The notes below the pieces were generated by a model. That model did no database searches and was not told the origin of the DNA. It saw nothing but the letters and a program-made list of their open reading frames with translations. The position numbers and the translations under genes are program-made. A DNA stretch of 64,000 nucleotides, taken from positions 6,958-70,957 of the forward strand of contig JAXDQI010000256.1 of NCBI GenBank assembly GCA_034667965.1, written 5' to 3'. Numbering within the stretch: the stretch's first letter is position 1; the number at the start of each line of letters is the position of its first letter. The DNA comes from Gammaproteobacteria bacterium (GTDB lineage Bacteria; Pseudomonadota; Gammaproteobacteria; Steroidobacterales; Steroidobacteraceae). Shown one piece after another: positions 1-64,000 of the stretch.

Positions 1-93
1 CGGCGCATTCCGCCATTCCGCGAAACCTTGAGCTACGTGCCCAATGTCCTCAAGGTTTATCAGCACCTGATCGATCAAGCGCACGCGGGCTGA
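1..93 (+). CDS. 3' end of an upstream CDS (partial), possibly a lytic-transglycosylase-type protein
   Basis: Frame 1 is open from the window edge to TGA at 91-93 (...RRIPPFRETLSYVPNVLKVYQHLIDQAHAG*). The 'ET.xYVPxVL' pattern resembles the C-terminal end of SLT-domain enzymes. Only 30 aa are visible. Confidence 0.3.
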   Translation, partial: RRIPPFRETLSYVPNVLKVYQHLIDQAHAG

Positions 94-433
94 CGCTGCG
101 TCGAGCCGCCGCGTTCGCGGGGCTTGCAAATCAAGTGATTCCTGGTTCGATTCCTCGTCGACGCGTGTCCGCTTGCTATAACGCAGCGCTGATTCGACAT
201 AAGGCGGCGCCGCGCGTGTTCCGCGTCACGCGACTACGGTAGTTCCTACTCTTCGACTGCGCAGTTGCCTCCCACATCTCGCTCATCAGGTGAGTCATCG
301 TATGACCGTCAACCTGACCTTAATAATTTATCGGCGATGGGATGGATAAAAAAATTTCAAACATCCGGCGAGTCGATCGGCAACAACGGATCGGCAGTGC
401 GATGAGAGTCAACGCGATGATGGAGAACCCGAC
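94..433 (+). promoter_or_regulatory. Non-coding leader/promoter region upstream of the MCO operon
   Basis: 340 bp without a credible ORF, containing a locally AT-rich stretch (about 318-365, ttaataatttatcgg...ataaaaaaatttcaaa) in an otherwise GC-rich context. No consensus promoter could be assigned by eye. Confidence 0.25.
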
Positions 434-2269
434 ATGAAGAGCATACCTCGCCTTCTTTACGTACTGCCCGTGCTCGGGCTGCTGCTGGGAGCATTGGACG
501 CGCAGGCGCAAAACTTCCGCGTGCAGTGCCCAACCAGCACACCGTTCCACCCCGATGGCAGCAACATCAAGTGCCAGCAAATCGCGGGCGGCGACGGTTA
601 CGCCACCATGGGCGACGGGTCGACCACCTACCTGTTCGGCTTCGGGCCGCTGTCGGGTCTCCCGGACATCTACAAGGGATTGCCGGGAACGCAGGTGAAC
701 AGCGTGTTCAACACGACGTTCGGTCCGGTGACCGGTACGCCGAGCAGCCTGGTGGGCATGCCGGACGGCAATTTCGCCTACGACACCGCATTCAATGGCG
801 GGCCCTTCTTGGGCGCCATCGGCCTCACCGAGGACTACGGTCTCGACCCCTGGGCCGCCGGATTGGTGTACCTCAAAGGCGCGACCGTCCGTACCGCATC
901 GGGAATCTATAGCGCGACGAGCGACGGGACGTCCGGCGCCAATACTCCGGTCGGCACAGGCACCTTCTTCGACGGCGGCGTCCATTGGGCCTATCAGGGC
1001 ACACTGCTCGACGGCCACGTCGACGCCCGGCCCATCATGGATGTGGGCGTCATGAACGCCAACCAGCCGGCGCCGTTGATCGCCATCGACGAGGACGACG
1101 AGTTGTTCCTGACGCTCACCAACGTCGGCATGATCATGCGTCCCGACCTGTTCGAACAGCACACGGTCCACTTTCACGGCTACCCGAACGCTTCCGCCTT
1201 CTACGACGGTGTTCCCGACGCCTCGATCGCCATCAACGTCGGCGGCAGCTTCACCTACTACTACCTCGCGCCCGACGCGGGCACCTACTTCTGGCACTGT
1301 CACATTGCGCCGCCCGAGCATTTGCAAATGGGCATGGTCGGTCAGCTCTACGTGCGGCCGCGGCAGAACCGGGTGGCGGCGGGGGCATCGCTGTACACGG
1401 CGCTGAGCCAATGGGAAACGGGCCCGGCGATGAAGTCGAATCCCGTAAATTTTGCCGATTGGCAGACGTATGAGAACGTGCGCAAGCGTTGCGGCACGAA
1501 CGTCGCGGCGAACATTCCGGCGGACATTCTTTGCACCACGCCGCTGCCCACGAACACGGCTGCGACGCGCGCACCCACGGGCAAGTATGCCTACAACGAC
1601 GGCGACGGCACGACCTACTACGACGTCGAATACCCGATTCAGATACACGGCTTCGACCCGAATTTCCACTTCGTCGGCATGACCTTCAATCCGGAGTCGT
1701 TCAACGACATGAAGGACAAGTACTTCATGCTGAACGGCCGCAGCTATCCCGACACGGTGGGCGGCCACGTGTGCGTGACCAATGACCCGCTACCGGCGTG
1801 CTCCGGTTCACAGGCCGTTACGGTCGGCGGCGTCAAGATAGCCCCGGGTCCGATGGAGACCCAGTCGACGGACGGTACCAACCACGCCTCGCAGCCGCTG
1901 CCGACGGTGATCAACATTCCCGCCGACGGCCACGCGCTGCTGCGCATTTCGGATCTCGACGTCAGTGAGTACCAAACCCTCGCGTCGCTCGGCATACCGA
2001 TGCGGGTGGTCGGCCTCAACGCGCGCCTGCTGCGCGACATGGCCGGCAACAACATGGCTTACAACACGAATTCGATCACGCTCGCGGGCGGTGAATCGAT
2101 CGACGTCATCCTGGACGCGACCGGTCTGCAGCCGCGCCAGAAGTTCTTTCTGTACACACCCAACCTCGATCACCTGTCGAATGACGCCGAGAACTTCGGC
2201 GGTCTCATGACCGAGGTCAACATTTGTAGCTCGGTCGACCCCCAGACCAAAGCTTGCACGAACATCTAG
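434..2269 (+). CDS. Secreted multicopper oxidase paralogue 1 (carries the type-1 Cu site plus two HxH pairs)
   Basis: 611-aa ORF with a Sec-type signal peptide (MKSIPRLLYVLPVLGLLLGALDAQAQ). It has cupredoxin motifs HTVHFHG (nt 1160-1180) and WHCHIAPPEHLQMGM (nt 1292-1336). The C-terminal 'LNGRSYPD...' region is MCO-domain-2-like and has no Cu ligands. Confidence 0.85.
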   Translation: MKSIPRLLYVLPVLGLLLGALDAQAQNFRVQCPTSTPFHPDGSNIKCQQIAGGDGYATMGDGSTTYLFGFGPLSGLPDIYKGLPGTQVNSVFNTTFGPVTGTPSSLVGMPDGNFAYDTAFNGGPFLGAIGLTEDYGLDPWAAGLVYLKGATVRTASGIYSATSDGTSGANTPVGTGTFFDGGVHWAYQGTLLDGHVDARPIMDVGVMNANQPAPLIAIDEDDELFLTLTNVGMIMRPDLFEQHTVHFHGYPNASAFYDGVPDASIAINVGGSFTYYYLAPDAGTYFWHCHIAPPEHLQMGMVGQLYVRPRQNRVAAGASLYTALSQWETGPAMKSNPVNFADWQTYENVRKRCGTNVAANIPADILCTTPLPTNTAATRAPTGKYAYNDGDGTTYYDVEYPIQIHGFDPNFHFVGMTFNPESFNDMKDKYFMLNGRSYPDTVGGHVCVTNDPLPACSGSQAVTVGGVKIAPGPMETQSTDGTNHASQPLPTVINIPADGHALLRISDLDVSEYQTLASLGIPMRVVGLNARLLRDMAGNNMAYNTNSITLAGGESIDVILDATGLQPRQKFFLYTPNLDHLSNDAENFGGLMTEVNICSSVDPQTKACTNI

Positions 2270-2279
2270 GAGAGCGGCG

Positions 2280-3935
2280 ATGCGCGCTATGAATACTAAG
2301 TCACTGCTCGGGCAGGTCCTGCAAGGCGCAACGGTCGCCCTCGGGTCGATGCTCGCACTGTCCGCGCATGCGGCGGCACCCGGCATCACCGGGGCCTCCA
2401 ACGCGCCGGTCTTCAACCTGAACGCGGCGGCGATGCGCGTCACGCAGCCAAACGGCAAGAGCTTGTACTCTTGGGGCTACGGGTGCACCTCGACCACGGG
2501 CAATAGTTTCGCGCCCGCCTCGGTGCGGGGCGCCAACTGTCCGGCGGCGCAGCTGCCGGGACCCACCTTGATCGTCACCGAAGGCGACACGGTGACCGTC
2601 AATCTCACCAACGGACTGCCTGCAGCCGCGGGCGGCACGTCGATTCTCTTCCCCGGCTTCCAAGTGGCGACGTCGGGCGGCACCACGGGATTGCTGACTC
2701 AAGAGGCGCCGAGCCTGGCCTCGTGCGTCACCGGGGGCTGCAATACCGTGAAATACACCTTCACCGCCTCGACGCCGGGTACGCACTCCTACTACAGCGG
2801 AACCCAGGGCGACCTGCAGGTTGAGATGGGGATGTACGGCGCGCTCATCGTCCTGCCGAAAACCGTGCCGAGCAATTGCATTACCGGTGTCCTCGCCGCG
2901 AACAACGTCATTGCCGAAACGACCTCCGGGGAAAGCGATTTCCGTTTGGCGAAAGCGGCCTACGACCACCCGTCCACCTGCTACGACCGGGAATATCTGT
3001 TCCAGTTCTCCGAGATGGACGACAACATCCATAGTCAAGCCGAGGCGCAGGTTCTGGCCGATCAGCTGAAGGCCGTCGGTTCGCAATGCACGAACCCCAC
3101 GGGTTGCCTGGTGGTTGCCACCGAGCCTTATCTGCCGGACTACTACTTGGTCAACGGTCGTTCGATGCCGGACGACATGGACCCGAACTACATACCCATG
3201 TACCCGAATCAGCCGTACAACGGCAATCCGCACATGCATCCCGGCGAGCAGACGCTGGTGCGCATCATCGGCCAGGGCCGATGGCAGCATCCCTTCCACG
3301 AACACGCCAATCACGTGCGAGTGCTGGCCCGCGACGGCAATCTGTTGCTGAGCCCGCCGACGAATCCCAGCGATCCGACCAGCACGCTGCCCGCGGGTCC
3401 GCTCATGTTCACCACCACCACCACGCCGGGCATGACCATGGACGGCATCTTCTATTGGACGGGCCGGGGCCTCAATTGGGACGTGTTCGGGCATGACCCG
3501 TCGCTGGTCGATTCCAACACGAAGAAGCCCTTCGTTTGCGTCCCCGACACCAACGGCTATTTCACCAGCGACCCGACCGCGCCGAACTACTACGAGTGGT
3601 GCGGCGATCACAACAAGGCGCTCGAGAAGCATCCCTTCGGGCAGGTGGCCGCCGGCGGGCCGGTGACCTTGCCGGATCCGAACATCGTCGCGAACGGCAA
3701 CTGGTACGGCGGCAGCCCATACCTCGGAGGCGAAGCCACCGTTCGCGCGGTGGGCGGGACGCCAATCCCTCCCGCCGGCACCGTCGCCAATTCGCCTTCC
3801 GGCGAGGCGGGCTTCGCTTACATGTGGCACTCGCATAACGAGCGCGAGATCACGACGTCCAACGTTTTTCCGGGCGGGATGATGATGATGATGCTCGTCG
3901 ATCCACGTAGTTTCGCGATCGACGAAACGAATTGA
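2280..3935 (+). CDS. Secreted multicopper oxidase paralogue 2 (two HxH pairs, no type-1 Cys)
   Basis: 551-aa ORF starting 11 nt after MCO1, with a signal peptide (...GSMLALSAHAAAPG). The N-terminal cupredoxin-like domain lacks HxH (TSILFPGF, GTHSYYSG at the usual motif positions). The C-terminal domain has WQHPFHEH (nt 3282-3305), WHSH (nt 3825-3836) and then GGMMMMM. Confidence 0.85.
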   Translation: MRAMNTKSLLGQVLQGATVALGSMLALSAHAAAPGITGASNAPVFNLNAAAMRVTQPNGKSLYSWGYGCTSTTGNSFAPASVRGANCPAAQLPGPTLIVTEGDTVTVNLTNGLPAAAGGTSILFPGFQVATSGGTTGLLTQEAPSLASCVTGGCNTVKYTFTASTPGTHSYYSGTQGDLQVEMGMYGALIVLPKTVPSNCITGVLAANNVIAETTSGESDFRLAKAAYDHPSTCYDREYLFQFSEMDDNIHSQAEAQVLADQLKAVGSQCTNPTGCLVVATEPYLPDYYLVNGRSMPDDMDPNYIPMYPNQPYNGNPHMHPGEQTLVRIIGQGRWQHPFHEHANHVRVLARDGNLLLSPPTNPSDPTSTLPAGPLMFTTTTTPGMTMDGIFYWTGRGLNWDVFGHDPSLVDSNTKKPFVCVPDTNGYFTSDPTAPNYYEWCGDHNKALEKHPFGQVAAGGPVTLPDPNIVANGNWYGGSPYLGGEATVRAVGGTPIPPAGTVANSPSGEAGFAYMWHSHNEREITTSNVFPGGMMMMMLVDPRSFAIDETN

Positions 3936-3952
3936 TATTCAGGAGAATCTAG

Positions 3953-6900
3953 ATGCACCTCTTTACATCCAAGACGAGCCGGCTGATCCCTGGATTGGCG
4001 GCTTTGGCTCTCCTGCTGACAGCGAATGCGTCGCAGGCGCAAACGGTCAATCTGACCGCCGCGCCCACCAGCACCACCTTGCCCGACGGGCAAAGTGTGC
4101 CCATGTGGGGATACCATTGCACTGACGCGGGCAGCAATGGCGCGACCTGCGCAGCGGCCAACCCGGCCGTGCAGACGGCCGGAACGGGCTGGTCGCCGAT
4201 CGTGATCACCGTGCCCTATGTGGGCACCGCCACGGCCTCGAGCACCAACCTCACGATCAGCCTCACCAACAACCTGACGTTCGCCGGCGGCAAGATTCCC
4301 ACGTCGCTTACCATCGTCGGTCAGTTGGGCGGCGGCCTCGGCGGCGGCGGCACCACCAGTGTGAGCCCGGTGCATGCCGGTCAGGGAGTTACGTGGCCCG
4401 CCGCGGATCCGACCACGACGTCGACGCCGCCGGCACAGATGCCGCGCGTGCAGTCCTTCGGCACCGAAGTGGCGGTTGGCGCGACGACTGCGCTCACCTG
4501 GAACAAGCTGCGGCCCGGCACCTATTTGATCGAGTCGGGAACACACCCCTCGATTCAAGCCCCCATGGGCCTGTACGGCATTCTGGTCGTCACCACCACC
4601 TCGACCACCCCGGCTCAGGCGTATCCCACGGTCGCGGGTCTGCCCGTCACCGCGCTTGCGGTTTCTCAATATGACGCGGACCTGCCGCTGGTGCTCAGTG
4701 AAATCGATCCGGTGCAGAACGCATCAGTCGCCACCGCGGTCGCCACGACCGGCTTCTTGGAGACGACGGTGTGGAGCGGCCTGCCGGGAAAATGCGGCAA
4801 TCCGCTGAAGGCGGATGGGACCGCCAACGCGAGCTTCAACACCTGCTATCCGCCGGCCGTGAATTACAGCCCGCGCTACTATCTCGTCAACGGCGTGTCG
4901 TTCGATCGGACCAAGATTGCGTCCTCCACGGCCCAGATCCTCCCGCTGCCCGCCACCGTGTCCACGGGCAACGTCATTCTGCGCTTCGCCAACGCGGGTC
5001 TGCGCATGCACATTCCCGCGGTCGTCAACCAGCCGATGACATTGATCGCCGAAGACGGCAACCCGTTGCCCGGTCAGCCGCGCATCCAGAACGAAGTCTT
5101 CATGGCCGCCGGTAAGACGTACGACGTCGAAGTGAAGCCCACGCAGACCTCGGGCGCGTACAGCGCCGCGACGCTCGCGCTCTTCGACCGTCAGTTGAGT
5201 CTCTCCACCAACAATCAGCGCGACGGCGGCATGCAGGCGTACATCGGCGTGGCCGGCGGCGCGACGACGGGTGCCGGGTCCGTCGGGTCCGGCGTGGCCC
5301 TGGGCGGCGTCGCCGCCAAGACTTTCTACTGCGTTTCCGGCACGACGTTGTCCGTGACCGACCCCACCAGCGGATTGTTGGGCGGGACCACCGGTGCGAA
5401 CGGCGTAGCCGCCACTCCGCCCCTCCTGGCCGGCTTGACCATTCAGTCGAACGGTACGTTCACCTATGTTCCGCCGGCCACCGGCGCCTGCGGCGGCAGC
5501 TTCACTTATCTCGTCAACAATTCGCAGTCGGTCACGTCGACCATCGCGCAGTGCGATGCCACCAGCAGTACCGCGACAGGCTGCACGGTGAGCGGCCAGG
5601 CGACCTTGGTCAACGACACCTTCACCGGCACCAACGCCAAGGTATTGGCCATCAGTCCGCCGGGCGTGCTGCTAAACGACATCAATCCCGACGGCCGTCC
5701 GCTGAGCGTGGATCCCGCTACGGTGCAGTCGAGCGGATTGGTGAGCCTCGCCGTCAGTGCGGACGGATCGTTCACAGCCGTGGCGCCCGCCGCGGGCACG
5801 TATACGTTTACCTATAACGTCACGAATTCCCAGCATACGAAGGGCATCGCGCCTGCGACGGTCACGCTGAACTTCCCCCAGGGCTCGGGGCTGAAGGTCA
5901 AATTGGTTGACCAGAAGCATCAGACGGACCCGACGTGGGACCTCGCCGACGCGACCAAGAAGGGCGATTACCGCTGGATCATCGAAGAGGATCGCACCTT
6001 CTGGATCGATCCGAAGTGTCAGGTCAACAGCGCCACGCGACCGAAGGATTCTTACGGCCGCGCCTGCCCGCCGACACCGGTCGAGGCACTGGGCTACAAC
6101 TTCCACACGGCTTCCATGCCGGTGGTGGCCACCGGCTGCGTCGGCAGCATCTCTTGCGAATCGGGGCAGACGGTTTTGGGCGTGGCCGCGGTTTGCGATG
6201 TGGGTGACGGCACCTGCCGCACTGACGCTACGCAGCGCACTGAGTTGACGCCGGATCAGGTGCACCTCGATCCCAACAAGCACTACTTCATCTCCATCAT
6301 GCCGGCCGACGGCATCAACCCGACCGTCAACGGTGCGGGCGGCCCGGTGCAGGTCAATGCGACTTGCGATCCGACCACGACGAACTGCGCCATGCGCCAG
6401 TTCGACGCCACGAAGGATTGTCCGACCCCCGCCGACTTTGCGCCGGGTAGCGGAGCGTGTGGCCACAACATGGGCGGCACGCAGATCGGACCGCAATTCC
6501 TGGCGGACGGCACGCCGACCCCCCCGTCGGTCACCATCTCGCTGGTGGAGACGCCGCTGCCTTCGGCGAAGATCGCGGTGTTGGTGTACGAGGATGACTA
6601 TCCTCTCAATGGCGAGAACGATGCCGGCGGCGGCGTCGACATACTGGCGCCGAATGAAGCCGGTCTCGGCGGCTTCCAGATCGAACTTCTGGACCAAGCC
6701 GGCGCCCTCGGCGACTCCACCGGGCAGATCACCTACGACATGTTCAACATGCCGGTGAGCAATGCGCTGGCCGGCACGCCCGATCCCAACAATCACATGC
6801 AGGACGCGTGCCCGCTCACCTCGAATCCCGACAACCTCGTCGGCAGAATCATCACCTGCCCAACCTACGAAGCCGACGGCACGACCCTGTCGCCGCTCGC

Positions 6901-9900
6901 CGGACAGGCGGTGATCGCGAATCTATACCCCGGCCTCTACGAGCCCCAAGCGTTCCCGGATGCCGACCGCATCGCTCGCGGTGAGGAATGGCTGCAGACC
7001 AACACACTCGACGGCGGCAAACCGCACGAGGCCTTCATCCGACCGGGCGAACCCGCCTACTTCCAGGAATTTGGCCCGGGTGGTTTCCACGTCCAGATCG
7101 GCTTCGCCAACCCGAAGATCATCAACGATCGGCGTCACAACTTGGCCGGCACCGGCATCTGCGATGCGGTCGCCACCGGCGGCGGCGGTTTGGCGTGCAA
7201 ATCGAGCATTTCCGGCCAGGTGCACGGCAACCATATGAGCCGTACGCCGGACGAACGCACCTATGACACGGGCAGCTACGACGCGTTTGCGTTCTCGGCC
7301 TGCTACGTGTCCGTCGGAGTTCCCGATGAACAGGACTTCGCCTTCGCGAAGTGCGATGCCGAGGGCAACTACTCGATGACGGGTCTGCCTAATGGCACGT
7401 ACAAACTGGCGGTGTTCGACCAGTGGAACGACATCATGCTCGACGGCCTCATCACCAGTGTGGTCGTCAACGGCAACACCGTCGTCAATCCGACAGCGAC
7501 CCAGTGGCGCACCAATATCTATACGCGCACTTATCTCGACTTGAACGGCAACGGCATCCCGGATCGTACGTGCGATGCCAATGGCAACTGCACCGATCTT
7601 GAACCCGGCGCCCCGTTGCTTCCCATACAGGTCCGTTATCGCGACGGCAGCATCGGCTTCAAGAACAACACCGACTTGAATGGTTACGCCACGTACAACG
7701 AGGTGTTCCCCTTCATGAACTGGCTGGTGGTCGAACCCGATCAGACCCGTTACAAGCCCACCGGCGAACACGTGGTCTATGACGCCGGCGGTCCGGACGA
7801 TTGCACCACGGGGGCGGCCAAGTGCTCCAACACCGCTGCGCACCTGGCGGGCACTCAGGAATTGGTTTCCCTGCCGTTGGACCTGCGTGTGCCGGGCGCC
7901 GTGTATTGCACGGATGCCGACTGCAGCGACCCCAACGAGTCGATTCTGCTGGGCGCATACAACACCAAGACGGTCGACACCAGCAAGAATCACAACATCA
8001 CCGCCGGGCTCTCCAGCGGCCGCATCGACCCGCCGTGGCATTCCGAAGGCTGGCAGGGCCTGCTGGGCCAGCACAGCTTCATCGACTTCGGCATGAAGCC
8101 CTTCGCTGCGCATGAGAACGGCGGAATCCAGGGTCTGGTCGTGTACTACTCGACCCGCCCCTTCGACGACCCGTCGCTCGACGTGCAGCTGGTATGGGAA
8201 CCGGGCGTGCCGAACGTGCAGATCAATCTGTACCAGGAAGGCACCGCGCCGGACGGTACGACGACGCTGACGCTGGTGGACACGACTCAGACCACGAGCT
8301 GGGACAAGTGGGCCCAGGGTTTCCAAACCGACGGTCACGGTAATCTGCGTAAGCTCGCCGACGGCAGCTACGTGCCCAACATGAACTGCCCGGGCCAGGA
8401 TCCGACCAGCGGCTTCTTTGCGACCCTGCAGGGCAGCAAGATGTGGCTGGACACGGCGGACTCCACCGGCAACAAGAAGCAGCTGGCCTACAACTCGCAA
8501 TTCAAATGCTATGACGGTTGGTCCCAGTTGAACCAGATCGTACCCGCACCGTACGACGGCAAGTACACGTTCCCGAGCACCGTCGAACTCGATCCGGTCA
8601 CCGGCCGTCCCGCAGGCTTAGGTTCGCTCAACGGCATCGCTACACCGTTGATCGGCACCAACTGCAACATCTGTGTCGCCAATCCCGACGACGGCACTCC
8701 GATGCTGCCCGCCGGCAAGTATGTGGTCGAGGCGGTCATGCCCACCGGCTTCGAGATCGTCAAGGAAGAAGACAAGAACATCCTCATGGGCGACATCTAC
8801 ATTGCGCCCGTCTCGCAGCAGTTCGCGGGTCTGGGCAACGTCTTCATCCTGCCCGACCAGGCGGCGGTCAACGCGTACTACAATGCGAACAATCCGCTCA
8901 ATTCGACCACCAACTTAGGCGTGTTGAACCCGCGCGAGGATTTTGCGAGCACGGATCAGATGTGGCCCTGCGTCGGTAAGACGCGCATCGTGCCGGATAC
9001 CATGAGCCTGTTCCCCACCGTCGGCCAGACGGCACCGTTCGCCGGCGCCTCGCGGCCGCTGTGCGACCGCAAGGAAGTTTCCCTGACCGATCAGACGGGA
9101 GTGAGCGCGCGGTTCTACGCGTTCACCAAGAACCATATCGCCGGCCACTTCGTCGGCGGCATGACCAACGACATGGCCTCGGAGTTCGACCCGTTCTCGC
9201 CGCAATTCGGTGAGAAGTTCGGTGTCCCGAACCTTCCCATCCGCATGCGCGACTTCATGGGCGACGAAGTGACCCGGGTGTACGGCGACCAGTGGGGCGC
9301 CTACAACGGACTTTACTTCTCGAGCTGGGAAGTCAATCCGCCGAACCCCACCGGCTATGCGCCGCAGATGTCGGTGGCTTGCATGAACGATCCGGGTCCG
9401 ATCCTGGATGCCGATCCGACGTCGCCCACGCATGGGCAGATGATCACCGACCCGGCGTACAACCCGGCGTACAGCAACTTCTGCTACGAGACGCCGTTCA
9501 TGCCGGGCTTCACCGCCTACATGGATACGCCGGTCACTCCGACGCAGGCCTTCGCGGACCACTACAATCTGCCGGACGCGGAATATCCCGACGGTACGCC
9601 GGTCATCAAGCGCGCCGACTTCACGGGCAACGGCTTCGGCGCGGGCGGCGCCGGCCCCTGGGCGCCCGGTACTGCCGGTATCGGCAGCATCACGGTCACC
9701 AACACGGGCAGCTACACCGCGGTTCCCACCGTCGGCTTCAACGGCGGCGGCGGCAGCGGTGCCGCGGCCAGCCCGCTCATGAGCATCGGTCAGCTGAATC
9801 TGGTCAGCGCCAGCGGCTCGTACACCAACATCGCGACACCGACTGCCACCTTCTCGGCGCCGCCGTGCACCATCAACGGCACCACCTGCGTACGGGCCGT

Positions 9901-12900
9901 CGGCACCGTGCGGATGTCGTCGAATACTCTGGGCAACGCGACGCGCCGCGTCACGGGCATCACTCTGGCGGGCGGCAATAACACGCCCGGCGTCGGCTAC
10001 ACCACGCCGCCCACGGTGACCTTCAGCACCGGACCCGCCAAAGCGACCACAACTCTGGGCGTGAGCAGTGTCACGGTGACCGCGCCGGGCAGCGGCTACA
10101 CCAGCGTGCCCAACGTGACATTCACCGCCGGTGCCAGCCTTGCGACGGCCACCGCCTCCCTGGGCGGCCCCAGCACGACGCTGCCGCTGGTGCTCACGGC
10201 CTTCGGCGATCGCCAGGTCCAGAATCCGCAATTCGCGGGTCCGTCCGCGATCACTGCGCCTTACAACCAGAAGACCGTCACCCGGCACTATGGCTTCGGC
10301 ACGCAGTGCGCGGCCATCAGCACCGGCTGTGCTGCGATCTCGAGCGTCACCGTCGCAGGTCAGCCGGCGACGATCACCGGCTGGTCGGACACGCAGATCA
10401 CGATTACCGTCCCGGCTCTGCCGCTGTGCTCGGTACAGCAGCGCAGCCTGGTGGCGAACGTGGCGAGCCCGTCGCCGGCCGGTTGCGGTGAAGTAGTGAT
10501 CACTGCGGGCAACGGCAAGCAGTCGATCGACGGCATCACCGTCACCGTGGGCGGCAACGCCACCTACGTGACCACGGCAAGCCAGACCTCCATGACGTGG
10601 GGCGAGATAGACAAGAACCCGTTGCAGACGGCGGTCGACAACGCGAAGCCCGGCGATCTCCTCATCATCGAGGCGGGTGCGTATCGCGAAAATCTGCTCA
10701 TGTGGAAGCCGGTACGCCTGCAGGGTGTCGGCGCCGGTTCCGTCACCATCAATGGAGACGCACAGCCTGCCGGCAAGATGGACTCCTGGCGCCGTCGCGT
10801 GAGCTGTCTGTTCGGTCTCACCATCCAGGGTGTGCCCAACAACGGCAATGCCGCGTATGACCCGGACAACCAGTACACTTGCCCCGCGGATCAGTACTTC
10901 CGCTCCGATCGGCTTCCCTTCGAGGGCTTCGTCGGCTGGGATGCCTCGAGCAACGGCAACCTGGCGCAGCTTCTGCAGGAACCGTCGCTGATGGGCGCCT
11001 ATGAAGGGGCGGGCATCACGGTGATTGGCCGCGGCGTGAATCAGCGAGGTTCCGGAAACACGGACCTGTGGGGTGTAGCGGGCGGCGCGGGAACCTTCCC
11101 GGACGGCAGCCGGTACGTGAGCCTGGCCGATTGCAGGCCGCCGGCCAGCACCGGCAGTACGGCGACCAGAAACATCAACGACTACGGCACCAGCAACTTC
11201 CTTTGCAACCCGTCGGCCATCGACGGCGTGAGCATCCTGAACAGTTCGCAGGGCGGCGGCGGTATCTACCTGCATGGTTGGAACCACAACATTCAGATCG
11301 CCAACACCCGCATCTCCGCGAACGCGGGAACCTTGTCGGGCGCGATCAATCTCGGCAGCGGTGAGACGCCGCCGGCGTTCACCGTCGACAACACGATCTG
11401 CGGCAACACGGGTGCGAACCCCACGCCGCTGTGTCCGCCGAGTGTGCCGAATGCGCAATTGCCCAATGTGCCGGCGACGTTGTTGAACGGGGAGATCCCA
11501 TTCCAGTTCAACACCAACGTGCACATTCATCACAACCAGATCCTGGACAACGCCTCGATCGGTGATGCGCTGTTCTCCGGCTCGCCGGCCGGTGCGGGTG
11601 GCGTGACCATCAGTGCGGGTTCGGACAACTACGAGCTGGACCACAACTGGATCGCGGCCAACCTGACCTCGAGCGACGGCGGCGGTGTGGCGCAAATGGG
11701 CGTGAGCTTCAATGGCAAGATTCACAACAACTTCGTGTTGTTCAATCAGGCCAATAATCCGACGCTCCCCGTCGACGGCGGCGGCATCATCATCATGGGC
11801 GCTCAGGAAGATCGCACCCTGCCGAGCGGTCAGGAATGCGGCGGCACCACCGACCTCGACTGCCCGCCGGGCATCGGCGACGGCACGGGTCCGGGTCTCG
11901 TGATCGATTCGAACCTGATTCTCGGCAACAGCGCCGAGGACGGCAGCGGCGGCGGCCTGCGCCTGCGGCAGACGAATGGTACCGAGGTCGCGGCCTTCCT
12001 CAAGAGCCCGCAGAACTGGTACGGCATCACCGTGACCAACAACATCATCGCGAACAACGTCGCGGGATGGGATGGCGGCGGCGTGTCCTTGCAGGATTCG
12101 TTCAAGACCGTGTTCACCAACAACACCGTGGCATCCAACGACACCACCGCGTCCGCGGGTGTGCTGTTCAAGACGCTGGGTGCGATCAGTGCCGCTTCGC
12201 CGCCTCCGGGATGCTTGCCGACTCCGGATCCGACGCAGCCGCAGAACCCGGCCTGCTTGCTGACGAATGGACCGCACATTCCGCAGCCGGCCGGTTTGGT
12301 GACCATGCAAAACACGCCGAACATGATGTCGCAGCTGCCGAGCGGCGTGGTCTGCCCGGCGGGCTTCGGCTACGGCACGACCAATCCCAACGGCACGGAA
12401 TCGAATCTGACCAACGGCCGTTGCGTGCTCGTCAGCCTGCCGCAGATCAACAATGATCTGTTCTGGCAGAACCGGGCGTTCCACGTCGAGATCGTCGACG
12501 CGAACGGCAATACGATCGCTTCGGGCAACTCGCCGCCCACGGGGACCGGCTTGAAATCAAATCAGAACCTCGTGGCGCTGCTGCCCGAGTTCACGCAGAG
12601 CTACACGGGTCAGTGCGTCACGCCGCCGGCAAGCCAAGAGTTGTATTGGGACGTCGGTGTGCGATGGGACCTGCTGCCGAACGGCCAAGGTCAAGCGCTG
12701 GTGTTCAACGCCGCAACGGTGGGCGCGGGATCCTACACGCCGGCCAACGGCGGCAGCGGGGTGTCTGCGAACCTCAATGACGCGGGTCCGATCGCGCTCT
12801 CGGCCTCCTATTCCATCTTCAGCGACGCGCTGAATATGGGAAATGTGAAGCCGGGATCCATGGGCAACATGGCGCCTTCCAAGACGCCGGTGATCGGCCA

Positions 12901-14152
12901 GTATTGCAACGGTGCACGCATACCGCCCGAGCAATGCGCCGCCGGCCAGGGTGCGAACGACCCCGGCATGTGCAAGGGCTACTTCACGCCGGCCGGCCAG
13001 TCGGAAACCGTCGGTGTCGCTCCGGTGTTCCAGTTCAACGGCATCGCGGCCAGCGCGACGGTGGACGAGGGCAATAACTGGATCAACATGACCTACGGCC
13101 CGTTGACTCTGAGCCGTCCGCCGTCTGCCGGTGCCGGTTCGACGCCGTCGGCCGAGCCGACGGTGGCCAGCGCCGCAGTGGGCATCGCACAGGGTGCTTA
13201 CTCGATCGCTTCCGATTCGGCCGCGGTCGGTGCCGGATATCCGACGGCGCCGGGTACGCCCAACCACGACTTCTACGGCCAGCCGCGGTCGACGTCGGGC
13301 GTGTCCATCGGTGCAGTGGAGTTTGCAGTGCCGCCGCCCACGCTGACGGCGATCACGCCGGCTGCGGGGGTGCAGGGGACGACCGTGGCGGTGACGCTCA
13401 CCGGCACCAATTTCACGGCCGGTAGCGTCGTTTTGGTCTCGGGCAACGGCATCAATCAGTTCGGTCTGGTTGAGGTGAGCGCAACGCAGCTCACGACGAA
13501 TATCCAGATCTCGGGGAGTGCAACCCTGGGTGCGCGGAACGTGACGGTATCGACTTCCGGCGGCGTTACCGCGCCGGTGACCTTCACCATCGTCGCCAAG
13601 CCGCCGGCGCCGACGCTGACGTCGATCTCGCCAAACTCCGGGACGCGCGGCTCGACCGTGACGGTTACCTTGACCGGCACGAACTTCTCGGCGGCCGGAT
13701 TGGCGGTGAACGTGAGCGGTTCAGGCGTGACGCCGATCAATGTCACCTATGTGAGCCCCACGCAGGTGAAGGCGGACTTCGTGATCGGTCCAAACGCGAA
13801 CACCAACAATAGAAACGTCACGGTCACCACGTCGGGGGGTACGAGCGGCTCAAGGACCTTTACGGTCTCGAACCCGCCGCGGCCGACGCTGGCGTCGATT
13901 GCTCCGACGGTGGGAACGCATGGCACGAACGTGACGGTGACCCTGACCGGCACCAACTTCACGTCGACGGGGACGTCCATCAATGTCACGGGCACCGGTG
14001 TGGTGGCGACCGTCACGTCCGTGACGCCGACGCAGATCGTCGCGACCTTCGCCATCACTTCGGGTGCGCTACACACTGCAAGGGCGGTCAATGTGACGAC
14101 GCCCGGAGGAACGAATGTGCAAAGCCAGAACCGCACGTTTACCGTCAACTGA
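3953..14152 (+). CDS. Giant (3399 aa) secreted multidomain protein: Cu-less MCO-like head, cadherin-like/VCBS-type repeats, Cna-B/SdrD-like modules, right-handed beta-helix, C-terminal IPT/TIG repeats
   Basis: Uninterrupted ORF with a signal peptide (...LLLTANASQAQ). The first ~430 aa align in pattern with MCO domains 1 and 2 (WGY..., GTYLIESGTHPSIQAPMGLYGILVV, YYLVNGVSFD...) but contain no HxH/HCH motif. Further modules are 'VLLNDINPDGRPLSV', 'YSMTGLPNGTYKLAVFD', GSGYTSVPNVTF-type repeats, beta-helix repeats (NNIIANNVAGWDGGGVSLQD, DHNWIAANLTSSDGGGV) and 3 x ~90-aa IPT/TIG repeats at the end. Confidence 0.9.
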   Translation: MHLFTSKTSRLIPGLAALALLLTANASQAQTVNLTAAPTSTTLPDGQSVPMWGYHCTDAGSNGATCAAANPAVQTAGTGWSPIVITVPYVGTATASSTNLTISLTNNLTFAGGKIPTSLTIVGQLGGGLGGGGTTSVSPVHAGQGVTWPAADPTTTSTPPAQMPRVQSFGTEVAVGATTALTWNKLRPGTYLIESGTHPSIQAPMGLYGILVVTTTSTTPAQAYPTVAGLPVTALAVSQYDADLPLVLSEIDPVQNASVATAVATTGFLETTVWSGLPGKCGNPLKADGTANASFNTCYPPAVNYSPRYYLVNGVSFDRTKIASSTAQILPLPATVSTGNVILRFANAGLRMHIPAVVNQPMTLIAEDGNPLPGQPRIQNEVFMAAGKTYDVEVKPTQTSGAYSAATLALFDRQLSLSTNNQRDGGMQAYIGVAGGATTGAGSVGSGVALGGVAAKTFYCVSGTTLSVTDPTSGLLGGTTGANGVAATPPLLAGLTIQSNGTFTYVPPATGACGGSFTYLVNNSQSVTSTIAQCDATSSTATGCTVSGQATLVNDTFTGTNAKVLAISPPGVLLNDINPDGRPLSVDPATVQSSGLVSLAVSADGSFTAVAPAAGTYTFTYNVTNSQHTKGIAPATVTLNFPQGSGLKVKLVDQKHQTDPTWDLADATKKGDYRWIIEEDRTFWIDPKCQVNSATRPKDSYGRACPPTPVEALGYNFHTASMPVVATGCVGSISCESGQTVLGVAAVCDVGDGTCRTDATQRTELTPDQVHLDPNKHYFISIMPADGINPTVNGAGGPVQVNATCDPTTTNCAMRQFDATKDCPTPADFAPGSGACGHNMGGTQIGPQFLADGTPTPPSVTISLVETPLPSAKIAVLVYEDDYPLNGENDAGGGVDILAPNEAGLGGFQIELLDQAGALGDSTGQITYDMFNMPVSNALAGTPDPNNHMQDACPLTSNPDNLVGRIITCPTYEADGTTLSPLAGQAVIANLYPGLYEPQAFPDADRIARGEEWLQTNTLDGGKPHEAFIRPGEPAYFQEFGPGGFHVQIGFANPKIINDRRHNLAGTGICDAVATGGGGLACKSSISGQVHGNHMSRTPDERTYDTGSYDAFAFSACYVSVGVPDEQDFAFAKCDAEGNYSMTGLPNGTYKLAVFDQWNDIMLDGLITSVVVNGNTVVNPTATQWRTNIYTRTYLDLNGNGIPDRTCDANGNCTDLEPGAPLLPIQVRYRDGSIGFKNNTDLNGYATYNEVFPFMNWLVVEPDQTRYKPTGEHVVYDAGGPDDCTTGAAKCSNTAAHLAGTQELVSLPLDLRVPGAVYCTDADCSDPNESILLGAYNTKTVDTSKNHNITAGLSSGRIDPPWHSEGWQGLLGQHSFIDFGMKPFAAHENGGIQGLVVYYSTRPFDDPSLDVQLVWEPGVPNVQINLYQEGTAPDGTTTLTLVDTTQTTSWDKWAQGFQTDGHGNLRKLADGSYVPNMNCPGQDPTSGFFATLQGSKMWLDTADSTGNKKQLAYNSQFKCYDGWSQLNQIVPAPYDGKYTFPSTVELDPVTGRPAGLGSLNGIATPLIGTNCNICVANPDDGTPMLPAGKYVVEAVMPTGFEIVKEEDKNILMGDIYIAPVSQQFAGLGNVFILPDQAAVNAYYNANNPLNSTTNLGVLNPREDFASTDQMWPCVGKTRIVPDTMSLFPTVGQTAPFAGASRPLCDRKEVSLTDQTGVSARFYAFTKNHIAGHFVGGMTNDMASEFDPFSPQFGEKFGVPNLPIRMRDFMGDEVTRVYGDQWGAYNGLYFSSWEVNPPNPTGYAPQMSVACMNDPGPILDADPTSPTHGQMITDPAYNPAYSNFCYETPFMPGFTAYMDTPVTPTQAFADHYNLPDAEYPDGTPVIKRADFTGNGFGAGGAGPWAPGTAGIGSITVTNTGSYTAVPTVGFNGGGGSGAAASPLMSIGQLNLVSASGSYTNIATPTATFSAPPCTINGTTCVRAVGTVRMSSNTLGNATRRVTGITLAGGNNTPGVGYTTPPTVTFSTGPAKATTTLGVSSVTVTAPGSGYTSVPNVTFTAGASLATATASLGGPSTTLPLVLTAFGDRQVQNPQFAGPSAITAPYNQKTVTRHYGFGTQCAAISTGCAAISSVTVAGQPATITGWSDTQITITVPALPLCSVQQRSLVANVASPSPAGCGEVVITAGNGKQSIDGITVTVGGNATYVTTASQTSMTWGEIDKNPLQTAVDNAKPGDLLIIEAGAYRENLLMWKPVRLQGVGAGSVTINGDAQPAGKMDSWRRRVSCLFGLTIQGVPNNGNAAYDPDNQYTCPADQYFRSDRLPFEGFVGWDASSNGNLAQLLQEPSLMGAYEGAGITVIGRGVNQRGSGNTDLWGVAGGAGTFPDGSRYVSLADCRPPASTGSTATRNINDYGTSNFLCNPSAIDGVSILNSSQGGGGIYLHGWNHNIQIANTRISANAGTLSGAINLGSGETPPAFTVDNTICGNTGANPTPLCPPSVPNAQLPNVPATLLNGEIPFQFNTNVHIHHNQILDNASIGDALFSGSPAGAGGVTISAGSDNYELDHNWIAANLTSSDGGGVAQMGVSFNGKIHNNFVLFNQANNPTLPVDGGGIIIMGAQEDRTLPSGQECGGTTDLDCPPGIGDGTGPGLVIDSNLILGNSAEDGSGGGLRLRQTNGTEVAAFLKSPQNWYGITVTNNIIANNVAGWDGGGVSLQDSFKTVFTNNTVASNDTTASAGVLFKTLGAISAASPPPGCLPTPDPTQPQNPACLLTNGPHIPQPAGLVTMQNTPNMMSQLPSGVVCPAGFGYGTTNPNGTESNLTNGRCVLVSLPQINNDLFWQNRAFHVEIVDANGNTIASGNSPPTGTGLKSNQNLVALLPEFTQSYTGQCVTPPASQELYWDVGVRWDLLPNGQGQALVFNAATVGAGSYTPANGGSGVSANLNDAGPIALSASYSIFSDALNMGNVKPGSMGNMAPSKTPVIGQYCNGARIPPEQCAAGQGANDPGMCKGYFTPAGQSETVGVAPVFQFNGIAASATVDEGNNWINMTYGPLTLSRPPSAGAGSTPSAEPTVASAAVGIAQGAYSIASDSAAVGAGYPTAPGTPNHDFYGQPRSTSGVSIGAVEFAVPPPTLTAITPAAGVQGTTVAVTLTGTNFTAGSVVLVSGNGINQFGLVEVSATQLTTNIQISGSATLGARNVTVSTSGGVTAPVTFTIVAKPPAPTLTSISPNSGTRGSTVTVTLTGTNFSAAGLAVNVSGSGVTPINVTYVSPTQVKADFVIGPNANTNNRNVTVTTSGGTSGSRTFTVSNPPRPTLASIAPTVGTHGTNVTVTLTGTNFTSTGTSINVTGTGVVATVTSVTPTQIVATFAITSGALHTARAVNVTTPGGTNVQSQNRTFTVN
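13331..14149 (+). repeat. Three tandem ~270-273 bp coding repeats (IPT/TIG-like Ig domains) at the 3' end of the giant gene
   Basis: Repeat starts at ~13331 (PPPTLTAITPAAGVQGTTVAVTLTGTNFTAG), ~13601 (PPAPTLTSISPNSGTRGSTVTVTLTGTNFSAAG) and ~13874 (PPRPTLASIAPTVGTHGTNVTVTLTGTNFTSTG). Confidence 0.85.
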
Positions 14153-14161
14153 GCAGGTGGC

Positions 14162-14662
14162 GTGCCAGGACGCCGCAATCCGATGGAGACTGCAGGAATG
14201 AGTGGGTGCAGGAGAAAGTCCATGGGCGGTCGGCTCGCGTCGATCGCGGCCATCGTGCTCGTCGCAGCCGCCTCGAGCGTCGCGGCCGGCTCGAGCGTCG
14301 CAGCCGGCTCGAGCGCGGCAGCACCTCCGTCTGCGCGCGTTCGCGCCGGCGGATCGTTGCAGCACCGAGTCGACGTCCTTTCCAGAGCACTGCAACTCGA
14401 TGCGCGGCAGCGGGCCGAACTGCTGACCATTCTCGAACGCCAGCGCCAGACCGTCACCAAGATCTGGAGCGACCCTGCGTTGCTTCCTGCCGAGCGTACG
14501 CCCGCGACCCGCGCGCTTCAGGAGCGCACCGCGGACCAGATCCGAGCCATCCTCTCGGAGGAGCAGAGAAATCGGTACAACCCACCGAAACCGAAGGACG
14601 CCGCGCCGCCGTCGCCGAACGTGGCAGACTGGATGCAGACGCAGGCGCGGCAGCAGCAGTAG
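14162..14662 (+). CDS. Small secreted protein, possibly LTXXQ/Spy-CpxP-like periplasmic chaperone or metal-stress protein
   Basis: 166-aa ORF. The start is more likely ATG 14222 (MGGRLASIAAIVLVAAA..., a signal peptide). The helical body has LxxxQ-type motifs (LDARQRAELLTILERQ, ILSEEQRNRY). The family call is tentative. Confidence 0.5.
   Translation: MPGRRNPMETAGMSGCRRKSMGGRLASIAAIVLVAAASSVAAGSSVAAGSSAAAPPSARVRAGGSLQHRVDVLSRALQLDARQRAELLTILERQRQTVTKIWSDPALLPAERTPATRALQERTADQIRAILSEEQRNRYNPPKPKDAAPPSPNVADWMQTQARQQQ
14261..14314 (+). repeat. 18-bp x 3 tandem repeat (GTCGCRGCCGSCTCGAGC) encoding (VAA[A/G]SS)3
   Basis: Read directly at 14261-14278, 14279-14296 and 14297-14314. It lies in the signal-peptide/N-terminal region of the 14162-14662 ORF. 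Confidence 0.8.
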
Positions 14663-14684
14663 TAGGGACATCAGGAGACTTCGT

Positions 14685-14948
14685 ATGTTGCGAATCGATC
14701 AAATCATCGGCGCTTGCGGCGTCACCGCTGCATTAGTCGCAGCGACTTTCCTGGCGATGCCGGCGCGGGCGGAGGCGCCCTTGCCGACTGCGCCGTCCGC
14801 GGTGACGAAGAAGAAAGTCGTGTCGCCGTATGCGCGCGCCGCGGCGCAGCATGAACGGGTCGGAGAGGCCCCGGTGGGTCACGCTCCGACCAGGGTGCAG
14901 GGAATGGGCAAGCCGCATAAACCGCATGCAGGCGCGCCACGCAAATGA
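14685..14948 (+). CDS. Small secreted hypothetical protein (87 aa)
   Basis: Signal-peptide-like N-terminus (...AALVAATFLAMPARAEA) and a basic His/Pro-rich tail (GKPHKPHAGAPRK). It is co-directional, and its stop overlaps the next start (14945). Confidence 0.45.
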   Translation: MLRIDQIIGACGVTAALVAATFLAMPARAEAPLPTAPSAVTKKKVVSPYARAAAQHERVGEAPVGHAPTRVQGMGKPHKPHAGAPRK

Positions 14949-15433
14949 ACATTCGCGCGGGCCTCGTATTCTGCTGCGTCCTGTCCTCTGCGTCTCTGGC
15001 GCAGGCACCCGCGCCAGGGTCCGCGGCTTTGCCGCCCGCCAACCACGCCGGCAAGACTTCGCCCTATCACGGCATGAAGTTGAGCGAAAAGGCGCGCGCG
15101 TACTATCCCGCGGCCTGGGGCGTCGATCATCTGCGGGTGAGCTACACCTCGTCCGGCAATCTGATTCGCTTCAGCTACCGGGTGTTGGAGCCCAAGCTGG
15201 CGAGGGCGCTCGGCGACCACGAGTCGACGCCCTACCTGTACGCGCCGCGATCGCATGCCATGCTGCAAGTACCTACGATGGAAAAGATCGGCCAACTCAG
15301 GCAGCTCAATGCCGCCGAGGCCAACAAGGAATACTGGATGGCGTTCTCCAACAAAGGCAATCTCGTGCGTCCCGGTGAACGGGTCAACGTGATCATCGGA
15401 AAATTTCATGCCGACGGCATGCTCGTCGAGTAA
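14945..15433 (+). CDS. Secreted hypothetical protein (162 aa)
   Basis: Signal peptide (MNIRAGLVFCCVLSSASLAQA) and a 4-nt overlap with the preceding ORF. No family was recognised. Confidence 0.55.
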   Translation: MNIRAGLVFCCVLSSASLAQAPAPGSAALPPANHAGKTSPYHGMKLSEKARAYYPAAWGVDHLRVSYTSSGNLIRFSYRVLEPKLARALGDHESTPYLYAPRSHAMLQVPTMEKIGQLRQLNAAEANKEYWMAFSNKGNLVRPGERVNVIIGKFHADGMLVE

Positions 15434-15459
15434 TCATCATGTGCTCTAGAGGATCAACC

Positions 15460-16269
15460 ATGAATCGTGTTTCCCTATTTGCTGGCTGCCTGCTGTCGCT
15501 GGGCGCTGCCGCCAACAGCCCTGTCATCGCCGCCGCGGCGGCCACGCACGCTCCGGCGTCACTAAGCGTCGACCAGATCGTAGAGCGCAATGTCGCGGCG
15601 CACGGCGGCCTTGCCGCCTGGCGGGCTGCGAAAACCCTGACCATCGCCGGTGAAATGGACGCCGGCGGCAAGCCGAATCATGCGCTGCCGTTCGTGCTCA
15701 AGGAGAAGCGCCCGCGCAAGAGCCGGCTCGAGATCGTGTTCAAGGATCAAACGTCGGTTCAGGTGTACGACGGCGCCCAGGGCTGGAAAGTGCGTCCGTT
15801 CCTCAACCGCAACGAAGTCGAAACCTATACCGCGGCCGAAATCAAATCTGCCGCAGCGGATCAGGATCTCGACGGTCCGCTGGTGGACTATGCGGCGAAG
15901 GGCACGCAGATCGCGCTCGCCGGCTCCGAGGCGGTGGAGGGGCACCGGGCCTACAAGCTGAAACTCACGCTGCGCAATGGCGACAAGCGGAACCTGTGGA
16001 TCGATGCCGGTACGTACCTCGAACTCAAGATGCAGGGCGAGCCACGCAAGCTCGATGGCCGACTGCATAATGTCGCCGTCTATTTCCGCGATTACAAGAC
16101 CGAGCACGGGCTCACCACTGCGCGGCTGCAGGAAACCGCCGTCGAGGGCGTGAAGCAAACCTATAAAATGACTATTTCCCGCGTGGCGGTGAACGAGCCC
16201 CTGGACGATTCCCTGTTCCAGAGGCCGCAGCTCGCGGCGCTTGCGACGCCGGGCCCCACGCAGCACTAG
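15460..16269 (+). CDS. LolA-like / outer-membrane lipoprotein-sorting-like protein, paralogue 1
   Basis: Start chosen at ATG 15460 (GAGGA 6 nt upstream), giving MNRVSLFAGCLLSLGAAANS. 'SVDQIVERNVAAHGGLAAWRAAKTLTIAGEM' resembles the N-terminal signature of the LolA_like family. It is paralogous to the next ORF. Confidence 0.6.
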   Translation: MNRVSLFAGCLLSLGAAANSPVIAAAAATHAPASLSVDQIVERNVAAHGGLAAWRAAKTLTIAGEMDAGGKPNHALPFVLKEKRPRKSRLEIVFKDQTSVQVYDGAQGWKVRPFLNRNEVETYTAAEIKSAAADQDLDGPLVDYAAKGTQIALAGSEAVEGHRAYKLKLTLRNGDKRNLWIDAGTYLELKMQGEPRKLDGRLHNVAVYFRDYKTEHGLTTARLQETAVEGVKQTYKMTISRVAVNEPLDDSLFQRPQLAALATPGPTQH

Positions 16270-16270
16270 C

Positions 16271-17110
16271 ATGCTTAGGTTTGCACTGACGCTGGTCTGC
16301 GGCGCCTGGGTCGCCGGTGCGCTCGCGAACGCGGCGTTTGCGACGCCGGCCGGACCGCGAGAGCCCGCCGCTCCACGAAGCCTCGCCATGACCGCCGCCG
16401 AGGTCATCGACCGCAACGTTGCCGCACGCGGCGGGCTCGAGGCATGGCGCAAGGTCGAGACCATGGTGTGGCTCGGACATCTCGAACGCGGCACCCGGGA
16501 TGCACAGCGAATCCCGTTCGTGATGACCTTGCGGCGTCCGAATCTCACGCGTTTTGAACTCAAGGAGCAGTTCGACCAGTTCACCCGGATCTTCGACGGC
16601 GCGCACGGCTGGAAGGTGCGGCCGGGGTCCGATGGACGCCCAGCGACCCAGTCGTTTTCATCCGAGGAGTCAAACTTCGCACGCACCGAATTCGTGATCG
16701 ATGGTCCGCTCATCGACTACCAGACCAAGGGTGTGACCGCCGATCTCGACGGCATCGACACCGTGGACGGGCGCAGGGCCTATCGGCTGTCGCTGAAGCT
16801 GGCTTCCGGCGCTGAGCGCAAGGTGTGGATCGACACCAAGACGAACCTCGACATCCGCTACGATCGGCCCGCGACCAATCCTCTCAAGCCGGGAGCGCCC
16901 GTCTCGGTGTACTACCGCGACTACGCCACCGTGGACGGTGTGCGAGTGGCGCGCAGCATCGAGACCGGGGTCGGTGCGGTCGGCAACGGAGCCGCCGAGA
17001 AGCTGGTGATCGATCGGGTGCTGGTCAATCCCAAACTCGATGATGGAACCTTTGCGCCGCCTGCCACGCCGATGCGCCGCGGCGGCCACGTTCGCATTCC
17101 CGCTTCCTGA
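16271..17110 (+). CDS. LolA-like / outer-membrane lipoprotein-sorting-like protein, paralogue 2
   Basis: Start chosen at ATG 16271 (MLRFALTLVCGAWVAGALANA). 'TAAEVIDRNVAARGGLEAWRKVETMVWLGHLE' parallels paralogue 1, as do the length and C-terminal pattern (YRDY.T..G...A). Confidence 0.6.
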   Translation: MLRFALTLVCGAWVAGALANAAFATPAGPREPAAPRSLAMTAAEVIDRNVAARGGLEAWRKVETMVWLGHLERGTRDAQRIPFVMTLRRPNLTRFELKEQFDQFTRIFDGAHGWKVRPGSDGRPATQSFSSEESNFARTEFVIDGPLIDYQTKGVTADLDGIDTVDGRRAYRLSLKLASGAERKVWIDTKTNLDIRYDRPATNPLKPGAPVSVYYRDYATVDGVRVARSIETGVGAVGNGAAEKLVIDRVLVNPKLDDGTFAPPATPMRRGGHVRIPAS

Positions 17111-18786
17111 TGCCGACGGCCGCCCGGCTCCTTGCCCTGTGCGTGCTGATGACAGGGCTCGTCGCGCCGAGCGCGCGCTTGATTGCCAAGCCGCGCGTCC
17201 CGGAAGGCAACCCGGCGGCATCACCGGCGGGAGAGGCGATCTATCTCAAGGGAGTGTTGGCGTCGGGCGCGCCGCTCGTCGCCACCCGCGCGAATGCCGA
17301 GCCGCTGACCGGTGAGGCGGCTGCGTGCGTCAATTGTCATCGACGCAGCGGACTCGGCACCAGTGAATCGCGCAACCTCATTCCGCCGATCACGGGCCAG
17401 TTTCTATTTCATCCGCGCGGCGGCAACGCCGAAGACTTGCAGCCGCCGTACATTCCAGGCGCGCGGCTCGATCGCGAGCCCTACACCGACGCCACCCTGG
17501 CGCGCGCGCTGCGCGAGGGCCTGGATTCCGAGGGTCGGCCGCTCAATTACCTGATGCCTCGCTTCGCGCTGGGCGATGCCGACCTGGCAGCGTTGATCGC
17601 TCATCTGCGTGCACTCGACCGCCGCCGGGTGCCTGGTGTGTCCACCACCGAGCTGCATTTCGCGACCATCATTACCCCCGATGCCGATCCCGAGAAGCGG
17701 CGCGGCATGCTGGACGTGCTGCAGCAGTTTTTCATCGACCGCAACGCGGCGCCGCGCGGCGCATCGGCGCAGACCATGACCACGTCCGGCGGCACGGCGC
17801 ATGTCCGCTCCATGTTCAAGGTGAATCGGCGCTGGGTGCTGCACGTGTGGGAGCCGACCGGACCGGCGAACACTTGGGGGGAGCAGCTTGACAAGAAGTT
17901 CGCGGAACAGCCGGTATTCGCGGTGCTGTCGGGATTGGCCGGCGGCAATTGGGCGCCGGTTACGGATTTCTGCGAGCGCCGCTCGGTGCCGTGTTTGTTT
18001 CCCAACGTCGAAGAGCCGCCGGCCGATGCCGATCGCAATTTTCACACCCTGTATTTCTCTCGCGGCGTGCGGCTCGAAGCGGACCTGATCGCGGCCGGAC
18101 TGGACCACGCGCCGCCGGGCGCCGCTGCCACCCGCGTACGGCTCGTGTATCGCGCCGGCGACATCGGTGAGGCGGGTGCGCAGTCGCTCGCGACGCAGCT
18201 GCAGGCGCGCGGTGTGGGCATCGAGAGGCGTGTGATCCCGCGCGCTGCACCCGCGTCCGCCGTCATCGCCGCCGTGCGCGATGCGTCCGTCACCGATGCC
18301 ATCGTGTTGTGGCTGCGGGCGCGTGATCTCGCGGCCCTCGACGATGCGGCGCCGCCGCCCAACGCGCTGTACCTGTCCGGCCTGATGGGCGGCCTCGATG
18401 CGGCGCCGTTGCCGACGAGATGGCGCGAGCACGCGCACATGGCCTACCCGGTGGATCTGCCGGAGCGGCGACGCGTCCGCGTCGACTATGCGCTCGCCTG
18501 GTTCCGCATCCGTAAGATCCCGGTCGTCGCCGAGCAGGTTCAAGTGGACACCCACCTCGCCTGCGGGCTGGTCTCGGAGACCGTGAAGCACATGGTCGAT
18601 GCCTTCGTTCCCGACTACCTGGTCGAGCGCTTCGAGGACACGCTCGAGCATCACATCATTACAGGTTTCTATCCGCGCCTGGCCCTCGGGCCGCACCAGC
18701 GGTTCGCTTCCAAGGGCGGCTTTCTGGTGCACTTCGACGCGGGCCGCAAGGGCCTGGTCCCGGACGGCGAGTGGATGACCCCCTAA
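17110..18786 (+). CDS. Fusion protein: mono-haem cytochrome c domain + type-1 periplasmic binding protein (LivK-like) domain
   Basis: 558 aa with a signal peptide (…LMTGLVAPSARLIA). It has a CxxCH haem motif (AACVNCHRRSG) in the first ~100 aa. A ~400-aa region follows with PBP-type features (VFAVLSGLAGGNWAP..., VRLVYRAGDIGEAGAQSL). Confidence 0.65.
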   Translation: MPTAARLLALCVLMTGLVAPSARLIAKPRVPEGNPAASPAGEAIYLKGVLASGAPLVATRANAEPLTGEAAACVNCHRRSGLGTSESRNLIPPITGQFLFHPRGGNAEDLQPPYIPGARLDREPYTDATLARALREGLDSEGRPLNYLMPRFALGDADLAALIAHLRALDRRRVPGVSTTELHFATIITPDADPEKRRGMLDVLQQFFIDRNAAPRGASAQTMTTSGGTAHVRSMFKVNRRWVLHVWEPTGPANTWGEQLDKKFAEQPVFAVLSGLAGGNWAPVTDFCERRSVPCLFPNVEEPPADADRNFHTLYFSRGVRLEADLIAAGLDHAPPGAAATRVRLVYRAGDIGEAGAQSLATQLQARGVGIERRVIPRAAPASAVIAAVRDASVTDAIVLWLRARDLAALDDAAPPPNALYLSGLMGGLDAAPLPTRWREHAHMAYPVDLPERRRVRVDYALAWFRIRKIPVVAEQVQVDTHLACGLVSETVKHMVDAFVPDYLVERFEDTLEHHIITGFYPRLALGPHQRFASKGGFLVHFDAGRKGLVPDGEWMTP

Positions 18787-19550
18787 CGATGTTTGTTGGC
18801 GGCTGGATCCATCGGTGCCGCCGGCTCCACCTGCAACAGCTCGAGCTCATAGACCAGGAGCGCCCCGGGCGGGACCATGGGGGGCGGATTGGCGCCGTAA
18901 CCCAGTTCGGGCGGCACGAACAGCTGCCACTTCGCACCCGGCTTCATCGAGAGGAAGGCTTCCTGCCAGCCCTTGAAGACTGTGTTCACGCGGAAGGTGG
19001 CGGGGCGGTCGTGCGTGTCCGAGCGATCGAACTCGGTGCCGTCTGCAAGACTCGCCCGGTAGCGGACGGTCACCTGGTCGGTGGCGGCCGGAGATTTACC
19101 GCCGGGCACGCCCTCGGTCAGCACTCGGTACTGGAGCCCCGAGGGCGTGGTCTTGATGCCGGGTTCCTTGGCATTGCGCTCGAGAAACTGCCGGCCGGCG
19201 CCCTGATTCTTCGCGGCGAGCGCATCGCGCGTATCACGCATGAACCGCTGCGCCGTATCGCGTTCGGCGCCGGTGATCGGGCGCCCACCCACCCCATCCG
19301 TGACGCCCCGGATGAGGGCATCCAGCGACAGCGTCGGCGCCAGCCCGTTGTGCTCCAGCTGGCCGCCCAACATGAGGCCCAAGTCGTAGCTGGCGGTCTC
19401 CACGGCCGGGGCGGGCTGTTTGGGCGGCGTGGTTGCCGGCGCCGCGTCGGCTGCTCTGGCGCCGGGGGCGCCGTACAGCGCCGTGAGCGCCAGCAGCATG
19501 AACAAGCGGGCCGGGCACCGCTTGGTATGTAATCGGTCGTGAATTCGCAT
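18783..19550 (-). CDS. fkpA: FKBP-type peptidyl-prolyl cis-trans isomerase (FkpA/Mip-like), periplasmic
   Basis: Start chosen at the internal M (MRIHDRLHTKRCPARLFMLLALTALYGAPGARA). It has an N-terminal helical dimerisation-type region and a C-terminal FKBP domain (VFKGWQEAFLSMKPGAKWQLFVPPELGYG...PPGALLVYELELLQVE). Confidence 0.85.
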   Translation of the reverse strand: MRIHDRLHTKRCPARLFMLLALTALYGAPGARAADAAPATTPPKQPAPAVETASYDLGLMLGGQLEHNGLAPTLSLDALIRGVTDGVGGRPITGAERDTAQRFMRDTRDALAAKNQGAGRQFLERNAKEPGIKTTPSGLQYRVLTEGVPGGKSPAATDQVTVRYRASLADGTEFDRSDTHDRPATFRVNTVFKGWQEAFLSMKPGAKWQLFVPPELGYGANPPPMVPPGALLVYELELLQVEPAAPMDPAANKHR

Positions 19551-19750
19551 CAATGGTCCCTTTGCCGACTCCGCGAGCCGCCAGCATGGCACCAGGGCGC
19601 CCGGATCGCTTACCCGATACTACTTAATGCGAGGAGGAAAGTAGGTAGATTGTCCAAAAGTCCTTGTTGGTGCCAGGGTGGTCCAGTACCCTAATTTGCG
19701 TCAGGGCACGCGTCTCGCGTCGGGCACCGCATCTTTTCGAGAGGATCACG

Positions 19751-20488
19751 ATGGCGCAATTCGATTCCGCTTCCGATGCGATTTGGCCCGGTTTTATCAG
19801 GCGGGAAGCGCGACCCATACGGCTGGTACTCATCGATGACCATCCCGTCGTGCGTGAAGGCGTTGCTGCATTGCTGATGCTCGAGAGTGATTTGACCATG
19901 GTCGCCGACGCCGGCGACCTGGACATCGGCATCGAACTGGTCCGGAGGCACCAGCCGGATTTGGTGATCTGCGACCTGACGATGCCAGGCTGCACCGGCA
20001 CCATCGCGGTGCGCAGATTGTGCCGCGAATGTCCGAGCGCGCGCGTTCTGGTGTTGACCGCGCATGACTCCTTGGAATGCATTCGCGAGTCGTTCGCGGC
20101 GGGTGCCATCGGCTACGTGCGCAAGGACGCCTTGCGCGCCGATCTACTGGAAGCGATTCGCCGCGCCGCGGCGGGTGCACGGGCAATCTGTCTTGGTGTC
20201 AGCGATATGGTGATGCGCAATTGGCTGCTCGATGCGGGTCCGCCGCCCCGCGTTGCCGACACGCCGCTCGGGCCTGAAGACCGTCAAATTCTGCGCCTCA
20301 TCGCGCTCGGAGTGCCCACCTGGCGCATCGCGGCCGACCTGCGGCGCGGCGTCAAAGTCGTCGAGAAGTATCGGGCCAATCTGTTGCGCCGGCTCAATCT
20401 GAGCAGCACTGCGGCGGTGGCCAAATTTGCCGTCAGCTGCAATCTACTCTCGCGTGAGGAAGTCGATCAGTTGGTCTCCGCGGACTAG
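19751..20488 (+). CDS. NarL/FixJ (LuxR-type HTH) family response regulator
   Basis: Start at ATG 19751 with GAGAGG upstream. Receiver domain (RLVLIDDHPVVREG...DLVICDLTMPG) and a C-terminal LuxR HTH (LGPEDRQILRLIALGVPTWRIAADL...VEKYRANLLRRL). Confidence 0.85.
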   Translation: MAQFDSASDAIWPGFIRREARPIRLVLIDDHPVVREGVAALLMLESDLTMVADAGDLDIGIELVRRHQPDLVICDLTMPGCTGTIAVRRLCRECPSARVLVLTAHDSLECIRESFAAGAIGYVRKDALRADLLEAIRRAAAGARAICLGVSDMVMRNWLLDAGPPPRVADTPLGPEDRQILRLIALGVPTWRIAADLRRGVKVVEKYRANLLRRLNLSSTAAVAKFAVSCNLLSREEVDQLVSAD

Positions 20489-20490
20489 CG

Positions 20491-20889
20491 GTGCAACGTA
20501 TTCTCGTCATCGACGATGAGCCTTTCATACTCGAAGCTCTGAAGCGCGTGCTCGGCTCTTCCGCGGTGACCGTCGTCGGTGCCGCGAATGCCGATGCGGG
20601 ATTGGCTGCGATGCGTGAGTCGCCGGCGGATCTCGTGATCATAGACGTCATCCTGCCGGGAATGGACGGCGTCGCGGCGATCAAAATCTTTCGGCGCGAC
20701 TATCCGGCCGTGCGGATCATCGCCATCTCCGGAGGCGGAAATTTCGGATTGAACGCCTATCTGCCCGACGCGATTTCCACCAGCGCATATCTGGCTGCGT
20801 GCAGGGCCGCGGGCGCCGACGGAACATTGGCGAAACCGTTCGAAACCGCCGAATTGCGCGCGCTCATCCACCAGGTGCAGAACACCTGA
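20491..20889 (+). CDS. Single-domain (CheY-like) response regulator
   Basis: 132 aa with a GTG start 3 nt after the previous stop. Receiver motifs: ILVIDDEPFILE, DLVIIDVILPGMDG, TLAKPF. Confidence 0.8.
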   Translation: MQRILVIDDEPFILEALKRVLGSSAVTVVGAANADAGLAAMRESPADLVIIDVILPGMDGVAAIKIFRRDYPAVRIIAISGGGNFGLNAYLPDAISTSAYLAACRAAGADGTLAKPFETAELRALIHQVQNT

Positions 20890-20915
20890 TCCGTCCGGGC
20901 GCTGCGCGCCCGTCT

Positions 20916-22088
20916 TCAGGTCACCACGTAGGTCAGCACGTGTTCGCCGATCACGATTTGATCGGCGTGCTGCAAGACGTGACGTTTGACCAGCTTCCCG
21001 TTGACGGCGATGCCGTTCACGCTCCCCAGGTCCTCGACCGTCGAAATCGTCCCGACCGTCACGATTCGGCAGTGATGACGGCTGATGTAGGCTGCTTCGA
21101 GACGCATTTTGTTGTCGCTCGCCCGGCCGATCGAAATGCTGCCGGCCTCGAGCGGCCAGGTGGCGATATGCTCTTTGCGCTGACTCACCACGAGCTGCGC
21201 GACGGCGCGTGCGGGCTCCTCATCGGGGGCGGCGGGGAGTTCGAAGTGCGAATCGGCGCCGGGTTGCGCCTTTTCCCGCGCCAAGGCTTCCGGCCAACGC
21301 GCATCCTGCGTGGCAACCAAGATTTCGGCCGCGCTCACATGCCCCGACGCGCGGAGACAGGCTGCATGAAGCGCCGCGTCGCACAGCACATTGATGAGCC
21401 GCGGCGAGCCGTTGGTATGCTGAAAGATCATCGCGTGCGCATCCGCCGCGAACAGCTCCTTACCCCCGCCGCCTGCCACATTGAGGCGATGCTCGATGTA
21501 GGCCTTCGCGCCGTCCGGCCCAAGCGGGGAAAGGTGGACTTGGCGCGGTTTTTGCGCCACGACGACGCGCGCGGCCAGGCCGCCGCCGGGTTGCCGTGGG
21601 TCATGCTGCCCGACCAGCAGTATCTTCAAGCGGGGTGCGCGGGACAGCAGGTCGCCGAGCGTGACCAGCGTCGCCCCCGTGAGTAGCTGCGCGTCATCGA
21701 TCACCAGCATCGGCGGGGCGGCGCGCGAGCCGGCCGCGTCGAGCGCCGAAGCCACCTCCGCTAACAGGCCGGGGTGATTTCCTTCCCCTTCGACCGACGT
21801 CGTCCCGAGCTGCATGACGATCGCCTGCAGCAGTTCGGTGGCGGAGATATGCGGCTGATTGATGCGGCAGGCGGCGAAATGACCCGAAATTTCGTGAAGT
21901 ACGTCGTCGAGCAGCAGTGTCTTGCCGACGCCGGGCGGTCCCAAGAACAAGACCACCCGTGCACTGCCGCGGAGCGCGGCCACCACGGCGGCCCGGGCCT
22001 GCAGGTATTCCTGACCCGAATACAGAAACTCCGCATCAGGGCGCAGCCGAAAAGGCAGTTTTTGGAAGCCGAAGAATTGAGGGTACAT
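20916..22088 (-). CDS. ExeA/GspA/MshM-like AAA+ ATPase with C-terminal FHA domain
   Basis: N-terminus MYPQFFGFQKLPFRLRPDAEFLYSGQEY... plus Walker A (FLGPPGVGKTLL), typical of ExeA/MshM. The last ~100 aa carry the FHA pattern (ISIGRASDNKMRLEAAYISRHHCRIV...VEDLGSVNGIAVNG). The gene is divergent from gspG. Confidence 0.8.
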   Translation of the reverse strand: MYPQFFGFQKLPFRLRPDAEFLYSGQEYLQARAAVVAALRGSARVVLFLGPPGVGKTLLLDDVLHEISGHFAACRINQPHISATELLQAIVMQLGTTSVEGEGNHPGLLAEVASALDAAGSRAAPPMLVIDDAQLLTGATLVTLGDLLSRAPRLKILLVGQHDPRQPGGGLAARVVVAQKPRQVHLSPLGPDGAKAYIEHRLNVAGGGGKELFAADAHAMIFQHTNGSPRLINVLCDAALHAACLRASGHVSAAEILVATQDARWPEALAREKAQPGADSHFELPAAPDEEPARAVAQLVVSQRKEHIATWPLEAGSISIGRASDNKMRLEAAYISRHHCRIVTVGTISTVEDLGSVNGIAVNGKLVKRHVLQHADQIVIGEHVLTYVVT

Positions 22089-22104
22089 GTGGATTCGTGC
22101 CGAT

Positions 22105-22120
22105 GGCAGTTGTAACTGCC
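22105..22120. promoter_or_regulatory. Perfect 7-2-7 inverted repeat GGCAGTT-GT-AACTGCC in the divergent exeA-FHA / gspG intergenic region (candidate operator)
   Basis: Read directly. It sits 17 bp upstream of the exeA-like start and ~195 bp upstream of gspG. The function is inferred only. Confidence 0.3.
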
Positions 22121-22315
22121 TGTTTTAGCCGCCTGTTTGTAGACAATATACGGGTCACTACTCATTATCCAGGCTGCCGCTTGGACATAATGGATTCGAA
22201 TTCGAGGACTCCCTCCCAGGCTCGAAGGGAGGGCGGGCGGAGCGCCCGCAACCGTAGCAAAATCATACGGTGTTCTCCTACCTTCGCTGGTCGGGATGAC
22301 TGCGTACAGTGACGA

Positions 22316-22798
22316 ATGCAGATGGGAGCGGCGTTGAACAATATGCCAGTAAGACGGTGTCCGGAATGCGCTCAGCCTCAGCGGCTTGGGTTACGGGCGG
22401 CTGGGTTCACCCTGCTCGAACTCTTGGTCGTCATGGTCATCATCGGGCTCCTGGCCGGATTCGTTGCACCGCGGTATTTCTCTCAGGTGGGAAAATCGCA
22501 GGTCAAGGCCGCCAAAGCGCAAGTTGACGCCTTGGACAAGGCCATTGAGCAGTTCAGGCTGGACATGAACCGGCTGCCCACCACCGAAGAGGGCCTGGCG
22601 GCGCTCAATGTGGCACCCGCCAATGAGCCGAACTGGGCCGGACCGTACTTGAAAAAGGACGTCCCCCGCGATCCCTGGGGTCATCCTTACGTTTATCTGG
22701 CACCGGGGACCCACAACAACGATTTCGACCTCATGTCTTATGGCAAAGACGGCCAGCCTGGTGGCACCGGCGAAAACGCCGACCTCGGGAACTGGTAG
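22316..22798 (+). CDS. gspG: Type II secretion major pseudopilin GspG
   Basis: Prepilin-type N-terminus (G/FTLLELLVVMVIIGLL) and GspG body motifs (KAAKAQVDALDKAIEQFRLDMNRLPTTEEGLAAL, PWGHPYVYLAPGTHNNDFDLMSYGKDGQPGG). The leader is unusually long, so the true start may be an internal Met (~22343). Confidence 0.9.
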   Translation: MQMGAALNNMPVRRCPECAQPQRLGLRAAGFTLLELLVVMVIIGLLAGFVAPRYFSQVGKSQVKAAKAQVDALDKAIEQFRLDMNRLPTTEEGLAALNVAPANEPNWAGPYLKKDVPRDPWGHPYVYLAPGTHNNDFDLMSYGKDGQPGGTGENADLGNW

Positions 22799-22804
22799 GC
22801 CACC

Positions 22805-23985
22805 GTGGAATTTCGTGTAAAAGCCCTCGACCGCGAGCAGGCTGTACTAGCGCAGCACGTGGATGCCATCGACGAGATGGACGCGCGCCGGCAGTTGGGC
22901 TTGCTGGGCCTGCGGGTGATTTCTCTCACCCCCGTTCGCCAGACGCGGCTCTTCGCCCGGCCGGGCAAGATTCCGCTGGTCATATTCAGCCAAGAGCTGG
23001 TGTCGCTGCTAGATGCCGGCTTGTCTCTGGTCGAAGCCATTGAGGCGCTGACCGAGAAGGAAGCCAGCCCCACGGTGCGGCGGCCCCTCGAGCAGATTCT
23101 CGCCCGGTTGTACGAAGGCCAGACGTTGGGCGCGGCGCTCGCCGAGCATCCGACGACATTTCCGTATTTGTACATCGCCACGGTCCGCGCGAGCGAACGT
23201 ACGGGATCGCTGCGCGAGGCGCTGACCCGGTTCATCACCTATCAGCAGCAAATCGACGCCCTGCGCAAGACCCTCGTCAACGCGTCGATCTATCCGGCGG
23301 TGTTGCTGGGCGCCGGCTTGCTGGTCACGCTGTTCCTGATGGGCTACGTGGTGCCGCGCTTCAGTTCGATCTACGAAGAACTGGGTTCTGACCTGCCGTT
23401 CGCTTCGCGGCTGCTCATGCAGTGGGGCCAGATGCTCGAAGCGCACACCATGGTGGTGATCGCGGTCGGCGGCACGGCGGCGGCGGCGCTCGGATATGGA
23501 TTGTCGCGGCGCTCGACCCGCGCGCTCTTCGGCACGTGGTTCGCGAAAGTGCCGGCGATCGGGCGCCAACTGCGCCTGTATCAGTTGGCGCGACTGTACC
23601 GGACGGTGGGCATGCTCCTGCGCAGCGGTATGCCCGCAGTGACGGCGATGACCATGTCGTCGGGGCTGCTCAGCGAAGCACTGCGCCCGGCGTTCACGAA
23701 GGCGACGCAGTCGGTGAGGGAAGGGCAGTCGATCGCCAACGCGATGGAACTTCAGGGTCTCACCACTCCGGTCGCCGCCCGCATGCTGCGCGTCGGCGAG
23801 CGCAGCGGCAACATGGGTGAGATGACGGAGCGCATCGCCGCGTTTTACGACGAAGAGATCGCACGCTGGGTGGCCATCGTGACTCGCTTGATCGAGCCGC
23901 TGTTCATGACGCTGATCGGACTGCTGATCGGCGTCATCGTGGTCCTGATGTATTTCCCGATATTCCAACTGGCCGGAAGTGTCCA

Positions 23986-23989
<4 letters not shown>
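22805..23989 (+). CDS. gspF: GspF/PilC-family inner-membrane platform protein
   Basis: 394 aa with a GTG start. It has the duplicated T2SSF pattern (two cytoplasmic helical domains, each followed by TM segments), e.g. IFSQELVSLLDAGLSLVEAIEAL and LYRTVGMLLRSGMPAVTAM. Confidence 0.85.
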
Positions 23990-25735
<1,746 letters not shown>

Positions 25736-25755
<20 letters not shown>

Positions 25756-26551
25756 TGAAGTGGGAATTTATCTCGCCCAGCGGCGAGTGTGCCTGATCCG
25801 CATGCGGCGCGGCATTCGCCCGACATTGGCGGGCGAGGTGGACCACGCGGATCCGAACGCCGCAGTCGGCTGGGAGGGTGCGCTTGCGCTGCTGGAACGG
25901 CAGTTGACGGAAGGTGCATGGTCCGACGCGCGTGTCCGCGTGGTGCTTGCCGATCACTGGGTGCGTTATGCCGTGGTGCCGTGGTCCGACGCATTGAGTT
26001 CCTCGGGCGAGCGGCTGGCGCACGCCCGCGAATTGATGGCCGGGATCTTCGGCGCTGAAATGAGTGATTGGACCGTGTCCCTGTCCGAGGCGCCGCCCGG
26101 CTCATCGCGACTGGCGAGCGCCATGCCGACCGCCTTGCTGCATGAGCTGCGCGAAGCCGCGGTGCGGCATGGTCAGAAGCTCGTGTCCGTGCAGCCGCAG
26201 CTCATCGCTGCGTACAACACCTGGCGCCACGCTCTTCCCGCCGCCACCGCCGCCTGGTTCGTCACCGTCGAAGAGGGTTCCCTTGCGGCGCTGCGCATGT
26301 GCGGCGACGGGATCGACCGGGTGCATGCGGTCCGTATCGGGCTCGATTGGGCGCGTGAACTGAAGCGGCTGCAGACCTTCGGCCGCCTTGCCAGCGCGAG
26401 TCCCAGCGACGGGCGGGTGTACGTCGATCTACCGGCCGCCCTGCGCTCTTTGCGCCCGGAGGCCTCGGCGGATTTGGAATGGCTCGATGAACCGAATCCT
26501 CCGCTGACCACTTTGCATCAGCTCGAACATCTGCGCAGAAGGGCCGCATGA
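25736..26551 (+). CDS. PilM/GspL/MshI-like cytoplasmic assembly protein (hypothetical)
   Basis: 271 aa, overlapping the gspE stop. No TM segment. The position and size are like PilM/MshI. Assignment rests on context and weak pattern only. Confidence 0.45.
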
Positions 26552-27081
26552 GAAACGCGATTCAACTGGATTTCGCCGGGGCGCGCCCCGGCTTATCGCT
26601 GGCGGGCGGATTGCTGCTGGCGGTGGGGGTGGTCGCGGCCGGGGCCGTGCTGCTCGAGTACCGCGCAATCGGCCAGCATCGCGCCGGTCTCGAGCTCAGA
26701 CTGGCCGCAGTGGCCCGCGCGGATGCGCTCGCGGCCCCGCCCATCGAATCGCCAGCGGATAGCCGTGTTGCCGTGAGCGCGCAGCAGGCGGCCACCGACC
26801 TCGCGACGCCATGGACCTTGTTGTTGTCGGAACTCGAACAGGCGAGCAAGGAGACGCAGGGACAGGTCGCACTGCTCGGCGTCGAGCCGGATCACGCCAA
26901 GCACAACGTGCGCGTCAGTGCCGAGGCTCGCACACTGAGTTTGGCGCTGGCCTATGTGGAGCGTCTGCAAGCGAGCCGGTCACTGAGCTATCCGATGCTC
27001 GACCGCCATGAGATCCGCGCCGAAGATGCGCAGCATCCGGTGCGTTTCGAATTGACCGGCGCATGGAGAGACATACCGTGA
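26548..27081 (+). CDS. PilN/MshJ-like bitopic assembly protein (hypothetical)
   Basis: 177 aa with a 4-nt overlap with the previous ORF. It has a single N-terminal TM (LSLAGGLLLAVGVVAAGAVLL) followed by a periplasmic domain. Confidence 0.45.
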   Translation: MRNAIQLDFAGARPGLSLAGGLLLAVGVVAAGAVLLEYRAIGQHRAGLELRLAAVARADALAAPPIESPADSRVAVSAQQAATDLATPWTLLLSELEQASKETQGQVALLGVEPDHAKHNVRVSAEARTLSLALAYVERLQASRSLSYPMLDRHEIRAEDAQHPVRFELTGAWRDIP

Positions 27082-27737
27082 ACGCCCCCGAGGATAACCG
27101 CAGCGTGACGCGGTCCCCCATGCCGGGCGCCGCGCAGCCGGGCGTCGCGCGGCCGCCGGCCGCGCTTGCGGTCACATCGCGAACGGCATTGCAGGCGCGT
27201 GCCGAACAGATGCTGGTGCGCGCCGTGCCGCAGGTGAAGTATCAACTCATGCGGGTGGGTCCCGCCGGGTTGACGGGGATCGGAGTGCTGCTCGCGGCCG
27301 CCGTCGCGGCGATAGTCCTGCTGCTCCCGGCGCACCAATCAGTGCTCGCGCTGCGGGACGAGCTGACCAAGGCGGGCCATGCGATGCCGTCCACGGTGAA
27401 GCCGGAGCAGAGTCCGCAACAGTTCGCGGCGACGCTGCCCACCCGCGAGCAGATTCCGGCGTTGCTGGGAGTGGTGCTCGCACAGGCGACCGACGCGGGC
27501 ATCGTCCTGGAACAGGGGCGCTACACTTTCAGCCCGGCGACTTCCAACCGGCTTGCCCGTTATACCTTCGAATTTCCGGTCAAAGCGGACTACGGCAACA
27601 TCCGCAGCTTCATCAACAAGTCGCTGGCGGCGATTCCGGCGCTGGGATTGGACAAGTTGCACGTCGAACGCAAGACCGTCGGTGACACGGCGGTCAGCGC
27701 CGACGTCGGCTTCGTCATTTATCTGCGAGGTGCATAG
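27063..27737 (+). CDS. PilO/GspM-like bitopic assembly protein (hypothetical)
   Basis: 224 aa with one TM (LTGIGVLLAAAVAAIVLLL), a coiled segment, and a C-terminal ferredoxin-like pattern (YTFEFPVKADYGNIRSFINKSLAAIPAL) as in PilO/GspM. Confidence 0.5.
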   Translation: MERHTVNAPEDNRSVTRSPMPGAAQPGVARPPAALAVTSRTALQARAEQMLVRAVPQVKYQLMRVGPAGLTGIGVLLAAAVAAIVLLLPAHQSVLALRDELTKAGHAMPSTVKPEQSPQQFAATLPTREQIPALLGVVLAQATDAGIVLEQGRYTFSPATSNRLARYTFEFPVKADYGNIRSFINKSLAAIPALGLDKLHVERKTVGDTAVSADVGFVIYLRGA

Positions 27738-28276
27738 TGTTGGGCAAGGTCACGCTGCGCACCAAGGCTCTCATCGGCATCGCCTTGGCCTGCGCCGGAT
27801 ACATCGTATTCATGCCGGACGCGTCTCAGACCATCGAGCCCACGCATGGCACGGGGTCGCCCGGCGCCGCCTCGCCGACGCGCACCATCCATCCCGCGCC
27901 GGCCGGCCACAAATCCCCCGTGATGAATGCCGCCTTGCGCCAGTCCGATCGCATCGCCAGGGACACGGAGGCGGGATCCCTGTTCTCCGCGCAATCCTGG
28001 TACGTGGCGCCGCCTGCGCCGCCGCCCGTGCCGGTGGTCTATCAACCGCCGCCCGCGCCGACTGCGCCGCCGCTGCCGTTTGCATTCATGGGCAGCTATC
28101 GCACCGACGGCGGCGGCGCGATCTACTACCTCACCGCGGGCGATCGGGTTTACGACGTCAAGGTCGGCGACACGCTCGACAACACCTACAGCGTGGACGG
28201 AGTCAAATCCGGGCACCTGCTGCTGACCTATATGCCTCTCAAAATTCAGCAATCTCTTGCTGTGGGCGATGAATAA
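27737..28276 (+). CDS. PilP/GspC-HR-like protein (hypothetical)
   Basis: 179 aa with an N-terminal TM, a Pro-rich linker (PPAPPPVPVVYQPPPAPTAPPLP) and a C-terminal beta-rich module (IYYLTAGDRVYDVKVGDTLDNTYSVDGVKSGHLLLTY). It lies directly upstream of the secretin. Confidence 0.45.
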   Translation: MLGKVTLRTKALIGIALACAGYIVFMPDASQTIEPTHGTGSPGAASPTRTIHPAPAGHKSPVMNAALRQSDRIARDTEAGSLFSAQSWYVAPPAPPPVPVVYQPPPAPTAPPLPFAFMGSYRTDGGGAIYYLTAGDRVYDVKVGDTLDNTYSVDGVKSGHLLLTYMPLKIQQSLAVGDE

Positions 28277-30627
28277 TGATGAACAGATCCCTTAGAAATC
28301 TCCTTGGAACGCTGCTCTGCACCGCGGTGCTGCTGGGCTGCGCAGCCACGCAGCTGCATCGCGACGGCCTCGCGGAGGTGGAGCGCGGCAATTACGAAAC
28401 CGGGGTGTCCAAGCTCGCCGATGCGGTCGCTCAAGATCCCAACAACATGATGTACAAGCTGGATCTGACGGCGCGGCGCGAGGCCTCGATCCAGAAATTG
28501 ATTTCCGCCGGCGACGCGCTGCGCGGCGCCGGGCAGTGGGATGCCGCGGTGTCCACCTATCGTCGAGTGCTGGTGCTTGAAGCGGGCAATCAGCCGGCCT
28601 TGCGCGGTATCGAGGGCGTCGACGCCGATCGGCGCCACGCCGGCATGGTGGGCGAAGCCTTCAAGGCTTTCGAACGCAAAGACTACGATGCGGCCGATGC
28701 GATTCTGCGATCCGTGCTTAATGAGGACGCCGGCTTCGGACCCGCGGTGGCGCTTGCCGCCAAGATCAATGTGGCGCGCGGACCCATCAATGTGGTGCCT
28801 CGGCTGAAGGCGCGCAATAACGCGAAGGTCACCCTGCAGTTCCGCGATGCGCCCACGAAAATGGTGTTCGAGGTGTTGGCGCGGCAGACGGGCATCAATT
28901 TCGTGCTCGACAAGGATGTGAAGAGCGACAGCAAGACCACGATCTTCGTCCAGGAAGTGCCGATCGAGGAGCCCATCGACCTGGTGCTCGATCAGAACGC
29001 GCTGGCGCGGCAGATTCTCTCGTCGAACATGGTGCTCATCTATCCGAATACCCCGGCCAAGCAAAAGGACTACGAGGAACAGATCGTCCACACGTTCTAT
29101 TTGACCAATGCCGTCCCCAAGGACGTGGAGAGCATGTTGAAGTCCATGCTCGGCGCCAAGACCCTGTTCGTCGATGAGCGCACCAGCGTCGTCGTGATGC
29201 GCGATACCCCGGATGCGGTGCGCATGGCCGAGAAACTGGTGGCCTCGATCGACGTGCCGGAGCCTGAGGTCCTGATCGAAGTGGAAGTGCTCGAGATCGC
29301 TCGCAGCAAGCTGCTCAATCTCGGAATCACCCCTCCCGGCTCCTTCACGGCCAGCGCCACGTCGGTCCTTAAAGGAGCGACCGCCGGCGCAACGAGCGGG
29401 GCCTCGAATCTCGTTCTGTCCGACCTGAGCCACCAGAATGCCAATACCATCAGTGTCTCGTCGGTGAGCCTCACCGCGAACGCCCTGCAGACGGTGGGCA
29501 ACACCAACACGCTGGCGAGTCCGCGCATCCGCGCGCGCAACAAGGAAAAAGCGAAAATCCTGATAGGCAGCCGTGTTCCGGTCATCACCAGCAGCACGGC
29601 GCTTCTGTCCAATGGCACGGCGAACAGCAGCAGCGTTCAGTACCTCGACGTGGGGTTGACGCTGGAGGTCCAGCCGACCGTTTATCTGGACGGCGACGTG
29701 TCCATCAAAGTAGGGCTGGAGGTCAGCTCCATCACCAACACGGTGGTCGTCGGAGGCACACAGGCGTATACGATCGGTACGCGCAACGCCAACACCCTGT
29801 TGCGGCTGAAGGACGGGGAGACCCAGGTATTGGCCGGCCTGATCCAGGACTCGGACACGCGCAACGCCGCCGGAATCCCGGGATTGAGCCAAATTCCGGT
29901 CGTGGGACGCTTGTTCGGTTCGCACAATTCCGACCGGGAGAAAAACGAGATCGTGCTGTCGATCACGCCGCACATCATCCGCACGCAGGCGCGGCCCGCT
30001 TCCGATGCGACGGAATTCTGGTACGGCACCGAAACCCGCTCGCGGAGCACGCCATTTGGCGGTGGCGGCGGCTTCGACAGCGGCGGTTCGTCGGCGGCCT
30101 CCGCCGGCGCAGTCGGCGGCGGTGCAGGACTGCCGACGGTCGGACCTCGGCCTTCGGTATCGCAACCCGTTGCGCCCGCGGCGCCCGCACCCTTGCCGTC
30201 CCCGGCCGCACCGGCAGGCCCGCCGCCCCATCCCACGGTGACGGTCGACGGACCCAGTGAAACCTCGGTGGGTCAGGAATTCGACGTCACCGTGCGCGTT
30301 GCCACGGACGTGGGTATAAGCCGTCTGCGTGGCCAGCTCCGATTCGACTCCAGTGCGCTGCAACTCATGAGTGCGACCGCGGGGGACCTCGTGCCCTCCA
30401 GCGCGGGCAGTCCGACCGTCGATGCGAAAAGTGGAGGTGCGCAGTTGGACGTTACGGCGTCTGACGATCCCATCCAGGGCGAAGGCAGCCTGATGCTGCT
30501 GCGATTCAAGGCGCTCACGGCCCGCCCGGCGAGTCCGATCTCCGCGCAGGTGTCCGCGATGGGACCCGCGGGCACGGCGACGGCGAACGCGGCATCGCAG
30601 CCGCTGAGCGTCGCAATCAAACCGTGA
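28276..30627 (+). CDS. gspD: Secretin (GspD/PilQ/MshL family) lipoprotein fused to an N-terminal TPR region and a C-terminal cohesin-like domain
   Basis: 783 aa with a lipobox (AVLLGCAA) and TPR-like helices (aa ~30-170). It has an STN/N0-like segment (VTLQFRDAPTKMVFEVLARQTGINFVLDKDV) and a secretin core (GETQVLAGLIQD...IPGLSQIPVVGRLFG). A Gly/Ala/Pro linker leads to a cohesin-like tail (VGQEFDVTVRVATDVGISRLRGQLRFDSSALQLMS...GSLMLLRFKAL). Confidence 0.85.
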   Translation: MMNRSLRNLLGTLLCTAVLLGCAATQLHRDGLAEVERGNYETGVSKLADAVAQDPNNMMYKLDLTARREASIQKLISAGDALRGAGQWDAAVSTYRRVLVLEAGNQPALRGIEGVDADRRHAGMVGEAFKAFERKDYDAADAILRSVLNEDAGFGPAVALAAKINVARGPINVVPRLKARNNAKVTLQFRDAPTKMVFEVLARQTGINFVLDKDVKSDSKTTIFVQEVPIEEPIDLVLDQNALARQILSSNMVLIYPNTPAKQKDYEEQIVHTFYLTNAVPKDVESMLKSMLGAKTLFVDERTSVVVMRDTPDAVRMAEKLVASIDVPEPEVLIEVEVLEIARSKLLNLGITPPGSFTASATSVLKGATAGATSGASNLVLSDLSHQNANTISVSSVSLTANALQTVGNTNTLASPRIRARNKEKAKILIGSRVPVITSSTALLSNGTANSSSVQYLDVGLTLEVQPTVYLDGDVSIKVGLEVSSITNTVVVGGTQAYTIGTRNANTLLRLKDGETQVLAGLIQDSDTRNAAGIPGLSQIPVVGRLFGSHNSDREKNEIVLSITPHIIRTQARPASDATEFWYGTETRSRSTPFGGGGGFDSGGSSAASAGAVGGGAGLPTVGPRPSVSQPVAPAAPAPLPSPAAPAGPPPHPTVTVDGPSETSVGQEFDVTVRVATDVGISRLRGQLRFDSSALQLMSATAGDLVPSSAGSPTVDAKSGGAQLDVTASDDPIQGEGSLMLLRFKALTARPASPISAQVSAMGPAGTATANAASQPLSVAIKP

Positions 30628-31106
30628 GCCGGAGCATGCGCGCGCGGGGGTTTACGCTCATCGAGCTGGTGGTTACGGTGGCCATCATCGGAGTGCTCAC
30701 CAGCGCGGCCATGCCGCTGGTGCGGCTCGAAGCGCAACGCGAACGCGAGTCCGAGCTTCATCAGTCGCTGCGTATCTTGCGCAACGCCATCGATGCATAC
30801 AAGGAGGCGGCCGACTCCGGCCACGTCAAAATGGAATTGGGCGATTCGGGCTACCCGCCGAACCTTCAGGTTCTCGTCGACGGCGTCGAGGACATTCAGA
30901 GCGAAAAGAAAGTGATGATGTATTTCCTCCGGAGAGTGCCGCGTGATCCGCTTTTCCCCGACGTTTCCGTGGCTGCCGCGGATACCTGGGGACTGCGCAC
31001 TTACAAGAGCCCGCCGTCGGATCCACAGCCGGGCGAGGACGTGTTCGATGTGTATACCCTGGCGCAGGGAAAGGGCCTGAACGGGATCGCGTATCGTGAG
31101 TGGTAA
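30624..31106 (+). CDS. GspG-like pseudopilin 2
   Basis: Prepilin N-terminus MSRSMRARG/FTLIELVVTVAIIGVL and a GspG-like body (LRILRNAIDAYKEAADSG...YPPNLQVLV). Its start overlaps the secretin stop by 4 nt. Confidence 0.8.
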   Translation: MSRSMRARGFTLIELVVTVAIIGVLTSAAMPLVRLEAQRERESELHQSLRILRNAIDAYKEAADSGHVKMELGDSGYPPNLQVLVDGVEDIQSEKKVMMYFLRRVPRDPLFPDVSVAAADTWGLRTYKSPPSDPQPGEDVFDVYTLAQGKGLNGIAYREW

Positions 31107-31509
31107 CCCGATCAATCCCCGCGGCGCGCGCAATATCCGAACCGCGCACGGATTCACCCTGATCGAGTTGCTCGTGGTCATGAGCATCATCGGAGTGCTG
31201 TTGACCATCGCGGTACCGCGCTACTTTAAGACGGTGCAGCGGTCCAAGGAGACCGTGCTGCGCCGCGACTTGTCCGTGGTGCGGGAATCCATCGACAAGT
31301 ATTACGGCGATCTCGGCCAGTACCCGGATGCCCTGGCCGCTCTGGTCGACAAACGCTACATCCGCAGCGTGCCGGTGGACCCGTTCACCAAGTCGGCCGA
31401 GAGCTGGCTGGTGGTGCAGTCGGACGATCCCGATCATCCCGGGGTACGGGACATCCATAGCGGTTCGCCGGACAGCGCCGCCGACGGTTCGCCTTTCGTC
31501 AGTTGGTGA
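31096..31509 (+). CDS. GspG-like pseudopilin 3
   Basis: HG/FTLIELLVVMSIIGVLLTIAVPRYF followed by LSVVRESIDKYYGDLGQYPDALAALV. It overlaps the previous ORF. Confidence 0.8.
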   Translation: MSGNPINPRGARNIRTAHGFTLIELLVVMSIIGVLLTIAVPRYFKTVQRSKETVLRRDLSVVRESIDKYYGDLGQYPDALAALVDKRYIRSVPVDPFTKSAESWLVVQSDDPDHPGVRDIHSGSPDSAADGSPFVSW

Positions 31510-31512
31510 CAT

Positions 31513-32040
31513 GTGGGGAACCGATCAGGCCGTGCGACGGGATTCACCAACGTGGCGGGCTTCACCTACATCGGCCTCTTGATCGCCATCGTCATTCTGG
31601 GTGTGGGGCTGTCGGCCGTAGGTGTCGTCTGGCGCACGCAAGCGCAACGCGAACGCGAACAGGAACTGTTGTTCATCGGACGCGACTTCAAGCGGGCGAT
31701 CGCCTCGTACTACATGGATGCCGGAAACGGCGGCCATCAGTATCCGCAGGAGATAGCCGACCTGCTGGACGACAAGCGGGGCACCGAAATACATCACCAC
31801 CTGCGGCGCTTCTACGCCGATCCCATGACCGGCGCGCAGGACTGGAACCTCATTCGAGTCGATATGCTCGGCATTACCGGGATCGCGAGCAGTTCGCAAA
31901 ATGCGCCGATCAAGAAGTCCGGATTCCCGAAGGACGAATCGGAATTTGAAGACGCAACGTGCTATTGCGACTGGAAATTCCTGTATCAACCGCGAATCCT
32001 CGGGCGCCGCGCCAATCCCGTTCCCCGGGCCGCGGATTGA
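31513..32040 (+). CDS. Pseudopilin 4 (divergent prepilin-type N-terminus)
   Basis: AG/FTYIGLLIAIVILGVGL followed by FKRAIASYYMDAGNGGHQYPQEIADLL. 175 aa. Confidence 0.7.
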   Translation: MGNRSGRATGFTNVAGFTYIGLLIAIVILGVGLSAVGVVWRTQAQREREQELLFIGRDFKRAIASYYMDAGNGGHQYPQEIADLLDDKRGTEIHHHLRRFYADPMTGAQDWNLIRVDMLGITGIASSSQNAPIKKSGFPKDESEFEDATCYCDWKFLYQPRILGRRANPVPRAAD

Positions 32041-33329
32041 CCACATCCGATAAATTGCCCCCCCAGGGGCCGGCCGAATCGCCGGCGACTCCGGCTGCGA
32101 CCTTTCGGGCGATCGAAAAGGCGAAGCATGAGTGGGAATTCACCGTGGACGCCCTCACCGCCCTGGTGTGTCTGCTCGACCCCGATGGCATCGTGCTGCG
32201 TGCGAATCGCGTCGTCGAGCACTGGGGACTTGGATCGGTCGGCGGCGTGATCGGAAGAAGCGCGCACTCCATTCTTCATCCGGACTGCCCCGATGGCGAT
32301 TGCGAGGTTGCGCGCCGGCTCCGGGATGCATTGCCGAAGCTCCGCAACGGCTTTCCGCAGGAGTTCGAAGCCTATTCATCCGACGCTGATCGGACGCTGC
32401 AGTACACGCTGCGCCCGATGCGCACCGGCGACGACCCGCCGCCACAGCCGAACGATGGACGCAACGTGCTGGTCGTCACCGATGTATCCGCGTTGCGCCG
32501 CGCGCAGCGGGCTCTCGAAAACGTCAATCTCGACCTGGAGTCGCGCGTACAGCTGCGCACCCGCGAGCTGCACGATTCCAATCGCGAGCTTCGCGGCGAA
32601 GTCGTACGGCGCGAACAGGCGGAGCTCGAGCTTCGAGCATCGAGCAATAATCTGGCGCTGCTCTCCGAGCAGTTGATCCAGGCGCAGGAGGTCGAGCGCC
32701 GACGCATCGCCCTCGAACTGCACGACTCCGTCGGTCAAAGTTTAAGCGCCATCAAATACACGCTGGAGCGCGCCATCATCATGGTGCAGCGAGGCAACCT
32801 CGGGAGCCCCGAGAGCGTGTTGACCCTGGCAGTGCAGCGTATTCATGAAACGGCCGATGGGATACGCGCGATATCGATGAATCTGCGGCCGCAGATGCTC
32901 GATAACCTGGGAGCGGCGTCGGCGACCAGTTGGTTCTGCCGTGGTTTCGCCGAGATCTATCCGACGCTGGACGTGCGGGCCGAGATCACGGCATTGAACG
33001 GCGAAATCCCGAATCGAATTTCGACGCACCTCTACCGCTGCGTACAGGAATTGCTCAATAATGTGGCCAAGCATGCCGACGCGAACACCGTCTGGGTGAC
33101 GCTCAAGCGCGAGGGTCCGAGCTTGAGTCTCGAGGTGCGCGATGACGGCAGCGGGATGCAGACCCTGGCGGACGACCCGTCGCGATTGCACGGTTCCGGC
33201 ATCCGCAATATACGGGAGCGGGCCGACATGACCTTCGGACAATTTACGCTGGCATCCTCGCCGAGCGGGGGAACCTCCGCGCAGATCATTTGGCGCCTGG
33301 ACGACAACGACTTCGCGGAAGGGATCTAG
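31959..33329 (+). CDS. Cytoplasmic PAS-domain sensor histidine kinase, HisKA_3 (NarX/DegS-type) family
   Basis: PAS-like region (HEWEFTVDALTALVCLLDPDGIVLRANR), a coiled coil, an H-box (ELHDSVGQSLSAIKY) and a HATPase_c domain (VRDDGSGM...GSGIRNIRERA). No TM segment. The start is uncertain: a TTG at 32037 would overlap the pseudopilin stop as TTGA. Confidence 0.8.
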   Translation: MLLRLEIPVSTANPRAPRQSRSPGRGLTTSDKLPPQGPAESPATPAATFRAIEKAKHEWEFTVDALTALVCLLDPDGIVLRANRVVEHWGLGSVGGVIGRSAHSILHPDCPDGDCEVARRLRDALPKLRNGFPQEFEAYSSDADRTLQYTLRPMRTGDDPPPQPNDGRNVLVVTDVSALRRAQRALENVNLDLESRVQLRTRELHDSNRELRGEVVRREQAELELRASSNNLALLSEQLIQAQEVERRRIALELHDSVGQSLSAIKYTLERAIIMVQRGNLGSPESVLTLAVQRIHETADGIRAISMNLRPQMLDNLGAASATSWFCRGFAEIYPTLDVRAEITALNGEIPNRISTHLYRCVQELLNNVAKHADANTVWVTLKREGPSLSLEVRDDGSGMQTLADDPSRLHGSGIRNIRERADMTFGQFTLASSPSGGTSAQIIWRLDDNDFAEGI

Positions 33330-33754
33330 TCGCGGGGTTTACGCAGCCGGTCATCCATCTCTGCAAGGGTGGCGGCGATCGAATGCTCGGTGTCCTGAAG
33401 TTCGGTGCGCAGTTTGGCGATTTCCTCACGGATCAGCGCTCCCAATTCCGTGAAGCGCGACGCTTCGGCGCTCTCCGCAAGAAGCCGCTGCGCCTGCAGC
33501 TCCTTCGCCTGCCGCCGGAACTCCACGAGCAAGGTTCCCTGCCAATGACCGACGTAATTCCACAACACGGCAAGGGCCAGGGCGAAGAGCAGCAGCATCA
33601 CGACTCCGACAGGGACGTCCGCCGAGGTCAACAGCAAGTTCAGCTTTGCCGACCCGGCGAATATCCGCCAGTTCAGAACGAGAAACAGGGCGGACAAACC
33701 GGACACGACCAACATCAGCAATGATCTGACGCGCATTGTTAGCTCCAGCGGCAT
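33326..33754 (-). CDS. Small membrane protein with coiled-coil tail (LapA-domain-like), hypothetical
   Basis: 142 aa with two N-terminal TM helices (LLMLVVSGLSALFLVLNW, VGVVMLLLFALALAVLW) and then a helical tail. It is the last gene of the kbl-tdh transcription direction. Confidence 0.5.
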   Translation of the reverse strand: MPLELTMRVRSLLMLVVSGLSALFLVLNWRIFAGSAKLNLLLTSADVPVGVVMLLLFALALAVLWNYVGHWQGTLLVEFRRQAKELQAQRLLAESAEASRFTELGALIREEIAKLRTELQDTEHSIAATLAEMDDRLRKPRD

Positions 33755-33765
33755 GGCTCCGGGGG

Positions 33766-34797
33766 CTAGAGAGCCGCCCAGTCCAGGATGACCTTTCCCG
33801 ATTTTCCGGATTTCATGATCTCGAACCCCTCGAGAAAATCATTCACACCGAGCCGATGCGTAATGACAGGTCGCACGCTCAAACCGCTTTGCAACATGCT
33901 CGACATCTTGTACCAGGTCTCGAACATTTCGCGCCCGTAGATCCCCTTGATGACCAATCCCTTGAAGATGACGTCGTTCCAGTCGATGGCGGTTTCGCCG
34001 GGCGGGATGCCGAGCATGGATATGCTGCCGCCATGATTCATGGTGCGGAGCATGGCGCGAAACGCGGTGGCGTTGCCCGACATTTCGAAGCCCACGTCGA
34101 AGCCTTCTTCCATGCCGAGTTCGCGCATGGCATCGTCCAATGATTCGCGCGACACGTTCAGCGCCTTCGAGGCGCCCATGGTGGCCGCCAATCGCAACCG
34201 GTAGTCGTTGACGTCGGTGATGACGACGTGCCGGGCGCCGCAATGGCGCGCGATCGCCACCGCCATGATGCCGATGGGCCCGGCGCCGGTGATGAGCACA
34301 TCCTCGCCGACCACATTGAAGGCGAGGGCGGTGTGGGTGGCGTTGCCGAACGGATCGAGTATCGAGGCGATCTCATCGTCGATCGCAGCCGGCAGCTTGA
34401 ATACGTTGGCGGCCGGGATGGCCAAATATTCGGCGAAGGCGCCGGGGCGATTCACGCCCACGCCCGAGGTGTTGCGGCACAAGTGGCGCCGCCCCGCGCG
34501 GCAGTTGCGGCAATGGCCGCAGGTGATATGCCCCTCGCCCGACACCCGGTCGCCGGTCTCGAAGCCGCGCACTTCGCTGCCCATCTCGACGATCTCGCCC
34601 GAATACTCATGGCCCACGGCCATGGGCACCGGCACCGTCTTCTGCGCCCAGGCATCCCAGTTGTAGATGTGCATGTCGGTGCCGCAGATGGCGGAACGGT
34701 GCACCTTGATGAGCACGTCGTTGTGGCCCACCGCCGGTTCCGGGACGTCCTGCATCCAGATGCCGGGTTCGGCTCTTGCCTTGACCAGAGCTTTCAT
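33766..34797 (-). CDS. tdh: L-threonine 3-dehydrogenase
   Basis: 343 aa Zn-dependent alcohol-dehydrogenase fold, close in pattern to E. coli Tdh (MKALVK...[33 protein letters not shown]). It is paired with kbl. Confidence 0.9.
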
Positions 34798-34810
34798 GGC
34801 GAACCCTCGA

Positions 34811-36007
34811 TTAATGAATGATGCCGAGATCGCGGCCGGCGCGACCGAAGGCTTGAACGACGCGATCCAGCTGCGTCGTGGTGTGCGCCGCGTTCATCTG
34901 GGTGCGAATCCGCGCCTTGCCGTGCGGCACGACGGGGAATGCAAAGGCGACGACATAGACGCCGTTCTCCTGGCATCGCTCGGCCAGGCGCACCGCGAGC
35001 GGGGCCTCGCCCAGCATGATCGGGATGATGGGATGTTCGCCCGGCAGCAGATCGAACCCGAGGGACTGCATCTGCGAACGGAAGTAGCGCGCATTGCCGT
35101 GCACCCGCTCGCGCAGTTCCGGGGAGCTCTCGAGAATATCGAGAACCTTCAGAGTGGCGGCCGCGACCGGCGGGGCGATGCTGTTCGAGAACAGGTATGG
35201 GCGGGACCGTTGCCGCAGCCAACCGACGATTTCCTTGCGCGCGGCGACGTAACCGCCGCTTGCACCGCCCAAAGCCTTGCCGAACGTACCGGTCATGATG
35301 TCGATTCGGTCCATGACACCGCGCAGCTCGTGCGAGCCGCGGCCCCGCGCACCGATGAAGCCGGTGGCGTGCGAATCGTCCACCATGACCAGCGCTCCAT
35401 AGCGATCCGCCAGGCCGCAGATGGCGTCGAGCCTGGCGATCGAACCATCCATCGAGAACACGCCGTCGGTGGCGATCAGGCGAACACGCGCGTCCTGGGA
35501 ATCCTTCAAGGCTTGCTCGAGTTCGTTCATGTCGTTGTTGGCGTAGCGCAGCCGGCGGGCCTTGCAGAGGCGGATCCCGTCGATGATGCTCGCGTGATTC
35601 AAGGAATCACTGATCACCGCATCCTGATCGTCCAGCAGCGTTTCGAACAACCCGCCGTTGGCGTCGAAGCACGAGGAATAGAGGATGGCGTCCTCCATCG
35701 ACAGATACGCGCTCAAGCGCTGTTCGAGCTCCCGGTGCACGCGTTGCGTCCCGCAGATGAAACGGACCGAGGCCACGCCGTAGCCGTAGCGATCGAGCGC
35801 CTCGTGCGCGGCCGCGACCACGGCCGGGTGATTGGCGAGACCAAGGTAGTTGTTCGCGCACAGATTCACCATCTCACGGCCGTCGGCGAGCGTTACCACC
35901 GGCCCCTGCGCCGAGCCGATGACGCGCTCGCGCTTGAGGAGTCCGGCCGCTTCGAGCGCCTGGGTATCATTGTCTAGCCTCGCACGGAATTCTTTGATGG
36001 CGCTCAT
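34811..36007 (-). CDS. kbl: 2-amino-3-ketobutyrate CoA ligase (glycine C-acetyltransferase)
   Basis: Collinear with E. coli Kbl from [29 protein letters not shown]... ([42 protein letters not shown]). The start was trimmed from the track ORF (36130) to the Met that aligns with Kbl. Confidence 0.9.
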
Positions 36008-36025
36008 GCCGCTATTATAGCGGGC
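36008..36025. promoter_or_regulatory. 18-bp kbl/hslR divergent intergenic spacer forming an imperfect palindrome with -10-like boxes on both strands
   Basis: CATGCCGCTATTATAGCGGGCATG. The minus strand reads TATAAT-6 nt-ATG(kbl) and the plus strand reads TATTAT-7 nt-ATG(hslR). Coordinates are +/-1. Confidence 0.3.
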
Positions 36026-36418
36026 ATGGACGAAACTGATGTTCATCGATTGGACAAGTGGCTGTGGCATTGCCGGTTTTACAAGACGCGCAGCCTGGCC
36101 ACCGCCGCCATCGCCGGCGGAAAAGTGCACCTGAACTTAGGCCGGGTGAAACCGGCTCATCGGGTGCGCATCGGCGACCGTTTGAGCCTGTCGCTGCAGG
36201 GAGTGGTTGCGGAATTCGAGGTTTTGGGCCTTCCCGAGCGGCGCGGTCCCGCCGCGGAAGCACAGACCCACTATCTCGAGACGGCCGCAAGCACGGAGCG
36301 GCGCGGGCGGTTGCGGGAACAGCAGCGGTTGGCGAGTGCTTCGAGACCGCGGCCCGATGCAAGACCCGACAAGCGCGATCGACGCCGCTTGATGCGACTG
36401 CAACGAGATCAAACCTAG
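36026..36418 (+). CDS. hslR: Ribosome-associated heat-shock protein Hsp15 (S4 RNA-binding domain)
   Basis: [32 protein letters not shown] aligns with E. coli HslR (VRLDKWLWAARFYKTRALAREMIEGGKVHYN). The tail is basic ([13 protein letters not shown]). Confidence 0.85.
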
Positions 36419-36428
36419 GAGCTAAAAT

Positions 36429-36944
36429 TCAAGCCCACAGATCCGCCATGCTTTCCGGATCGTCCAGTTCGCAGTGGCTTGCGGTCTCGGGCTGAAGCTT
36501 CGTCCAGTCGGCATGGACCCAGATTGCGGTTACGATGCCGCCGGTCGGCAAGTCGCGCGGCTGCGGCTTGGGACCTAAGCGGCTCGCGATCTGGCTCAGG
36601 CCGGGATTGTGGCCGCAGACCATGAGATGTTTCACCCCGAGATCATGCCGCGTCAGGAGCCGCCAGGTGGTTTCGGGTGTCGCCAGATACAGCTCACGGG
36701 CGCAGCGAATCTGCTTGCCGTCGAGTTCGCAGATGCCGGCCACGATCGATGCCGTCGCCCAGGTCCGCTCGGCGGGACTCGCCAGGATGAGGTCCGGGAT
36801 CAGGTCGCGGTGCACGATGCGCGTCGCCATCTCCTTCGCCTCGATGTTGCCGCGACGCGTGAGCACACGTTCGAAATCGTCGGGGCAGCTGTCCACAGCC
36901 TGCGCCTGACCATGCCGCAGAAGAGTCAGCCTGAGCGTACCCAC
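36429..36944 (-). CDS. sixA: Phosphohistidine phosphatase SixA
   Basis: 171 aa histidine-phosphatase fold with an RHG motif (LTLLRHGQA) and a later H (CGHNPG). The size fits SixA. Confidence 0.75.
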   Translation of the reverse strand: MGTLRLTLLRHGQAQAVDSCPDDFERVLTRRGNIEAKEMATRIVHRDLIPDLILASPAERTWATASIVAGICELDGKQIRCARELYLATPETTWRLLTRHDLGVKHLMVCGHNPGLSQIASRLGPKPQPRDLPTGGIVTAIWVHADWTKLQPETASHCELDDPESMADLWA

Positions 36945-37234
36945 AGTCGCCCGTCCGCAATCTTGGTTTCGTATACCCGTACCGGCTCGTAGGCCGGCGG
37001 CGATAGCGCCTGGCCCGTGCGCAGACAGAAGCGCGCGCCGTGCCGCGGGCAGATGATTTCCGCGCCTTCGACGGCGCCCCCGGTCAGCTCGGCACCGTCA
37101 TGGGTGCAGATGTCCTCGATGGCGAAGCATTCATCGCCGCTGCGCACCACGGCCACCATGTGTCGGCCCACCGGAATGGAAATCGCCTCGCCGTCGTGCA
37201 AGTCGGCCGTGGGTCCCGCGTCGATCCATTTCAC
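36926..37234 (-). CDS. Rieske [2Fe-2S] ferredoxin-like protein (last gene of the suf operon)
   Basis: 102 aa with CTHDG...CPRHGARF (CxH...CxxH). Confidence 0.8.
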   Translation of the reverse strand: MKWIDAGPTADLHDGEAISIPVGRHMVAVVRSGDECFAIEDICTHDGAELTGGAVEGAEIICPRHGARFCLRTGQALSPPAYEPVRVYETKIADGRLWVRSG

Positions 37235-37276
37235 GAATGGTGTGCTCGTTCGTCACTCAGAATCACTTCGTCGTCC

Positions 37277-37828
37277 TCACATCATGCCGGTTTGCAGCCG
37301 CGCCTCATCCGACATCATGGTTTGGTTCCACGGCGGGTCGAACACCAGTTCCACATTGGCTCGCGACACGGTCGGAACGATTTCGACCTTGCCGCGCACG
37401 TCCTGCACCAAGGTCTCGCCCATGCCGCAGCCGGGCGCGGTCAAGGTCATTTTGATGTCGACCGTCCGGGTCGCATCGTCGTTCCTTATGACTTCGCACT
37501 CGTACACCAAGCCCAAGTCGACAATGTTTACCGGGATCTCGGGATCGTAGCAAGTCTTGAGCTGTTGCCAGATGATGCCCTTGAGGTCCTCCTCGGAGGC
37601 CCCGGGCGGTACTTCGGGCGCCAAGGACGCCGTCTTACCGATCGCGTCCGCATCATGCCCGGCGATGCGGAACAGGTTCCCGTCGATGTACACGGTGAAG
37701 CTGCCGCCTAACGCCTGGGTGATGTAGCCCACCGAACCCAGCTTCAGGTTGACTTCGACCCCGGCGGGTATCGCGATGGCCTTGACGTCGCGCTGCACGA
37801 CGATGGGTTCATTTTCGTAAGAATGCAT
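37277..37828 (-). CDS. sufT: SUF-system Fe-S assembly protein SufT (DUF59/MIP18 family, long form)
   Basis: 183 aa with a C-terminal DUF59 signature (CYDPEIPVNIVDLGLVY...LTAPGCGMG). It sits in the suf operon. Confidence 0.75.
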   Translation of the reverse strand: MHSYENEPIVVQRDVKAIAIPAGVEVNLKLGSVGYITQALGGSFTVYIDGNLFRIAGHDADAIGKTASLAPEVPPGASEEDLKGIIWQQLKTCYDPEIPVNIVDLGLVYECEVIRNDDATRTVDIKMTLTAPGCGMGETLVQDVRGKVEIVPTVSRANVELVFDPPWNQTMMSDEARLQTGMM

Positions 37829-37834
37829 TGGCTT

Positions 37835-38296
37835 TCAATCCGTCTCCGTCGATACGGCGTTCAGGTGTTTAGGGTCGGGGGCGCGGAGGGCGGCGGCAAG
37901 CGTGTGCCAGCATAGGCTTGCGCATTTGACGCGCGCCGGAAACTCGCGGACGCCGGAAAGGGCGGCCAGCTTGCCGAGTTGGTCGCTGGGCGCGGCATCG
38001 TCGGTCAACAGGCCATGCACCCGATCGAACAAGGCGAGGGCTTCGGTGCGGGTCTTGCCCTTGACGGCTTCGGTCATCAGCGAAGCCGAGGCGGTCGATA
38101 TCGCGCATCCCTGGCCTTCGAAACGGATGTCCTCGATCGCGTCGCCCGCCATCTTGAGCTGCACCGTCAGTCGATCGCCGCACAGGGGATTGAAGCCTTC
38201 GACGCGCGCATCGGCGGGCTCGAGCACGCCGAAGTTCCGCGGTCGGCGGTTGTGATCGAGAATCACGTCTCGATAAAGATCATTCAACTCCATCAT
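37835..38296 (-). CDS. sufU: SUF-system NifU/IscU-like scaffold/sulfur-transfer protein SufU
   Basis: LYRDVILDHNRRPRNFG, NPLCGD, GCAISTASASLM. ATGA overlap with sufS. Confidence 0.8.
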   Translation of the reverse strand: MMELNDLYRDVILDHNRRPRNFGVLEPADARVEGFNPLCGDRLTVQLKMAGDAIEDIRFEGQGCAISTASASLMTEAVKGKTRTEALALFDRVHGLLTDDAAPSDQLGKLAALSGVREFPARVKCASLCWHTLAAALRAPDPKHLNAVSTETD

Positions 38297-39546
38297 GCCC
38301 TCGCGAACATCGACAGCGCGCGCCGTATGCCTGAGTTCAACCGGTCGATTTCCTCAAATGTGTTGTAGAACGCGAACGAGGCACGCGCGGTGGCCGGCAG
38401 CTTGAAGTACTCCATCACCGGCATGGCACAGTGATGGCCGGTACGGACGGCGATGCCGTCCTCATCGAGAATGGTGCCAAGGTCGTGCGGATGTACATCC
38501 GCCACCACGAAGGAGACCAGACTCGCTTTATCCCGCGCCGTGCCGACGGCGCGGAGGCCTTCGATCTTGCTCAACGTCTCGGACGCGTAAGCGAGCAGGG
38601 CGCGCTCATGGGCGTGCGCTCCCTCCCGGTCCATGGCACTCAGGTAGTCGATCGCCGCCCCCAACCCGATGGCGCCGGAGATATTGGGCGTGCCGGCCTC
38701 GAACTTGTAGGGCAGGGCGTTATAAGTCGTCTTGCCAAAGGTCACCGTCAGGATCATGTCGCCGCCGCCCTGCCAGGGCGGCATGCGCTCGAGCAACGAC
38801 TCACGGCCGTAGAGGATCCCGATGCCGGTGGGGCCGAACAACTTGTGCCCGGAAAACGCATAAAAGTCGCAACCCAGATCCTGGACGTCGACGGCCATGT
38901 GGGGGACCGCCTGCGCACCGTCGATGAGCGTCGTGATCCCGCGCGCCTTGGCGGCCGCCACCAATCGCCGCACGGGCAACACCGTTCCCAAGGCATTCGA
39001 GACATGAGCGCAGGCGAACAAGCGGGTGCGCTCGCTCATCAGCGCTTCGACGGCCTCGACGTGAACTTCGCCGTGCTCATCCATCGGGGCTACTTTAAGC
39101 GTAGCTCCGGTCTGTTCGCACACCATCTGCCAAGGGACGATATTCGCGTGATGTTCCAAATGGGTAATGAGGATCTCATCGCCGGTTTTCAGAATCGGCC
39201 GCAGGTAGCTTTGCGCGACCAGATTGATGGCCTCCGTCGTACCACGCACGAAGATGACCTCGTGCCGCGAGGCGGCATGCAGAAACGCGAGCACCTTGTC
39301 GCGCGCCGCCTCGTACAGCCCGGTCGCTTCCTGGCTGAGCGTATGCACGCCGCGGTGAATGTTGGCGTGGTGACGCCGCTCGTAGTCGTCGACCGCGTCG
39401 ATGACGGCGGTGGGCCGCTGCGCCGATGCTCCGTTGTCCAGATAGGCGAGCGGCTTGCCGCGAATCATGCGTGCAAGGACCGGAAAGTCCCTGCGCGCTG
39501 ACATCACGTCGAATCGAGAATCATTGACTAATGCTATGTTTTTCAT
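38293..39546 (-). CDS. sufS: Cysteine desulfurase SufS (class V aminotransferase, group II)
   Basis: 417 aa with FPVL...YLDNGASAQRP, the PLP Lys region (FSGHKLFGPTGIGILYG) and the active-site region (RTGHHCAMP). Confidence 0.9.
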   Translation of the reverse strand: MKNIALVNDSRFDVMSARRDFPVLARMIRGKPLAYLDNGASAQRPTAVIDAVDDYERRHHANIHRGVHTLSQEATGLYEAARDKVLAFLHAASRHEVIFVRGTTEAINLVAQSYLRPILKTGDEILITHLEHHANIVPWQMVCEQTGATLKVAPMDEHGEVHVEAVEALMSERTRLFACAHVSNALGTVLPVRRLVAAAKARGITTLIDGAQAVPHMAVDVQDLGCDFYAFSGHKLFGPTGIGILYGRESLLERMPPWQGGGDMILTVTFGKTTYNALPYKFEAGTPNISGAIGLGAAIDYLSAMDREGAHAHERALLAYASETLSKIEGLRAVGTARDKASLVSFVVADVHPHDLGTILDEDGIAVRTGHHCAMPVMEYFKLPATARASFAFYNTFEEIDRLNSGIRRALSMFARA

Positions 39547-40895
39547 CGAAATTTATTCAAAAGCTGTGAGTCCGGTAACTGCGCAATCAAGGCGTCCTCG
39601 ATCGCGGAACGGGCCGACGGAACCGACATATCGGTCAACACATCGGCAAGGAAGGCATATACCAGCAGGCTCTGCGCCGTCTCGCGGTCCAACCCGCGAG
39701 ACAGCATGTAGAACAGCATGTCCGGGTCGAGGCGGCCGGTGGTGGCGCCATGAGAACACTTCACCTCATCCGCATGAATCTGCAGCTGCGGCCGGGTATC
39801 GATCTCCGCGGTGGTCGACAGCAGGAGGCCGCGGCAGGACTGCTGCGACTCGGCGTCAACGGCGCCCGCATTGACCACGACCTTGCTGTTGAATACCACG
39901 CGGCTGGTGCCGCTGGCGATGGCCCGCGACGTCTGCCTGCTGCGCGTTTCGCGTGCGTTATGAGTCGCGATGTTCACGCAGTCCACATGGCGCGCTTCGT
40001 GTCCCACCAAGAGCGAATAGGCATCCAGATAGGCTCCGGGCTGGCTCAGATCGGCTTCGAGCGAGGTGCGCACCAGGCCGCCGCCCAACGCGATGGTGAA
40101 CTGTTTGCACAGGCTGTTGCCGCCCAACCGCAGGGTCAGGGAATCGATGTGCTCGGCGCCGGCGCTGGTCGCGAAAACACGGTAGTGCTCGAGCTTCGAA
40201 TCCCGGCCGGCCGCGATGTGAGTGGCCGAATTGCACAGCGGGCGATGGGTGCCCTGTTCCACGTAGTGCTCGATGATGGTGGCGCTTGAGCCCGGTACGG
40301 CGTCGATGATGACTCGTGGATGCGCAATGTGATTCGCGGCTTCGGCCGTCGACACGTGCAGGATGACCAAGGGAGTCTTCACCTTGCCGGTCACCTTGAG
40401 ATACAGGCCGTCCACAAAGAGCGCGGTGTTGATGAGCGCCCAGCGTGATTGATCGGCATCCGACAGCGGTTCGAGGTACCCCGCGACCAATGCGGGATCC
40501 GTTCGAGAAAGATCTCGTAAACTAGTGATTTCTATACCATTAAAGAATGCGTCTATCCCGTCCGGCAGCACCGGATGACCGTTGACCATGAGTACCGTCG
40601 CGGCCAGCTCGTCGACCCCCACCAATGACAGGGAAGCGCTGGGCTGCAACAAGGCCGGCGCGGTCGCCGGGGCATCGATAAAACCGTGCGACGTCAGGTG
40701 GCGCAGGTTCGTATAGCGCCACGTCTCGTCGCGAGTGGTGGGCAGGCCGAGCCGCATGACGCGCTGCATGGCGCTCTGGCGCAGAACCGTCAGGGGGTCC
40801 GACTGCGTCGAGTCACGTGCCAGCCATTGCGCCTCGAACGAGCGCAACGCGGGGGACAGCGGCGGAGCCGCCGCGGCGTGCGGTGCGGATGTCAT
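39543..40895 (-). CDS. sufD: Fe-S cluster assembly protein SufD
   Basis: It lies between sufC and sufS and has the C-terminal SufB/D signature (KCSHGATTGRLDPDMLFYMLSRGL). The start is set at ATG 40895, which overlaps the sufC stop as ATGA. The track ORF extends to 40922. Confidence 0.85.
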   Translation of the reverse strand: MTSAPHAAAAPPLSPALRSFEAQWLARDSTQSDPLTVLRQSAMQRVMRLGLPTTRDETWRYTNLRHLTSHGFIDAPATAPALLQPSASLSLVGVDELAATVLMVNGHPVLPDGIDAFFNGIEITSLRDLSRTDPALVAGYLEPLSDADQSRWALINTALFVDGLYLKVTGKVKTPLVILHVSTAEAANHIAHPRVIIDAVPGSSATIIEHYVEQGTHRPLCNSATHIAAGRDSKLEHYRVFATSAGAEHIDSLTLRLGGNSLCKQFTIALGGGLVRTSLEADLSQPGAYLDAYSLLVGHEARHVDCVNIATHNARETRSRQTSRAIASGTSRVVFNSKVVVNAGAVDAESQQSCRGLLLSTTAEIDTRPQLQIHADEVKCSHGATTGRLDPDMLFYMLSRGLDRETAQSLLVYAFLADVLTDMSVPSARSAIEDALIAQLPDSQLLNKFR

Positions 40896-41650
40896 GCGAC
40901 CCGGCTCTCCTGCTGCACCCAATCGTAGCCGCGTCGTTCGAGCTCCAAGGCGAGCGAGCGGTCGCCCGACTTCAGGATGCGGCCGCCGGAAAGTACATGG
41001 ACGTGGTCCGGCACGATGTAATCGAGAAGCCGTTGATAATGGGTGACCAGCACCACGGCACGGCTCTGATCGCGCAAGCTGTTCACGCCCATCGAGACGA
41101 TCTTGAGCGCATCGATGTCCAGGCCGGAGTCGGTTTCGTCGAGGATCGCGAGCTTGGGTTCCAGGACGAGCATCTGCAGGACTTCGTTGCGCTTCTTCTC
41201 GCCGCCGGAAAAGCCCTCGTTCACGCCGCGCGAGAGAAAGGACTCGCTCATCTGCATGAGCCTCATCTTCTGCTTGATGAGCGCCAGGAAGTCGTAGGCA
41301 TCCACTTCGGGCTGGCCGGCCGCCTTGCGCTTGGCATTGAGCGCGGCCTTCAGCAGGTACACGTTGTTCACACCCGGTATTTCGACGGGATATTGGAATC
41401 CCAGGAAGAGGCCGGCGCGCGCGCGCTCCTCGGCCGGCAGCGCGAGCAGATCCTGGCCCTCGAAGGCGACGGACCCGCCGGTCACTTCGTAGTCGGCGCG
41501 GCCCGCCAGCACCTGGGCGAGGGTGCTCTTGCCCGATCCGTTGGGTCCCATGATGGCGTGGACCTCGCCCGCTCTGACCGCGAGGTTGACACCTTTGAGG
41601 ATGTCCTTGCCCGCCACGCGGGCGCTCAAATCGGTAATTTTCAGCAACAT
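40892..41650 (-). CDS. sufC: Fe-S cluster assembly ATPase SufC
   Basis: MLLKITDLSARV..., Walker A (GPNGSGKST), LSGGEKKR. The start is set at the second ATG (AAGGA upstream). The track ORF starts at 41665. Confidence 0.9.
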   Translation of the reverse strand: MLLKITDLSARVAGKDILKGVNLAVRAGEVHAIMGPNGSGKSTLAQVLAGRADYEVTGGSVAFEGQDLLALPAEERARAGLFLGFQYPVEIPGVNNVYLLKAALNAKRKAAGQPEVDAYDFLALIKQKMRLMQMSESFLSRGVNEGFSGGEKKRNEVLQMLVLEPKLAILDETDSGLDIDALKIVSMGVNSLRDQSRAVVLVTHYQRLLDYIVPDHVHVLSGGRILKSGDRSLALELERRGYDWVQQESRVA

Positions 41651-41669
41651 CGTTCCTTTGTCCATGGGG

Positions 41670-43130
41670 TCAACCGACCGCGCCTTCCAGACTTACGCTC
41701 AATAAATTTTGCGCTTCCACCGCGAATTCCATCGGCAGCTCCTTGAACACCACCTTGCAGAAGCCGCTGACGATCATGTTGACCGCGTCCTCGGTGGAGA
41801 TGCCGCGCTGCAGGCAGTAGAACAGCTGATCCTCACCGATCTTCGACGTGCTGGCCTCGTGCTCGACCGTGGCGCTCGGATTCTTGACCTCCATGTAGGG
41901 GAAGGTGTGCGCGGCGCACTTCGGACCCATCAGCAAGGAGTCGCATTGCGTGAAGTTGCGGGCGCCTTCGGCGCTCGGCAAGATCTTCACGAGGCCGCGG
42001 TAGGTGTTCTCGGCATGACCCGCCGAGATTCCCTTGGAGACGATGGTGCTCTTGGTGTTGCGTCCGATGTGAATCATCTTGGTGCCGGTATCGGCCTGCT
42101 GATAATTGTTCGCGACTGCAACCGAATAGAACTCGCCGACCGAATTGTCGCCCTTGAGCACGCAGCTCGGGTATTTCCAAGTAATGGCGGAGCCGGTCTC
42201 CACCTGCGTCCAGGAAATCTTGGAATTGCGGCCGCGGCACTCGCCGCGCTTGGTGACGAAATTGTAAATTCCGCCGAGGCCGTTCTCGTCTCCGGGATAC
42301 CAGTTCTGCACCGTGGAATATTTGATCCGCGCATCGTCCAAGGCGACCAATTCGACCACCGCGGCATGCAATTGATTTTCATCCCGCATGGGTGCCGTGC
42401 AACCCTCGAGGTAACTCACGGAAGCCCCTTCGGCGGCGATGATCAAGGTCCGCTCGAACTGGCCCGTCTTGGCGGCGTTGATGCGGAAATACGTCGATAG
42501 TTCCATCGGGCAGCGCACGCCCGCCGGAACGTAGACGAAAGAGCCGTCCGAGAACACGGCCGAGTTGAGCGCGGCAAAGAAATTGTCGCCGGCCGGCACG
42601 ACGGTGCCGAGATAGCGTTCGATGAGATGCGGATGATCGCGAACCGCGTCGGAGAACGAGCAAAAGATGACGCCGGCCTTGCCAAGCTTGTCCTTGAACG
42701 TGGTCGCCACCGACACGCTGTCGAAGACCGCATCGACCGCGACGCCCGCCAACCGCGCACGTTCATGCAGCGGAATGCCGAGTTTGGCGTAGGTGGCCAG
42801 CAGCTTCGGATCGACTTCGTCGAGGCTCTTCGGCGCGTTCAAGGGCGCGCGCGGCGCCGAGTAGTAGGAAATGTCCTGATAGTCGATGGGCTTGTAGTGC
42901 ACGTGCGCCCAGACGGGCTCGCGCATCGTTTTCCAATGGCGGAATGCTTTCAAACGCCAATCGAGCAAGAATTGCGGTTCGTTCTTCTTGCGCGATATTG
43001 CGGTGACGACGTCCTCATCGAGTCCGGGCGGCAGACTGTCGGATTCGATGTCCGTGACGAATCCGTGCCGGTACTTCTGATTGATCAGGGCTTCAACATC
43101 TTGGGTTTTGCTGGACACGAGTACTTCCAA
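41670..43130 (-). CDS. sufB: Fe-S cluster assembly scaffold SufB
   Basis: 486 aa with highly characteristic SufB blocks ([52 protein letters not shown]). Confidence 0.95.
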
Positions 43131-43141
43131 TGATCGGAACG

Positions 43142-43624
43142 TTACGATTCGGGGAGACTTAAGCGGGCGACGGGCGCGTGCGCCGGCTGGGCGGCGAGCG
43201 GCGCGAGGCGCACGTCGGCCGCATCCAAGCCGGCGAGTTGATGCAGCGTCACATCATCCAGGGCCCTGCGGATGGCGGCGTTCACCCGCTGCCAGCCACC
43301 GCCGACGCGGCACTGACGCTCGATGCCGCAGCGGCTCGATGCGCCGCTGCATTCGGTGATGGCGATGGGCCCCTCGAACACATCCAGGATCTGGGTCGCC
43401 GTGATATTCTCCGGCCGGCGAGCCAGTCTGTAGCCGCCGTGGGCGCCGCGCGACGAGATCACCATGCCGGCGCGCTGCAGGCCTTTCAGCACCTTGCTCA
43501 CCGTCGGACGGCTGAGCCGCGTGCTGTCGGCTAGATCCGCGGCGGCGCGGTGACGCGACGGATCTTGCGCTAGACTGGCGAGCACGACTGTCGCGTAGTC
43601 CGTCAATTTGCCCATTCGCAACAT
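43142..43624 (-). CDS. Rrf2-family SUF regulator (gammaproteobacterial suf_reg type)
   Basis: The N-terminal wHTH ([15 protein letters not shown]...[30 protein letters not shown]) is typical of Rrf2. It has a Cys cluster ([14 protein letters not shown]) and lies directly upstream of sufB. Confidence 0.8.
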
Positions 43625-43795
43625 ATGGATGTGTTTCCCATAAGGAAAGATGTGGGACCATTTTAGTCCTATTTGATGTCGAGGTCCACCCGCTTAGGCG
43701 GAGCAGAGTTGATTTTGTTATTCTCGGCGGATTATTTCACCGTAAGTTGCATCATCAGGTCGTATCACCATCGATAAGGAGCGAGAGACTTCCGA

Positions 43796-44818
43796 ATGAA
43801 CACCACAGAGTTAGCCGCGACCGCCCACGCGATGGTCGCGAACCGGCGAGGGATTTTGGCGGCGGACGAGAGCACCAGCACCATCGGCAAACGGTTCAGC
43901 ACCATCAAGCTGGAATCGACCGAGGAGAATCGGCGCCTGTACCGCGAATTATTGTTCACGGCGCCCGATGCGAGCCAATACATCAGCGGCGTCATTTTGT
44001 ACGACGAAACGATTCGGCAGAAGACCTCGGACGGCACGCCGTTCCCGACGTATCTGGCCCAGAACAAGATGGTCCCCGGCATAAAGGTTGATACCGGCGC
44101 CAAGCCCCTGGCGGGATTTCCGGGCGAAACCATCACCGAAGGCCTGGACGGCCTGCGAGAGCGGCTGGCCGAGTACTATAAATTGGGCGCACGGTTCGCG
44201 AAGTGGCGCGCCGTGATCGACATTGGATCCGGCATTCCCACCTCGTATGCAATCGACGCCAACGCCGCGGCGCTCGCGCGCTATGCCACTCTATGCCAGG
44301 AAGCGAGCATCGTGCCCATCGTGGAGCCCGAGGTATTGATGGACGGCGGCCATACGCTGGAGCGCTGCGAGGAAGTCACGAATGTCGTTCTGGACCGGGT
44401 TTTCTCGCATTTGTTTGCGGCCCGCGTCCACCTCGAAGGCATGATTCTCAAGCCGAACATGGTGATTGCGGGTAAGAAGTGCGCGCAGCGGGCGTCGCCG
44501 GAACAGGTGGCGGAGGCTACCCTGCGGACCTTGAGGCGCCAGGTGCCGTCCGCGGTGCCGGGCATCGCCTTCCTCTCGGGGGGGCAGAGTCCCACCGAGG
44601 CGACACTGCACTTGAGCCTCATGAATGCGGCCGGCGCGCTGCCGTGGGCGCTGAGCTTCAGTTATGGACGTGCTCTGCAGGAGAACGCGCTCAGTGCCTG
44701 GGGCGGGAAGACGGCGGCCTTTGCGGCGGGTCAGCAGGCGCTGGCGGTGCGTGCGAAGCTCAACAGCCTCGCTGCCGGCGGGACCTACAAGACTTCGATG
44801 GAAAAGTCCGTAGCATAA
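43796..44818 (+). CDS. fba: Class I fructose-bisphosphate aldolase
   Basis: 340 aa. GILAADESTSTIGKRF, ILYDETI, PGIKVDTG and LEGMILKPNMV match the class I (Schiff-base) aldolase pattern. AAGGAG lies upstream. Confidence 0.85.
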   Translation: MNTTELAATAHAMVANRRGILAADESTSTIGKRFSTIKLESTEENRRLYRELLFTAPDASQYISGVILYDETIRQKTSDGTPFPTYLAQNKMVPGIKVDTGAKPLAGFPGETITEGLDGLRERLAEYYKLGARFAKWRAVIDIGSGIPTSYAIDANAAALARYATLCQEASIVPIVEPEVLMDGGHTLERCEEVTNVVLDRVFSHLFAARVHLEGMILKPNMVIAGKKCAQRASPEQVAEATLRTLRRQVPSAVPGIAFLSGGQSPTEATLHLSLMNAAGALPWALSFSYGRALQENALSAWGGKTAAFAAGQQALAVRAKLNSLAAGGTYKTSMEKSVA

Positions 44819-44839
44819 GCTCAAGAATAATCCCCACGA

Positions 44840-44864
44840 GGCTCCGCACGATTGGTGCGGAGCC
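44840..44864 (+). terminator. 10-bp perfect stem-loop after fba (GGCTCCGCAC-gattg-GTGCGGAGCC)
   Basis: Read directly. It has no T-tract, so its role as a terminator or RNA-stability element is inferred. It overlaps the earliest possible mlaF start (TTG 44852), which argues for a later mlaF start. Confidence 0.4.
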
Positions 44865-45694
44865 CCTCCGGCACACCATTGAACCAAGATTCCCCCGTCG
44901 TCGAGATCCGAAAGTTAGGCTATGCCGTCGGCGGCCGCCCGATCTTCGACGGCCTCGACATGGACATCCCGCGCGGCAAGGTCACCGCCGTCATGGGGCC
45001 GAGCGGCACCGGGAAGACCACATTGCTGCGGCTCATCACCGGCCAGGTTCGCGCCGACACCGGCTCGATCAGTGTGGCGGGAGAAGACCTGCGCACCTTG
45101 AAGCGCGCGGACTTGTACGTCCTGCGCCGGCGCATGGGCATGCTGTTTCAAAACGGTGCATTGCTGACCGATTTGAGCGTCTTCGAGAATGTTGCGTTTC
45201 CGATCCGCGAGCATACCGATCTGCCCGAGCGGCTCATCCGCCAGTTGGTGTTGACCAAATTGGAAGCGGTCGGTTTACGGGGCGCCGCCGACCTGATGCC
45301 CGCGGAACTCTCCGGAGGAATGAGCCGTCGAGTGGCTCTGGCGCGGGCCATCGTCATGGATCCGGAAATCCTCATCTACGATGAACCGTTCGTGGGTCTC
45401 GATCCGATCTCGATGGGTGTGATCCTGCGGCTCATTCGCCGCTTGAACGACACGCTGGGGTTGACCAGCATCGTGGTCTCGCACGACGTGCAGGAAATCT
45501 CCACGGTCTCCGACAATGTGTTCCTGTTGTCCGCGGGCAAGGTGGTCGCGCGCGGCTCGCCGCAGGAACTCAGGGAAAGTACGTCGGAAGTGGTGCGGCA
45601 ATTCGTCGGCGGTCTGCCCGACGGACCGGTCGCATTTCACTATCCGGCTTCCGACTATTTCGACCAGCTTCTGGCGCGCGGCGAGGACCATTGA
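44852..45694 (+). CDS. mlaF: Phospholipid ABC transporter ATP-binding protein MlaF
   Basis: Collinear with E. coli MlaF (GPSG.GKTTLLRLI.GQ, LSGGM.RR.ALARAI, DGPV.F.YPA.DY). The start is uncertain (alternative TTG near 44879). Confidence 0.9.
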   Translation: MVRSPSGTPLNQDSPVVEIRKLGYAVGGRPIFDGLDMDIPRGKVTAVMGPSGTGKTTLLRLITGQVRADTGSISVAGEDLRTLKRADLYVLRRRMGMLFQNGALLTDLSVFENVAFPIREHTDLPERLIRQLVLTKLEAVGLRGAADLMPAELSGGMSRRVALARAIVMDPEILIYDEPFVGLDPISMGVILRLIRRLNDTLGLTSIVVSHDVQEISTVSDNVFLLSAGKVVARGSPQELRESTSEVVRQFVGGLPDGPVAFHYPASDYFDQLLARGEDH

Positions 45695-46458
45695 CCATCC
45701 TCAAAGAGCTGTGGCGAAGTCTGATCGACTCGTTGGTCGGATTGGGCGCGGTGGTCCGCTTCCTGCTGCGGATGATCGTCGTCACTCCAAGCGCGCTGTT
45801 GCGGTTCGATCTGATCGTCCAGCAGGTTTTCAATTCGGGTGCACTGTCACTGGTCATCATCATGCTGTCCGGCCTGTTCGTCGGCATGGTCCTTGGACTT
45901 CAGGGATTCCAGCTTCTGCAGCGATTCGGCTCCGAAGACTCGTTGGGGATCGCAGCGGCCATCGGGCTGGTCAAGGAGCTGGGGCCCGTGGTCACCGCGT
46001 TGTTGTTCGCGGGACGTGCGGGAACCGCTCTGGCTTCCGAGCTGGGATTGATGCGCGCCACCGATCAATTGTCGGCCATGGAGATGATGGCGGTGGATCC
46101 GATCACCCGCGTCGTGGTGCCGCGCTTCCTGGGCGGCGTCATTGCGATGCCGTTGCTCGCGGCCATCTTCAGCTTGATCGGCATTTACGGCGCGCAGCTC
46201 ATCGGTGTGCAGATCATGGGCGTCGATTCCGGCAGCTTCTGGTCGCAGATGCGCGGCGGTGTGGGTCTTGCCGACATCAATGAAGGCATCGTCAAAAGCG
46301 TGATTTTCGGAGTCGCCTGCAGCCTGATTGCGGTGTTCGAGGGCTACTATGCGACGCCGACGGCGGCGGGGGTGGGAACGGCGACCACGCGCACGGTGGT
46401 CACGTCGGCCGTGGTGGTCCTGTTTCTGGATTATTTGCTGACGGCAGCATTTCTGTAA
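45691..46458 (+). CDS. mlaE: Phospholipid ABC transporter permease MlaE
   Basis: 255 aa polytopic membrane protein with the MlaE pattern (ELGPVVTALLFAGRAGTALASELG.M..T.Q..AM..M.VDP). It overlaps mlaF by 4 nt. Confidence 0.9.
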   Translation: MTILKELWRSLIDSLVGLGAVVRFLLRMIVVTPSALLRFDLIVQQVFNSGALSLVIIMLSGLFVGMVLGLQGFQLLQRFGSEDSLGIAAAIGLVKELGPVVTALLFAGRAGTALASELGLMRATDQLSAMEMMAVDPITRVVVPRFLGGVIAMPLLAAIFSLIGIYGAQLIGVQIMGVDSGSFWSQMRGGVGLADINEGIVKSVIFGVACSLIAVFEGYYATPTAAGVGTATTRTVVTSAVVVLFLDYLLTAAFL

Positions 46459-46469
46459 GGGGCATCGTT

Positions 46470-46997
46470 ATGCGCAAGTCCAATACACTGAACCTCGGAA
46501 CCGGAGCATTCGTGGTGCTCGGATTTGCCGCGTTGCTCTTCCTGACGACTCAGACCACCACCCGCGGCATCTCGTTCGGCAGTCCCCCGCACTACGACGT
46601 GACCGCAAAATTCGACAACGTCGGGGATCTTCGGGTGGGCGCTCCCGTTTCGATGTCGGGCGTGGAAATCGGCCGCGTCGTGAAGATCGATTTCGACACC
46701 AAGGAATACAAGGCGGTCGTGCAGATGCGGCTGAACGCAAAATACAGCCAGATTCCGACGGACAGCGACGCGGCCATCTATACTCAGGGACTGTTGGGCG
46801 GCAAGTTCGTCGGGCTGACCGCGGGGGGCGCTGAAACCTATCTGAAGGATAAGGATCAAATAGATTTCACGCAGTCCGCGTTCGTGCTCGAGAATCTGAT
46901 CGGCCAGTTCCTGGCGAATTTTGCGAAGGGCTCGGGGCAGTCGAGTCCCCCGCCTTCCAAACCAGACTCGCAGACCGCAACGGAGAAGACCAAATGA
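46470..46997 (+). CDS. mlaD: MCE-domain protein MlaD
   Basis: N-terminal TM plus an MCE domain (Y.V.A.F.NVG.L..GAPV...GV.IGRV). Confidence 0.85.
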   Translation: MRKSNTLNLGTGAFVVLGFAALLFLTTQTTTRGISFGSPPHYDVTAKFDNVGDLRVGAPVSMSGVEIGRVVKIDFDTKEYKAVVQMRLNAKYSQIPTDSDAAIYTQGLLGGKFVGLTAGGAETYLKDKDQIDFTQSAFVLENLIGQFLANFAKGSGQSSPPPSKPDSQTATEKTK

Positions 46998-47704
46998 AAC
47001 CCATCCTGGTGAGTCGATCGAGCGCCGCCTTGAAGGCGATCGCCTGTTTGTCGTTCATGGCGCTCGCCCTGGCCGCGACGGCAAACGCGCAGGCTCCCGC
47101 CGCGACGTCGCCGGCGGCTGCCGCACCCCCGGCCAACACGCTGGGGCCGCAGGAACTGGTGGAGAACTCGGCAAAACGCATGTTGGCGGAATTGGATAAG
47201 AACCGGCCGGTGTATGCGAAAGATCCGGCCAAGCTCGATGCGTTGGTGGCGAACGTGTTGCTGCCGAACTTCGACAGCGAATACTCCGCGAGGCTGGTGC
47301 TGGGTCAGACATGGCGCACCGCGACGCCCGATCAGCGAAAACGCTTCGTCGATGCGTTCTACCATTCGCTGTTGCGCAACTACGGCACGGCGCTGCTCAA
47401 CTTCACAGCCGACCGCTTCGTCATCCTGCCTTACAAGGGCGACCCGGCCGATGCGACCGCGACCGTGCGTACCGAAGTGAAGAAGTCCTCCGGCGAGAGT
47501 GTGCCGGTGAATTTCAGTCTCCGCAAAACCGAGGCGGGGTGGAAGGCATGGGACGTCGTCATCGAGGGAATTTCCTACGTCAAGAGCTTCCGCACGGATA
47601 TCGGAGCCGAGGTCCAACAGAAGGGTCTCGATGAGGTCATCAACCGCCTGGAGGCGGACGGCAAGGTTCGCGCCAATAGCACCGCGCCGGGAACGGGCGC
47701 GTGA
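46994..47704 (+). CDS. mlaC: Periplasmic phospholipid-binding protein MlaC (Ttg2D/toluene-tolerance family)
   Basis: Signal peptide, then F.....A..VLG..WR.A...Q...F...F...L...Y. It is in the mla operon. Confidence 0.8.
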   Translation: MKPILVSRSSAALKAIACLSFMALALAATANAQAPAATSPAAAAPPANTLGPQELVENSAKRMLAELDKNRPVYAKDPAKLDALVANVLLPNFDSEYSARLVLGQTWRTATPDQRKRFVDAFYHSLLRNYGTALLNFTADRFVILPYKGDPADATATVRTEVKKSSGESVPVNFSLRKTEAGWKAWDVVIEGISYVKSFRTDIGAEVQQKGLDEVINRLEADGKVRANSTAPGTGA

Positions 47705-48015
47705 AGAAATCCCGGAACGGCATCGCGACATTCGAAGCCCCGGAGGGTGAGCGGTCGCGAGTCGTGGGGTCGCTTGAATTCGCGACGGTCGCGAAATTGC
47801 TGCCATTGGGCACGGCTGCCATCGAAAGCGGTCACGCTGCGGTCATCGATCTGGGCGGGGTGACGGACAGCGACAGTTCAGGACTCGCCCTGCTCATCGA
47901 ATGGCTGAGCATCGCGAAGGAAGCGGGGCGTTCGTTGCGCTACGAGAATATGCCCACGCAATTGCATCAGCTCGCCAGCTTGAGCGAGGTCGAGGGATTG
48001 TTCACCGCCAACTGA
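47701..48015 (+). CDS. mlaB: STAS-domain protein MlaB
   Basis: 104 aa STAS pattern (VIDLGGVTDSDSSGLALLIEW). It is the last gene of mlaFEDCB. Confidence 0.75.
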   Translation: MKKSRNGIATFEAPEGERSRVVGSLEFATVAKLLPLGTAAIESGHAAVIDLGGVTDSDSSGLALLIEWLSIAKEAGRSLRYENMPTQLHQLASLSEVEGLFTAN

Positions 48016-48077
48016 GGGTCGCGCTATTACTCGGCGCTCCTGCGCCTCGCCCTACGGGCCGCCGCGTGCGCGGCGTT

Positions 48078-48098
48078 CAACTCGGCCTGCGGCCGAGT
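48078..48098. terminator. 9-bp perfect hairpin (AACTCGGCC-tgc-GGCCGAGTT) between convergent mlaB and mlaA
   Basis: Read directly (coordinates +/-1). It abuts the mlaA stop codon. A bidirectional terminator role is inferred. Confidence 0.45.
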
Positions 48099-48901
48099 TA
48101 GTGCGGCGGCGGGTTTCCGGTGGGTTTCGGCGTGATCGGTTGGTCGTCGCTGGGCGCCGTGCCCACCGGCAGGTCGGCGTCCGGGTCGACCAGTTCATCG
48201 TTGCTCACCTTGCCGTCGGATACCAGGTAGGCACGTCGCTGCAGGTAGGCATCGCGGATGAAGGCATAGGGATCGTAGGTGTGCTTCAACGTCTCTTCGA
48301 GCGGCAATAGCGCTGCGCGCCGATCCGTCAATTCGGGCAGGTACAAACCGTACTTGACCCAGTTGTTCTTGATGTACTGCTTCGGATTCGTGTACGTATC
48401 CACCGCCCGGGCCGGTGCATCCCGCAGGTCCGACGGTCCCAGAATCGGCAATTCCACGAATGGTCCCGGGTGTACGCCCCATTTTCCCAGCGTCTGACCG
48501 AAGTCCTCGTTGTTGCGCGCCAGCCCGGCGGAGGAGGCGGGATCCAGGATGCCCCCCACGCCCAGGGTGGTGTTGAGCGCGAAGCGTCCCAAGTCGTTCG
48601 CCGCAGCGAGGAACTTTCCCTGCAGTGCATCATTGACCATGACGGTGGGTGTATCGAGGTTGGCGAAGAAATTGGAGACGCCGGTCCGGATGGGCTGGGG
48701 GACGTACCTGACATACGTGCGTGCCACCGGCTTGGCCACCGCCCGATCGAGAACGTCATTGAATTTGTAGACTCCGCGGTTCCAGGATTCCCACGGGTCC
48801 TGCGGCGAGCGCTGGCTGTTGGGCGGTAACGTAACGCAGGCACTCAAACCCGTCGCAACAATGGCGGCAAGCGCAACGCGCGCGAACCCTTCCTTCCCCA
48901 T
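48098..48901 (-). CDS. mlaA: Outer-membrane lipoprotein MlaA (VacJ family)
   Basis: The start is set at MGKEGFARVALAAIVATGLSAC (lipobox). VacJ signature: DPWE..NR..Y.FN..LD......PVA..Y. Confidence 0.85.
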   Translation of the reverse strand: MGKEGFARVALAAIVATGLSACVTLPPNSQRSPQDPWESWNRGVYKFNDVLDRAVAKPVARTYVRYVPQPIRTGVSNFFANLDTPTVMVNDALQGKFLAAANDLGRFALNTTLGVGGILDPASSAGLARNNEDFGQTLGKWGVHPGPFVELPILGPSDLRDAPARAVDTYTNPKQYIKNNWVKYGLYLPELTDRRAALLPLEETLKHTYDPYAFIRDAYLQRRAYLVSDGKVSNDELVDPDADLPVGTAPSDDQPITPKPTGNPPPH

Positions 48902-48977
48902 GGTGAAACTCTCCCTAACCGTTATCGATGTTGAATGAAGGACCGTACGATACCGCGTTGAGGACTTCCGTGTGCCG

Positions 48978-50486
48978 TCAATGACGACCATTGCCGTTGT
49001 CGTCCGCCACGGTGTTCTTGCGGTCCTTCGGCATGGCGGCCTTGATTTCATCGAGCCGTGCGCTGAATCGCGCGCGTTGCACGGGGTCCAATCCCGGCAG
49101 GCCTAAGGCCATTTGCAGTTGCGCGGCCGACATCCGCAGGTCGCCGCTCATGACGTAGTAGAACGACATGTAGTAATAGGAGTCGGCAAGATCGCCGGCG
49201 GCATTCGCCGCCTTGGCGATGAGCTTGGTTTGGTCGGGAGTCGGATCGACCACGTTGAACAGATCGTCCAGCAACAGCTGAGCTCTTTTGTTCTCACCGC
49301 TGCGCATCAAGGTTTCCGACAAGCGGATGGTGACCGGCACATTGCGGGGAAACAAACCGAGAGCCTTGTCCAATACTTCCTGAGAGTCCTTCAACTGGCC
49401 GTTCAGCATGTGGGCCTGTCCCAGGGCGCCATAGAACTGGGTCACTTTGGGATACTCGCGCACCAATGCCTGCAGATCGGGGATCGCCGCGGCGGGATTT
49501 CGCATGTTGATGTCCGCGACATCCTTGCCGTAGCGCTGCTCCATCGACAGGCCGGCACCATTCTTGACCAGGTTCACGTAGTAATCGCGAACGGTTCTGG
49601 GATCATCGACCAGCGAGCGCAGCCGCTCGCGGGTCAGCTGATAACCCATCGAGTCCTCGTGGTGTACGCGCCCGATCTGTTCCGCGCGATTGCGCGCCTC
49701 CGCGACACGATCGGAAAAGATCGGGTGATCGATCAAGAACTGGACGGCATTGACGCGGTCGGGAGACGGCATTCCGCGGGACATATAGCCGAAAAAACTC
49801 GCCATGCCCAAAGGATCGTAGCCGGCCGCCGCCATGGTGCCGATGCCGATCCGGTCGGCCTCGAACTCATTGGCGCGCGTGTAATTGATCTGGTGTTGGA
49901 TCGCGGCCCCCTGAGTGGCCATGATCGCTCCCTCCATGGCGTCGGGCGACCCATGCCCGGCCGTCGCGCCCAATAAGATGGCCGCCAGCATCGCCGCCGT
50001 CGACATCAAACCCGCATGGCTCTGGTCGATGAGCCCGCGCACGAGGTGACGCTGGGTGACGTGCGCGGTCTCGTGCGCCATGACCCCGGCCAATTCGTTC
50101 TCGTTGCGCGTAGCCAGGATCAGGCCGCTGTCGATGGCGACGAATCCGCCCGGCATGGCAAAGGCATTGATGACCGGATCGCGGACGACGAAGTAATAGA
50201 ACTGATGCTGACCCTCTTCGGCGCGGCTCGAGAGGCTGTGGCCGATCTGCTGGATGTAGGCGCTGACCTCGGGGTCCTCCAGCACGGTGCCGCCCTGGCC
50301 CATTTGCCGGAACCAGCCGAGGCCCGCCTGGTATTCATCTTCCAGCGATACCGCAGCATTCGCCGGGCTGCCCAGCTCCGGCAGGTCCTGATCGGTCGCG
50401 CTCAAGGACGCGGCCCAGCCCAGGCTGACGCTGGAGCCCACCGCCACGGCGCCGGCAAAGGCCGCCAGAGATTTCCACAGCTTCAT
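48978..50486 (-). CDS. bepA: Periplasmic M48 metalloprotease with TPR domain (BepA/YfgC-like)
   Basis: The start is set at MKLWKSLAAFAGAVAV (signal peptide). HExxH (AHETAHVTQRH) is followed by C-terminal TPR-like helices. Confidence 0.8.
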   Translation of the reverse strand: MKLWKSLAAFAGAVAVGSSVSLGWAASLSATDQDLPELGSPANAAVSLEDEYQAGLGWFRQMGQGGTVLEDPEVSAYIQQIGHSLSSRAEEGQHQFYYFVVRDPVINAFAMPGGFVAIDSGLILATRNENELAGVMAHETAHVTQRHLVRGLIDQSHAGLMSTAAMLAAILLGATAGHGSPDAMEGAIMATQGAAIQHQINYTRANEFEADRIGIGTMAAAGYDPLGMASFFGYMSRGMPSPDRVNAVQFLIDHPIFSDRVAEARNRAEQIGRVHHEDSMGYQLTRERLRSLVDDPRTVRDYYVNLVKNGAGLSMEQRYGKDVADINMRNPAAAIPDLQALVREYPKVTQFYGALGQAHMLNGQLKDSQEVLDKALGLFPRNVPVTIRLSETLMRSGENKRAQLLLDDLFNVVDPTPDQTKLIAKAANAAGDLADSYYYMSFYYVMSGDLRMSAAQLQMALGLPGLDPVQRARFSARLDEIKAAMPKDRKNTVADDNGNGRH

Positions 50487-50573
50487 GGATTGTTCACCAT
50501 CGAAGCGCTTGGAGTGTCCTTCGTGCCGCAAAGTTCTATTCTGCACCCAGCCGGCGCCCGGCGCGGCCCAGAA

Positions 50574-52028
50574 TTACAGCGCTTCCGACGCATAATCGGC
50601 CAAACGCGAGCGTTCGCCGCGTTTCAGCGTGATATGACCCGAATAGGCCCAGCCATGGAAGCGGTTGACGACATAGGTCAAACCGGTGGTGGTCTCGGTC
50701 AGATAGGGCGTATCGATCTGAGCGATGTTGCCCAGGCAAACCATCTTGGTCCCGGGACCGGCGCGGGTCACGAGGGCTTTCATCTGTTTCGGGGTCAGAT
50801 TCTGCGCTTCATCGATGATGATGAAGCGGTTCAAAAAGGTCCGGCCACGCATGAAATTCAAGGACCTTATCTTGATTCGATGACGCAGCAGGTCGTTCGT
50901 CGCACCACGCCCCCAGGTTCCACCCGGCTGGCTCTGCGTCAATACTTCCAGGTTGTCCATGAGCGCGCCCATCCAGGGCTCCATTTTTTCCTCTTCGGTT
51001 CCCGGGAGGAATCCGATGTCCTCTCCCAGGGGAATCGTCACGCGCGTCATGATGATCTCGCTGAACCGATTGTGATCCAGCGTTTGCGCAAGGCCGGCCG
51101 CCAGCGTCAAGAGAGTCTTGCCGGTGCCGGCCGGTCCCAGGACAGTGACGAAATCGATCTCGGGATCCATGAGAAGATTGAAGGCAAGGTTCTGCTCGCG
51201 ATTGCGGGCATTGACCCCCCAGACATTGTTGCGTTCGGTGCGGTAGTCCACCGTCAGCTCGAGAACGGCCGAGTCCCCCTCGATCTTGCGAACGATGGCC
51301 TCCACGCCGTTCTCGGCGGGATCGTAGACGAACTGATTGGCACGCCATTCGCGCACCAACGGTCCGCGGACGCGATAGAAGGTGCGGCTCTGTTGCTGCC
51401 ACGACTCCATGCCCTTGCCGTGTTTCTCCCAGAAATTCGTCGGCAGCTGCTGCACGCCGCTGACCAGGAGGTCCGCATCTTCGATGGTCTTGTCGCTCGA
51501 GTAGTCTTCGGCATGGACGCCGACGATCGCGGCCTTGATCCGCAGATTGATGTCCTTCGATACCAACGTGACCCTGGCGGCGGGGAAATTCTGCTGCAGG
51601 GCCAGGGTGTTGGCGAGAATGGTGTTGTCCGCGCCCTGACCCGGAAGGCTGTCCGGCAGCACGGACTCGAGCAGCTGGGTTTGAAAATACAGACGGCCCC
51701 CCGGCGGGCGCTTGCCGTGATTGATCGGCACAGCGGTCGGCAACGAGAGGCCGCGATCGATGTCCTTCTTGGTGGCGTCACGCATCAATTCATCGAGAAA
51801 CCGGCTCACCTGGCGGACGTTGCGGGCGGATTCGGAGAGACCTTTCTTGCCGGCGTCAAGCTCCTCGAGAACCGTCATCGGAATGTACACATCGTGCTCT
51901 TCGAAGCGGAAAATCGCCGTCGGGTCGTGCATGAGGACATTCGTATCAAGAACGAAAATACGCCGGTCCTGCTTTCCCTGACGCCCCCGGACGACTACGG
52001 CTGTCTGCGGCCGCACGGGCTCGGTCAC
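50574..52028 (-). CDS. PIN-domain + PhoH-like ATPase (PhoH2/YlaK type)
   Basis: PIN motif (IFVLDTNVLMHD), PhoH Walker A (GPAGTGKTLL) and IIIDEAQNLTP. The start is proposed at GTG 52028, overlapping the bcp stop as GTGA. The track ORF extends to 52088. Confidence 0.85.
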   Translation of the reverse strand: MTEPVRPQTAVVVRGRQGKQDRRIFVLDTNVLMHDPTAIFRFEEHDVYIPMTVLEELDAGKKGLSESARNVRQVSRFLDELMRDATKKDIDRGLSLPTAVPINHGKRPPGGRLYFQTQLLESVLPDSLPGQGADNTILANTLALQQNFPAARVTLVSKDINLRIKAAIVGVHAEDYSSDKTIEDADLLVSGVQQLPTNFWEKHGKGMESWQQQSRTFYRVRGPLVREWRANQFVYDPAENGVEAIVRKIEGDSAVLELTVDYRTERNNVWGVNARNREQNLAFNLLMDPEIDFVTVLGPAGTGKTLLTLAAGLAQTLDHNRFSEIIMTRVTIPLGEDIGFLPGTEEEKMEPWMGALMDNLEVLTQSQPGGTWGRGATNDLLRHRIKIRSLNFMRGRTFLNRFIIIDEAQNLTPKQMKALVTRAGPGTKMVCLGNIAQIDTPYLTETTTGLTYVVNRFHGWAYSGHITLKRGERSRLADYASEAL

Positions 52029-52489
52029 AGCGCCTTCACCGCAGCCAGAACCGCTTCGGCGTGCCCGTTGACCTTGACCTTCCGCCACTCCTGGCGCAGC
52101 ACGCCCTTCGAGTCGATCAGAAAGGTGCTGCGTTCGATTCCCAGGTACTTCTTGCCGTACATGCTTTTCTCCTGGATGACGTCGTACAGCTTGCAGACCG
52201 CCTTGTCCGGGTCGCTGAGCAGGTCGAAAGGAAATGCCATCTTCTTCTTGAATTTCTCATGCGATTCGACGGAATCCGCAGAGATTCCGAAGACCAGCGT
52301 CTTGGCCTTCTTGAAGTCCGCGAAGTGGCTGGAAAAACTTTCGCCCTCCTGAGTGCACCCCGGGGTGTTGTCGCGGGGATAGAAGTACATCACCACGGGC
52401 TGCCCTACGGCGTCCCTGAGGGACAAGCCGCCGCCCGTTCCGCCGAGCGTGAACAGCGGCGCCTTCTTGCCTATCTCGAGCTTGGTCAT
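52025..52489 (-). CDS. bcp: Thiol peroxidase Bcp (peroxiredoxin)
   Basis: The start is set at MTKLEIGKKAPLFTL. Motifs: YFYPRDNTPGCT (peroxidatic Cys) and the C-terminal HAEAVLAAVKAL. Confidence 0.9.
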   Translation of the reverse strand: MTKLEIGKKAPLFTLGGTGGGLSLRDAVGQPVVMYFYPRDNTPGCTQEGESFSSHFADFKKAKTLVFGISADSVESHEKFKKKMAFPFDLLSDPDKAVCKLYDVIQEKSMYGKKYLGIERSTFLIDSKGVLRQEWRKVKVNGHAEAVLAAVKAL

Positions 52490-52494
52490 TGCGG

Positions 52495-53025
52495 TCAACT
52501 CTTTACCGGTTCGAATATGGCGTCGAGATTCAAGTGGTCGCAGAAGTCCATGAATTCCTCGCGGAGTACTCCGATGTGCAGCCGGCTCGGCACGTTCACG
52601 ATCATTTGCACCGAAAACATCGGCGCGCCCGTATGCGCGGCGGCGTAGGCGCGGGTCGAAATCTCTGCGATGTCGACTCCGCGCTGCGAGAAGAAGCCCG
52701 ACAGGCCGGAAACGATGCCGGTCTGATCGAGGCATACGACGTCGATGGAGTAGGGCAGCATGTCATTGCGCGCCGCGCGCTCTTCGGTGCGCCGCAGCTG
52801 GATGTTCATGCCGGTCGCATCGGCAAGCTTCTTGAATTCTCCTTCGAGCTTCGCGAGGGTGTGCCAGTTGCCGTTCACCAGCAGCAGCATCGCAAATTCG
52901 CTGCCCAAGCATGTCATGCGGCTGTCGCTGATGCTGCCGCCGCAATCGGCGACGACCTTTGATAGTTCATGGACCAACCCGACACGGTCGCCCCCGACCG
53001 CCGAAATCACGATATGTTGTTTCAT
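52495..53025 (-). CDS. gcvR: Glycine cleavage system transcriptional repressor GcvR (tandem ACT domains)
   Basis: 176 aa. IVISAVGGDRVGLVHELSKVVADCGGSI plus a second ACT repeat. It has the conserved bcp-gcvR / dapA neighbourhood seen in E. coli. Confidence 0.8.
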   Translation of the reverse strand: MKQHIVISAVGGDRVGLVHELSKVVADCGGSISDSRMTCLGSEFAMLLLVNGNWHTLAKLEGEFKKLADATGMNIQLRRTEERAARNDMLPYSIDVVCLDQTGIVSGLSGFFSQRGVDIAEISTRAYAAAHTGAPMFSVQMIVNVPSRLHIGVLREEFMDFCDHLNLDAIFEPVKS

Positions 53026-53110
53026 TGGGTGGGAATTCTACCGGATGGGCGCTTGCCAGGGTGCATGTCCGGCACTTAAGGTATCGGTATTTCCTGTGGA
53101 GCCCGTCTCA

Positions 53111-54004
53111 ATGTTTTCCGGAAGCCTGGTTGCTATTGTCACACCCATGATCGAGGGTGGTGCGTTGGATTGGTCAGCGTGGGACCGCTTGCTGGATTTT
53201 CACGTCGGCGAGGGCTCGGACGGCATCGTGATCGCGGGTACCACAGGAGAATCGCCGGTGCTGTCCCTCGAGGAAATCGAGGAACTGACACGCCGGGCGC
53301 TCGCGCGCTGCGGCGGCAAGCTGAAGGTGATCGTGGGCGCGGGGACGCATTCGACGGCCACGACCATTGCGCGCGCGCGTACGCTGTCCCGGCTTGGGCC
53401 GGATGCCGTGATGTTCGTCACGCCCTATTACAATAAGCCGCCTCAGGAGGGGCTTTATCGCCATTTCATGGCGGCCGCGGATGCCTCGGCGGTCCCGGTG
53501 GTTCTGTATAATGTTCCGAGCCGCACCGGCGTGGATCTGCTGCCGGGGACGGTTGCGCGCCTGGCCAGACATCCTCAGATCGTTGCGCTCAAGGAAGCGA
53601 CTCCTGAGCTGAGCCGCGCGCGCGATCTGCTCGCGCAGCTGCCTGCGGGGTTTACCTTACTGTCGGGCGATGATGCGACCGCGGTGGACTTCATGAACGC
53701 CGGGGCCAAGGGCGTCATTTCCGTGACGGCGAACGTCGCGCCGCGTCGGGTACACGAAGTGTGTACGGCCGCGTTGGCAGGCGATTTCGCAAAGGCGCGC
53801 AGCATCGATACCGATTTGCAGCTCCTGCACAAGGATTTGTTCGTTGAAGCCAACCCCATCCCGGTGAAATGGGCGGTGGCCAGAATGGGCCTCATCGGGA
53901 GCGCCATACGTTTACCATTGGTCGATCTGGCGCCGGTGCACCAGGAAGCGGTTCTGCGCGCGATGCGCGCGGCCGGCATCACACTTGAGGAGCAAGCAGC
54001 TTGA
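53111..54004 (+). CDS. dapA: 4-hydroxy-tetrahydrodipicolinate synthase
   Basis: The start is set at MFSGSLVAIVTPM. Motifs: GTTGESP.LS..E, the VTPYYNKP block and the active-site region (ALKEAT). The track ORF's upstream extension (from 52760) is antisense to gcvR. Confidence 0.9.
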   Translation: MFSGSLVAIVTPMIEGGALDWSAWDRLLDFHVGEGSDGIVIAGTTGESPVLSLEEIEELTRRALARCGGKLKVIVGAGTHSTATTIARARTLSRLGPDAVMFVTPYYNKPPQEGLYRHFMAAADASAVPVVLYNVPSRTGVDLLPGTVARLARHPQIVALKEATPELSRARDLLAQLPAGFTLLSGDDATAVDFMNAGAKGVISVTANVAPRRVHEVCTAALAGDFAKARSIDTDLQLLHKDLFVEANPIPVKWAVARMGLIGSAIRLPLVDLAPVHQEAVLRAMRAAGITLEEQAA

Positions 54005-54291
54005 GTTTTCAGCGAATCATCGTATTTTCTGCGGCGGCGGCGCTGTTATCCGGTTGCCACATCATGAGGCGGCTGAATCCGGACTGTCATGTCAAGCAGG
54101 AGTATCAACACGCTGCGCAGGCAGCGCCCCTCAAGGTCCCGGAAGGCTTGGATTCGCCGAATACCAAGGACGCTCTCGTGATCCCCACCGTCGAGTTGGC
54201 GCCTCCTCCGCCGGGGCCCAAGGACGCCTGCCTGGATGTGCCGCCCCGTTACAAGCCGGCGCCGGCAAACAAGGCGGCGACCCCCGGGTAG
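54001..54291 (+). CDS. Short lipoprotein resembling only the N-terminal segment of BamC (NlpB)
   Basis: TTG start overlapping the dapA stop, with a lipobox (ALLSGC). 'EYQHAAQAAPLKVPEGLDSP...ALVIP' resembles the unstructured N-terminus of E. coli BamC. The position after dapA matches bamC, but the ORF is only 96 aa. Confidence 0.55.
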   Translation: MSFQRIIVFSAAAALLSGCHIMRRLNPDCHVKQEYQHAAQAAPLKVPEGLDSPNTKDALVIPTVELAPPPPGPKDACLDVPPRYKPAPANKAATPG

Positions 54292-54362
54292 ATGGCACGC
54301 CCCGGCTCGGCGCCGGCCGATTTGATAGCTGGGGCGGCCTCCGGTACCCTTGCGGCCCGAGT

Positions 54363-54522
54363 GGAGAGGTGGCCGAGCGGTCGAAGGCGCACGCCTGGAA
54401 AGTGTGTAACACCTAACCGTGTTCGTGGGTTCGACAAAATCGCAGGAAGCGATTTTGGACGCGCGTAGCGCGCCCGCAGGGCGAGGGCCAGGATGGCCCG
54501 AGTCAATCCCACCCTTTGCACC
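54363..54522 (+). pseudogene. Disrupted tRNA-Ser(GGA) copy: 5' 72 nt identical to the intact gene, then a ~70-nt insertion in the T-loop and a diverged 3' end
   Basis: 54363-54434 is identical to 54567-54638. After GGGTTCGA the sequence runs into an unrelated hairpin-rich segment (54435-54504), then AATCCCACCCT-TTGCACC. The 3' acceptor strand can no longer pair with GGAGAGG. Confidence 0.75.
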
Positions 54523-54566
54523 GATTTGATAGCTGGGGCGGCCTCCGGTACCCTTGCGGCCCGAGT

Positions 54567-54656
54567 GGAGAGGTGGCCGAGCGGTCGAAGGCGCACGCCT
54601 GGAAAGTGTGTAACACCTAACCGTGTTCGTGGGTTCGAATCCCACCCTCTCCGCCA
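54567..54656 (+). tRNA. serW: tRNA-Ser (anticodon GGA), CCA encoded
   Basis: The 90-nt sequence GGAGAGGTGGCCGAGCGGTCGAAGGCGCACGCCTGGAAAGTGTGTAACACCTAACCGTGTTCGTGGGTTCGAATCCCACCCTCTCCGCCA folds as a class II tRNA with a long variable arm. The anticodon loop is CTGGAAA. It is near-identical in the anticodon arm to E. coli tRNA-Ser(GGA). Confidence 0.9.
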
Positions 54657-54828
54657 CAAATGCTGGTGAAGCTGTAAGATTTGGTAAGTGTTTCGGTGGG
54701 GAACGAAGCGGGGGTTCGAACCTAAGAGGGTTCGACGAGCCGATGCGAAGCAGCGGCGAAGGACGCCGGAGCGCAGCGACGGCGGTCCCGAGCGTCGGCG
54801 AGGGATGAGCAGGCGCAAGCCTGCGAAC

Positions 54829-54869
54829 AATCCCACCCTCTCCGCCACACACACTGGTGAAGCTGTAAG
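54829..54869 (+). repeat. Direct repeat of the tRNA-Ser 3' end plus downstream flank (att-like scar)
   Basis: AATCCCACCCTCTCCGCCACAcacaCTGGTGAAGCTGTAAG repeats 54639-54679 (AATCCCACCCTCTCCGCCACAaatgCTGGTGAAGCTGTAAG). Confidence 0.8.
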
Positions 54870-54890
54870 GCCACCGATCGGCGAGTCTAT

Positions 54891-55003
54891 GGTGGCTCGC
54901 GTTTGCATCTTCGCGACGACTGGCCACGAACCCCGTCAGGCCCGGAAGGGAGCAGCGGTAGGGCTTTAAGTCGGGCGCCGAAGTCCTGCAGGCGCGGGCC
55001 GCC
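54891..55003 (+). ncRNA. ffs: Signal recognition particle RNA (4.5S RNA)
   Basis: The conserved domain IV core CGUCAGGCCCGGAAGGGAGCAGCG matches E. coli GGUCAGGUCCGGAAGGAAGCAGCC. The terminal helix is GGUGGCUCGCG...CGCGGGCCGCC. It is ~113 nt and has the conserved position upstream of dnaX. Confidence 0.8.
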
Positions 55004-55049
55004 TCCTATTCTGCTCCCAACCCTTGACGCACGGGCTAAACTTGACCCT

Positions 55050-56639
55050 ATGAGCTACATCGTCCTCGCACGCAAATGGCGCCCCAAGCGATTCGCCGAA
55101 ATGGTGGGTCAGGAACATGTGCTGCGCGCGCTCTCCAACGCGCTCGACACGGGCAAAGTGCATCACGCCTTTTTGTTCACCGGTACCCGTGGCGTGGGCA
55201 AGACGACGGTGGCGCGCATCCTTGCCAAGTCCTTGAACTGCGAAACGGGCGTGACCTCGAATCCCTGCGGCGTCTGCGCCGCGTGCCGCGAAATCGACGA
55301 GGGCCGGTTCGTCGATCTCATCGAGGTGGACGCGGCGTCGCGCACCAAAGTCGACGATACCCGTGAGATGTTGGACAACGTGCAGTACGCGCCCACTCGC
55401 GGCCGCTACAAGGTGTACCTCATCGACGAGGTGCACATGCTGTCGAGCCACTCGTTCAATGCGCTGCTAAAGACCTTGGAGGAACCGCCGCCGCACGTGA
55501 AATTCCTTCTGGCGACGACGGATCCGCAGAAGCTGCCGGTGACCGTGCTGTCCCGATGCCTGCAATTCAGCCTCAAACGGTTGTCGGCGCAGCTCATCGG
55601 CGAGCGTTTGAAGTTCATTGCCGCGGCCGAAAAACTCGAATACGAACCGGCCGCGATGGCGCTTCTGGCGCGGGCGGCGGAAGGCAGTATGCGCGATGGG
55701 TTGAGCTTGATGGATCAACTGATCGCCTTCGGCGGCGGTTCGTTGAGCGAATCCGACACGCGCTCCATGCTCGGCACGATCGATCGCGGGCACGTGACTC
55801 GAATCCTCGATGCCTTGTCGCGTCAGGATGGGCCGGGTCTGTTGAGCCATGTGCAGGAACTGGACCGCGATGCGCCCGACTATGATCGCGCGCTCATCGA
55901 ATTGGCCGCATTTCTTCAGAGAATCGCCGTCGTGCAGATCGTGCCCGAAGCGGCTGGACTGGACGAGGAATTCGATGGGGAGGCCTTGACGCGGTTGGCC
56001 CGGACCATCCCGCCCGAGGATGTCCAGCTGTACTACCAAATCGCCTTGGGTGGCCGGCGCGACATGGCCATGGCGCCTGAACCGCGGATCGGATTCGAGA
56101 TGAGCCTGTTGCGAATGCTGGCATTTCGACCCGAGTCGACCGTACATCCCGGCGCCGCGCCTTCGGGGTCCGGCGCCGGCCGCCCGTCTACTCCACTGGC
56201 GGCGCCGTCTGCGGCGCCGGCAGCCGCCGCGCGCGCGGCGCACATCCCGGCAACCATCGACGCAGGCAACTGGGCGGCGGTTGTGGAAGCTGCCAATTTG
56301 AGCGGCATGGTGCGGCAGATCGCGCTGAACTGCGTGCCGGTCTCGTTCGACGGCAGCCTGCTGCGTTTATCCTCCGACGAGGCGGCGGCGCATCAACGTT
56401 CGAAACCGATGGATGACAAGCTGGTGCAGTCCCTGTCGGCCTACCTGGGCCGGGAAATTCGCATTGCTTTCGAGTCCGCCGACCCCTCGCTGGTCACGCC
56501 GGCGCGCCGACGCGCAATGGCCGAGCAGGACAAGACCTCGCGTGCGGCGGCCGCGTTCGAAGAAGATCCCGCGGTGAAGACTCTGCGCCAACGTTTCGGC
56601 GCGGAAGTCGATCCCGCGTCGGTTAAACCAACGAATTAG
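55050..56639 (+). CDS. dnaX: DNA polymerase III subunits gamma/tau
   Basis: The start is set at MSYIVLARKWRPKRFAEMVGQEHV. Motifs: GTRGVGKTT, the Zn module (CETGVTSNPCGVCAACREI) and YLIDEVHMLS. Confidence 0.95.
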   Translation: MSYIVLARKWRPKRFAEMVGQEHVLRALSNALDTGKVHHAFLFTGTRGVGKTTVARILAKSLNCETGVTSNPCGVCAACREIDEGRFVDLIEVDAASRTKVDDTREMLDNVQYAPTRGRYKVYLIDEVHMLSSHSFNALLKTLEEPPPHVKFLLATTDPQKLPVTVLSRCLQFSLKRLSAQLIGERLKFIAAAEKLEYEPAAMALLARAAEGSMRDGLSLMDQLIAFGGGSLSESDTRSMLGTIDRGHVTRILDALSRQDGPGLLSHVQELDRDAPDYDRALIELAAFLQRIAVVQIVPEAAGLDEEFDGEALTRLARTIPPEDVQLYYQIALGGRRDMAMAPEPRIGFEMSLLRMLAFRPESTVHPGAAPSGSGAGRPSTPLAAPSAAPAAAARAAHIPATIDAGNWAAVVEAANLSGMVRQIALNCVPVSFDGSLLRLSSDEAAAHQRSKPMDDKLVQSLSAYLGREIRIAFESADPSLVTPARRRAMAEQDKTSRAAAAFEEDPAVKTLRQRFGAEVDPASVKPTN

Positions 56640-56657
56640 CCAGAGGAGGCAGCTGTC

Positions 56658-56984
56658 ATGTTGAAGGGCGGATTGGGAAACTTGATGCGCCAAGCGCAGC
56701 AGATGCAGGAGACCATGCAGAAAGCGCAGGCCGAACTCGCCGACCTTACGGTCACGGGCGAATCCGGTGCCGGCATGGTCAAGATAGTGCTCAACGGGCG
56801 CCATGAGGCCAAGAGCATCAGCATCACTCCGAAGCTTCTCGGCGAGGACAAGGACATGCTGGAGGACCTGGTCGTCGCGGCCATCAACGATGCCGTACAC
56901 AAGCTGGCCGCGCGGAGTCAGGAAAAGTATGCCGGTCTCATGTCGGGTCTCAATCTTCCGCCGGGCATGAAACTGCCGTTCTGA
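56658..56984 (+). CDS. ybaB: Nucleoid-associated protein YbaB/EbfC
   Basis: 108 aa. [25 protein letters not shown] and AAINDA. Confidence 0.9.
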
Positions 56985-57000
56985 ACCGTTCCGAACTCCG

Positions 57001-57600
57001 ATGAAATACACGCCCACATTGGCCCGCTTGATCGATTCCCTGCGATGTCTCCCGGGCGTCGGTCCGAAGTCTGCGCAGCGCATGGCCTTTTATCTGTTGG
57101 AGCGCGATCGCGACGGCGGCCGGGTTCTTAGCGAAGCATTGGCGGAAGCTCTCAGCAGCGTCGGGCATTGCAAGCGCTGCCGCATGCTGACGGAAAGCGA
57201 ATTGTGCGTCACGTGTGCGTCGAATCAACGCGACGTCGCGCAGCTGTGCGTGGTCGAGTCGCCCGCCGACGTCGTCGCCATAGAACAGTCGGGGGGATTT
57301 CGGGGCCGCTATTTCGTGCTCATGGGACATCTGTCGCCGCTCGACGGAATCGGACCCGCTGAATTGGGACTCCAGGAATTCGAACTGCTGTTGGGACTGG
57401 GCGAAGTTCGCGAAGTAATTCTTGCAACCAATCCAACCGTGGAGGGCGAGGCCACGGCGCACTATCTGGGCGAGCTTGCGCTGCGCCGCGGCCTCAAAGT
57501 GTCCCGCATCGCGCATGGGGTACCGGTGGGCGGGGAACTCGAATACGTCGACGGCGGCACGCTGGCGCACGCTTTGGCGGGCCGCACCGCCGTCTCTTAG
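57001..57600 (+). CDS. recR: Recombination protein RecR
   Basis: [24 protein letters not shown], a C4 zinc finger (CKRC...CVTC) and a Toprim domain. Confidence 0.95.
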
Positions 57601-57608
57601 GCCATGAA

Positions 57609-58559
57609 CTAGGGTCCGGCCAGCTTCTCGTACAGCCGGACCAGCCGGCGGTAGCTCTCGTAGCGCCGCGCTGCAATCTGTCCGCCGGCCACCGCCGTGC
57701 GCACCGCGCAGCCGGGTTCTTCCATGTGGCGGCAATCGTTGAAGCGGCATTCGACGCTGCGGGCGTGGACCTCGACGAAGCCGCGCTCGGCCGCACGTAC
57801 CAGGCTGGCCGGCGGTGCGAAGTCGCGGACGCCGGGAGCATCGACGATGGCAGTTTCGGGACCGAGAGAGTAACGCCGCGCGGTGGTCGTCGTATGGCGG
57901 CCTTCCGCATCCCGCGTCAGTTCGGAGGTTTGTGCGGCCGCCTCAGGAGCGAGCGCATTGACGATCGACGACTTGCCCACCCCGGATTGACCGACCAGCA
58001 GGGTCACCCCGCCCGCCAGGACCCGCTGCAGCCCCTCGATTCCCGCGGCGGATTGTATGGTCGTCTCCATGCACGGCAGCCCCAACCCACGATAGACCTC
58101 GATCTCGCTTTGGACGGCATCGAGCCCGAGATCGCACTTGTTCACAATCAGCAAGGATTCGATGTCCTTCAACCGGGCGCCCGCCCAGTAGCGATCCACC
58201 AGGAACCAATCTGCGGCGGGTTCCGGCGCGACGACGATGGCCAACCGCTCGATGTTCGCCGCCACCGGTTCGGGGCGGCCGCGCAGATCGATGCGTTCGA
58301 TCAAATTGCGGCGGGGCTCGATGGACTCCACCGAGGCGCCGTCGTTGGCGGGCTCGTAGACCCACGTGACGCGGTCGCCGCAGACTATGCGCTGCTTGCG
58401 CCCTTTGAGCGAGCAGCGCAAATGCGGACCGACGCTCCGCGGGATCCCGCCGCTCGCGGCGCCTTCCGGCGCGCCGCCGAGCGGGCCCTCGTCCGCTTGA
58501 ACCAGCACTCCGCGGCCGTAACTGGCCAGCACGACGCCTTTACCGGTCGTGCCTGTCAT
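57609..58559 (-). CDS. rsgA: Ribosome small-subunit-dependent GTPase A
   Basis: Circularly permuted GTPase motifs ([17 protein letters not shown]) and a C-terminal Zn cluster ([16 protein letters not shown]). Confidence 0.9.
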
Positions 58560-58598
58560 CGCTCTGCTACCATGCCGCTTTCAGATGCTGTACGGACA

Positions 58599-59141
58599 AT
58601 GAAATCTCCAGAAAATCTCATTTGGATCGATCTCGAGATGACCGGCTTGAGGCCGGAGTCTGATCTCATCATCGAGATCGCGACGATCGTAACCGACAAA
58701 CACCTCAATGTGCTCGCGGAAGGTCCGGTGTTGGCCATCCGTCAAAGCGAGGCGACGCTCAACGCAATGGATGATTGGAACCGGAGGCAGCATGGCGGTT
58801 CCGGACTGTCGGCCCGAGTTCTCGCGAGCGATGTCGACGCCGCCGCGGCCGAGGCTGCCACCTTGAAATTTCTTGGCGCCTGGGCCGAGCCCGGGCGATC
58901 ACCCATGTGCGGCAACAGCATCTGTCAGGATCGACGCTTCCTGGCGCGGCTCATGCCGAGGCTCGAAGTTTTTTTCCACTACCGAAATCTCGACGTGAGC
59001 ACGCTCAAAGAGCTGGCGCAGCGCTGGGCGCCGCAGGTCGCGCAGGGCTTCCAGAAATCGTCCACCCACCTGGCGCTGGACGACGTGCGCGAGTCGATCC
59101 GCGAACTTCAGTTCTATCGGGAACGCTTGCTGCGCATCTAG
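58599..59141 (+). CDS. orn: Oligoribonuclease
   Basis: [17 protein letters not shown]..., with DEDDh exonuclease motifs ([12 protein letters not shown]...DV.ES). An alternative start at 58572 (MPLSDAVRT...) is possible. The long upstream extension in the track is antisense to rsgA. Confidence 0.9.
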
Positions 59142-59157
59142 CGCGATCGATGCGATC

Positions 59158-61521
59158 TCACGCCGGCGTATCGCCGGCAAGGAACATCCAGGTCTCGACC
59201 ACGGTGTCGGGATTCAATGAAAGACTGTCGATGCCCTGTTCCACCAGCCACAGGGCCAGTTCCGGATGGTCTGAAGGCCCTTGGCCGCAGATTCCGACGT
59301 ACTTGCCTTGGCGTTTACAGGCTGCAATGGCGAGCGACATCAAGGCCTTGACCGCATCGTCGCGTTCGTCGAAGAGTTTCGCGATGACGGCCGAATCCCG
59401 GTCGAGTCCCAGCGCCAATTGGGTCATGTCGTTGGAACCGATGGAGAAGCCGTCGAAGTATTCGAGATAGCGGTCGGCGAGCAGGGCGTTTGTAGGCAAT
59501 TCGCACATCATGATGTGCTTCAAGCCGTTGTCGCCGCGTTTCAGGCCATTGTCGGCCAGCAGGTCGGTGACGGTCTTCGCTTCGAGCACTGTGCGGACGA
59601 AGGGCACCATGATCTGAACGTTCGTCAAGCCCATCTCATCGCGCACCCGCTTCAGCGCGCGGCATTCGAGTTCGAAGCAGGGCCTGAAAACCTTGTCGAT
59701 GTAGCGCGATGCACCGCGAAATCCGAGCATCGGATTTTCCTCGTGCGGCTCGTAGTTCTTGCCGCCGATCAGGTTGGCATACTCGTTCGACTTGAAATCG
59801 GACAGGCGCACGATGACAGGCTCGGGCGCGAACGCCGCCGCGATCTGGGCGATGCCCTCCGACAGCTTCTCCACATAGAAGGTGACCGGGTCCGCATAGC
59901 CCGCGATCTGCTTGGTGATGGCGTCCTTGATCTCCGCGCTTTGCTTATCGAATTCGAGGAGCGCTCGCGGGTGTACGCCGATCATCCGATTGATGATGAA
60001 CTCCAGCCGGGCGAGTCCGACGCCCCGGTGGGGAAGCCCGGCGAAGTCGAAGGCCCTGTCGGGATTGCCGACGTTCATCGTGATCTTTACCGGTATCGGG
60101 GGCAGGGAATCCAACTCGATGTTGCGCTCGTCGAACTCCAGCATGCCCTCGTAGACGTGACCCGTATCGCCTTCCGCGCAGGAGACCGTGACGGCCTGGT
60201 TCTCCTTGATGGCGGTGGTTGCGGTCCCGCAGCCGACGACCGCCGGTATGCCGAGTTCGCGCGCTATGATGGCGGCATGGCAGGTGCGGCCGCCCCGGTT
60301 GGTGACGATGGCGGAGGCGCGCTTCATCACCGGCTCCCAGTCGGGATCGGTCATATCGGCGACCAACACGTCGCCGGCGCGGACGCGGGACATTTCCTTG
60401 GCATCCTTGATGATGCGCGCGGATCCTGCGCCAATGCGTTGCCCGATGCTGCGGCCGCTCACCAGAAGCTTGGACCGGCCCTTCAGGGTGAAGCGTTGGA
60501 TGGTGCGGCCGGCGCGGCTCTGAACGGTTTCCGGCCGAGCCTGTAGAATGTAGATCTTGCCGGTGTCGCCATCCTTGCCCCACTCGATGTCCATCGGCGT
60601 GCCGTAGTGTTGTTCGATGATCAAGGCCTGCTTCGCCAGGCTGATGATGTCGGCCTCGTCGAGGGAAAAGCGGTTGCGATCCTCGGGCGCGACTTCGACC
60701 GTGCGCACGCGCTCCGGCGAGCCCTTCTCGGCGTAAATCATCTTGATCGCCTTGCCGCCCAGGTTCTTGCGCAACACCGCGCGCTTGCCGGCGCGCAACG
60801 CCTGTTTGTAGACATAGAACTCATCGGGATTGACGGCTCCCTGCACCACGGTCTCCCCGAGGCCGTACGCCGCCGTGATGAAGACGACGTCGCGAAATCC
60901 GGAATCCGTATCGAGCGTGAACATCACACCGGCCGCGCCGAGATCGCTGCGCACCATGTGTTGGACGCCGACCGACAGCGCCACCGCGTTGTGATCGAAG
61001 TTGCTGTGCACGCGATACGAGATCGCGCGGTCGTTGAACAGCGACGCGTAGACTTCGTGCATGCTGGATAAAAGATGATCCTCGCCGCGCACGTTGAGAA
61101 AAGTTTCCTGCTGGCCGGCGAAGGATGCCTCGGGTAGATCCTCGGCGGTGGCCGACGAGCGCACCGCGACCGCGAACTCGCTGCCGTGGCCCATCTTGCG
61201 CCACGCATCCAACACCTCGTCGTTGAGCCGCGCTGGAAAGGGCGTGGCCAGCATCCAGCCGCGGATCTCCTTGCCCACCACCGCAAGTCTTTCGACATCG
61301 TCGACGTCGAGCGATGCCAGCGCCGACCGGATGCGCTCGTCGAGCCCACCCTGCGCGAGGAAATCTCGATACGCATGCGAGGTGGTCGCGAACCCCCCGG
61401 GAACCGAGACACCGAGGCTTGCAAGACCCGATATCATTTCCCCGATGGACGCATTCTTGCCGCCGACGAGATCGACGTCTTTGTTCTTCAGTTCTTCAAA
61501 CGGAATGATGTAGGGTTTCAT
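59158..61521 (-). CDS. ppsA: Phosphoenolpyruvate synthase (pyruvate, water dikinase)
   Basis: 787 aa. [10 protein letters not shown], the phosphohistidine region ([24 protein letters not shown]) and a C-terminal PEP-utilising TIM domain (GSNDMTQL). Confidence 0.95.
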
Positions 61522-61590
61522 GACTGATTACTTGTCCGACGATTGGTTAGGTGAAACACTTCGTGCGAGGCGGCGACAAATGAGGCTACC

Positions 61591-62415
61591 GTGATAAAGC
61601 GAACCGTATTTTTTGTGTCGGACCAAACCGGCATCACTGCCGAGACGATGGGCCACAGTCTCATGACGCAGTTCGACGGTTTCGAGTTTCGGCAGGTGAC
61701 TGTGCCATTTATCTCAACTGTTGACAAGGCGATCGAGGCGGTCCGCAAGATCGATCTGGTGGGCAAGCAGGAAGGCGTGCGCCCGATCGTATTCAGCACC
61801 TTGGTGCAAGAAGATGTGCGCAATGTGGTACGTGGGAGCACGGGCTTTTTCCTGGACTTTTTCGACCCTTTCCTAGCACCGCTCGAAAACGAACTCAAGA
61901 CGCAATCCCACCATTTAACGAGTAGGACACATCGCATGGCGGACACGCACGCCTATGCGATGCGCATCGACGCCACGAACTTCGCGCTGGCGAACGACGA
62001 TGGATCGGTGGTGCGCGACTACGAACGCGCCGACCTCATCCTGATCGGCGTGTCTCGATCGGGAAAGACTCCCACCTGTCTGTACCTCGCGATGCAATAC
62101 GGCATATTTGCGGCGAATTTTCCGTTGACGGAGGACGACCTCGAGTCCAGGAACTTGCCCGCGGCACTCGAATTGCATGCGCGAAAGCTATTCGGCCTGA
62201 CCATCAAGCCCGATCGTTTGCAACAGATTCGCAATGAGCGCCGGCCGGACAGCCGCTACTCATCCTCGCGTCAAGTCGCATTCGAGGTGCGGGCGGCGGA
62301 GTCGCTGTTCGAAAGAAACGGCATTCCGGTCATCGATGCGACGGAGTGCTCAATCGAGGAAATTTCCAGCCGAATTCTCGACCGGACCGGCATCGAGCGC
62401 CGGCTTAGACCCTGA
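61591..62415 (+). CDS. ppsR: PEP synthase regulatory protein (bifunctional kinase/pyrophosphorylase, DUF299)
   Basis: RTVFFVSDQTGITAET.GHSL..QF and the P-loop GVSRSGKTPT. It is divergent from ppsA, as in enterobacteria. Confidence 0.9.
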   Translation: MIKRTVFFVSDQTGITAETMGHSLMTQFDGFEFRQVTVPFISTVDKAIEAVRKIDLVGKQEGVRPIVFSTLVQEDVRNVVRGSTGFFLDFFDPFLAPLENELKTQSHHLTSRTHRMADTHAYAMRIDATNFALANDDGSVVRDYERADLILIGVSRSGKTPTCLYLAMQYGIFAANFPLTEDDLESRNLPAALELHARKLFGLTIKPDRLQQIRNERRPDSRYSSSRQVAFEVRAAESLFERNGIPVIDATECSIEEISSRILDRTGIERRLRP

Positions 62416-62445
62416 CAAGTTACGCGTGCATGGTATAGTCGAAAT

Positions 62446-62907
62446 ATGATCGCGGACCAATGGTGCGAAACATCCTGGCGGGCTCAGCCCGGCAGCTTCG
62501 TGAGTCTGATGACGTTGTACGAAAGCAATTTCGTGCGCCTGCGCTGGCTCGTGCGGGACTTGCGGGCGATTACCGCTCGAGTGGTGTCGAAAACCGCCTC
62601 GGACTGTGATCTGTATCTCACACCGATGGATTTATCCCGCTATACGAGCGTATTCCGCCTCACTTATGAATTCGGCGATCAAACGGCCGGCGAACCGGCG
62701 GCGTGTGTCCGGGATCCCGATCTGGAGGTGTGCGTGTACCACGATGCGCGGCTCGCCGAAGTGCGCAGCTTTCGCGGATTCCAGCGCCATCCGCAGCTCT
62801 CGCGGCTGCAGTCCGGACTCAAGCGTGAACTGGATCAGCGCTGGACGCGAAACATGATGTTAAATAAATGGCTGGAATATTGTGCCGAGCAGGGACATCA
62901 CTTCTAG
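62446..62907 (+). CDS. DUF1249 family protein (YqiB-like)
   Basis: LYESNFVRLRWL, VCVYHDARLAEV and NKWLEYCAEQGH parallel E. coli YqiB (LCEMNFSQLRRL, VRLYHDAMVAEV, DWLRYCLAHG). Confidence 0.75.
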   Translation: MIADQWCETSWRAQPGSFVSLMTLYESNFVRLRWLVRDLRAITARVVSKTASDCDLYLTPMDLSRYTSVFRLTYEFGDQTAGEPAACVRDPDLEVCVYHDARLAEVRSFRGFQRHPQLSRLQSGLKRELDQRWTRNMMLNKWLEYCAEQGHHF

Positions 62908-62957
62908 CGGACTAATCGCCATGTGATCTCCCGCGTTCACGAGGCTGAGGCGGGAAT

Positions 62958-64000
62958 TTGATCGACAAGCTGAGCTTTCTCAAAGGAGGTCTGGACGGGG
63001 GCAGTGTGAGCGCCGACGAAGAGCGGCTCATGCAGCTGTTCCAAAACCGCGCCGGCCTGAAGAAAGCATACGCGGATCTCAAGGATGAGTTTCACTTGTT
63101 GCGCGATCGCCTGAAGCAGCAGGAAGGCGCGACCATCCGCGTTCAGGAACAACTGGACGCACTCGGCGATCTGCTCGCCGACCCGAACACGGGTTTCGGG
63201 GCTCTCGTATTTTATCAGCTGCGCGGTCTTTGGAAGACCTGCCATCAGCAGCTGTCCGCGTTCGCCACGGATTTGACGCGCACGCAGGAGGCGCGGGAGA
63301 CCGCCAGGCACAAAGCCGACTGCGACGCGGCGCGCGGCTCACGCCTCGCCGACGTCGACCGCAGGTTGGAGATGGCGATGAGCAAGGCGGATTTGCAGCG
63401 GCAACATCTGGCGGCCGCGCAAAGCGAATTGAACCGCCTCACCGCGATTTGGCACTACTTCGAGCGCCGCCGCCGCAACAAGTCGCTCGAGAGCATGCGG
63501 CAAGCCGTGGTGATCGCCGATGCCGCGGTGGGGGATCTGCATGCCGAGCGCAGCGCCATCGGCGGCGAGGCCATCGACGATTTTCCCGGCATCTCGCTGA
63601 CCGCGCGCCGCAACATCAACCTCGCCATCATCAGCTATGCAGAACTCTTGTGCGAAAGCGTCGACGCCTACGGTCTTGCTGCGCGCGCCAAGGAAGCCGT
63701 CGCGCGCCGGGTGCACGAGATGAGCTTTGGCGGCAGGCAGGAATGCGAGGATTACATGCAACGCGTGCAGAAGGCTCAGATTGCCGTCGCGAATCAGAAG
63801 CAGATCACGGTCACGGTCAAGGCGAAGATGGAGCGGTTGCGCGCCACCTGCGATTATCGCAACGCCGCCGACACCGTGCCGACGGCGGACTCGCTGGCGC
63901 CCGCGCCCGCGGACGGCGAAGCGGGGAGAGCGGCTCGCGCGCAGCCCGTCCCGGTTTGGAACGTCCTCGCGGAGGACTATTGGGACCTGTACACCCTGCT
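62958..64000 (+). CDS. Partial CDS (runs off the window): coiled-coil hypothetical protein
   Basis: Not in the ORF track because no stop is reached. The frame is open from the stop at 62946-62948 to the window end (~347 codons) with strong third-position GC bias. The sequence (...LKKAYADLKDEFHLLRDRLKQQEGATIRVQEQLDAL...) is helical and coiled-coil-like. The start is uncertain (TTG 62958, or a downstream GTG or ATG). Confidence 0.6.
   Translation, partial: MIDKLSFLKGGLDGGSVSADEERLMQLFQNRAGLKKAYADLKDEFHLLRDRLKQQEGATIRVQEQLDALGDLLADPNTGFGALVFYQLRGLWKTCHQQLSAFATDLTRTQEARETARHKADCDAARGSRLADVDRRLEMAMSKADLQRQHLAAAQSELNRLTAIWHYFERRRRNKSLESMRQAVVIADAAVGDLHAERSAIGGEAIDDFPGISLTARRNINLAIISYAELLCESVDAYGLAARAKEAVARRVHEMSFGGRQECEDYMQRVQKAQIAVANQKQITVTVKAKMERLRATCDYRNAADTVPTADSLAPAPADGEAGRAARAQPVPVWNVLAEDYWDLYTL

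What the first reader, a model, noticed from the sequence alone, without database searches (positions are those of the whole stretch)
434..33329. One locus combines a multicopper-oxidase trio, a 3399-aa surface scaffold, cyt c/FKBP helpers, a private T2SS/MSHA-like machine and two-component regulators: candidate extracellular metal-oxidising system
Seen: about 27 consecutive genes, mostly co-directional with overlapping or abutting stop/start codons. They are three cupredoxin/MCO paralogues (434-14152), three small secreted proteins, two LolA-like proteins, a cytochrome c-PBP fusion and an FKBP/Mip PPIase. They continue with two response regulators, an ExeA/MshM-FHA ATPase, GspG/F/E, a PilMNOP-like quartet, a secretin, three more pseudopilins and a PAS-HisKA_3 kinase. 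Established (from memory of the literature): in Leptothrix discophora the MCO gene mofA is followed by an FKBP-type PPIase gene (mofB) and a cytochrome-c-like gene (mofC). In Pseudomonas putida GB-1, export of the Mn(II)-oxidising factor requires a non-canonical Gsp-related 'xcm' pathway rich in XcpT-like pseudopilins, and Mn oxidation depends on a two-component pathway (MnxS/MnxR). Inference: here all these ingredients are physically linked, the oxidase is split across polypeptides, and a giant scaffold is attached. I do not know of this architecture being described as a unit. Extracellular Mn(II)/Fe(II)/Cu(I) or phenolic oxidation with deposition on a surface scaffold is plausible but unproven.
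Basis: partly seen in the sequence, partly recalled or inferred. Interest (0 to 1): 0.85.

Follow-up and report, generated by a model that had tools for sequence, protein, structure and literature searches.

The report
Split copper oxidase with private secretion machine
This locus encodes a copper oxidase whose catalytic centre appears to be shared between two small proteins, together with a 3,399-residue surface protein, copper and folding helpers, and its own secretion machine; the same gene set recurs in many soil bacteria, and its oxidase core is already published as an uncharacterised cluster induced on solid iron mineral.

Summary
All 26 genes are present at or near the stated coordinates. 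Corrections: the FKBP and ExeA-FHA genes are on the minus strand, the third pseudopilin is 31513-32040, and the PilMNOP label has only sub-threshold support.

The copper ligands are split. MCO1 has the blue-copper site plus four cluster histidines. MCO2 has the other four histidines and no blue-copper cysteine. Both sets are invariant in eight orthologues. The giant's N-terminus is a ligand-free paralogue of MCO2. Elsewhere, 2,000-2,800-residue proteins fuse the giant's core to an MCO1 module.

Linkage to the secretion genes is conserved. It lies downstream in Paraburkholderia and upstream in Cupriavidus metallidurans CH34 and Ralstonia syzygii. It is inverted in Caldimonas. It also appears when the search starts from a secretion-machine gene.

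The most likely reading is a secreted, surface-tethered, multi-subunit copper oxidase with a dedicated atypical type II secretion system. The substrate is unknown.

The oxidase core is not new. Slit_1812-1818 of Sideroxydans lithotrophicus ES-1 fits the same description, though I could not test orthology by sequence. It is induced on magnetite, and similar clusters were noted in Steroidobacteraceae, Paraburkholderia and Ralstonia. The secretion linkage and the split centre are not mentioned in the papers I read.

The parts
1..93 (+). 3' end of a lytic transglycosylase (DUF4124+SLT) gene. This is the last gene of an upstream module that lies off the window: cytochrome c/PBP paralogue, HAMP kinase, three small proteins, SCO1/SenC and SLT.
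   Evidence: Coordinate offset against source contig L001. SLT and SCO1 are linked to the system in most loci.
434..2269 (+). MCO1, 611 aa, with a Sec signal peptide. Its cupredoxin domain carries the type-1 copper site (H243, C289, H296, M301) and four trinuclear-cluster histidines (H246, H248, H288, H290).
   Evidence: Pfam. The best PDB matches are domain 1 of two-domain MCOs 3g5w and 2zwn, and nitrite reductases. The ligands are invariant in 8 orthologues.
2280..3935 (+). MCO2, 551 aa, with a signal peptide. The first cupredoxin domain has no ligands. The second has H337/H340/H342/H345 and W-H517-S-H519, which are cluster histidines without the type-1 cysteine.
   Evidence: Pfam, motif conservation, and hhalign to MCO1 (96.4%, E=1e-9).
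3953..14152 (+). Giant secreted protein, 3399 aa. Residues 1-450 form a ligand-free two-cupredoxin module paralogous to MCO2. Then come Big_9/cadherin-like domains and a conserved Cys-rich beta-sandwich core (about 700-1900 and 2100-2800). A beta-helix and three C-terminal TIG / choice-of-anchor-Z repeats follow.
   Evidence: for domains. hhalign MCO2 against giant N-terminus gives 99.3%, E=1e-20. Conservation profile. AF2 and Foldseek point to CnaB/SdrD-B-like folds at low confidence.
14162..14662 (+). Small secreted protein (up to 166 aa; start uncertain). It has a weak CpxP/Spy-like 'Metal_resist' hit and contains an 18-bp x3 tandem repeat.
   Evidence: Conserved in Steroidobacterales-type loci and Caldimonas.
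14685..14948 (+). Small ORF, 87 aa, with a signal-like N-terminus. Poorly conserved, so its gene status is uncertain.
14945..15433 (+). Small secreted protein, 162 aa, no known family. It is a core member of the system.
   Evidence: tblastn-positive in nearly all of the 80 genomic loci. No Pfam or NCBIfam hit.
15439..16269 (+). LolA_like protein 1, 276 aa.
   Evidence: PF17131 at 27.1 bits, below the cut-off of 30. Conserved in all loci.
16241..17110 (+). LolA_like protein 2, a paralogue of the previous gene. The true start is probably near 16271.
   Evidence: 35-40% identical to LolA1 by cross-hits. Conserved in all loci.
17110..18786 (+). Mono-haem cytochrome c fused to a type-I periplasmic binding domain, 558 aa. 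This is the domain architecture published for MofC-like proteins.
   Evidence: invariant CxxCH and Met. [quoted passage not shown]
18783..19592 (-). FKBP-type peptidyl-prolyl isomerase (FKBP_N+FKBP_C, FkpA/Mip-like), 269 aa.
   Evidence: Adjacent in only 14 of 80 loci.
19664..20488 (+). NarL/LuxR-type response regulator. The likely start is 19748.
20491..20889 (+). Receiver-only response regulator, 132 aa.
20916..22088 (-). ExeA/MshM-like AAA ATPase with a C-terminal FHA domain, 390 aa.
   Evidence: The closest NCBIfam model is the XrtA/PEP-CTERM-associated ATPase, at 116 bits against a cut-off of 324. Present in only 6 of 80 loci.
22316..22798 (+). Major pseudopilin GspG.
   Evidence: TIGR01710 at 173 bits against a cut-off of 88.85.
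22805..23989 (+). GspF/PilC-type platform protein.
   Evidence: Pfam T2SSF. Below the GspF equivalog cut-off, 259 against 424.
23986..25755 (+). GspE/PilB-type secretion ATPase.
   Evidence: T2SSE at 411.7 bits. Below both the GspE and PilB cut-offs.
25736..28276 (+). Four assembly-platform ORFs: 271 aa cytoplasmic, then 177, 224 and 179 aa, each with one transmembrane segment. The PilM/N/O/P-like assignment rests on position and topology.
   Evidence: No hit above threshold. Weak PilO and PilN matches. Hydropathy.
28276..30627 (+). Outer-membrane secretin with an N-terminal TPR region and a C-terminal Cohesin-like domain, 783 aa.
   Evidence: Below the PilQ, GspD and MshL cut-offs.
30624..32040 (+). 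Three minor pseudopilins: 30624-31106, 31096-31509 and 31513-32040.
   Evidence: N_methyl motif in the first two. The third has a GFTYIGLL prepilin-like N-terminus.
31959..33329 (+). PAS_4-HisKA_3-HATPase_c sensor kinase, the probable partner of the NarL-type regulator.
   Evidence: A kinase of the same type sits beside the fusion-type variant locus L089.

Best explanation
The locus encodes a multi-subunit extracellular multicopper oxidase, its periplasmic maturation helpers, and a dedicated atypical type II secretion machine that exports it.

Shown by sequence:
- MCO1 carries a complete type-1 copper site and four of the eight histidines of a trinuclear copper cluster.
- MCO2 carries the other four histidines and has serine in place of the type-1 cysteine.
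- The N-terminus of the giant protein is a third, ligand-free copy of the same two-cupredoxin module.

Inferred:
- The three modules assemble into a six-domain ring, like the homotrimer of two-domain multicopper oxidases or like ceruloplasmin.
- That ring would have a single O2-reducing cluster at the MCO1/MCO2 interface.
- The ring is covalently tied to a long scaffold of beta-sandwich, beta-helix and TIG domains.

Proposed pathway:
1. All three proteins have Sec-type signal peptides, so copper is loaded in the periplasm. The linked SCO1/SenC protein, the cytochrome c/binding-protein fusion, the FKBP isomerase, the two LolA-like proteins and the 162-aa protein are candidate helpers.
2. The folded complex leaves through the adjacent machine: GspG/F/E, four platform proteins, a TPR-secretin and three minor pseudopilins. 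The lytic transglycosylase and the ExeA-like ATPase would open the peptidoglycan.
3. Outside the cell, the complex oxidises a substrate while reducing O2. Solid or dissolved Fe(II) and Mn(II) are the best candidates. Phenolics and Cu(I) are not excluded.
4. NarL-type two-component regulators control expression.
For: 1. Ligands. MCO1 H243/H246/H248/H288/C289/H290/H296/M301 and MCO2 H337/H340/H342/H345/H517/H519 are invariant from Steroidobacteraceae to Cupriavidus, Ralstonia and Paraburkholderia. Neither protein has a full set.
2. The MCO1 copper domain best matches domain 1 of trimeric two-domain MCOs (3g5w, 2zwn) and nitrite reductases. From established knowledge of these enzymes, not tested here, their copper sites lie between subunits.
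3. Paralogy. MCO2 against the giant N-terminus gives hhalign 99.3%, E=1e-20. MCO1 against MCO2 gives 96.4%, E=1e-9.
4. Fusion evidence. Twenty-five proteins of 980-2816 aa carry an MCO1-like module at the C-terminus, and 21 of them also align to the giant's central region. All have HxxHxH and HCH..H..M but none has the WHSH half. In locus L089 the next gene is MCO2-like.
5. Linkage. The core (giant, 162-aa protein, two LolA-like proteins, cytochrome/PBP) is in 72-74 of the 73-76 loci with enough flank. T2SS-like genes lie within 10 kb downstream in 33 of 54 loci with a full right flank. They lie upstream in CH34 and Ralstonia and inverted in Caldimonas. Paraburkholderia largidicola shows near-complete synteny, with genes annotated gspG_3 and gspF_2, which implies an extra T2SS in that genome.
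6. Reverse test. Thirteen of 20 soil-metagenome loci anchored on the machine-specific 271-aa protein carry oxidase-system genes.
7. SCO1 and SLT are linked in most loci.
8. Literature. A cluster matching this description, Slit_1812-1818, is more highly expressed on magnetite than on Fe(II)-citrate in S. lithotrophicus ES-1 (PMC12016527). The Geobacter MCO OmpB needs an atypical T2SS (PMC3543383, PMC5566968). P. putida Mn oxidation needs Gsp-related genes, ccm genes and MnxS/R (PMC3056050).
Against: - No structure supports the ring. The AF2 model of MCO1 was unusable (mean pLDDT 48), and no multimer prediction was possible.
- MCO2's second domain has no PDB sequence match. About 175 residues separate its two histidine pairs, against my recollection of about 40 in canonical enzymes (from memory, not checked here).
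- In 21 of 54 loci no secretion gene lies within 10 kb downstream. Some of these may have it upstream or further away, which was not checked.
- One genome has two oxidase loci and only one adjacent machine (L007 and L081).
- Only GspG meets its family cut-off. The secretin scores slightly better against PilQ than against GspD, so a pilus-building role is not excluded.
- No prepilin peptidase gene lies between 434 and 33329 (the rest of the window was only partly scanned).
- Orthology to Slit_1816-1818 rests on the published description, not on a sequence comparison made here.
- There is no evidence on the substrate.
Confidence: 0.7

Rival explanations
1. The GspG/F/E, platform, secretin and pseudopilin set builds a surface fibre (type IV or MSHA-like pilus) for attachment to minerals or surfaces. 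It is co-regulated with the oxidase but does not export it. The oxidase proteins would leave by another route, such as the housekeeping Gsp system.
For: The secretin scores 174.6 bits against PilQ and 164.9 against GspD. There are weak PilN and PilO matches. The locus has an MshM/ExeA-like ATPase and a weak MshEN hit. The canonical GspC/L/M and GspH-K were not found.
Against: The first pilin gene meets the GspG major-pseudopilin equivalog cut-off (173 against 88.85). No PilT-type retraction ATPase was detected between 434 and 33329. Linkage survives three different gene orders. Published precedents are for secretion of multicopper oxidases by atypical T2SS (PMC3543383, PMC3056050).
Confidence: 0.13
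2. The oxidase works on the cell's own surface material. A laccase-like complex would cross-link or mature the giant scaffold or a matrix polymer, as spore-coat CotA-type oxidases do. On this reading the system is a biofilm or adhesion device rather than a metal-oxidising one.
For: The giant protein consists of adhesin-type domains: Big_9, cadherin-like, CnaB/SdrD-B-like, beta-helix and TIG. The host genera are soil and plant-associated heterotrophs. No substrate information exists.
Against: The published cluster of the same description is specifically raised on solid Fe(II) mineral in an iron oxidiser (PMC12016527). A cytochrome c and SCO1 accompany the oxidase everywhere, as in mof and ompB clusters linked to metal redox (PMC5566968).
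Confidence: 0.1
3. It is a copper-homeostasis system. A periplasmic cuprous oxidase (CopA/CueO-like) works with a copper chaperone, and the neighbouring genes are unrelated.
For: The best NCBIfam match for MCO1 is copper_res_A. SCO1/SenC is linked. There is a weak 'Metal_resist' hit in the 166-aa protein.
Against: The copper_res_A score is 36.7 bits against a cut-off of 478.95. No CopB/C/D was detected. The signal peptides lack the twin-arginine (RR) motif of Tat signals (read). The oxidase is always joined to a giant secreted protein, and fused to it in other lineages.
Confidence: 0.05
4. Chance juxtaposition of an oxidase operon and a secretion operon in this one genome.
For: There are at least five transcription units on two strands. 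Some related loci lack the secretion genes within 10 kb.
Against: The adjacency recurs in Steroidobacteraceae, Nevskiaceae, Paraburkholderia, Burkholderia, Collimonas, Caldimonas, Cupriavidus and Ralstonia, with different gene orders. It also recurs in the reverse search.
Confidence: 0.02

Closest known systems
Slit_1812-1818 cluster of Sideroxydans lithotrophicus ES-1 (He et al. 2017, PMC5566968; AEM 2025, PMC12016527)
   Same: Three tandem cupredoxin genes: two with MCO motifs and one much larger with adhesin-like and polysaccharide-lyase-like domains. They sit with small hypothetical proteins, a cytochrome and SCO1/SenC. The authors list similar clusters in Steroidobacteraceae, Paraburkholderia and Ralstonia, the same taxa found here. 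This is almost certainly the same gene family.
   Different: No secretion system, regulators or FKBP are described with it; the words 'secret', 'Gsp' and 'pilin' do not occur in the paper. The paper calls the motifs of the two small proteins 'canonical' and does not note that each holds only half of the cluster ligands. Orthology could not be checked by sequence here.
mofA-mofB-mofC operon of Leptothrix discophora SS-1, and OmpB (GSU1394) with GSU1397/GSU1398 of Geobacter sulfurreducens
   Same: An extracellular multicopper oxidase is accompanied by an FKBP isomerase (MofB), a cytochrome c plus periplasmic-binding-domain protein (MofC-like) and a SCO1/SenC copper chaperone. OmpB secretion needs an atypical T2SS with several pseudopilins (PMC5566968, PMC3543383, PMC8218464).
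   Different: MofA is reported to carry all four copper motifs A-D in one polypeptide (PMC8218464), whereas here they are split two and two. In the sources read, the T2SS genes are not described as lying beside ompB; PMC3543383 places them near cell-division and DNA-uptake genes. Neither has a 3,400-aa partner.
Mn(II) oxidation apparatus of Pseudomonas putida GB-1 (MnxG, McoA, Gsp-related pathway, ccm, MnxS/MnxR)
   Same: The functional ingredients match: large multicopper oxidases, a SCO-family protein and a chaperone in the mnxG operon, dependence on c-type cytochrome maturation, a non-canonical Gsp-related secretion pathway and two-component regulation (PMC3056050, PMC8218464).
   Different: MnxG and McoA are described as having all four motifs in one chain. 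In the sources read, the components are identified as separate loci and are not described as one cluster. No giant scaffold protein is described.
Two-domain multicopper oxidases (PDB 3g5w, 2zwn) and copper nitrite reductases
   Same: These are the best sequence matches to the MCO1 copper domain, including the five-residue spacing HCH-x5-H. From established knowledge, they form trimers of two-cupredoxin subunits with catalytic copper sites between subunits.
   Different: Those are homotrimers with three equivalent sites. Here three different gene products would give one site, as in the six-domain single chain of ceruloplasmin.
Bacillus Mnx complex (MnxG with MnxE and MnxF)
   Same: A multi-subunit multicopper Mn oxidase (cited in PMC12016527, reference 60).
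   Different: From my own knowledge, MnxG holds a complete catalytic centre and the small subunits are accessory. Here the centre itself appears to be divided.

Membership tests
Multicopper oxidase (laccase/CueO/ceruloplasmin superfamily) | Cupredoxin domains recognised by Pfam Cu-oxidase models above the gathering score | tested here: met
   MCO1: PF07732 53.5 bits and PF07731 48.7 bits. MCO2: PF07732 47.5 bits and PF07731 20.5 bits against 20.4. Giant: PF00394 26.6 bits against 21.
Multicopper oxidase (laccase/CueO/ceruloplasmin superfamily) | One polypeptide carries all four copper motifs (8 cluster histidines plus a type-1 site) | tested here: not met
   MCO1 has HxxHxH and HCH-x5-H-x4-M only. 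MCO2 has HxxHxH and HSH only. The giant has none. The full set exists only in MCO1 plus MCO2 together.
CopA/PcoA/CueO copper-resistance oxidases | Score above the NCBIfam cut-off (TIGR01480, NF008205) | tested here: not met
   36.7 bits against 478.95 for MCO1. For MCO2, 31.6 bits against 478.95 and 16.7 against 525.
Canonical type II secretion system (Gsp) | Major pseudopilin GspG | tested here: met
   TIGR01710 at 173 bits against 88.85.
Canonical type II secretion system (Gsp) | GspD, GspE and GspF at equivalog level | tested here: not met
   GspD 164.9 against 351.35. GspE 484.6 against 630.25 and GspF 259 against 424.
Canonical type II secretion system (Gsp) | GspC, GspL, GspM and minor pseudopilins GspH/I/J/K | tested here: not met
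   No Pfam or NCBIfam hit to these models in any ORF from 22316 to 33329. The minor pseudopilins reach only 18-35 bits against GspH/J.
Type IVa pilus / MSHA pilus machinery | PilQ or MshL secretin, PilB ATPase and PilM/N/O/P at family threshold | tested here: not met
   PilQ 174.6 against 284.35 and MshL 115.5 against 250.2. PilB 470.2 against 675.65. PilO 16.1 bits against 22, and PilN 20.3 against 22.8 in the orthologue only. No PilM or PilP hit.
mof-type oxidase operon (MofA/MofB/MofC) | FKBP-type isomerase gene next to the oxidase genes | tested here: met
   FKBP_N 62.8 bits and FKBP_C 76 bits at 18783-19592, minus strand. It is adjacent in only 14 of 80 related loci.
mof-type oxidase operon (MofA/MofB/MofC) | Cytochrome c plus periplasmic-binding-domain protein (MofC-like architecture, PMC5566968) | tested here: met
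   Invariant CxxCH and Met, with weak Cytochrom_C and Peripla_BP_6 hits. This is an architecture match only.
mof-type oxidase operon (MofA/MofB/MofC) | Sequence homology of the oxidase to MofA/OmpB | not testable with these tools
   No MofA, OmpB, MnxG or McoA sequence could be retrieved, and no hit or 67 carried such a name.
Slit_1812-1818-type cupredoxin cluster | Gene content and order: two MCO-motif genes, a giant cupredoxin gene, small proteins, a cytochrome and SCO1 | tested here: met
   Window and L001, and Burkholderiaceae loci with SCO1 directly after the cytochrome, compared with the description in PMC12016527. Sequence orthology to the Slit proteins was not tested.

The most novel reading that the evidence does not exclude
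The system is a copper-based route for oxidising extracellular solid-phase Fe(II) or Mn(II), independent of cytochrome conduits. Its O2-reducing trinuclear copper cluster would be built at the interface of two different gene products, an arrangement I know of in no characterised multicopper oxidase. The ring would be completed by the N-terminus of a 3,400-residue scaffold that holds the enzyme on the mineral. The whole folded, copper-loaded complex would be exported by a private T2SS-like machine. It would be widespread in ordinary soil heterotrophs (Burkholderiaceae, Steroidobacteraceae, Acidobacteria) that are not regarded as metal oxidisers.
Probability: 0.3. Interest if true: 0.85.

Novelty: new variant of a known kind. 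Interest (0 to 1): 0.62.

Why it matters
Three open questions in bacterial metal oxidation are relevant here. How do large copper oxidases get out of Gram-negative cells? Why do secretion and cytochrome-maturation mutants lose Mn oxidation? What do the uncharacterised 'cupredoxin clusters' of iron oxidisers do?

This locus puts the oxidase, its helpers, its exporter and its regulators side by side. It does so in genetically tractable organisms: Cupriavidus metallidurans CH34, the Ralstonia solanacearum species complex (seen here in R. syzygii) and Paraburkholderia. These questions therefore become directly testable by knockouts.

If the split trinuclear cluster is real, it is a new way of building a multicopper oxidase. 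It would also be a living analogue of the trimeric intermediates proposed in the evolution of these enzymes.

The wide distribution in soil metagenomes is also notable. Thousands of MCO1 relatives were found (7,292 hits at E<=1e-5, not all of this family). This suggests an overlooked contribution to Fe, Mn or phenolic turnover in soils.

Tried and rejected
1. AF2 of MCO1 with 35 homologues gave mean pLDDT 48. The model was unusable and was not sent to fold search.
2. AF2 of the giant core (residues 705-1900) gave pLDDT 56.8 and pTM 0.57. Foldseek returned only CnaB/SdrD-B pilin-type beta-sandwiches with very low TM-scores. I take this as 'scaffold of Ig-like domains', not as a specific relative.
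3. PDB sequence searches found nothing for four queries: the 271-aa platform protein, the cytochrome/PBP protein, a profile of the giant core, and MCO2's second domain.
4. I tried to name the long fusion proteins through cluster look-up. None carried an informative name.
5. Geszvain et al. 2013 could not be read by DOI or by PMC id. The length and operon details of PpMnxG therefore come only from PMC8218464.
6. Promoter and terminator scans gave no more sites than shuffled sequence.
7. Rfam found no regulatory RNA in the locus.
8. P0197 and L004/L016 turned out to be a paralogous cytochrome next to a frameshift-riddled variant locus, not a counter-example.
9. The MctS/MctR labels for the kinase and regulator were rejected. 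Their scores were 132-133 bits against cut-offs of 700 and 300.

Full report
**1. What is in the sequence**

The window has 62-67% G+C. Its MCO1 protein is identical to one from an NCBI metagenome-assembled 'Gammaproteobacteria bacterium' and from JGI samples. The closest named relatives are Steroidobacteraceae.

Between 434 and 33329 I find 26 genes. On the plus strand these are:
- MCO1, MCO2 and a 3399-aa protein;
- three small ORFs;
- two LolA_like paralogues;
- a cytochrome c/periplasmic-binding-protein fusion;
- two response regulators;
- GspG, GspF and GspE;
- four unassigned platform ORFs;
- a TPR-secretin with a Cohesin-like tail;
- three pseudopilins;
- a PAS-HisKA_3 kinase.

On the minus strand are an FKBP isomerase and an AAA_22-FHA (ExeA-like) ATPase. 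That label rests only on position, topology and two sub-threshold hits.

The system continues to the left of the window. The source contig has, upstream of MCO1, a lytic transglycosylase whose last 93 bases open the window. Further upstream are SCO1/SenC, three small proteins, a HAMP kinase and a 547-aa paralogue of the cytochrome protein. After 33329 the genes are housekeeping ones: an alcohol dehydrogenase, suf genes, an aldolase, dnaX and ppsA.

**2. The oxidase is split**

MCO1 contains H243-T-V-H246-F-H248-G and, 40 residues later, H288-C289-H290-x5-H296-x4-M301. That is a complete type-1 site plus four cluster histidines. No other HxH pair is present.

MCO2 has a first cupredoxin domain with no ligands. 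It then has H337-P-F-H340-E-H342-x2-H345 and W-H517-S-H519. These are four cluster histidines, with serine where the type-1 cysteine would be.

All of these residues are invariant in eight orthologues, from Steroidobacteraceae MAGs to C. metallidurans CH34, Ralstonia syzygii and Paraburkholderia largidicola. Together the two proteins supply exactly the eight histidines and one type-1 site of a multicopper oxidase. Alone, neither does.

The MCO1 copper domain aligns best with domain 1 of the trimeric two-domain oxidases 3g5w and 2zwn and with copper nitrite reductases. From established knowledge of these enzymes, not tested here, their catalytic copper sits between subunits.

Profile-profile comparison shows three paralogous two-cupredoxin modules. 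MCO2 (44-369) matches the giant's N-terminus (31-382) at 99.3% probability, E=1e-20. MCO1 (210-443) matches MCO2 (91-301) at 96.4%, E=1e-9. The direct MCO1-giant comparison is not significant. The giant's module has lost all ligands.

My inference is a hetero-trimeric ring of six cupredoxin domains with a single active site, one protomer being the head of the giant protein. I could not test this structurally. The AF2 model of MCO1 was unusable.

**3. Fusion evidence**

An exhaustive HMMER search with MCO1 found 283 representatives at E<=1e-30. Among the best 150, 25 are 980-2816 aa long and carry the MCO1-like module at the C-terminus. In 21 of these, the upstream part aligns to the giant's central region, within residues about 770-2700. 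All 25 have the MCO1-type motifs and none has the WHSH half.

In locus L089 the fusion gene is followed by an MCO2-like gene. It is flanked by a cytochrome c protein of matching size (552 aa; faint Cytochrom_C hit, 30% identical to the window's upstream cytochrome paralogue), SCO1, SLT, a PAS-HisKA_3 kinase and GspG/F/E. Three things follow:
- the giant's core and the MCO1 module work together physically;
- the second subunit is always separate;
- the secretion genes travel with this variant too.

**4. The giant protein**

After the cupredoxin head come Big_9/cadherin-like domains and a Cys-rich core. The core is 40-59% invariant across four distant orthologues. Then come a beta-helix/NosD-like stretch and three C-terminal TIG / choice-of-anchor-Z repeats. 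The repeats and residues 1900-2100 are lineage-specific.

The core has no PDB relative by sequence. A low-confidence AF2 model (pLDDT 56.8) matches only CnaB/SdrD-B-type beta-sandwiches. There is no invariant HxH pair in the core. I read the giant as a scaffold, not a second enzyme.

**5. Is the linkage conserved?**

A scan of one genome per species, using a profile of the cytochrome/PBP protein, returned 80 loci. Genera include Paraburkholderia, Burkholderia, Collimonas, Trinickia, Caldimonas, Paraherbaspirillum, Sulfuricella, Thiobacillaceae, Nevskiaceae and Steroidobacteraceae. Results from tblastn with all window proteins:
- The giant is present in 72 of 73 loci with enough left flank.
- At least two of the three genes between the giant and the cytochrome (the 162-aa protein and the two LolA-like genes) are present in 74 of 76.
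- T2SS-like genes lie within 10 kb downstream in 33 of 54 loci with a full right flank, including 17 of 19 Paraburkholderia.

Several of the 'negative' loci end in the regulators or the ExeA gene that precede the machine.

Plasmid and chromid records add three complete pictures:
- P. largidicola has near-complete synteny. It lacks the FKBP, ExeA-FHA, sm166 and sm87 genes. A lytic transglycosylase follows the cytochrome, and a sigma-54 regulator follows the pseudopilins. Its secretion genes are annotated gspG_3 and gspF_2, which indicates an extra T2SS.
- C. metallidurans CH34 has the platform, secretin and pseudopilin genes immediately upstream of MCO1.
- R. syzygii has the same upstream arrangement.

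In Caldimonas and two Burkholderiales MAGs the machine is inverted.

The reverse test used the machine-specific 271-aa protein as anchor in metagenomes. Oxidase-system genes appeared in 13 of 20 loci with at least 7.5 kb of flank. Most of the remainder lack flank on the relevant side. SCO1 and SLT are linked almost everywhere. FKBP (14 loci) and ExeA-FHA (6 loci) are confined to the Steroidobacterales-type loci.

**6. What kind of machine**

Only GspG reaches its equivalog cut-off. GspE, GspF and the secretin fall below the Gsp, type IV pilus and MSHA cut-offs alike. GspC/L/M/H-K were not found between 434 and 33329. No prepilin peptidase gene lies in that interval either. It is best described as an atypical T2SS-like system. 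That is the category already implicated in export of Geobacter OmpB (PMC3543383, PMC5566968) and of the Pseudomonas putida Mn-oxidising factor (PMC3056050).

**7. Comparison with the literature**

The helper set matches what is published for mof and ompB clusters: an FKBP, a cytochrome c with a periplasmic binding domain, and SCO1 (PMC5566968, PMC8218464).

More importantly, He et al. [quoted passage not shown] A 2025 proteomic study (PMC12016527) extended this:
- It found Slit_1812-1818 more highly expressed on magnetite than on Fe(II)-citrate.
- The cluster comprises a cytochrome, SCO1, small proteins, a very large cupredoxin protein with adhesin-like and lyase-like domains, and two MCO-motif proteins.
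- It listed similar clusters in Paraburkholderia, Ralstonia, Anaeromyxobacter and Steroidobacteraceae.

The oxidase core is thus a published, though uncharacterised, gene cluster. That paper does not mention any secretion system, and it treats the two small proteins as canonical oxidases.

In the papers I could read, I found no mention of four points: the conserved tie to a dedicated T2SS-like machine and NarL-type regulators; the two-plus-two division of the copper ligands; the three-paralogue ring model; and the fusion proteins.

**8. Verdict**

The 'never described' claim holds only for the secretion and regulation part and for the split active site. The substrate remains open. The ES-1 proteomics favours solid Fe(II), the mof and Pseudomonas parallels favour Mn(II), and the host ecology leaves phenolics possible.

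I rate it a new variant of a known kind. Interest is moderate to high because it is directly testable in model bacteria.

Noticed in passing
window 54567-54656 and 54900-54997: A tRNA-Ser(GGA) gene and the small SRP (4.5S) RNA lie just upstream of dnaX. The mechanical dnaX ORF (54903-56639, TTG start) overlaps the SRP RNA, so its true start must be later.
   Followed up: partly
L007 and L081 (both from Steroidobacteraceae MAG SMAG_U4306): One genome carries two copies of the giant / LolA-like / cytochrome core. Only one copy (L081) has the T2SS-like machine beside it, and that copy has two tandem cytochrome/PBP genes. One machine may serve two oxidase loci.
   Followed up: partly
L089 19779-21650: The fusion-type variant locus carries a Peptidase_S8 protein with a MopE-type copper-binding domain, between the MCO2-like gene and the PAS-HisKA_3 kinase. 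It may be a processing protease or copper scavenger. The window has no such gene.
   Followed up: no
L004 / L016 (contig_21085, 733 kb) 11700-21600: A related locus is called as many short genes, and a stop codon interrupts the MCO2-like frame. This is probably frameshift error in a long-read assembly, or else a decaying copy.
   Followed up: partly
window 9650-10250 (giant residues about 1900-2100) and 13250-14152: Two stretches of the giant protein are absent or unalignable in the Cupriavidus, Ralstonia and Paraburkholderia orthologues. One is a Gly/Ser/Thr-rich segment. The other is the three C-terminal TIG / choice-of-anchor-Z repeats. These orthologues are 2,700-2,800 aa.
   Followed up: partly
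window 14260-14315: An 18-bp tandem repeat (3.1 copies, 92% matches) encodes AAGSSV repeats just after the signal-like segment of the 166-aa protein.
   Followed up: no
window 34667-35977 (+) and 34811-36130 (-): Two long overlapping ORFs lie on opposite strands right after the locus. The plus-strand ORF has no Pfam hit. I did not resolve which of them is the real gene.
   Followed up: no
one search hit list (P0412, P0436, P0461, P0465, P0426): Close relatives of the giant's core (50-57% identity) occur in Acidobacteria (Bryobacteraceae, Vicinamibacterales) and Hyphomicrobiaceae MAGs. The system therefore reaches well beyond Proteobacteria of the beta and gamma classes.
   Followed up: no
literature: PMC3417382: Burkholderia cenocepacia BCAM0447, a 'putative exported multicopper oxidase', is 13-fold induced in chronic lung infection. 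I did not check whether it belongs to this family.
   Followed up: no

Follow-up and report, generated by a model that had tools for sequence, protein, structure and literature searches.

The window, a stretch of 64,000 nucleotides of gammaproteobacterial DNA, carries three consecutive genes that contain cupredoxin modules. The first (434..2269, + strand) encodes alpha (MCO1), a protein of 611 amino acids with two cupredoxin domains, and the exact protein is present in NCBI as a hypothetical protein of a gammaproteobacterial MAG. The second (2280..3935, +) starts 11 nt past the alpha stop codon and encodes beta (MCO2), 551 amino acids in length and likewise built from two cupredoxin domains. 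The third (3953..14152, +) specifies a giant secreted protein of 3399 amino acids with a third two-domain cupredoxin module, gamma, near its N-terminus (aa ~31-445; 4043..5287, +). The calls derive from open reading frames and Pfam, complemented by NCBIfam for the giant protein, and are backed by a GC3 of 0.83-0.84 (0.84 for alpha). Inspection of the sequences pointed to Sec-type signal peptides in alpha (aa 1-25) and beta (aa 1-31), and no twin-arginine motif was visible in the sequences inspected.

The giant gene is followed by one for a small exported protein with weak similarity to Metal_resist/LTXXQ (Spy/CpxP-like) proteins, the matches lying below the Pfam cut-off (14162..14662, +), and by a conserved gene for a small accessory protein of 162 aa (14945..15433, +), for which a Pfam search gave no match. 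Homologues of the latter are encoded just after gamma in L082, L083 and L087 and adjoin the trio in L013, L016, L018, L019 and L068. Two paralogous LolA-like exported proteins (15439..17110, +; Pfam LolA_like for the first one) both match one and the same region of L013. The adjacent gene (17110..18786, +) encodes a protein with one CxxCH haem motif (aa 73) and a periplasmic-binding-protein-like domain, the same architecture as that of the MofC-like proteins described earlier (PMC5566968), and it is 33% identical to the cytochrome c encoded in the cluster of L082. A MofB-like peptidyl-prolyl isomerase of the FKBP type (18783..19592, -; Pfam FKBP_N, FKBP_C) has homologues adjoining the trio in L016 and L019. 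Further Pfam assignments comprise a LuxR-type response regulator and a stand-alone receiver protein (19664..20889, +), a dedicated, atypical type II secretion set (22316..31509, +) and a PAS/HisKA_3 histidine kinase (31959..33329, +), which is the likely partner of the LuxR-type regulator. In 12 loci, the regulator is likewise encoded upstream of alpha. The type II set consists of a GspG-like pseudopilin, GspF, GspE, four unassigned genes, a secretin with a TPR/STN N-terminus and a Cohesin C-terminus, and two more pseudopilins; in about 20 of the 80 related loci, the same set directly precedes alpha.

In alpha, the core of domain 1 (aa 194-312; 1013..1369, +) holds a type-1 (T1) copper site together with half of the ligands of a trinuclear cluster. 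Pfam Cu-oxidase_3/_2 matches cover aa 204-311, and no other segment of the system is as conserved as this core, 71% of its columns being invariant among 77 orthologues. In the PDB, it is most closely related to domain 1 of the type-C two-domain multicopper oxidases (2dMCOs) 3g5w (3e-15) and 2zwn (5e-14); ceruloplasmin is also found among the matches, weakly. The motif HTVHFHG (1160..1180, +), which provides T1 ligand H243 and cluster ligands H246 and H248, aligns with HTIHWHG of 3g5w, and WHCHIAPPEHLQMGM (1292..1336, +), with cluster ligands H288 and H290 and T1 ligands C289, H296 and M301, aligns with YHCHVNVNEHVTMRGM of the same protein. Both motifs are conserved in 77/77 orthologues, each of which possesses exactly two HxH pairs and the HCH...H...M arrangement. 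Domain 1 also bears an insert (aa 95-193; 716..1012, +) that is set off by its variability, only 3% of its columns being invariant as compared with 71% in the core, and that is without counterpart in distant alpha proteins of 410-475 aa. A Pfam search with this insert yielded no match, while a weak profile match was obtained with the receptor-binding domain of a cyanophage tailspike (7eea, E 6e-6). Domain 2 (aa 385-611; 1586..2266, +) was recognized as cupredoxin-like by hhalign with domain 2 of beta. It is devoid of copper ligands at the canonical positions and of any HxH in the 77 close orthologues, but it is constrained rather than vestigial because 41% of its columns are invariant. A third HxH occurs in one distant alpha protein, that of L086 (HFH at aa 258 in its own numbering).

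Beta presents the reverse picture. Domain 1 (aa 33-195; 2376..2864, +) has lost all copper ligands: upon alignment with 3gdc, the His/Cys ligand positions are occupied by G118/L123/P125 and Y172/S173/G174, the corresponding degenerate motifs read TSILFPGF (2637-2660) and GTHSYYSG (2778-2801), and no HxH is conserved in this domain among 74 orthologues. Domain 2 (aa 233-551; 2976..3932, +) profile-aligns to domain 2 of 3g5w and 2zwn; it lacks a T1 site and provides the second half of the ligands for the trinuclear cluster. In WQHPFHEHANH (3282..3314, +; the WQHPFHEH portion spans 3282-3305), H340 and H342 are cluster ligands, H337 is a relic at the T1 position and H345 is invariant too; HPFHEH stands opposite HAIHTH within HVHAIHTHGH of 3g5w domain 2. 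WHSH (3825..3836, +) contributes H517 and H519 with S518 in place of the T1 Cys and aligns with FHDH of 2zwn domain 2, placing HSH opposite the T1-less HDH. These canonical motif-3 and motif-4 HxH pairs, including the Ser, occur in 74/74 orthologues, HSH is retained in all distant beta proteins, and no His is present downstream of H519 in the inspected beta sequence. An additional HxH, H318-M-H320 (3231..3239, +), is located at a place that is not a canonical MCO position; it is found in 74/74 close orthologues, whereas distant beta proteins keep only one of the two His or lack the pair.

Conservation is thus 100% at all 12 ligand positions in the 77 MCO1 and 74 MCO2 orthologues, which come from several phyla. 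Both the partition of the ligands and the alpha-beta-gamma order recur in six distant lineages (L081, L082, L083, L086, L087 and L088), the beta proteins of which are 37-45% identical. Given this conservation and the E-values of the Pfam Cu-oxidase_3 and Cu-oxidase_2 matches (3e-14 and 8e-13), the motif pattern is far beyond chance. The original prediction had described a full T1 site and two HxH pairs, with no other HxH, in MCO1, and in MCO2 a Ser for the T1 Cys, no His after H519 and degenerate domain-1 motifs. All quoted motifs were recovered at their coordinates and these descriptions hold, for MCO1 in 77/77 orthologues. The count of exactly four HxH pairs in the two proteins together does not: five are present, H318-M-H320 of MCO2 had been overlooked, and this third MCO2 pair is invariant in 74/74 orthologues. 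The observation is therefore confirmed in part. Its interpretation is also partly supported. The core of it, namely that neither protein is complete and that the two share out a single T1/trinuclear unit, is borne out by all tests applied: the invariant partition, the alignments with type-C 2dMCO domains, the adjacency of the genes and the 11-nt spacer speak for it. The restriction to a pair of proteins and the HxH count do not stand. We infer that domain 1 of alpha and domain 2 of beta form the interface of a split oxidase.

The same motifs could have arisen if alpha and beta had separate functions, alpha forming a homo-oligomer with a partial (mono- or binuclear) site or serving in electron transfer and beta binding copper or acting as a chaperone independently of alpha; the complementarity of their ligands would then have come about incidentally as the two diverged from a common two-domain ancestor. 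The invariant His residues of beta exceed the needs of a half-cluster. H251, H318, H320, H337, H345 and H444 are open to a role in another metal site, which could complicate the picture of eight cluster His. A mononuclear interface copper is also known from NirK-type relatives, and such relatives appear among the PDB matches in the alpha and beta searches. The HxH/HCH pattern of alpha, with His on both sides of the Cys, is however the signature of type-3 ligands and not that of NirK. Furthermore, conservation of the eight canonical positions is 100% over very large evolutionary distances, neither protein has retained the reciprocal ones, and the 11-nt coupling-type spacer and strict adjacency suggest co-production. 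Hence we regard independent functions as rather improbable.

The original prediction envisaged a system of two proteins. It missed a third MCO-like module, gamma, a paralogue of MCO2: hhalign of MCO2 with the N-terminus of the giant protein gave a probability of 99.4% (E 5e-22, 29% identity), and PF00394 matches aa 307-408 of the giant. Alpha and beta are themselves paralogous along a collinear D1-D2 arrangement (hhalign probability 96%, E 2e-9), such that alpha, beta and gamma constitute three collinear paralogous modules. Gamma has neither canonical copper ligands nor a conserved HxH in 67 orthologues. The remainder of the giant protein is a scaffold body made up of Big_9/cadherin-like domains, a NosD-like right-handed beta-helix and C-terminal TIG/CoaZ repeats; no relative of the giant protein was found by sequence in the PDB.

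Alpha, beta and the giant gene are consecutive on one strand in every locus with a long enough contig among 80 genome loci, the sole exception being a frameshifted fragment. The window-type trio occurs also in Gallionellaceae MAGs (L014, L029). The distance of 11 nt between alpha stop and beta start is found in most loci, spanning Proteobacteria, Acidobacteriota, Myxococcota and Binatia, and the giant gene follows beta 15-20 nt downstream in most of them. Whereas gamma is fused to the giant body in the window, that body has a gene of its own, located upstream, in the other lineages. There, gamma can be a stand-alone protein of 453 aa whose sole extra is a short C-terminal tail (L083), a protein of 698 aa extended by cadherin/Big_9 (L082) or fused to beta (P0336, 1156 aa, in L081). 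We count these fusion variants, which are of the Rosetta-stone type, in favour of a three-module assembly. An alternative is that only alpha and beta form a heteromer sharing the cluster and that gamma is a paralogous, degenerate domain of the cargo or scaffold, perhaps a docking site. Ligand complementarity is indeed confined to alpha and beta, and since gamma lacks ligands its role cannot be read from motifs. Yet alpha and beta come with gamma in every lineage examined, be it as a stand-alone or a beta-fused protein, and 23-24% of the columns in its domains are invariant. In the known enzymes with two cupredoxin domains (2dMCO, NirK), three chains close into a six-domain ring (PMC13151041), and an open pair would leave two interfaces unpaired. 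An assembly restricted to alpha and beta therefore appears unlikely to us, though less so than independent functions.

Four of the six domains of the alpha-beta-gamma set carry no ligands at all, and the system is joined to a giant protein that resembles an adhesin. Both features would fit a non-catalytic cupredoxin scaffold comparable to FtsP/SufI, in which oxidase activity has been lost, a structural or adhesive role on the giant protein has been taken on and the motifs are relics. Relics do not remain 100% invariant at 12 positions in 74-77 orthologues and six distant lineages, nor would domain 1 of alpha be the most conserved segment. In addition, the trio is accompanied by genes for copper handling and redox functions (SCO1/SenC, CopC/CopD and the MofC-like cytochrome c). 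We consider such a scaffold highly improbable. In the ligand-free domains, 23-41% of columns are invariant, a degree of constraint that would be expected of domains that form interfaces.

Taken together, we favour as rather likely an obligate six-domain ring of alpha, beta and gamma with one T1 site and a single inter-chain trinuclear cluster, its stoichiometry and ring order being deduced purely from the homotrimeric 2dMCOs. Paralogy, synteny, fusion variants, the partition of the ligands and the relationship to 2dMCO domains are established by the sequence data; physical assembly, cluster geometry, secretion route and substrate of the trio are put forward conditionally. Alpha, beta and gamma would assemble 1:1:1 as in homotrimeric 2dMCOs, and the interface between alpha domain 1 and beta domain 2 would be the only one of three inter-subunit interfaces to keep copper ligands. 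Alpha would supply the T1 site (H243, C289, H296, M301) and four cluster His (H246/H248, H288/H290), and beta the remaining four (H340/H342, H517/H519). Electrons from the substrate would enter at the T1 copper of alpha and travel via the H288-C289-H290 bridge to the shared trinuclear cluster, where O2 would be reduced to water. The ligand-free gamma module would complete the ring and anchor the oxidase on the very large beta-helix/Ig-like scaffold. All three proteins would be exported by Sec; folding and copper loading would presumably be periplasmic, possibly assisted by the FKBP isomerase, the MofC-like cytochrome c protein and the small conserved accessory proteins, before the linked atypical type II secretion system releases or displays the complex. 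The oxidase would probably work only as an assembled multi-protein ring. From the MofB/MofC-type context, extracellular Mn(II) or Fe(II), or phenolic or humic material, may be guessed as substrate. AlphaFold2 monomer models had mean pLDDT values of 40 for alpha and 48 for beta and were confident in beta domain 1 only, and Foldseek with the low-confidence beta model returned only generic NirK/MCO domain-1 matches.

Six-domain MCOs such as ceruloplasmin and MnxG-type enzymes form a pseudo-threefold ring of six cupredoxin domains with one trinuclear cluster at a single interface. Ceruloplasmin is one polypeptide with several T1 sites, whereas the proposed ring would consist of three chains (two with a beta-gamma fusion such as P0336) and have one T1 site. 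The Mnx complex of Bacillus is a hetero-oligomeric MCO in which MnxG is complete alone and the partners MnxE and MnxF are small and non-cupredoxin; in the trio, the catalytic ligands themselves are divided between alpha and beta. The type-C 2dMCOs (the blue copper oxidase of Nitrosomonas europaea, 3G5W, and the metagenomic mgLAC, 2ZWN) resemble the trio in having two cupredoxin domains per chain, with T1 and two HxH pairs in domain 1 and two HxH pairs but no T1 Cys in domain 2, and domain 1 of alpha and domain 2 of beta align to these with ligands in register. Both halves reside on one chain in these enzymes, and three identical chains yield three clusters. In the trio they reside on different gene products, each beside a degenerate domain, an extra ligand-free paralogue is present and there would be at most one cluster per assembly. 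The 2dMCOs in general are trimers with cluster ligands from two protomers, type C having T1 in the N-terminal domain (PMC13151041). Nmar_1354 (archaeal MCO4, PDB 9CCK), which appears among the PDB matches to alpha domain 1 and shares a two-domain MCO core with alpha, has been described as an 'alpha-alpha-alpha-prime heterotrimer' in which one copy of the same gene product lacks an extra cupredoxin domain (PMC11761707); in contrast to the trio, every chain carries the full ligand set.

OmpB of Geobacter and MofA of Leptothrix are extracellular MCOs that consist of single large chains and neighbour MofB (FKBP isomerase) and MofC (cytochrome c plus periplasmic-binding domain) (PMC5566968). The window shares MofB-like and MofC-like genes with these clusters and has atypical type II secretion genes as well, and its oxidase differs, to go by their descriptions, in being split over three genes. 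In Sideroxydans lithotrophicus ES-1, 'three tandem MCO-coding genes' for extracellular proteins were reported together with a mofC-like cytochrome c and SCO1/SenC (He et al., 2017; PMC5566968). That report states that clues to function are few and contains no ligand-partition or heteromer analysis. Locus L082 is identical in gene content to the ES-1 cluster (tandem trio, mofC-like cytochrome c, SCO1/SenC), and we liken the latter to the window by its gene content. Although tandem genes were thus noted in 2017, neither a description of the ligand split nor a heterotrimeric MCO with genetically distinct subunits was found in the searchable literature, and on these grounds the split heterotrimer is without precedent. 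A ring of several proteins, with one active site split between two different gene products, would represent a design that, as far as the searchable literature goes, has not yet been described for multicopper oxidases.

The window opens with three co-directional genes on the forward strand, which encode alpha (MCO1; 434-2269, 611 aa), beta (MCO2; 2280-3935, 551 aa) and a giant protein (3953-14152, 3399 aa). All three ORFs have a high GC3 of 0.83-0.84, and the proteins start with Sec-like signal peptides devoid of a twin-arginine motif, as judged by inspection and not by a predictor. In Pfam searches, alpha gave one MCO-type cupredoxin match at aa 204-311 (Cu-oxidase_3/_2, E 3e-14 and 8e-13), and beta matched Cu-oxidase_3 at aa 90-194 (2e-12) and, weakly, Cu-oxidase_2 (4e-4). 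An unexpected Cu-oxidase match (PF00394, E 2e-4) was found near the N-terminus of the giant protein at aa 307-408, the remainder of which matched Big_9/cadherin-like, NosD-like beta-helix and TIG/CoaZ repeat models (Pfam and NCBIfam). The whole giant protein gave no match when compared with PDB sequences. Profile-profile comparison of orthologue alignments paired beta aa 1-409 with aa 1-399 of the giant protein (probability 99.4%, E 5e-22, 29% identity), and judged by their sequences the two are clear paralogues across both domains. Alpha aa 195-564 was collinear with beta aa 76-395 (probability 96%, E 2e-9). Each of the three proteins therefore carries one module of two cupredoxin domains, D1 and D2; that of the giant protein (aa ~31-445) is called gamma. 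Cupredoxin profiles matched alpha, beta and gamma alike, and the PDB relatives retrieved were MCOs and NirK.

Relatives of alpha were sought in one genome per species and were found in at least 565 species. The best 80 loci (L001-L080) were retained and yielded orthologues of alpha (n = 77), beta (n = 74) and the gamma module (n = 67). Among the carriers are Steroidobacteraceae, other Gammaproteobacteria, Gallionellaceae, Acidobacteriota, Anaeromyxobacter and Binatia, as well as cultured isolates of Burkholderia, Paraburkholderia, Trinickia and Cupriavidus. The original prediction had assigned the copper ligands of a single oxidase to MCO1 and MCO2 jointly. The motifs on which it relied are in place, namely HTVHFHG (1160-1180) and WHCHIAPPEHLQMGM (1292-1336) in alpha and WQHPFHEH (3282-3305) and WHSH (3825-3836) in beta. 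We likewise found Ser in beta at the position of the type-1 (T1) Cys, no His after H519 and, as had been claimed, no further HxH in alpha, be it in its own sequence or in any of the 77 orthologues. The loss of ligands from D1 of beta was borne out by alignment, in which G118/L123/P125 and Y172/S173/G174 occupy the His/His/His and His/Cys/His ligand positions of 3gdc. The two proteins have four canonical HxH pairs between them; a third HxH of beta, H318-M-H320 (3231-3239), had been overlooked, as had the third MCO-like module at the start of the giant protein. The earlier observation was essentially right but incomplete. The core of its interpretation is supported, and it needs to cover three modules instead of two proteins.

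Among the six domains, copper ligands are retained only in D1 of alpha and D2 of beta. A single chain offers two canonical HxH pairs in the case of alpha, two in beta and none in gamma, and at the sequence level the set of eight His is attained by alpha plus beta only. A complete T1 site (H243, C289, H296 and M301) is present in 77 of 77 alpha proteins and neither in beta, with its Ser518, nor in gamma. Ligand histidines are missing from D2 of alpha (77 orthologues), D1 of beta (74) and both domains of gamma (67 close orthologues). In the distant lineage L086, an HxH occurs in alpha (HFH at aa 258) and another in gamma (HLH at aa 331). The gamma of that lineage (3113-4918) is the only one with an HxH in its second domain.

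Conservation of the sites is strict. In alpha, H243, H246, H248, H288, C289, H290, H296 and M301 are each present in 100% of the orthologues (n = 77), and in beta the same holds for the HxH pairs at 318, 340 and 517 as well as for S518, H337 and H345 (n = 74). No conserved HxH was detected in D1 of beta among 74 orthologues or in the gamma module among 67. Across phyla, 71% of the columns in the core of alpha D1 are invariant. The ligand-free domains are strongly conserved as well, at 23-41%; they are constrained and not decaying. Besides the four canonical cluster ligands, beta has six invariant His, H251, H318 and H320 (3231-3239), H337 (3288-3290), H345 (3312-3314) and H444, of which H337 sits at the former T1 position; these residues could form an additional metal or substrate site. 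The last cupredoxin strand of beta is closed by a GGMMMMML run (3873-3896; M534-M538, 92-99% conserved), at a position taken in canonical MCOs by the GM of the T1 axial ligand. In gamma, H141 (4373-4375), H198 (4544-4546) and H353 (5009-5011) are 96-100% conserved in the 67 close orthologues and are not retained in distant gamma proteins; H353 aligns with H337 of beta.

By sequence and profile comparison, D1 of alpha is closest to D1 of the type-C two-domain MCOs 3g5w (E 3e-15) and 2zwn (5e-14), with the T1 and HxH ligands in register. The second domain of the beta profile aligns to domain 2 of the same two proteins, placing GELTLLRIIGQGRLQHPFHEHANHVRVLARDG of beta opposite GDVIRLRLIGAGDHVHAIHTHGH of 3g5w and YMWHSHNEREIT opposite FIFHDHVDTHVT of 2zwn, where the HSH of beta faces the T1-less HDH of 2zwn. 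Two-domain MCOs are trimers that draw the ligands of their trinuclear cluster from two protomers, and in type C the T1 site resides in the N-terminal domain (PMC13151041). Because of these alignments and the type-C architecture, D1 of alpha and D2 of beta appear to correspond each to one half of an inter-chain site of type C, supplied as separate gene products. Only alpha combines two cupredoxin domains with an N-terminal T1 site (T1 in D1, D2 collinear); beta and gamma have the two-domain layout without T1, and none of the three chains has the homotrimer's ligands in both of its domains. A mononuclear site of the NirK type in alpha was considered and rejected, given the His flanking the Cys on both sides and the HxH of motif 1. 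The hypervariable insert of about 100 aa in D1 of alpha (716-1012) is missing from distant alpha proteins and matched nothing in Pfam at E<=10. It gave a weak profile match to a cyanophage tailspike receptor-binding domain (7eea, E 6e-6) and may be a small binding module.

Wherever the contig reaches, tblastn placed alpha, beta and the giant gene (gamma, middle and C-terminal parts) in this order on one strand in the 80 loci. In the great majority of the loci, whatever the phylum, the alpha stop and the beta start are 11 nt apart (2270-2279 in the window), and the giant gene mostly begins 15-20 nt after beta. Such spacing is the pattern expected of co-translated partners, and the unusually rigid 11 nt suggests translational coupling of alpha and beta. 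In the window between 1 and 17200, no promoter-like sites were found, and terminator-like sites were fewer than in shuffled sequences. The one exception to the gene order is L079 (9845-11463), which alone among the related loci lacks beta. It has a frameshifted fragment of alpha (aa 23-527) followed by 4.3 kb of unrelated sequence, and is probably a pseudogene or else the product of a mis-assembled MAG contig.

Searched exhaustively with HMMER, beta matched 1849 clusters at E<=1e-3, of which 222 reached E<=1e-30. All inspected full-length distant matches (37-48% identical) keep HPxHxH and WHSH, have Ser at the Cys position and lack ligands in D1. H318 is lost in them and H320 sometimes lost, so that this pair is not a universal cluster ligand; as a substitute for a canonical pair it can be dismissed, since distant beta proteins without it still have the canonical pairs. 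The genomic context of six distant beta matches was analyzed by typing their neighbors with HMMs built from the orthologue sets. Six of six lineages showed the order alpha, beta, gamma with the identical ligand partition, and a separate homologue of the giant body lies just upstream of alpha in 5/6 (not in L083), the L086 contig being too short to tell. The form of gamma differs. It stands alone in L083 (453 aa, in a compact trio of 472, 544 and 453 aa), bears cadherin/Big_9 domains in L082 (698 aa), has 764 aa in L087, is joined to beta in a single chain of 1156 aa in L081 (P0336) and is joined to the giant body in the window. Variable fusion of this sort is a classical sign that proteins work together as one assembly. 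The alpha of L081 (4021-5253) has an N-terminus, MSRERALDRKQFLVLGG, that looks closer to a Tat signal than to a Sec signal, so the route of export may vary between lineages. A subtilisin-like Peptidase_S8 gene follows the trio in L082 and L087, and L081 has CopC/CopD; within the window's first 33 kb none of these occurs. When the middle residues of alpha motif 1 (F/W/Y) and beta motif 3 (E/H/P/L/T/I) were compared for covariation across seven lineages, no simple pattern emerged.

The three paralogous modules are always encoded together, and for this reason the best-supported interpretation would be an obligate assembly of alpha, beta and gamma in a six-domain ring resembling the trimer of two-domain MCOs. 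The subunits would be in physical contact at a stoichiometry of 1:1:1, with the single T1 site in alpha, a single trinuclear cluster at the interface of alpha D1 and beta D2, and gamma closing the ring and anchoring it to the giant scaffold. An enzyme formed by the ligand-bearing alpha and beta without gamma would be less consistent with the data, as would independent functions for alpha and beta or a role as a non-catalytic scaffold: all three alternatives fit the universal presence and conservation of gamma less well and account less well for the perfect conservation of all twelve ligands. AF2 monomer models from 20-sequence alignments were too poor for ligand mapping, both for alpha (mean pLDDT 39.9, pTM 0.24) and for beta (pLDDT 47.8, confident in domain 1 only). 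The sole confidently modelled beta-strands of alpha lie in its D1 insert (pLDDT ~80, aa 140-190). A Foldseek search of the PDB with the beta model gave generic domain-1 matches to NirK, CueO and laccase, which are silent on quaternary structure.

Downstream of the giant gene lie genes for a small Spy/CpxP-like protein and for a conserved protein of 162 aa (14945-15433) that has no Pfam match at E<=10. Homologues of the latter (~140-170 aa, exported) follow gamma in L082 (13790-14284), L083 (10117-10545) and L087 (11127-11639). This protein is probably the fourth conserved part of the system and might serve as an assembly factor or a copper chaperone. Two tandem paralogous LolA-like exported proteins (15439-17110), found nearby in only one of the related loci (L013), separate the giant gene from that of a MofC-like protein with one CxxCH and a weak Peripla_BP_6 match (17110-18786). 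Next are an FKBP isomerase resembling MofB (FKBP_N/FKBP_C; 18783-19592, reverse strand), a LuxR-type regulator and an AAA ATPase (20916-22088, reverse strand) that has an FHA domain at its C-terminus and separates the regulators from the secretion genes. A complete atypical type II secretion set lies downstream of the LuxR-type regulator and includes a secretin (28276-30627) with N-terminal TPR and STN and a C-terminal Cohesin domain; a histidine kinase gene comes last. The island of oxidase and secretion genes is bounded by a Suf operon (36400-43624, reverse strand; Rrf2 regulator, SufB, SufC, SufD, SufS and FeS_assembly_P), and from about 33.3 kb onwards the window contains housekeeping genes. 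Roughly 20 of the 80 loci have the secretion set immediately upstream of alpha. In the window, the three proteins have signal peptides, and the type II gene set (GspD/E/F/G type) is a neighbor as well. Assembly of the complex would follow Sec export, and the linked type II system would then release or display it. In L083, the stand-alone gamma has dockerin-like GDVDGDGKITIADAL repeats at its end. Together with the Cohesin domain of the secretin, these sequence features hint that the oxidase is tethered to the secretion pore by a contact of the cohesin-dockerin type.

Clusters of extracellular MCOs of the OmpB/MofA type with mofB and mofC were described by He et al. 2017 (PMC5566968); mofB-like genes encode an FKBP isomerase and mofC-like genes a cytochrome c with a periplasmic-binding domain (PMC5566968). 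The window shares the mofB-like and mofC-like neighbors. In contrast to OmpB/MofA, which by description is a single large MCO gene (PMC5566968), the oxidase of the window is spread over three genes. The cluster of three tandem MCOs in S. lithotrophicus ES-1, compared by description, resembles in its layout alpha, beta and the gamma-bearing giant gene with their signal peptides and a MofC-like gene downstream. This description (PMC5566968) fits L082, which has a SCO1/SenC gene, as ES-1 does, and a MofC-like cytochrome c gene, and it fits the window with FKBP replacing SCO1. ES-1 itself is not among the best 80 loci, in which Gallionellaceae MAGs are represented (L014, L029). In the literature accessible outside subscription-only sources, no paper was found to remark on the split of the ligands or to suggest a heteromeric enzyme, and a search for heterotrimeric, heteromeric or split MCOs returned nothing relevant. 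The ααα' heterotrimer of Nmar_1354 was rejected as a precedent, as all of its chains stem from the same gene, one copy having lost its extra domain (PMC11761707).

Relative to known systems, what these sequences describe is a new, altered multicopper oxidase design. Taken as a whole, we give an even chance to an obligate heterotrimeric ring with one T1 site and one inter-chain cluster, intermediate between homotrimeric two-domain MCOs and ceruloplasmin-type oxidases, mounted on a scaffold, served by its own type II secretion system and possibly a major oxidase. To our knowledge, in every characterized MCO a single gene product supplies all of the ligands, whether they act inside one chain or across identical chains. 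If the proposed assembly is correct, catalytic ligands shared out among different gene products would give this enzyme class a quaternary arrangement of a new kind, and an obligatorily co-encoded third paralogue free of ligands would be likewise new. A long-standing evolutionary model, to which the system would lend substance, derives six-domain oxidases from trimers of two-domain proteins through duplication, the loss of redundant copper sites and fusion. The heterotrimer would then be a living intermediate with natural partial fusions such as beta plus gamma, and the three-gene trio and the beta-gamma fusion would represent two successive stages of this model. Genome annotation and laccase mining class such proteins as ordinary 'multicopper oxidases', and any one subunit expressed alone would be expected to be inactive. 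The trio is widespread and genetically testable in cultured Paraburkholderia, Trinickia, Burkholderia and Cupriavidus strains, among them Paraburkholderia adhaesiva (L050), Trinickia symbiotica (L041) and Cupriavidus basilensis (L064). Its occurrence in Gallionellaceae, relatives of iron oxidizers, together with the MofB/MofC-type neighbors makes it a candidate for extracellular oxidation of metals or organic matter. Carried by at least 565 bacterial species from soils and sediments, it could therefore be a major unrecognized extracellular oxidase, with metals or humic and phenolic matter as possible substrates.

Follow-up and report, generated by a model that had tools for sequence, protein, structure and literature searches.

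A giant protein with an oxidase-like, predicted copper-less head encoded beside two multicopper oxidases in a Steroidobacteraceae bacterium

Genes of the locus

The analysed window (the whole stretch of 64,000 nt) carries on its forward strand, one after the other, the genes for MCO1 (434..2269; 611 aa), MCO2 (2280..3935; 551 aa) and a giant protein of 3399 aa (3953..14152), whose open reading frame is intact and has a ribosome-binding site, AGGAG, located 8 nt upstream of its ATG codon. The giant gene is followed by the gene for a small conserved secreted protein of 162 aa (14945..15433, forward strand), which shares 57% identity with a 167-aa Ralstonia protein that has a lipobox-like N-terminus. 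Further downstream come the genes for two LolA-like paralogues (15439..16269 and 16241..17110, forward strand; Pfam LolA_like, 27 bits, cut-off 30), and the pair is conserved in 36 loci, also in L013 and L083. The next forward gene (17110..18786) encodes a protein that combines a signal peptide with a single haem motif (CVNCH) and a domain resembling periplasmic binding proteins; its likeness to MofC was judged against the description in PMC5566968. An FKBP-type peptidyl-prolyl isomerase resembling MofB lies on the reverse strand (18783..19592; Pfam FKBP_C, E-value 3e-21; FKBP_N, E-value 6e-17), and a LuxR-type response regulator (19664..20488) and a receiver-only regulator (20491..20889) form a forward-strand pair at 19664..20889. 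Open reading frames 14206..14736, 14830..15378, 18771..19532 and 20799..21686 were rejected as genes because of their Arg-rich translations and comparisons with related loci, which place them in the wrong frame or on the wrong strand.

A type II secretion system of an atypical kind is encoded at 22316..31106 (forward strand) and comprises GspG, GspF, GspE, four unassigned ORFs, a secretin and a pseudopilin. The secretin (28276..30627, forward strand) bears a TPR region at its N-terminus and a cohesin-like domain at its C-terminus. GspG scores above its equivalog cut-off, and GspE, GspF and the secretin fall under theirs. Counted with 10 kb on each side of a locus, the secretion genes adjoin the cluster in about 20 of 83 loci; in Ralstonia the same genes are located directly upstream of MCO1. 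With its signal-peptide-like N-terminus and the secretion genes nearby in the window, the giant is a candidate type II substrate.

The N-terminus of the giant, MHLFTSKTSRLIPGLAALALLLTANASQA followed by QT, looks by eye like a Sec-type signal peptide (aa 1–29, 3953..4039, forward strand, with ASQA before the junction). It is kept in the orthologue consensus and agrees with the signal peptide described in the earlier note. Comparison with three orthologues gave a dN/dS of about 0.18–0.20, with the minimum in the head and the middle core, which indicates that the gene is under purifying selection. The C-terminal ...TFTVN is the natural end of six orthologues too (L003, L004, L051, L056, L065 and L078), so the giant gene, whose product was noted previously to end abruptly, is not truncated. 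On these sequence comparisons, the giant is a real, widely conserved protein that is predicted to be secreted.

Domains of the giant protein

The N-terminal head (aa 30–433, 4040..5251, forward strand) was identified by AlphaFold2, Foldseek and hhalign as two cupredoxin domains and a linker. Its AlphaFold2 model (pLDDT, 81.7; pTM, 0.80) matches CueO and laccases with a Foldseek probability of 1.0 and an E-value of 1e-15, and two-domain oxidases and nitrite reductases with target-normalised TM-scores of 0.64–0.66 (3g5w, 0.66; 5zl1, 0.64); per target length, 3g5w and a nitrite reductase give the best superposition. The two Greek-key barrels of the head thus superpose on oxidase structures, and Pfam Cu-oxidase (PF00394) matches aa 307–408 with 21.8 bits (cut-off, 21). 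No HxH was found in aa 1–480 of the giant and no HCH in the whole protein, the head has only five His residues, and the motif series of a catalytic multicopper oxidase (HxH, HxH, HxxHxH, HCHxxxH...M) is lacking in the giant. The model, the Pfam match and the motif search agree with the earlier description of an oxidase-like head of about 430 aa devoid of HxH and HCH, and the doubt whether this region folds as cupredoxin is answered by a model with two such domains.

Profile comparison by hhalign aligned aa 31–374 of the giant with MCO2 (probability, 99.6%; E-value, 1e-23), the similarity running from domain 1 through the linker into the beginning of domain 2. In this alignment H353, opposite H337 of MCO2, is the only placeable ligand position that the head keeps. 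Within the head, H141, H198, H353 and several Met residues are at least 90% conserved, and the dN/dS of the head (0.15–0.19) makes it second only to the middle core in constraint. Judging from the model and the profile alignments, the head is a two-cupredoxin, predicted copper-less paralogue of the adjacent MCO2.

Adhesin-type modules follow the head. Two Ig-like domains (Big_9 / cadherin-like) occupy aa about 459–640 (5327..5872, forward strand); Pfam Big_9 matches two stretches with an E-value of 8e-7, the better at 551–638, and the Pfam match to Cadherin_5 is sub-threshold; these are the cadherin-like repeats proposed earlier. The conserved core (aa 650–1900, about 1250 aa; 5900..9652, forward strand) is an array of beta-sandwiches of the Cna-B / SdrD-B / prealbumin type that is specific to the family of the giant. 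Its SdrD/Cna-B profile match is below the cut-off (15.5 against 29.7 bits); the Cna-B/SdrD-like modules suspected from the sequence were confirmed by the AlphaFold2 model of aa 650–1849 (pLDDT, 69.6; pTM, 0.73), for which Foldseek returned SdrD B domains, TIE, BcpA, CnaB2 and MG domains of alpha-2-macroglobulin. The core loops are acidic and Ca-binding-like, the cysteines are paired, many D, G, P, W and C columns of the alignment are invariant, and the dN/dS is 0.12–0.15. Fold and acidic loops are shared with Gram-positive Cna-B / SdrD-type adhesins and pilins, whereas the giant occurs in a Gram-negative bacterium, has no LPXTG sorting signal (it has the Cna-B-type fold and is not an LPXTG-anchored MSCRAMM), and its core is non-repetitive, conserved across phyla and fused to an oxidase-like head. 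Across phyla, the middle core and the beta-helix align with about 50–60% identity to the window sequence, a degree of conservation that appears unusual in an adhesin stalk.

A variable region with G-x-G-Y-T-x-x-P-x-V-T-F repeats follows (aa about 1905–2060; 9665..10132, forward strand). The run of repeats noticed previously exists, and it is shorter than was thought: there are just two clean copies, at aa 2013 and 2046, and, by eye, two degenerate copies upstream of them. A tandem-repeat finder did not detect protein-level repeats of the giant. The region has a dN/dS of 0.27–0.32 and is largely unmatched in many orthologues. A single IPT/TIG-like domain (aa about 2130–2215; 10340..10597, forward strand), noted earlier as an isolated module, is indeed a conserved domain, with full tblastn coverage in essentially all loci that reach that far and a TIG match in 4 of 30 orthologue segments.

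The putative right-handed, pectate-lyase-like beta-helix (aa about 2220–3110; 10610..13282, forward strand) was recognized by weak profile matches. Beta_helix scores 20.6–23.1 bits in the giant, below the cut-off of 25.9, and matches 17 of 30 orthologues at E ≤ 0.01; the NosD N-terminal cap is matched in 28 of 30, and a choice-of-anchor Q domain in 7 of 30, the window protein itself being unmatched. Membership of NosD was rejected, the match being limited to a 46-residue N-terminal cap. Compared with solved structures by sequence, the beta-helix profile found no match and the whole giant nothing useful. The C-terminal module (13298..14149, forward strand) is variable and consists of the three IPT/TIG repeats reported before, now matched in three stretches by NCBIfam CoaZ_rpt_PGGG (NF058597; 68 bits, cut-off 30) and by Pfam TIG. 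The C-termini vary among the orthologues and end in Ig-type domains. The GYT and TIG repeats are, judging from such variation, dispensable parts of the giant.

The C-terminal repeats pass the cut-off for a choice-of-anchor Z repeat; unlike in choice-of-anchor Z and Q proteins, no anchor follows these domains, either in the giant or in the 59 intact orthologues. Regular expressions found no RTX (GGxGxD), LPXTG or PEP motif in the giant, and scans against Pfam (E ≤ 1) and NCBIfam (E ≤ 0.01) revealed no PEP-CTERM, T9SS, autotransporter, two-partner secretion or RTX family, in line with the earlier statement that none of these signals is present.

Oxidase neighbours, orthologues and relatives

MCO1 consists of a signal peptide, an N-terminal extension, a cupredoxin domain 1 and a copper-less domain 2. 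Domain 1 combines a complete blue-copper (T1) site with four His residues of the trinuclear cluster; the ligands (H243/H246/H248, H288-C289-H290, H296 and M299/M301) are invariant in 74–75 of 75 orthologues, and Pfam Cu-oxidase_3 and Cu-oxidase_2 both match aa 204–311. By sequence, the closest solved relatives are domain 1 of the two-domain oxidases 3g5w, 2zwn, 9cck and 3gdc, with copper nitrite reductases also among the nearest. In hhalign comparisons, MCO1 195–443 aligns with MCO2 76–301, i.e., domain 1 and the linker (96%), and domain 2 of MCO1 aligns with domain 2 of the head (67%). The N-terminal region of MCO1, about 190 aa, has no domain assignment. MCO2 has the opposite arrangement: a copper-less domain 1, a ligand-bearing domain 2 of about 265 aa and a Met-rich tail (MMMMM). 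Its domain 2 has invariant H337/H340/H342 and H517-S518-H519, the blue-copper Cys being replaced by Ser, and further invariant His residues at H318, H320 and H345. Domain 1 of MCO1 and domain 2 of MCO2 therefore carry complementary, invariant half-sets of trinuclear-cluster ligands, four His each.

The best 80 loci contain 59 intact orthologues of the giant (2644–3802 aa), all with the order head, Ig, core, IPT and beta-helix, which is the head-plus-beta-helix order that the earlier note had suggested looking for in other genomes. In a species-genome collection, at least 510 of 599 matching stretches encode a relative of the giant, and the head family forms 204 clusters at E ≤ 1e-30; in all long proteins so matched, the head lies close to the N-terminus. 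MCO1 is present in 75 and MCO2 in 79 of 82 giant loci, the gaps being mostly contig ends or frameshifted assemblies, and the gene order MCO1-MCO2-giant is almost invariant. The taxa include the plant pathogen Ralstonia solanacearum, Paraburkholderia, Burkholderia, Collimonas and many soil heterotrophs, as well as autotrophic iron/sulfur oxidisers (Gallionellaceae, with locus L013 carrying the same cluster, Sulfuricella and Thiobacillaceae). Homologue searches were run with the head and the middle core separately and gave fragments only, up to about 840 and 2270 aa, respectively. Apparent 750-aa head proteins were rejected as a shorter architecture, since tblastn identified them as pieces of frameshifted or truncated giant genes. 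In public databases the proteins are named 'hypothetical' or 'Ig-like domain-containing', often as fragments of 500–2000 aa, and one orthologue is called 'choice-of-anchor Q domain-containing protein' by NCBI. Because of such names and fragment records the family is easily missed.

The family and cluster type are not new, having been described in the iron oxidiser Sideroxydans (PMC12016527; PMC5566968). He et al. 2017 (PMC5566968) noted 'three tandem MCO genes' in Sideroxydans lithotrophicus ES-1, and Keffer et al. 2025 (PMC12016527) detected the products of Slit_1816-1818 by proteomics, in larger amounts with magnetite than with Fe(II)-citrate. The larger protein, Slit_1816, is devoid of oxidase motifs and contains domains resembling adhesins and polysaccharide lyases; clusters of this kind were listed for Paraburkholderia, Ralstonia and Steroidobacteraceae (PMC12016527), which are taxa found here. 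As in the window, Slit_1812-1818 encodes two copper-motif oxidases and a much larger, motif-less cupredoxin protein with adhesin-like and beta-helix (polysaccharide-lyase-like) domains, all three predicted to be extracellular, with small hypothetical proteins and a cytochrome downstream. The giant fits the description of Slit_1816, the likeness being drawn from the paper's description and taxon list and not from an alignment; with the Gallionellaceae MCO2 as query, Ralstonia, Paraburkholderia and others were matched and ES-1 was not, and the best 80 loci of the genome scan do not include ES-1. Unlike the window, in which no SCO1/SenC gene was found, ES-1 has such a gene, whereas the FKBP isomerase, the two LolA-like genes and the adjacent secretion system of the window are unmentioned in PMC12016527. 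A literature search on Ralstonia work with this cluster found nothing relevant.

Extracellular oxidases of other bacteria offer a further comparison. MofA of Leptothrix is, like the window oxidases, encoded with an FKBP isomerase (MofB) and a protein combining a cytochrome c with a binding-protein domain (MofC), and the multicopper protein OmpB of Geobacter is a substrate of a type II secretion system of an atypical kind (Mehta 2006, cited in PMC5566968). Likened here by description, MofA and OmpB differ from MCO1 and MCO2 in being single large oxidases with all copper motifs, and no copper-less giant partner has been described for them.

A possible tethered oxidase and its alternatives

The two-domain multicopper oxidases form ring-shaped trimers, with each copper cluster placed where domain 1 of a subunit meets domain 2 of its neighbour. 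Members such as 3g5w (the blue copper oxidase of Nitrosomonas europaea), mgLAC (2zwn), SLAC and, among copper nitrite reductases, NirK share their two-cupredoxin unit with MCO1, MCO2 and the head, and their blue copper is in domain 1, as in MCO1, whose domain 1 resembles theirs most. MCO1, MCO2 and the head may all derive from such oxidases. The sole active interface would then join domain 1 of MCO1 (blue copper and four His) to domain 2 of MCO2 (four His, Cys to Ser), and the head would complete the ring as a third, silent subunit, fixing the oxidase to about 2900 further residues of Ig, beta-sandwich and beta-helix. Known members are homotrimers with three equal active interfaces, whereas one active and two silent interfaces, made by three genes, are proposed here, with one subunit fused to a long arm. 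A literature search for heterotrimeric two-domain oxidases returned nothing relevant; the one heterotrimer found combines two forms of a single gene's product, one of which has an additional cupredoxin domain. Ceruloplasmin is a ring of six cupredoxin domains with one trinuclear cluster at one interface. The proposed ring follows the same logic, the likeness being one of architecture, whereas ceruloplasmin is a eukaryotic single polypeptide with three blue-copper sites.

We infer the ring from the paralogy of three two-domain subunits (hhalign), from conserved ligands confined to a single domain 1 and a single domain 2, and from the known quaternary structure of the relatives. The suggestion of the earlier note that the head docks MCO1 and MCO2 gains indirect support from the MCO2 paralogy, the synteny, the ligand half-sets and the two-domain relatives of MCO1; the sheath or mineral-nucleating fibre proposed there is speculative. 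The best explanation, to which we give a little less than an even chance, is that the giant serves as the large scaffold subunit in a secreted copper oxidase system of several proteins, and the same near-balance applies to the view, based on sequence and analogy, that it links the two neighbouring oxidases to each other and to a long binding arm. The fuller picture of a three-gene, ceruloplasmin-like ring of six cupredoxin domains, with one blue-copper and one trinuclear centre, tethered to the arm and served by its own type II system, is held only tentatively. The large domain 2 of MCO2 with its extra His residues and the N-terminal region of MCO1 mean that a simple two-domain ring may be wrong, and MCO1 and MCO2 might be active as a pair without the head. 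Under the proposed scheme, the three proteins would cross the inner membrane via Sec, be matured in the periplasm by the FKBP isomerase and the MofC-like cytochrome, and leave the cell through the atypical type II system encoded in the cluster; the conserved arm would attach to a solid or a polymer and thereby place oxidation at that surface. The best candidate substrate is Fe(II) or Mn(II) in the solid phase, since the proteins of the best-fitting Sideroxydans cluster are induced on magnetite. The family is also common in heterotrophic soil bacteria and occurs in a plant pathogen, thus iron-mineral oxidation may not be its general function.

Other explanations concern the gene itself and the way its product is held. 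The window has a GC content of 63–65% and contains long spurious ORFs, such as 8915..12484 on the reverse strand, and the giant gene is frameshift-split in some long-read metagenome loci, as would suit a pseudogene or a chance ORF. This reading is opposed by the purifying selection, the 59 intact orthologues, the confident models of the head and of aa 650–1849 and the proteomic detection of a Sideroxydans protein that fits the description of the giant; we regard it as already refuted and its probability as negligible. Retention of the giant at the surface by the cohesin-like C-terminus of the secretin, as the earlier note had envisaged, is conceivable for a protein with no anchor of its own; Pfam Cohesin matches aa 654–755 of the secretin (E-value, 2e-7), and the extension is kept in 11–12 related loci. 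Yet Pfam reveals no dockerin family in the giant at E ≤ 1, its single DLNGNGIPD loop being read here as part of the SdrD-B-like region, and the cohesin-like part is undetectable in the Ralstonia, Trinickia and Gallionellaceae clusters, all of which have the same giant. This kind of retention is accordingly very improbable.

Two further readings accept the protein and give it another role. The adhesin-type modules behind the head would suit an independent binding protein whose head is a recycled cupredoxin fold, not assembled with MCO1 and MCO2 and co-located by co-regulation only; the conserved H141, H198, H353 and Met residues of the head could form a different site. The near 1:1:1 co-occurrence and strict gene order across phyla argue against it, as do the specific paralogy of the head with MCO2 instead of a generic cupredoxin, its place among the two most constrained parts of the giant, and the fact that MCO1 and MCO2, each with half a cluster in a family of trimers, leave room for a third subunit. 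We find this reading unlikely, though less so than the notion that the giant is itself the main enzyme, whose beta-helix, as a polysaccharide lyase or hydrolase, would attack plant cell walls or exopolysaccharide, with carbohydrate-binding beta-sandwiches and oxidases that assist, e.g., by oxidising phenolics. Such an enzyme would explain the conserved beta-helix (39–88% identity across the 59 orthologues), the wording polysaccharide-lyase-like of Keffer et al. (PMC12016527), the putative carbohydrate-binding proteins among the Foldseek matches of the core and the presence of the cluster in R. solanacearum and many soil heterotrophs. However, Pfam and NCBIfam assign no lyase or hydrolase family, just a generic beta-helix and the NosD cap, no solved enzyme is matched by the beta-helix sequence, the autotrophic iron/sulfur oxidisers that have the cluster would be unlikely to target plant polymers, and the copper-less head is left unexplained, which makes a polymer-active enzyme improbable.

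The cluster is present in several hundred species genomes of several phyla, including cultured and genetically tractable Paraburkholderia, Burkholderia, Collimonas and Ralstonia solanacearum. If the reading of three subunits with split ligands is true, it would represent a heteromeric two-domain multicopper oxidase of a kind for which no report was found, and would show an oxidase naturally joined to a long binding arm. A tethered, surface-acting oxidase would then be widespread in soil Proteobacteria, Acidobacteria and iron oxidisers, and would be a candidate for the oxidation, away from the cell, of solid-phase Fe(II)/Mn(II) or insoluble organic polymers, the former being consistent with the magnetite induction in Sideroxydans.

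A conserved giant gene and its orthologues

The giant gene (3953..14152, plus strand) encodes a protein of 3399 aa and carries an AGGAG ribosome-binding site 8 nt 5′ of the ATG. In public data the protein is MEA3108822.1, "hypothetical protein QOI88_3427", from a Gammaproteobacteria metagenome-assembled genome. Its nearest relatives, with head identity of 84–86%, are found in Steroidobacteraceae and Gammaproteobacteria genomes. A scan of one genome per species revealed at least 510 stretches that code for relatives. Among the 80 best loci, which were fetched, are those of cultured Burkholderia, Paraburkholderia, Collimonas, Trinickia and an Acidobacteria isolate, as well as of metagenome-assembled genomes assigned to Acidobacteriota, Verrucomicrobiia, Binatia, Tepidisphaeraceae and Actinomycetota. 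In 59 loci the orthologue is intact (2644–3802 aa). The dN/dS of the giant against three orthologues is 0.18–0.20, with minima in the head and middle core (0.12–0.19) and maxima in the GYT and TIG repeats (0.27–0.44). These dN/dS values and the intact orthologues argue for a genuine gene and against a pseudogene, which by the earlier note would have refuted its reading, and the giant is a real, conserved, secreted protein. The search for orthologues with the same head-plus-beta-helix order, proposed in that note, was positive: the head, Ig domains, core (aa 650–1950), IPT module and beta-helix are colinear in nearly all loci of sufficient length, and the GYT region and terminal repeats are often replaced or matched in part only.

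An exhaustive search of representative sequences yielded a head family of 204 clusters (E-value ≤ 1 × 10−30), and the head match lies near the N-terminus in every long protein that has one. Short "head proteins" in the databases were considered as a possible shorter architecture and rejected, as they are pieces of frameshifted or truncated giant genes. The gene is broken across two or three frames in six loci from long-read metagenome assemblies (L001, L002, L018, L026, L073 and L075), and such frame-splitting explains why many public "proteins" of 500–2000 aa resemble a shorter architecture. Antisense to the giant gene run ORFs of up to 1189 aa (e.g., 8915–12484, minus strand); we attribute them to the 63–65% G–C content and do not regard them as genes. 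One Gammaproteobacteria contig, CAWCYX010000021.1, carries two giant copies about 118 kb apart (L003 and L007), with heads 86% and 62% identical to that of the window, and therefore paralogous clusters can coexist in one genome.

Modules of the giant protein

The modules noticed in the earlier note were for the most part recovered. The N-terminus is signal-peptide-like, as was reported. The proposed multicopper oxidase-like head without copper motifs agrees with a Pfam Cu-oxidase match (aa 307–408, barely over the cut-off), and a motif search found no HxH in the head and no HCH in the whole giant. The AlphaFold2 model of aa 1–480 (pLDDT 81.7, pTM 0.80) folds as cupredoxin domains and matches multicopper oxidases in Foldseek (E-value, 1 × 10−15), the best fits per target length being the two-domain oxidase 3g5w (TM 0.66) and the nitrite reductase 5zl1 (TM 0.64). 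The cadherin-like modules were identified by Pfam as Big_9 and cadherin-like Ig domains. The predicted Cna-B/SdrD-like modules were upheld by structure but not by sequence, where the SdrD_B match is under threshold. The middle core model (AlphaFold2, aa 650–1849; pLDDT 69.6, pTM 0.73) matches SdrD B domains, the TIE protein, BcpA pilin, CnaB2, DUF3823-type sandwiches and alpha-2-macroglobulin MG domains, and the core is thus read as an array of beta-sandwiches. Compared with adhesin stalks, the core is unusual in being non-repetitive and highly conserved: orthologous cores are about 50–60% identical to that of the window, with numerous columns of invariant Asp, Gly, Pro, Trp and Cys. The giant holds 60 Cys, most in close pairs, a pattern that fits an oxidising compartment. 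The run of G-x-G-Y-T repeats comprises two clean copies and, by eye, two degenerate ones, fewer than the earlier note implied.

The three TIG repeats reported at the C-terminus were found by Pfam, and they also pass the NCBIfam "choice-of-anchor Z" cut-off. Motif searches detected no RTX, LPXTG or PEP motif, and no anchor family was reported in Pfam or NCBIfam scans, in line with the first reading. The absence of an anchor is a trait of the family. The last module of an orthologue is a TIG repeat, another Ig-type domain or the beta-helix itself.

Split copper ligands in three paralogues

One of the cupredoxin domains of the oxidase MCO1 (434..2269, plus strand, 611 aa) contains HTVHFH and HCHIAPPEHLQMGM, which supply a blue-copper site plus four cluster His. 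In its neighbour MCO2 (2280..3935, plus strand, 551 aa), no copper ligands were found in the first domain, and HPFHEH and HSH in the second supply four cluster His, with the blue-copper Cys replaced by Ser. The ligand residues of both proteins are invariant in 73–75 of 75 orthologues. The half-sets are complementary, with HxxHxH and HCH in MCO1 domain 1 and HxxHxH and HSH in MCO2 domain 2, and neither protein seems sufficient on its own for a complete copper cluster. Additional invariant His occur in MCO2 (H318, H320 and H345, within aa 318–345), as does a conserved Met-rich tail (GGMMMMMLVD, aa 534–538); both go beyond the needs of a standard trinuclear cluster and might contribute a further site for a metal or a substrate.

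Profile comparison aligned the head with MCO2 from domain 1 across the linker into the beginning of domain 2 (99.6%; E-value, 1 × 10−23), MCO1 residues 195–443 (copper domain) with MCO2 residues 76–301 (domain 1 and linker; 96%), and the copper-less domain 2 of MCO1 with head domain 2 (67%). From these three correspondences it follows that the head, MCO1 and MCO2 are paralogues built on one two-domain plan, with copper ligands in domain 1 only of MCO1, in domain 2 only of MCO2 and in neither domain of the head. The closest solved relatives of MCO1 by sequence are domain 1 of the two-domain oxidases 3g5w (E-value, 9 × 10−14), 2zwn, 9cck and 3gdc, followed by copper nitrite reductases. Two-domain oxidases are trimers, in which the trinuclear cluster is formed by four His of domain 1 and four His of the neighbour's domain 2.

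Gene neighbourhood and the proposed oxidase complex

MCO1 precedes the giant in 75 of 82 loci and MCO2 in 79 of 82, most exceptions to the MCO1-MCO2-giant order being contig ends or frameshifted assemblies. About 20 of 83 loci have secretion genes immediately 5′ of MCO1. In Ralstonia solanacearum the secretion system comes first, followed by MCO1, MCO2, the giant (2819 aa), the small protein and a LolA-like protein. In the window, the 790-nt gap after the giant holds an ORF (14162–14662) with a hydrophobic N-terminus and a weak LTXXQ/Metal_resist (CpxP/Spy-like) match (E-value, 0.006–0.017), whose status as a gene is uncertain. The gene directly after the giant encodes a small conserved secreted protein (14945..15433, 162 aa), a possible outer-membrane lipoprotein because its Ralstonia orthologue (L083, 20079–20582) has a lipobox-like N-terminus (LGAC); if so, it may hold the giant at the surface. 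Two tandem LolA-like paralogues (15439–17110) follow, as they do after the giant in 36 loci and also in Ralstonia and Gallionellaceae. A MofC-like protein with one CVNCH haem motif and a binding-protein-like domain (17110–18786, plus strand) is convergent with an FKBP isomerase (18783–19592, minus strand), a pairing like that of Leptothrix mofB/mofC beside the Mn-oxidase candidate mofA.

Two response regulators (19664–20889) adjoin a divergent gene (20916–22088, minus strand) that immediately precedes the secretion genes and encodes an AAA ATPase with a fused FHA domain. Between GspE and the secretin, four ORFs (25736–28276; 271, 177, 224 and 179 aa) without a Pfam or NCBIfam match hold the position of assembly-platform genes and are kept in 5, 8, 11 and 11 related loci, respectively, at more than half coverage. 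The secretin (28276–30627) carries TPR repeats at its N-terminus and a cohesin-like domain at its C-terminus (aa 654–755). The former were detected in 12 related loci, with a weak signal in Ralstonia, the latter in 11–12 loci only. The earlier suggestion that the cohesin-like domain retains the giant is not borne out: a Pfam scan reported no dockerin in the giant, and several lineages that possess this cluster lack the cohesin-like domain or show no detectable trace of it. A PAS histidine kinase is encoded at 31959–33329. Farther on lie SufS, SufD and SufB (38293–43130, minus strand), then aldolase, DapA-like and PEP synthase-like housekeeping genes, which indicates an ordinary chromosomal setting.

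For Sideroxydans lithotrophicus ES-1, He et al. 2017 listed "three tandem MCO-coding genes" together with a mofC-like gene and one for a copper chaperone, drawing no functional inference for the tandem genes (PMC5566968). Keffer et al. 2025 found that the Slit_1812–1818 proteins of this strain reach higher levels with magnetite than with Fe(II)-citrate. Canonical oxidase motifs are present in Slit_1817 and Slit_1818 and absent from Slit_1816, which is much larger and has domains resembling adhesins and polysaccharide lyases; similar clusters were reported from Paraburkholderia, Ralstonia, Anaeromyxobacter and Steroidobacteraceae (PMC12016527). Since this description and taxon list match our findings, the giant is probably a new member of the Slit_1816 family, noticed before and uncharacterised. 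Our literature search turned up no report of the split ligand sets, the head-MCO2 paralogy, the linked secretion system or a three-gene two-domain oxidase.

That the giant is an independent adhesin seems rather unlikely. A polymer-active beta-helix enzyme is more doubtful still. The putative beta-helix described in the earlier note is matched weakly by the Beta_helix profile and the NosD N-terminal cap, and its profile has no match to solved structures by sequence. Docking of the MCO1/MCO2 pair by the head, as first proposed, appears plausible, with indirect support from the head-MCO2 paralogy, the gene order and the complementary half-sets. Our preferred reading, quite possible though by no means assured, is that the giant acts both as scaffold and as silent third subunit in a heteromeric copper oxidase that is secreted. 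An MCO1-MCO2-head ring would be the simplest assembly using every domain, with one active interface and two silent ones, much as the six-domain ring of ceruloplasmin combines one active interface with silent ones. In that case the head would be not merely a dock but a structural subunit tying the oxidase to the arm, i.e., the modules behind it. Shewanella outer-membrane cytochromes offer one precedent for export by such a secretion system. Synteny, together with the precedent of Geobacter OmpB (PMC5566968), suggests that the adjacent system would export this complex. For the family, the high conservation of the arm suggests that its target may be a common one and not a host-specific receptor.
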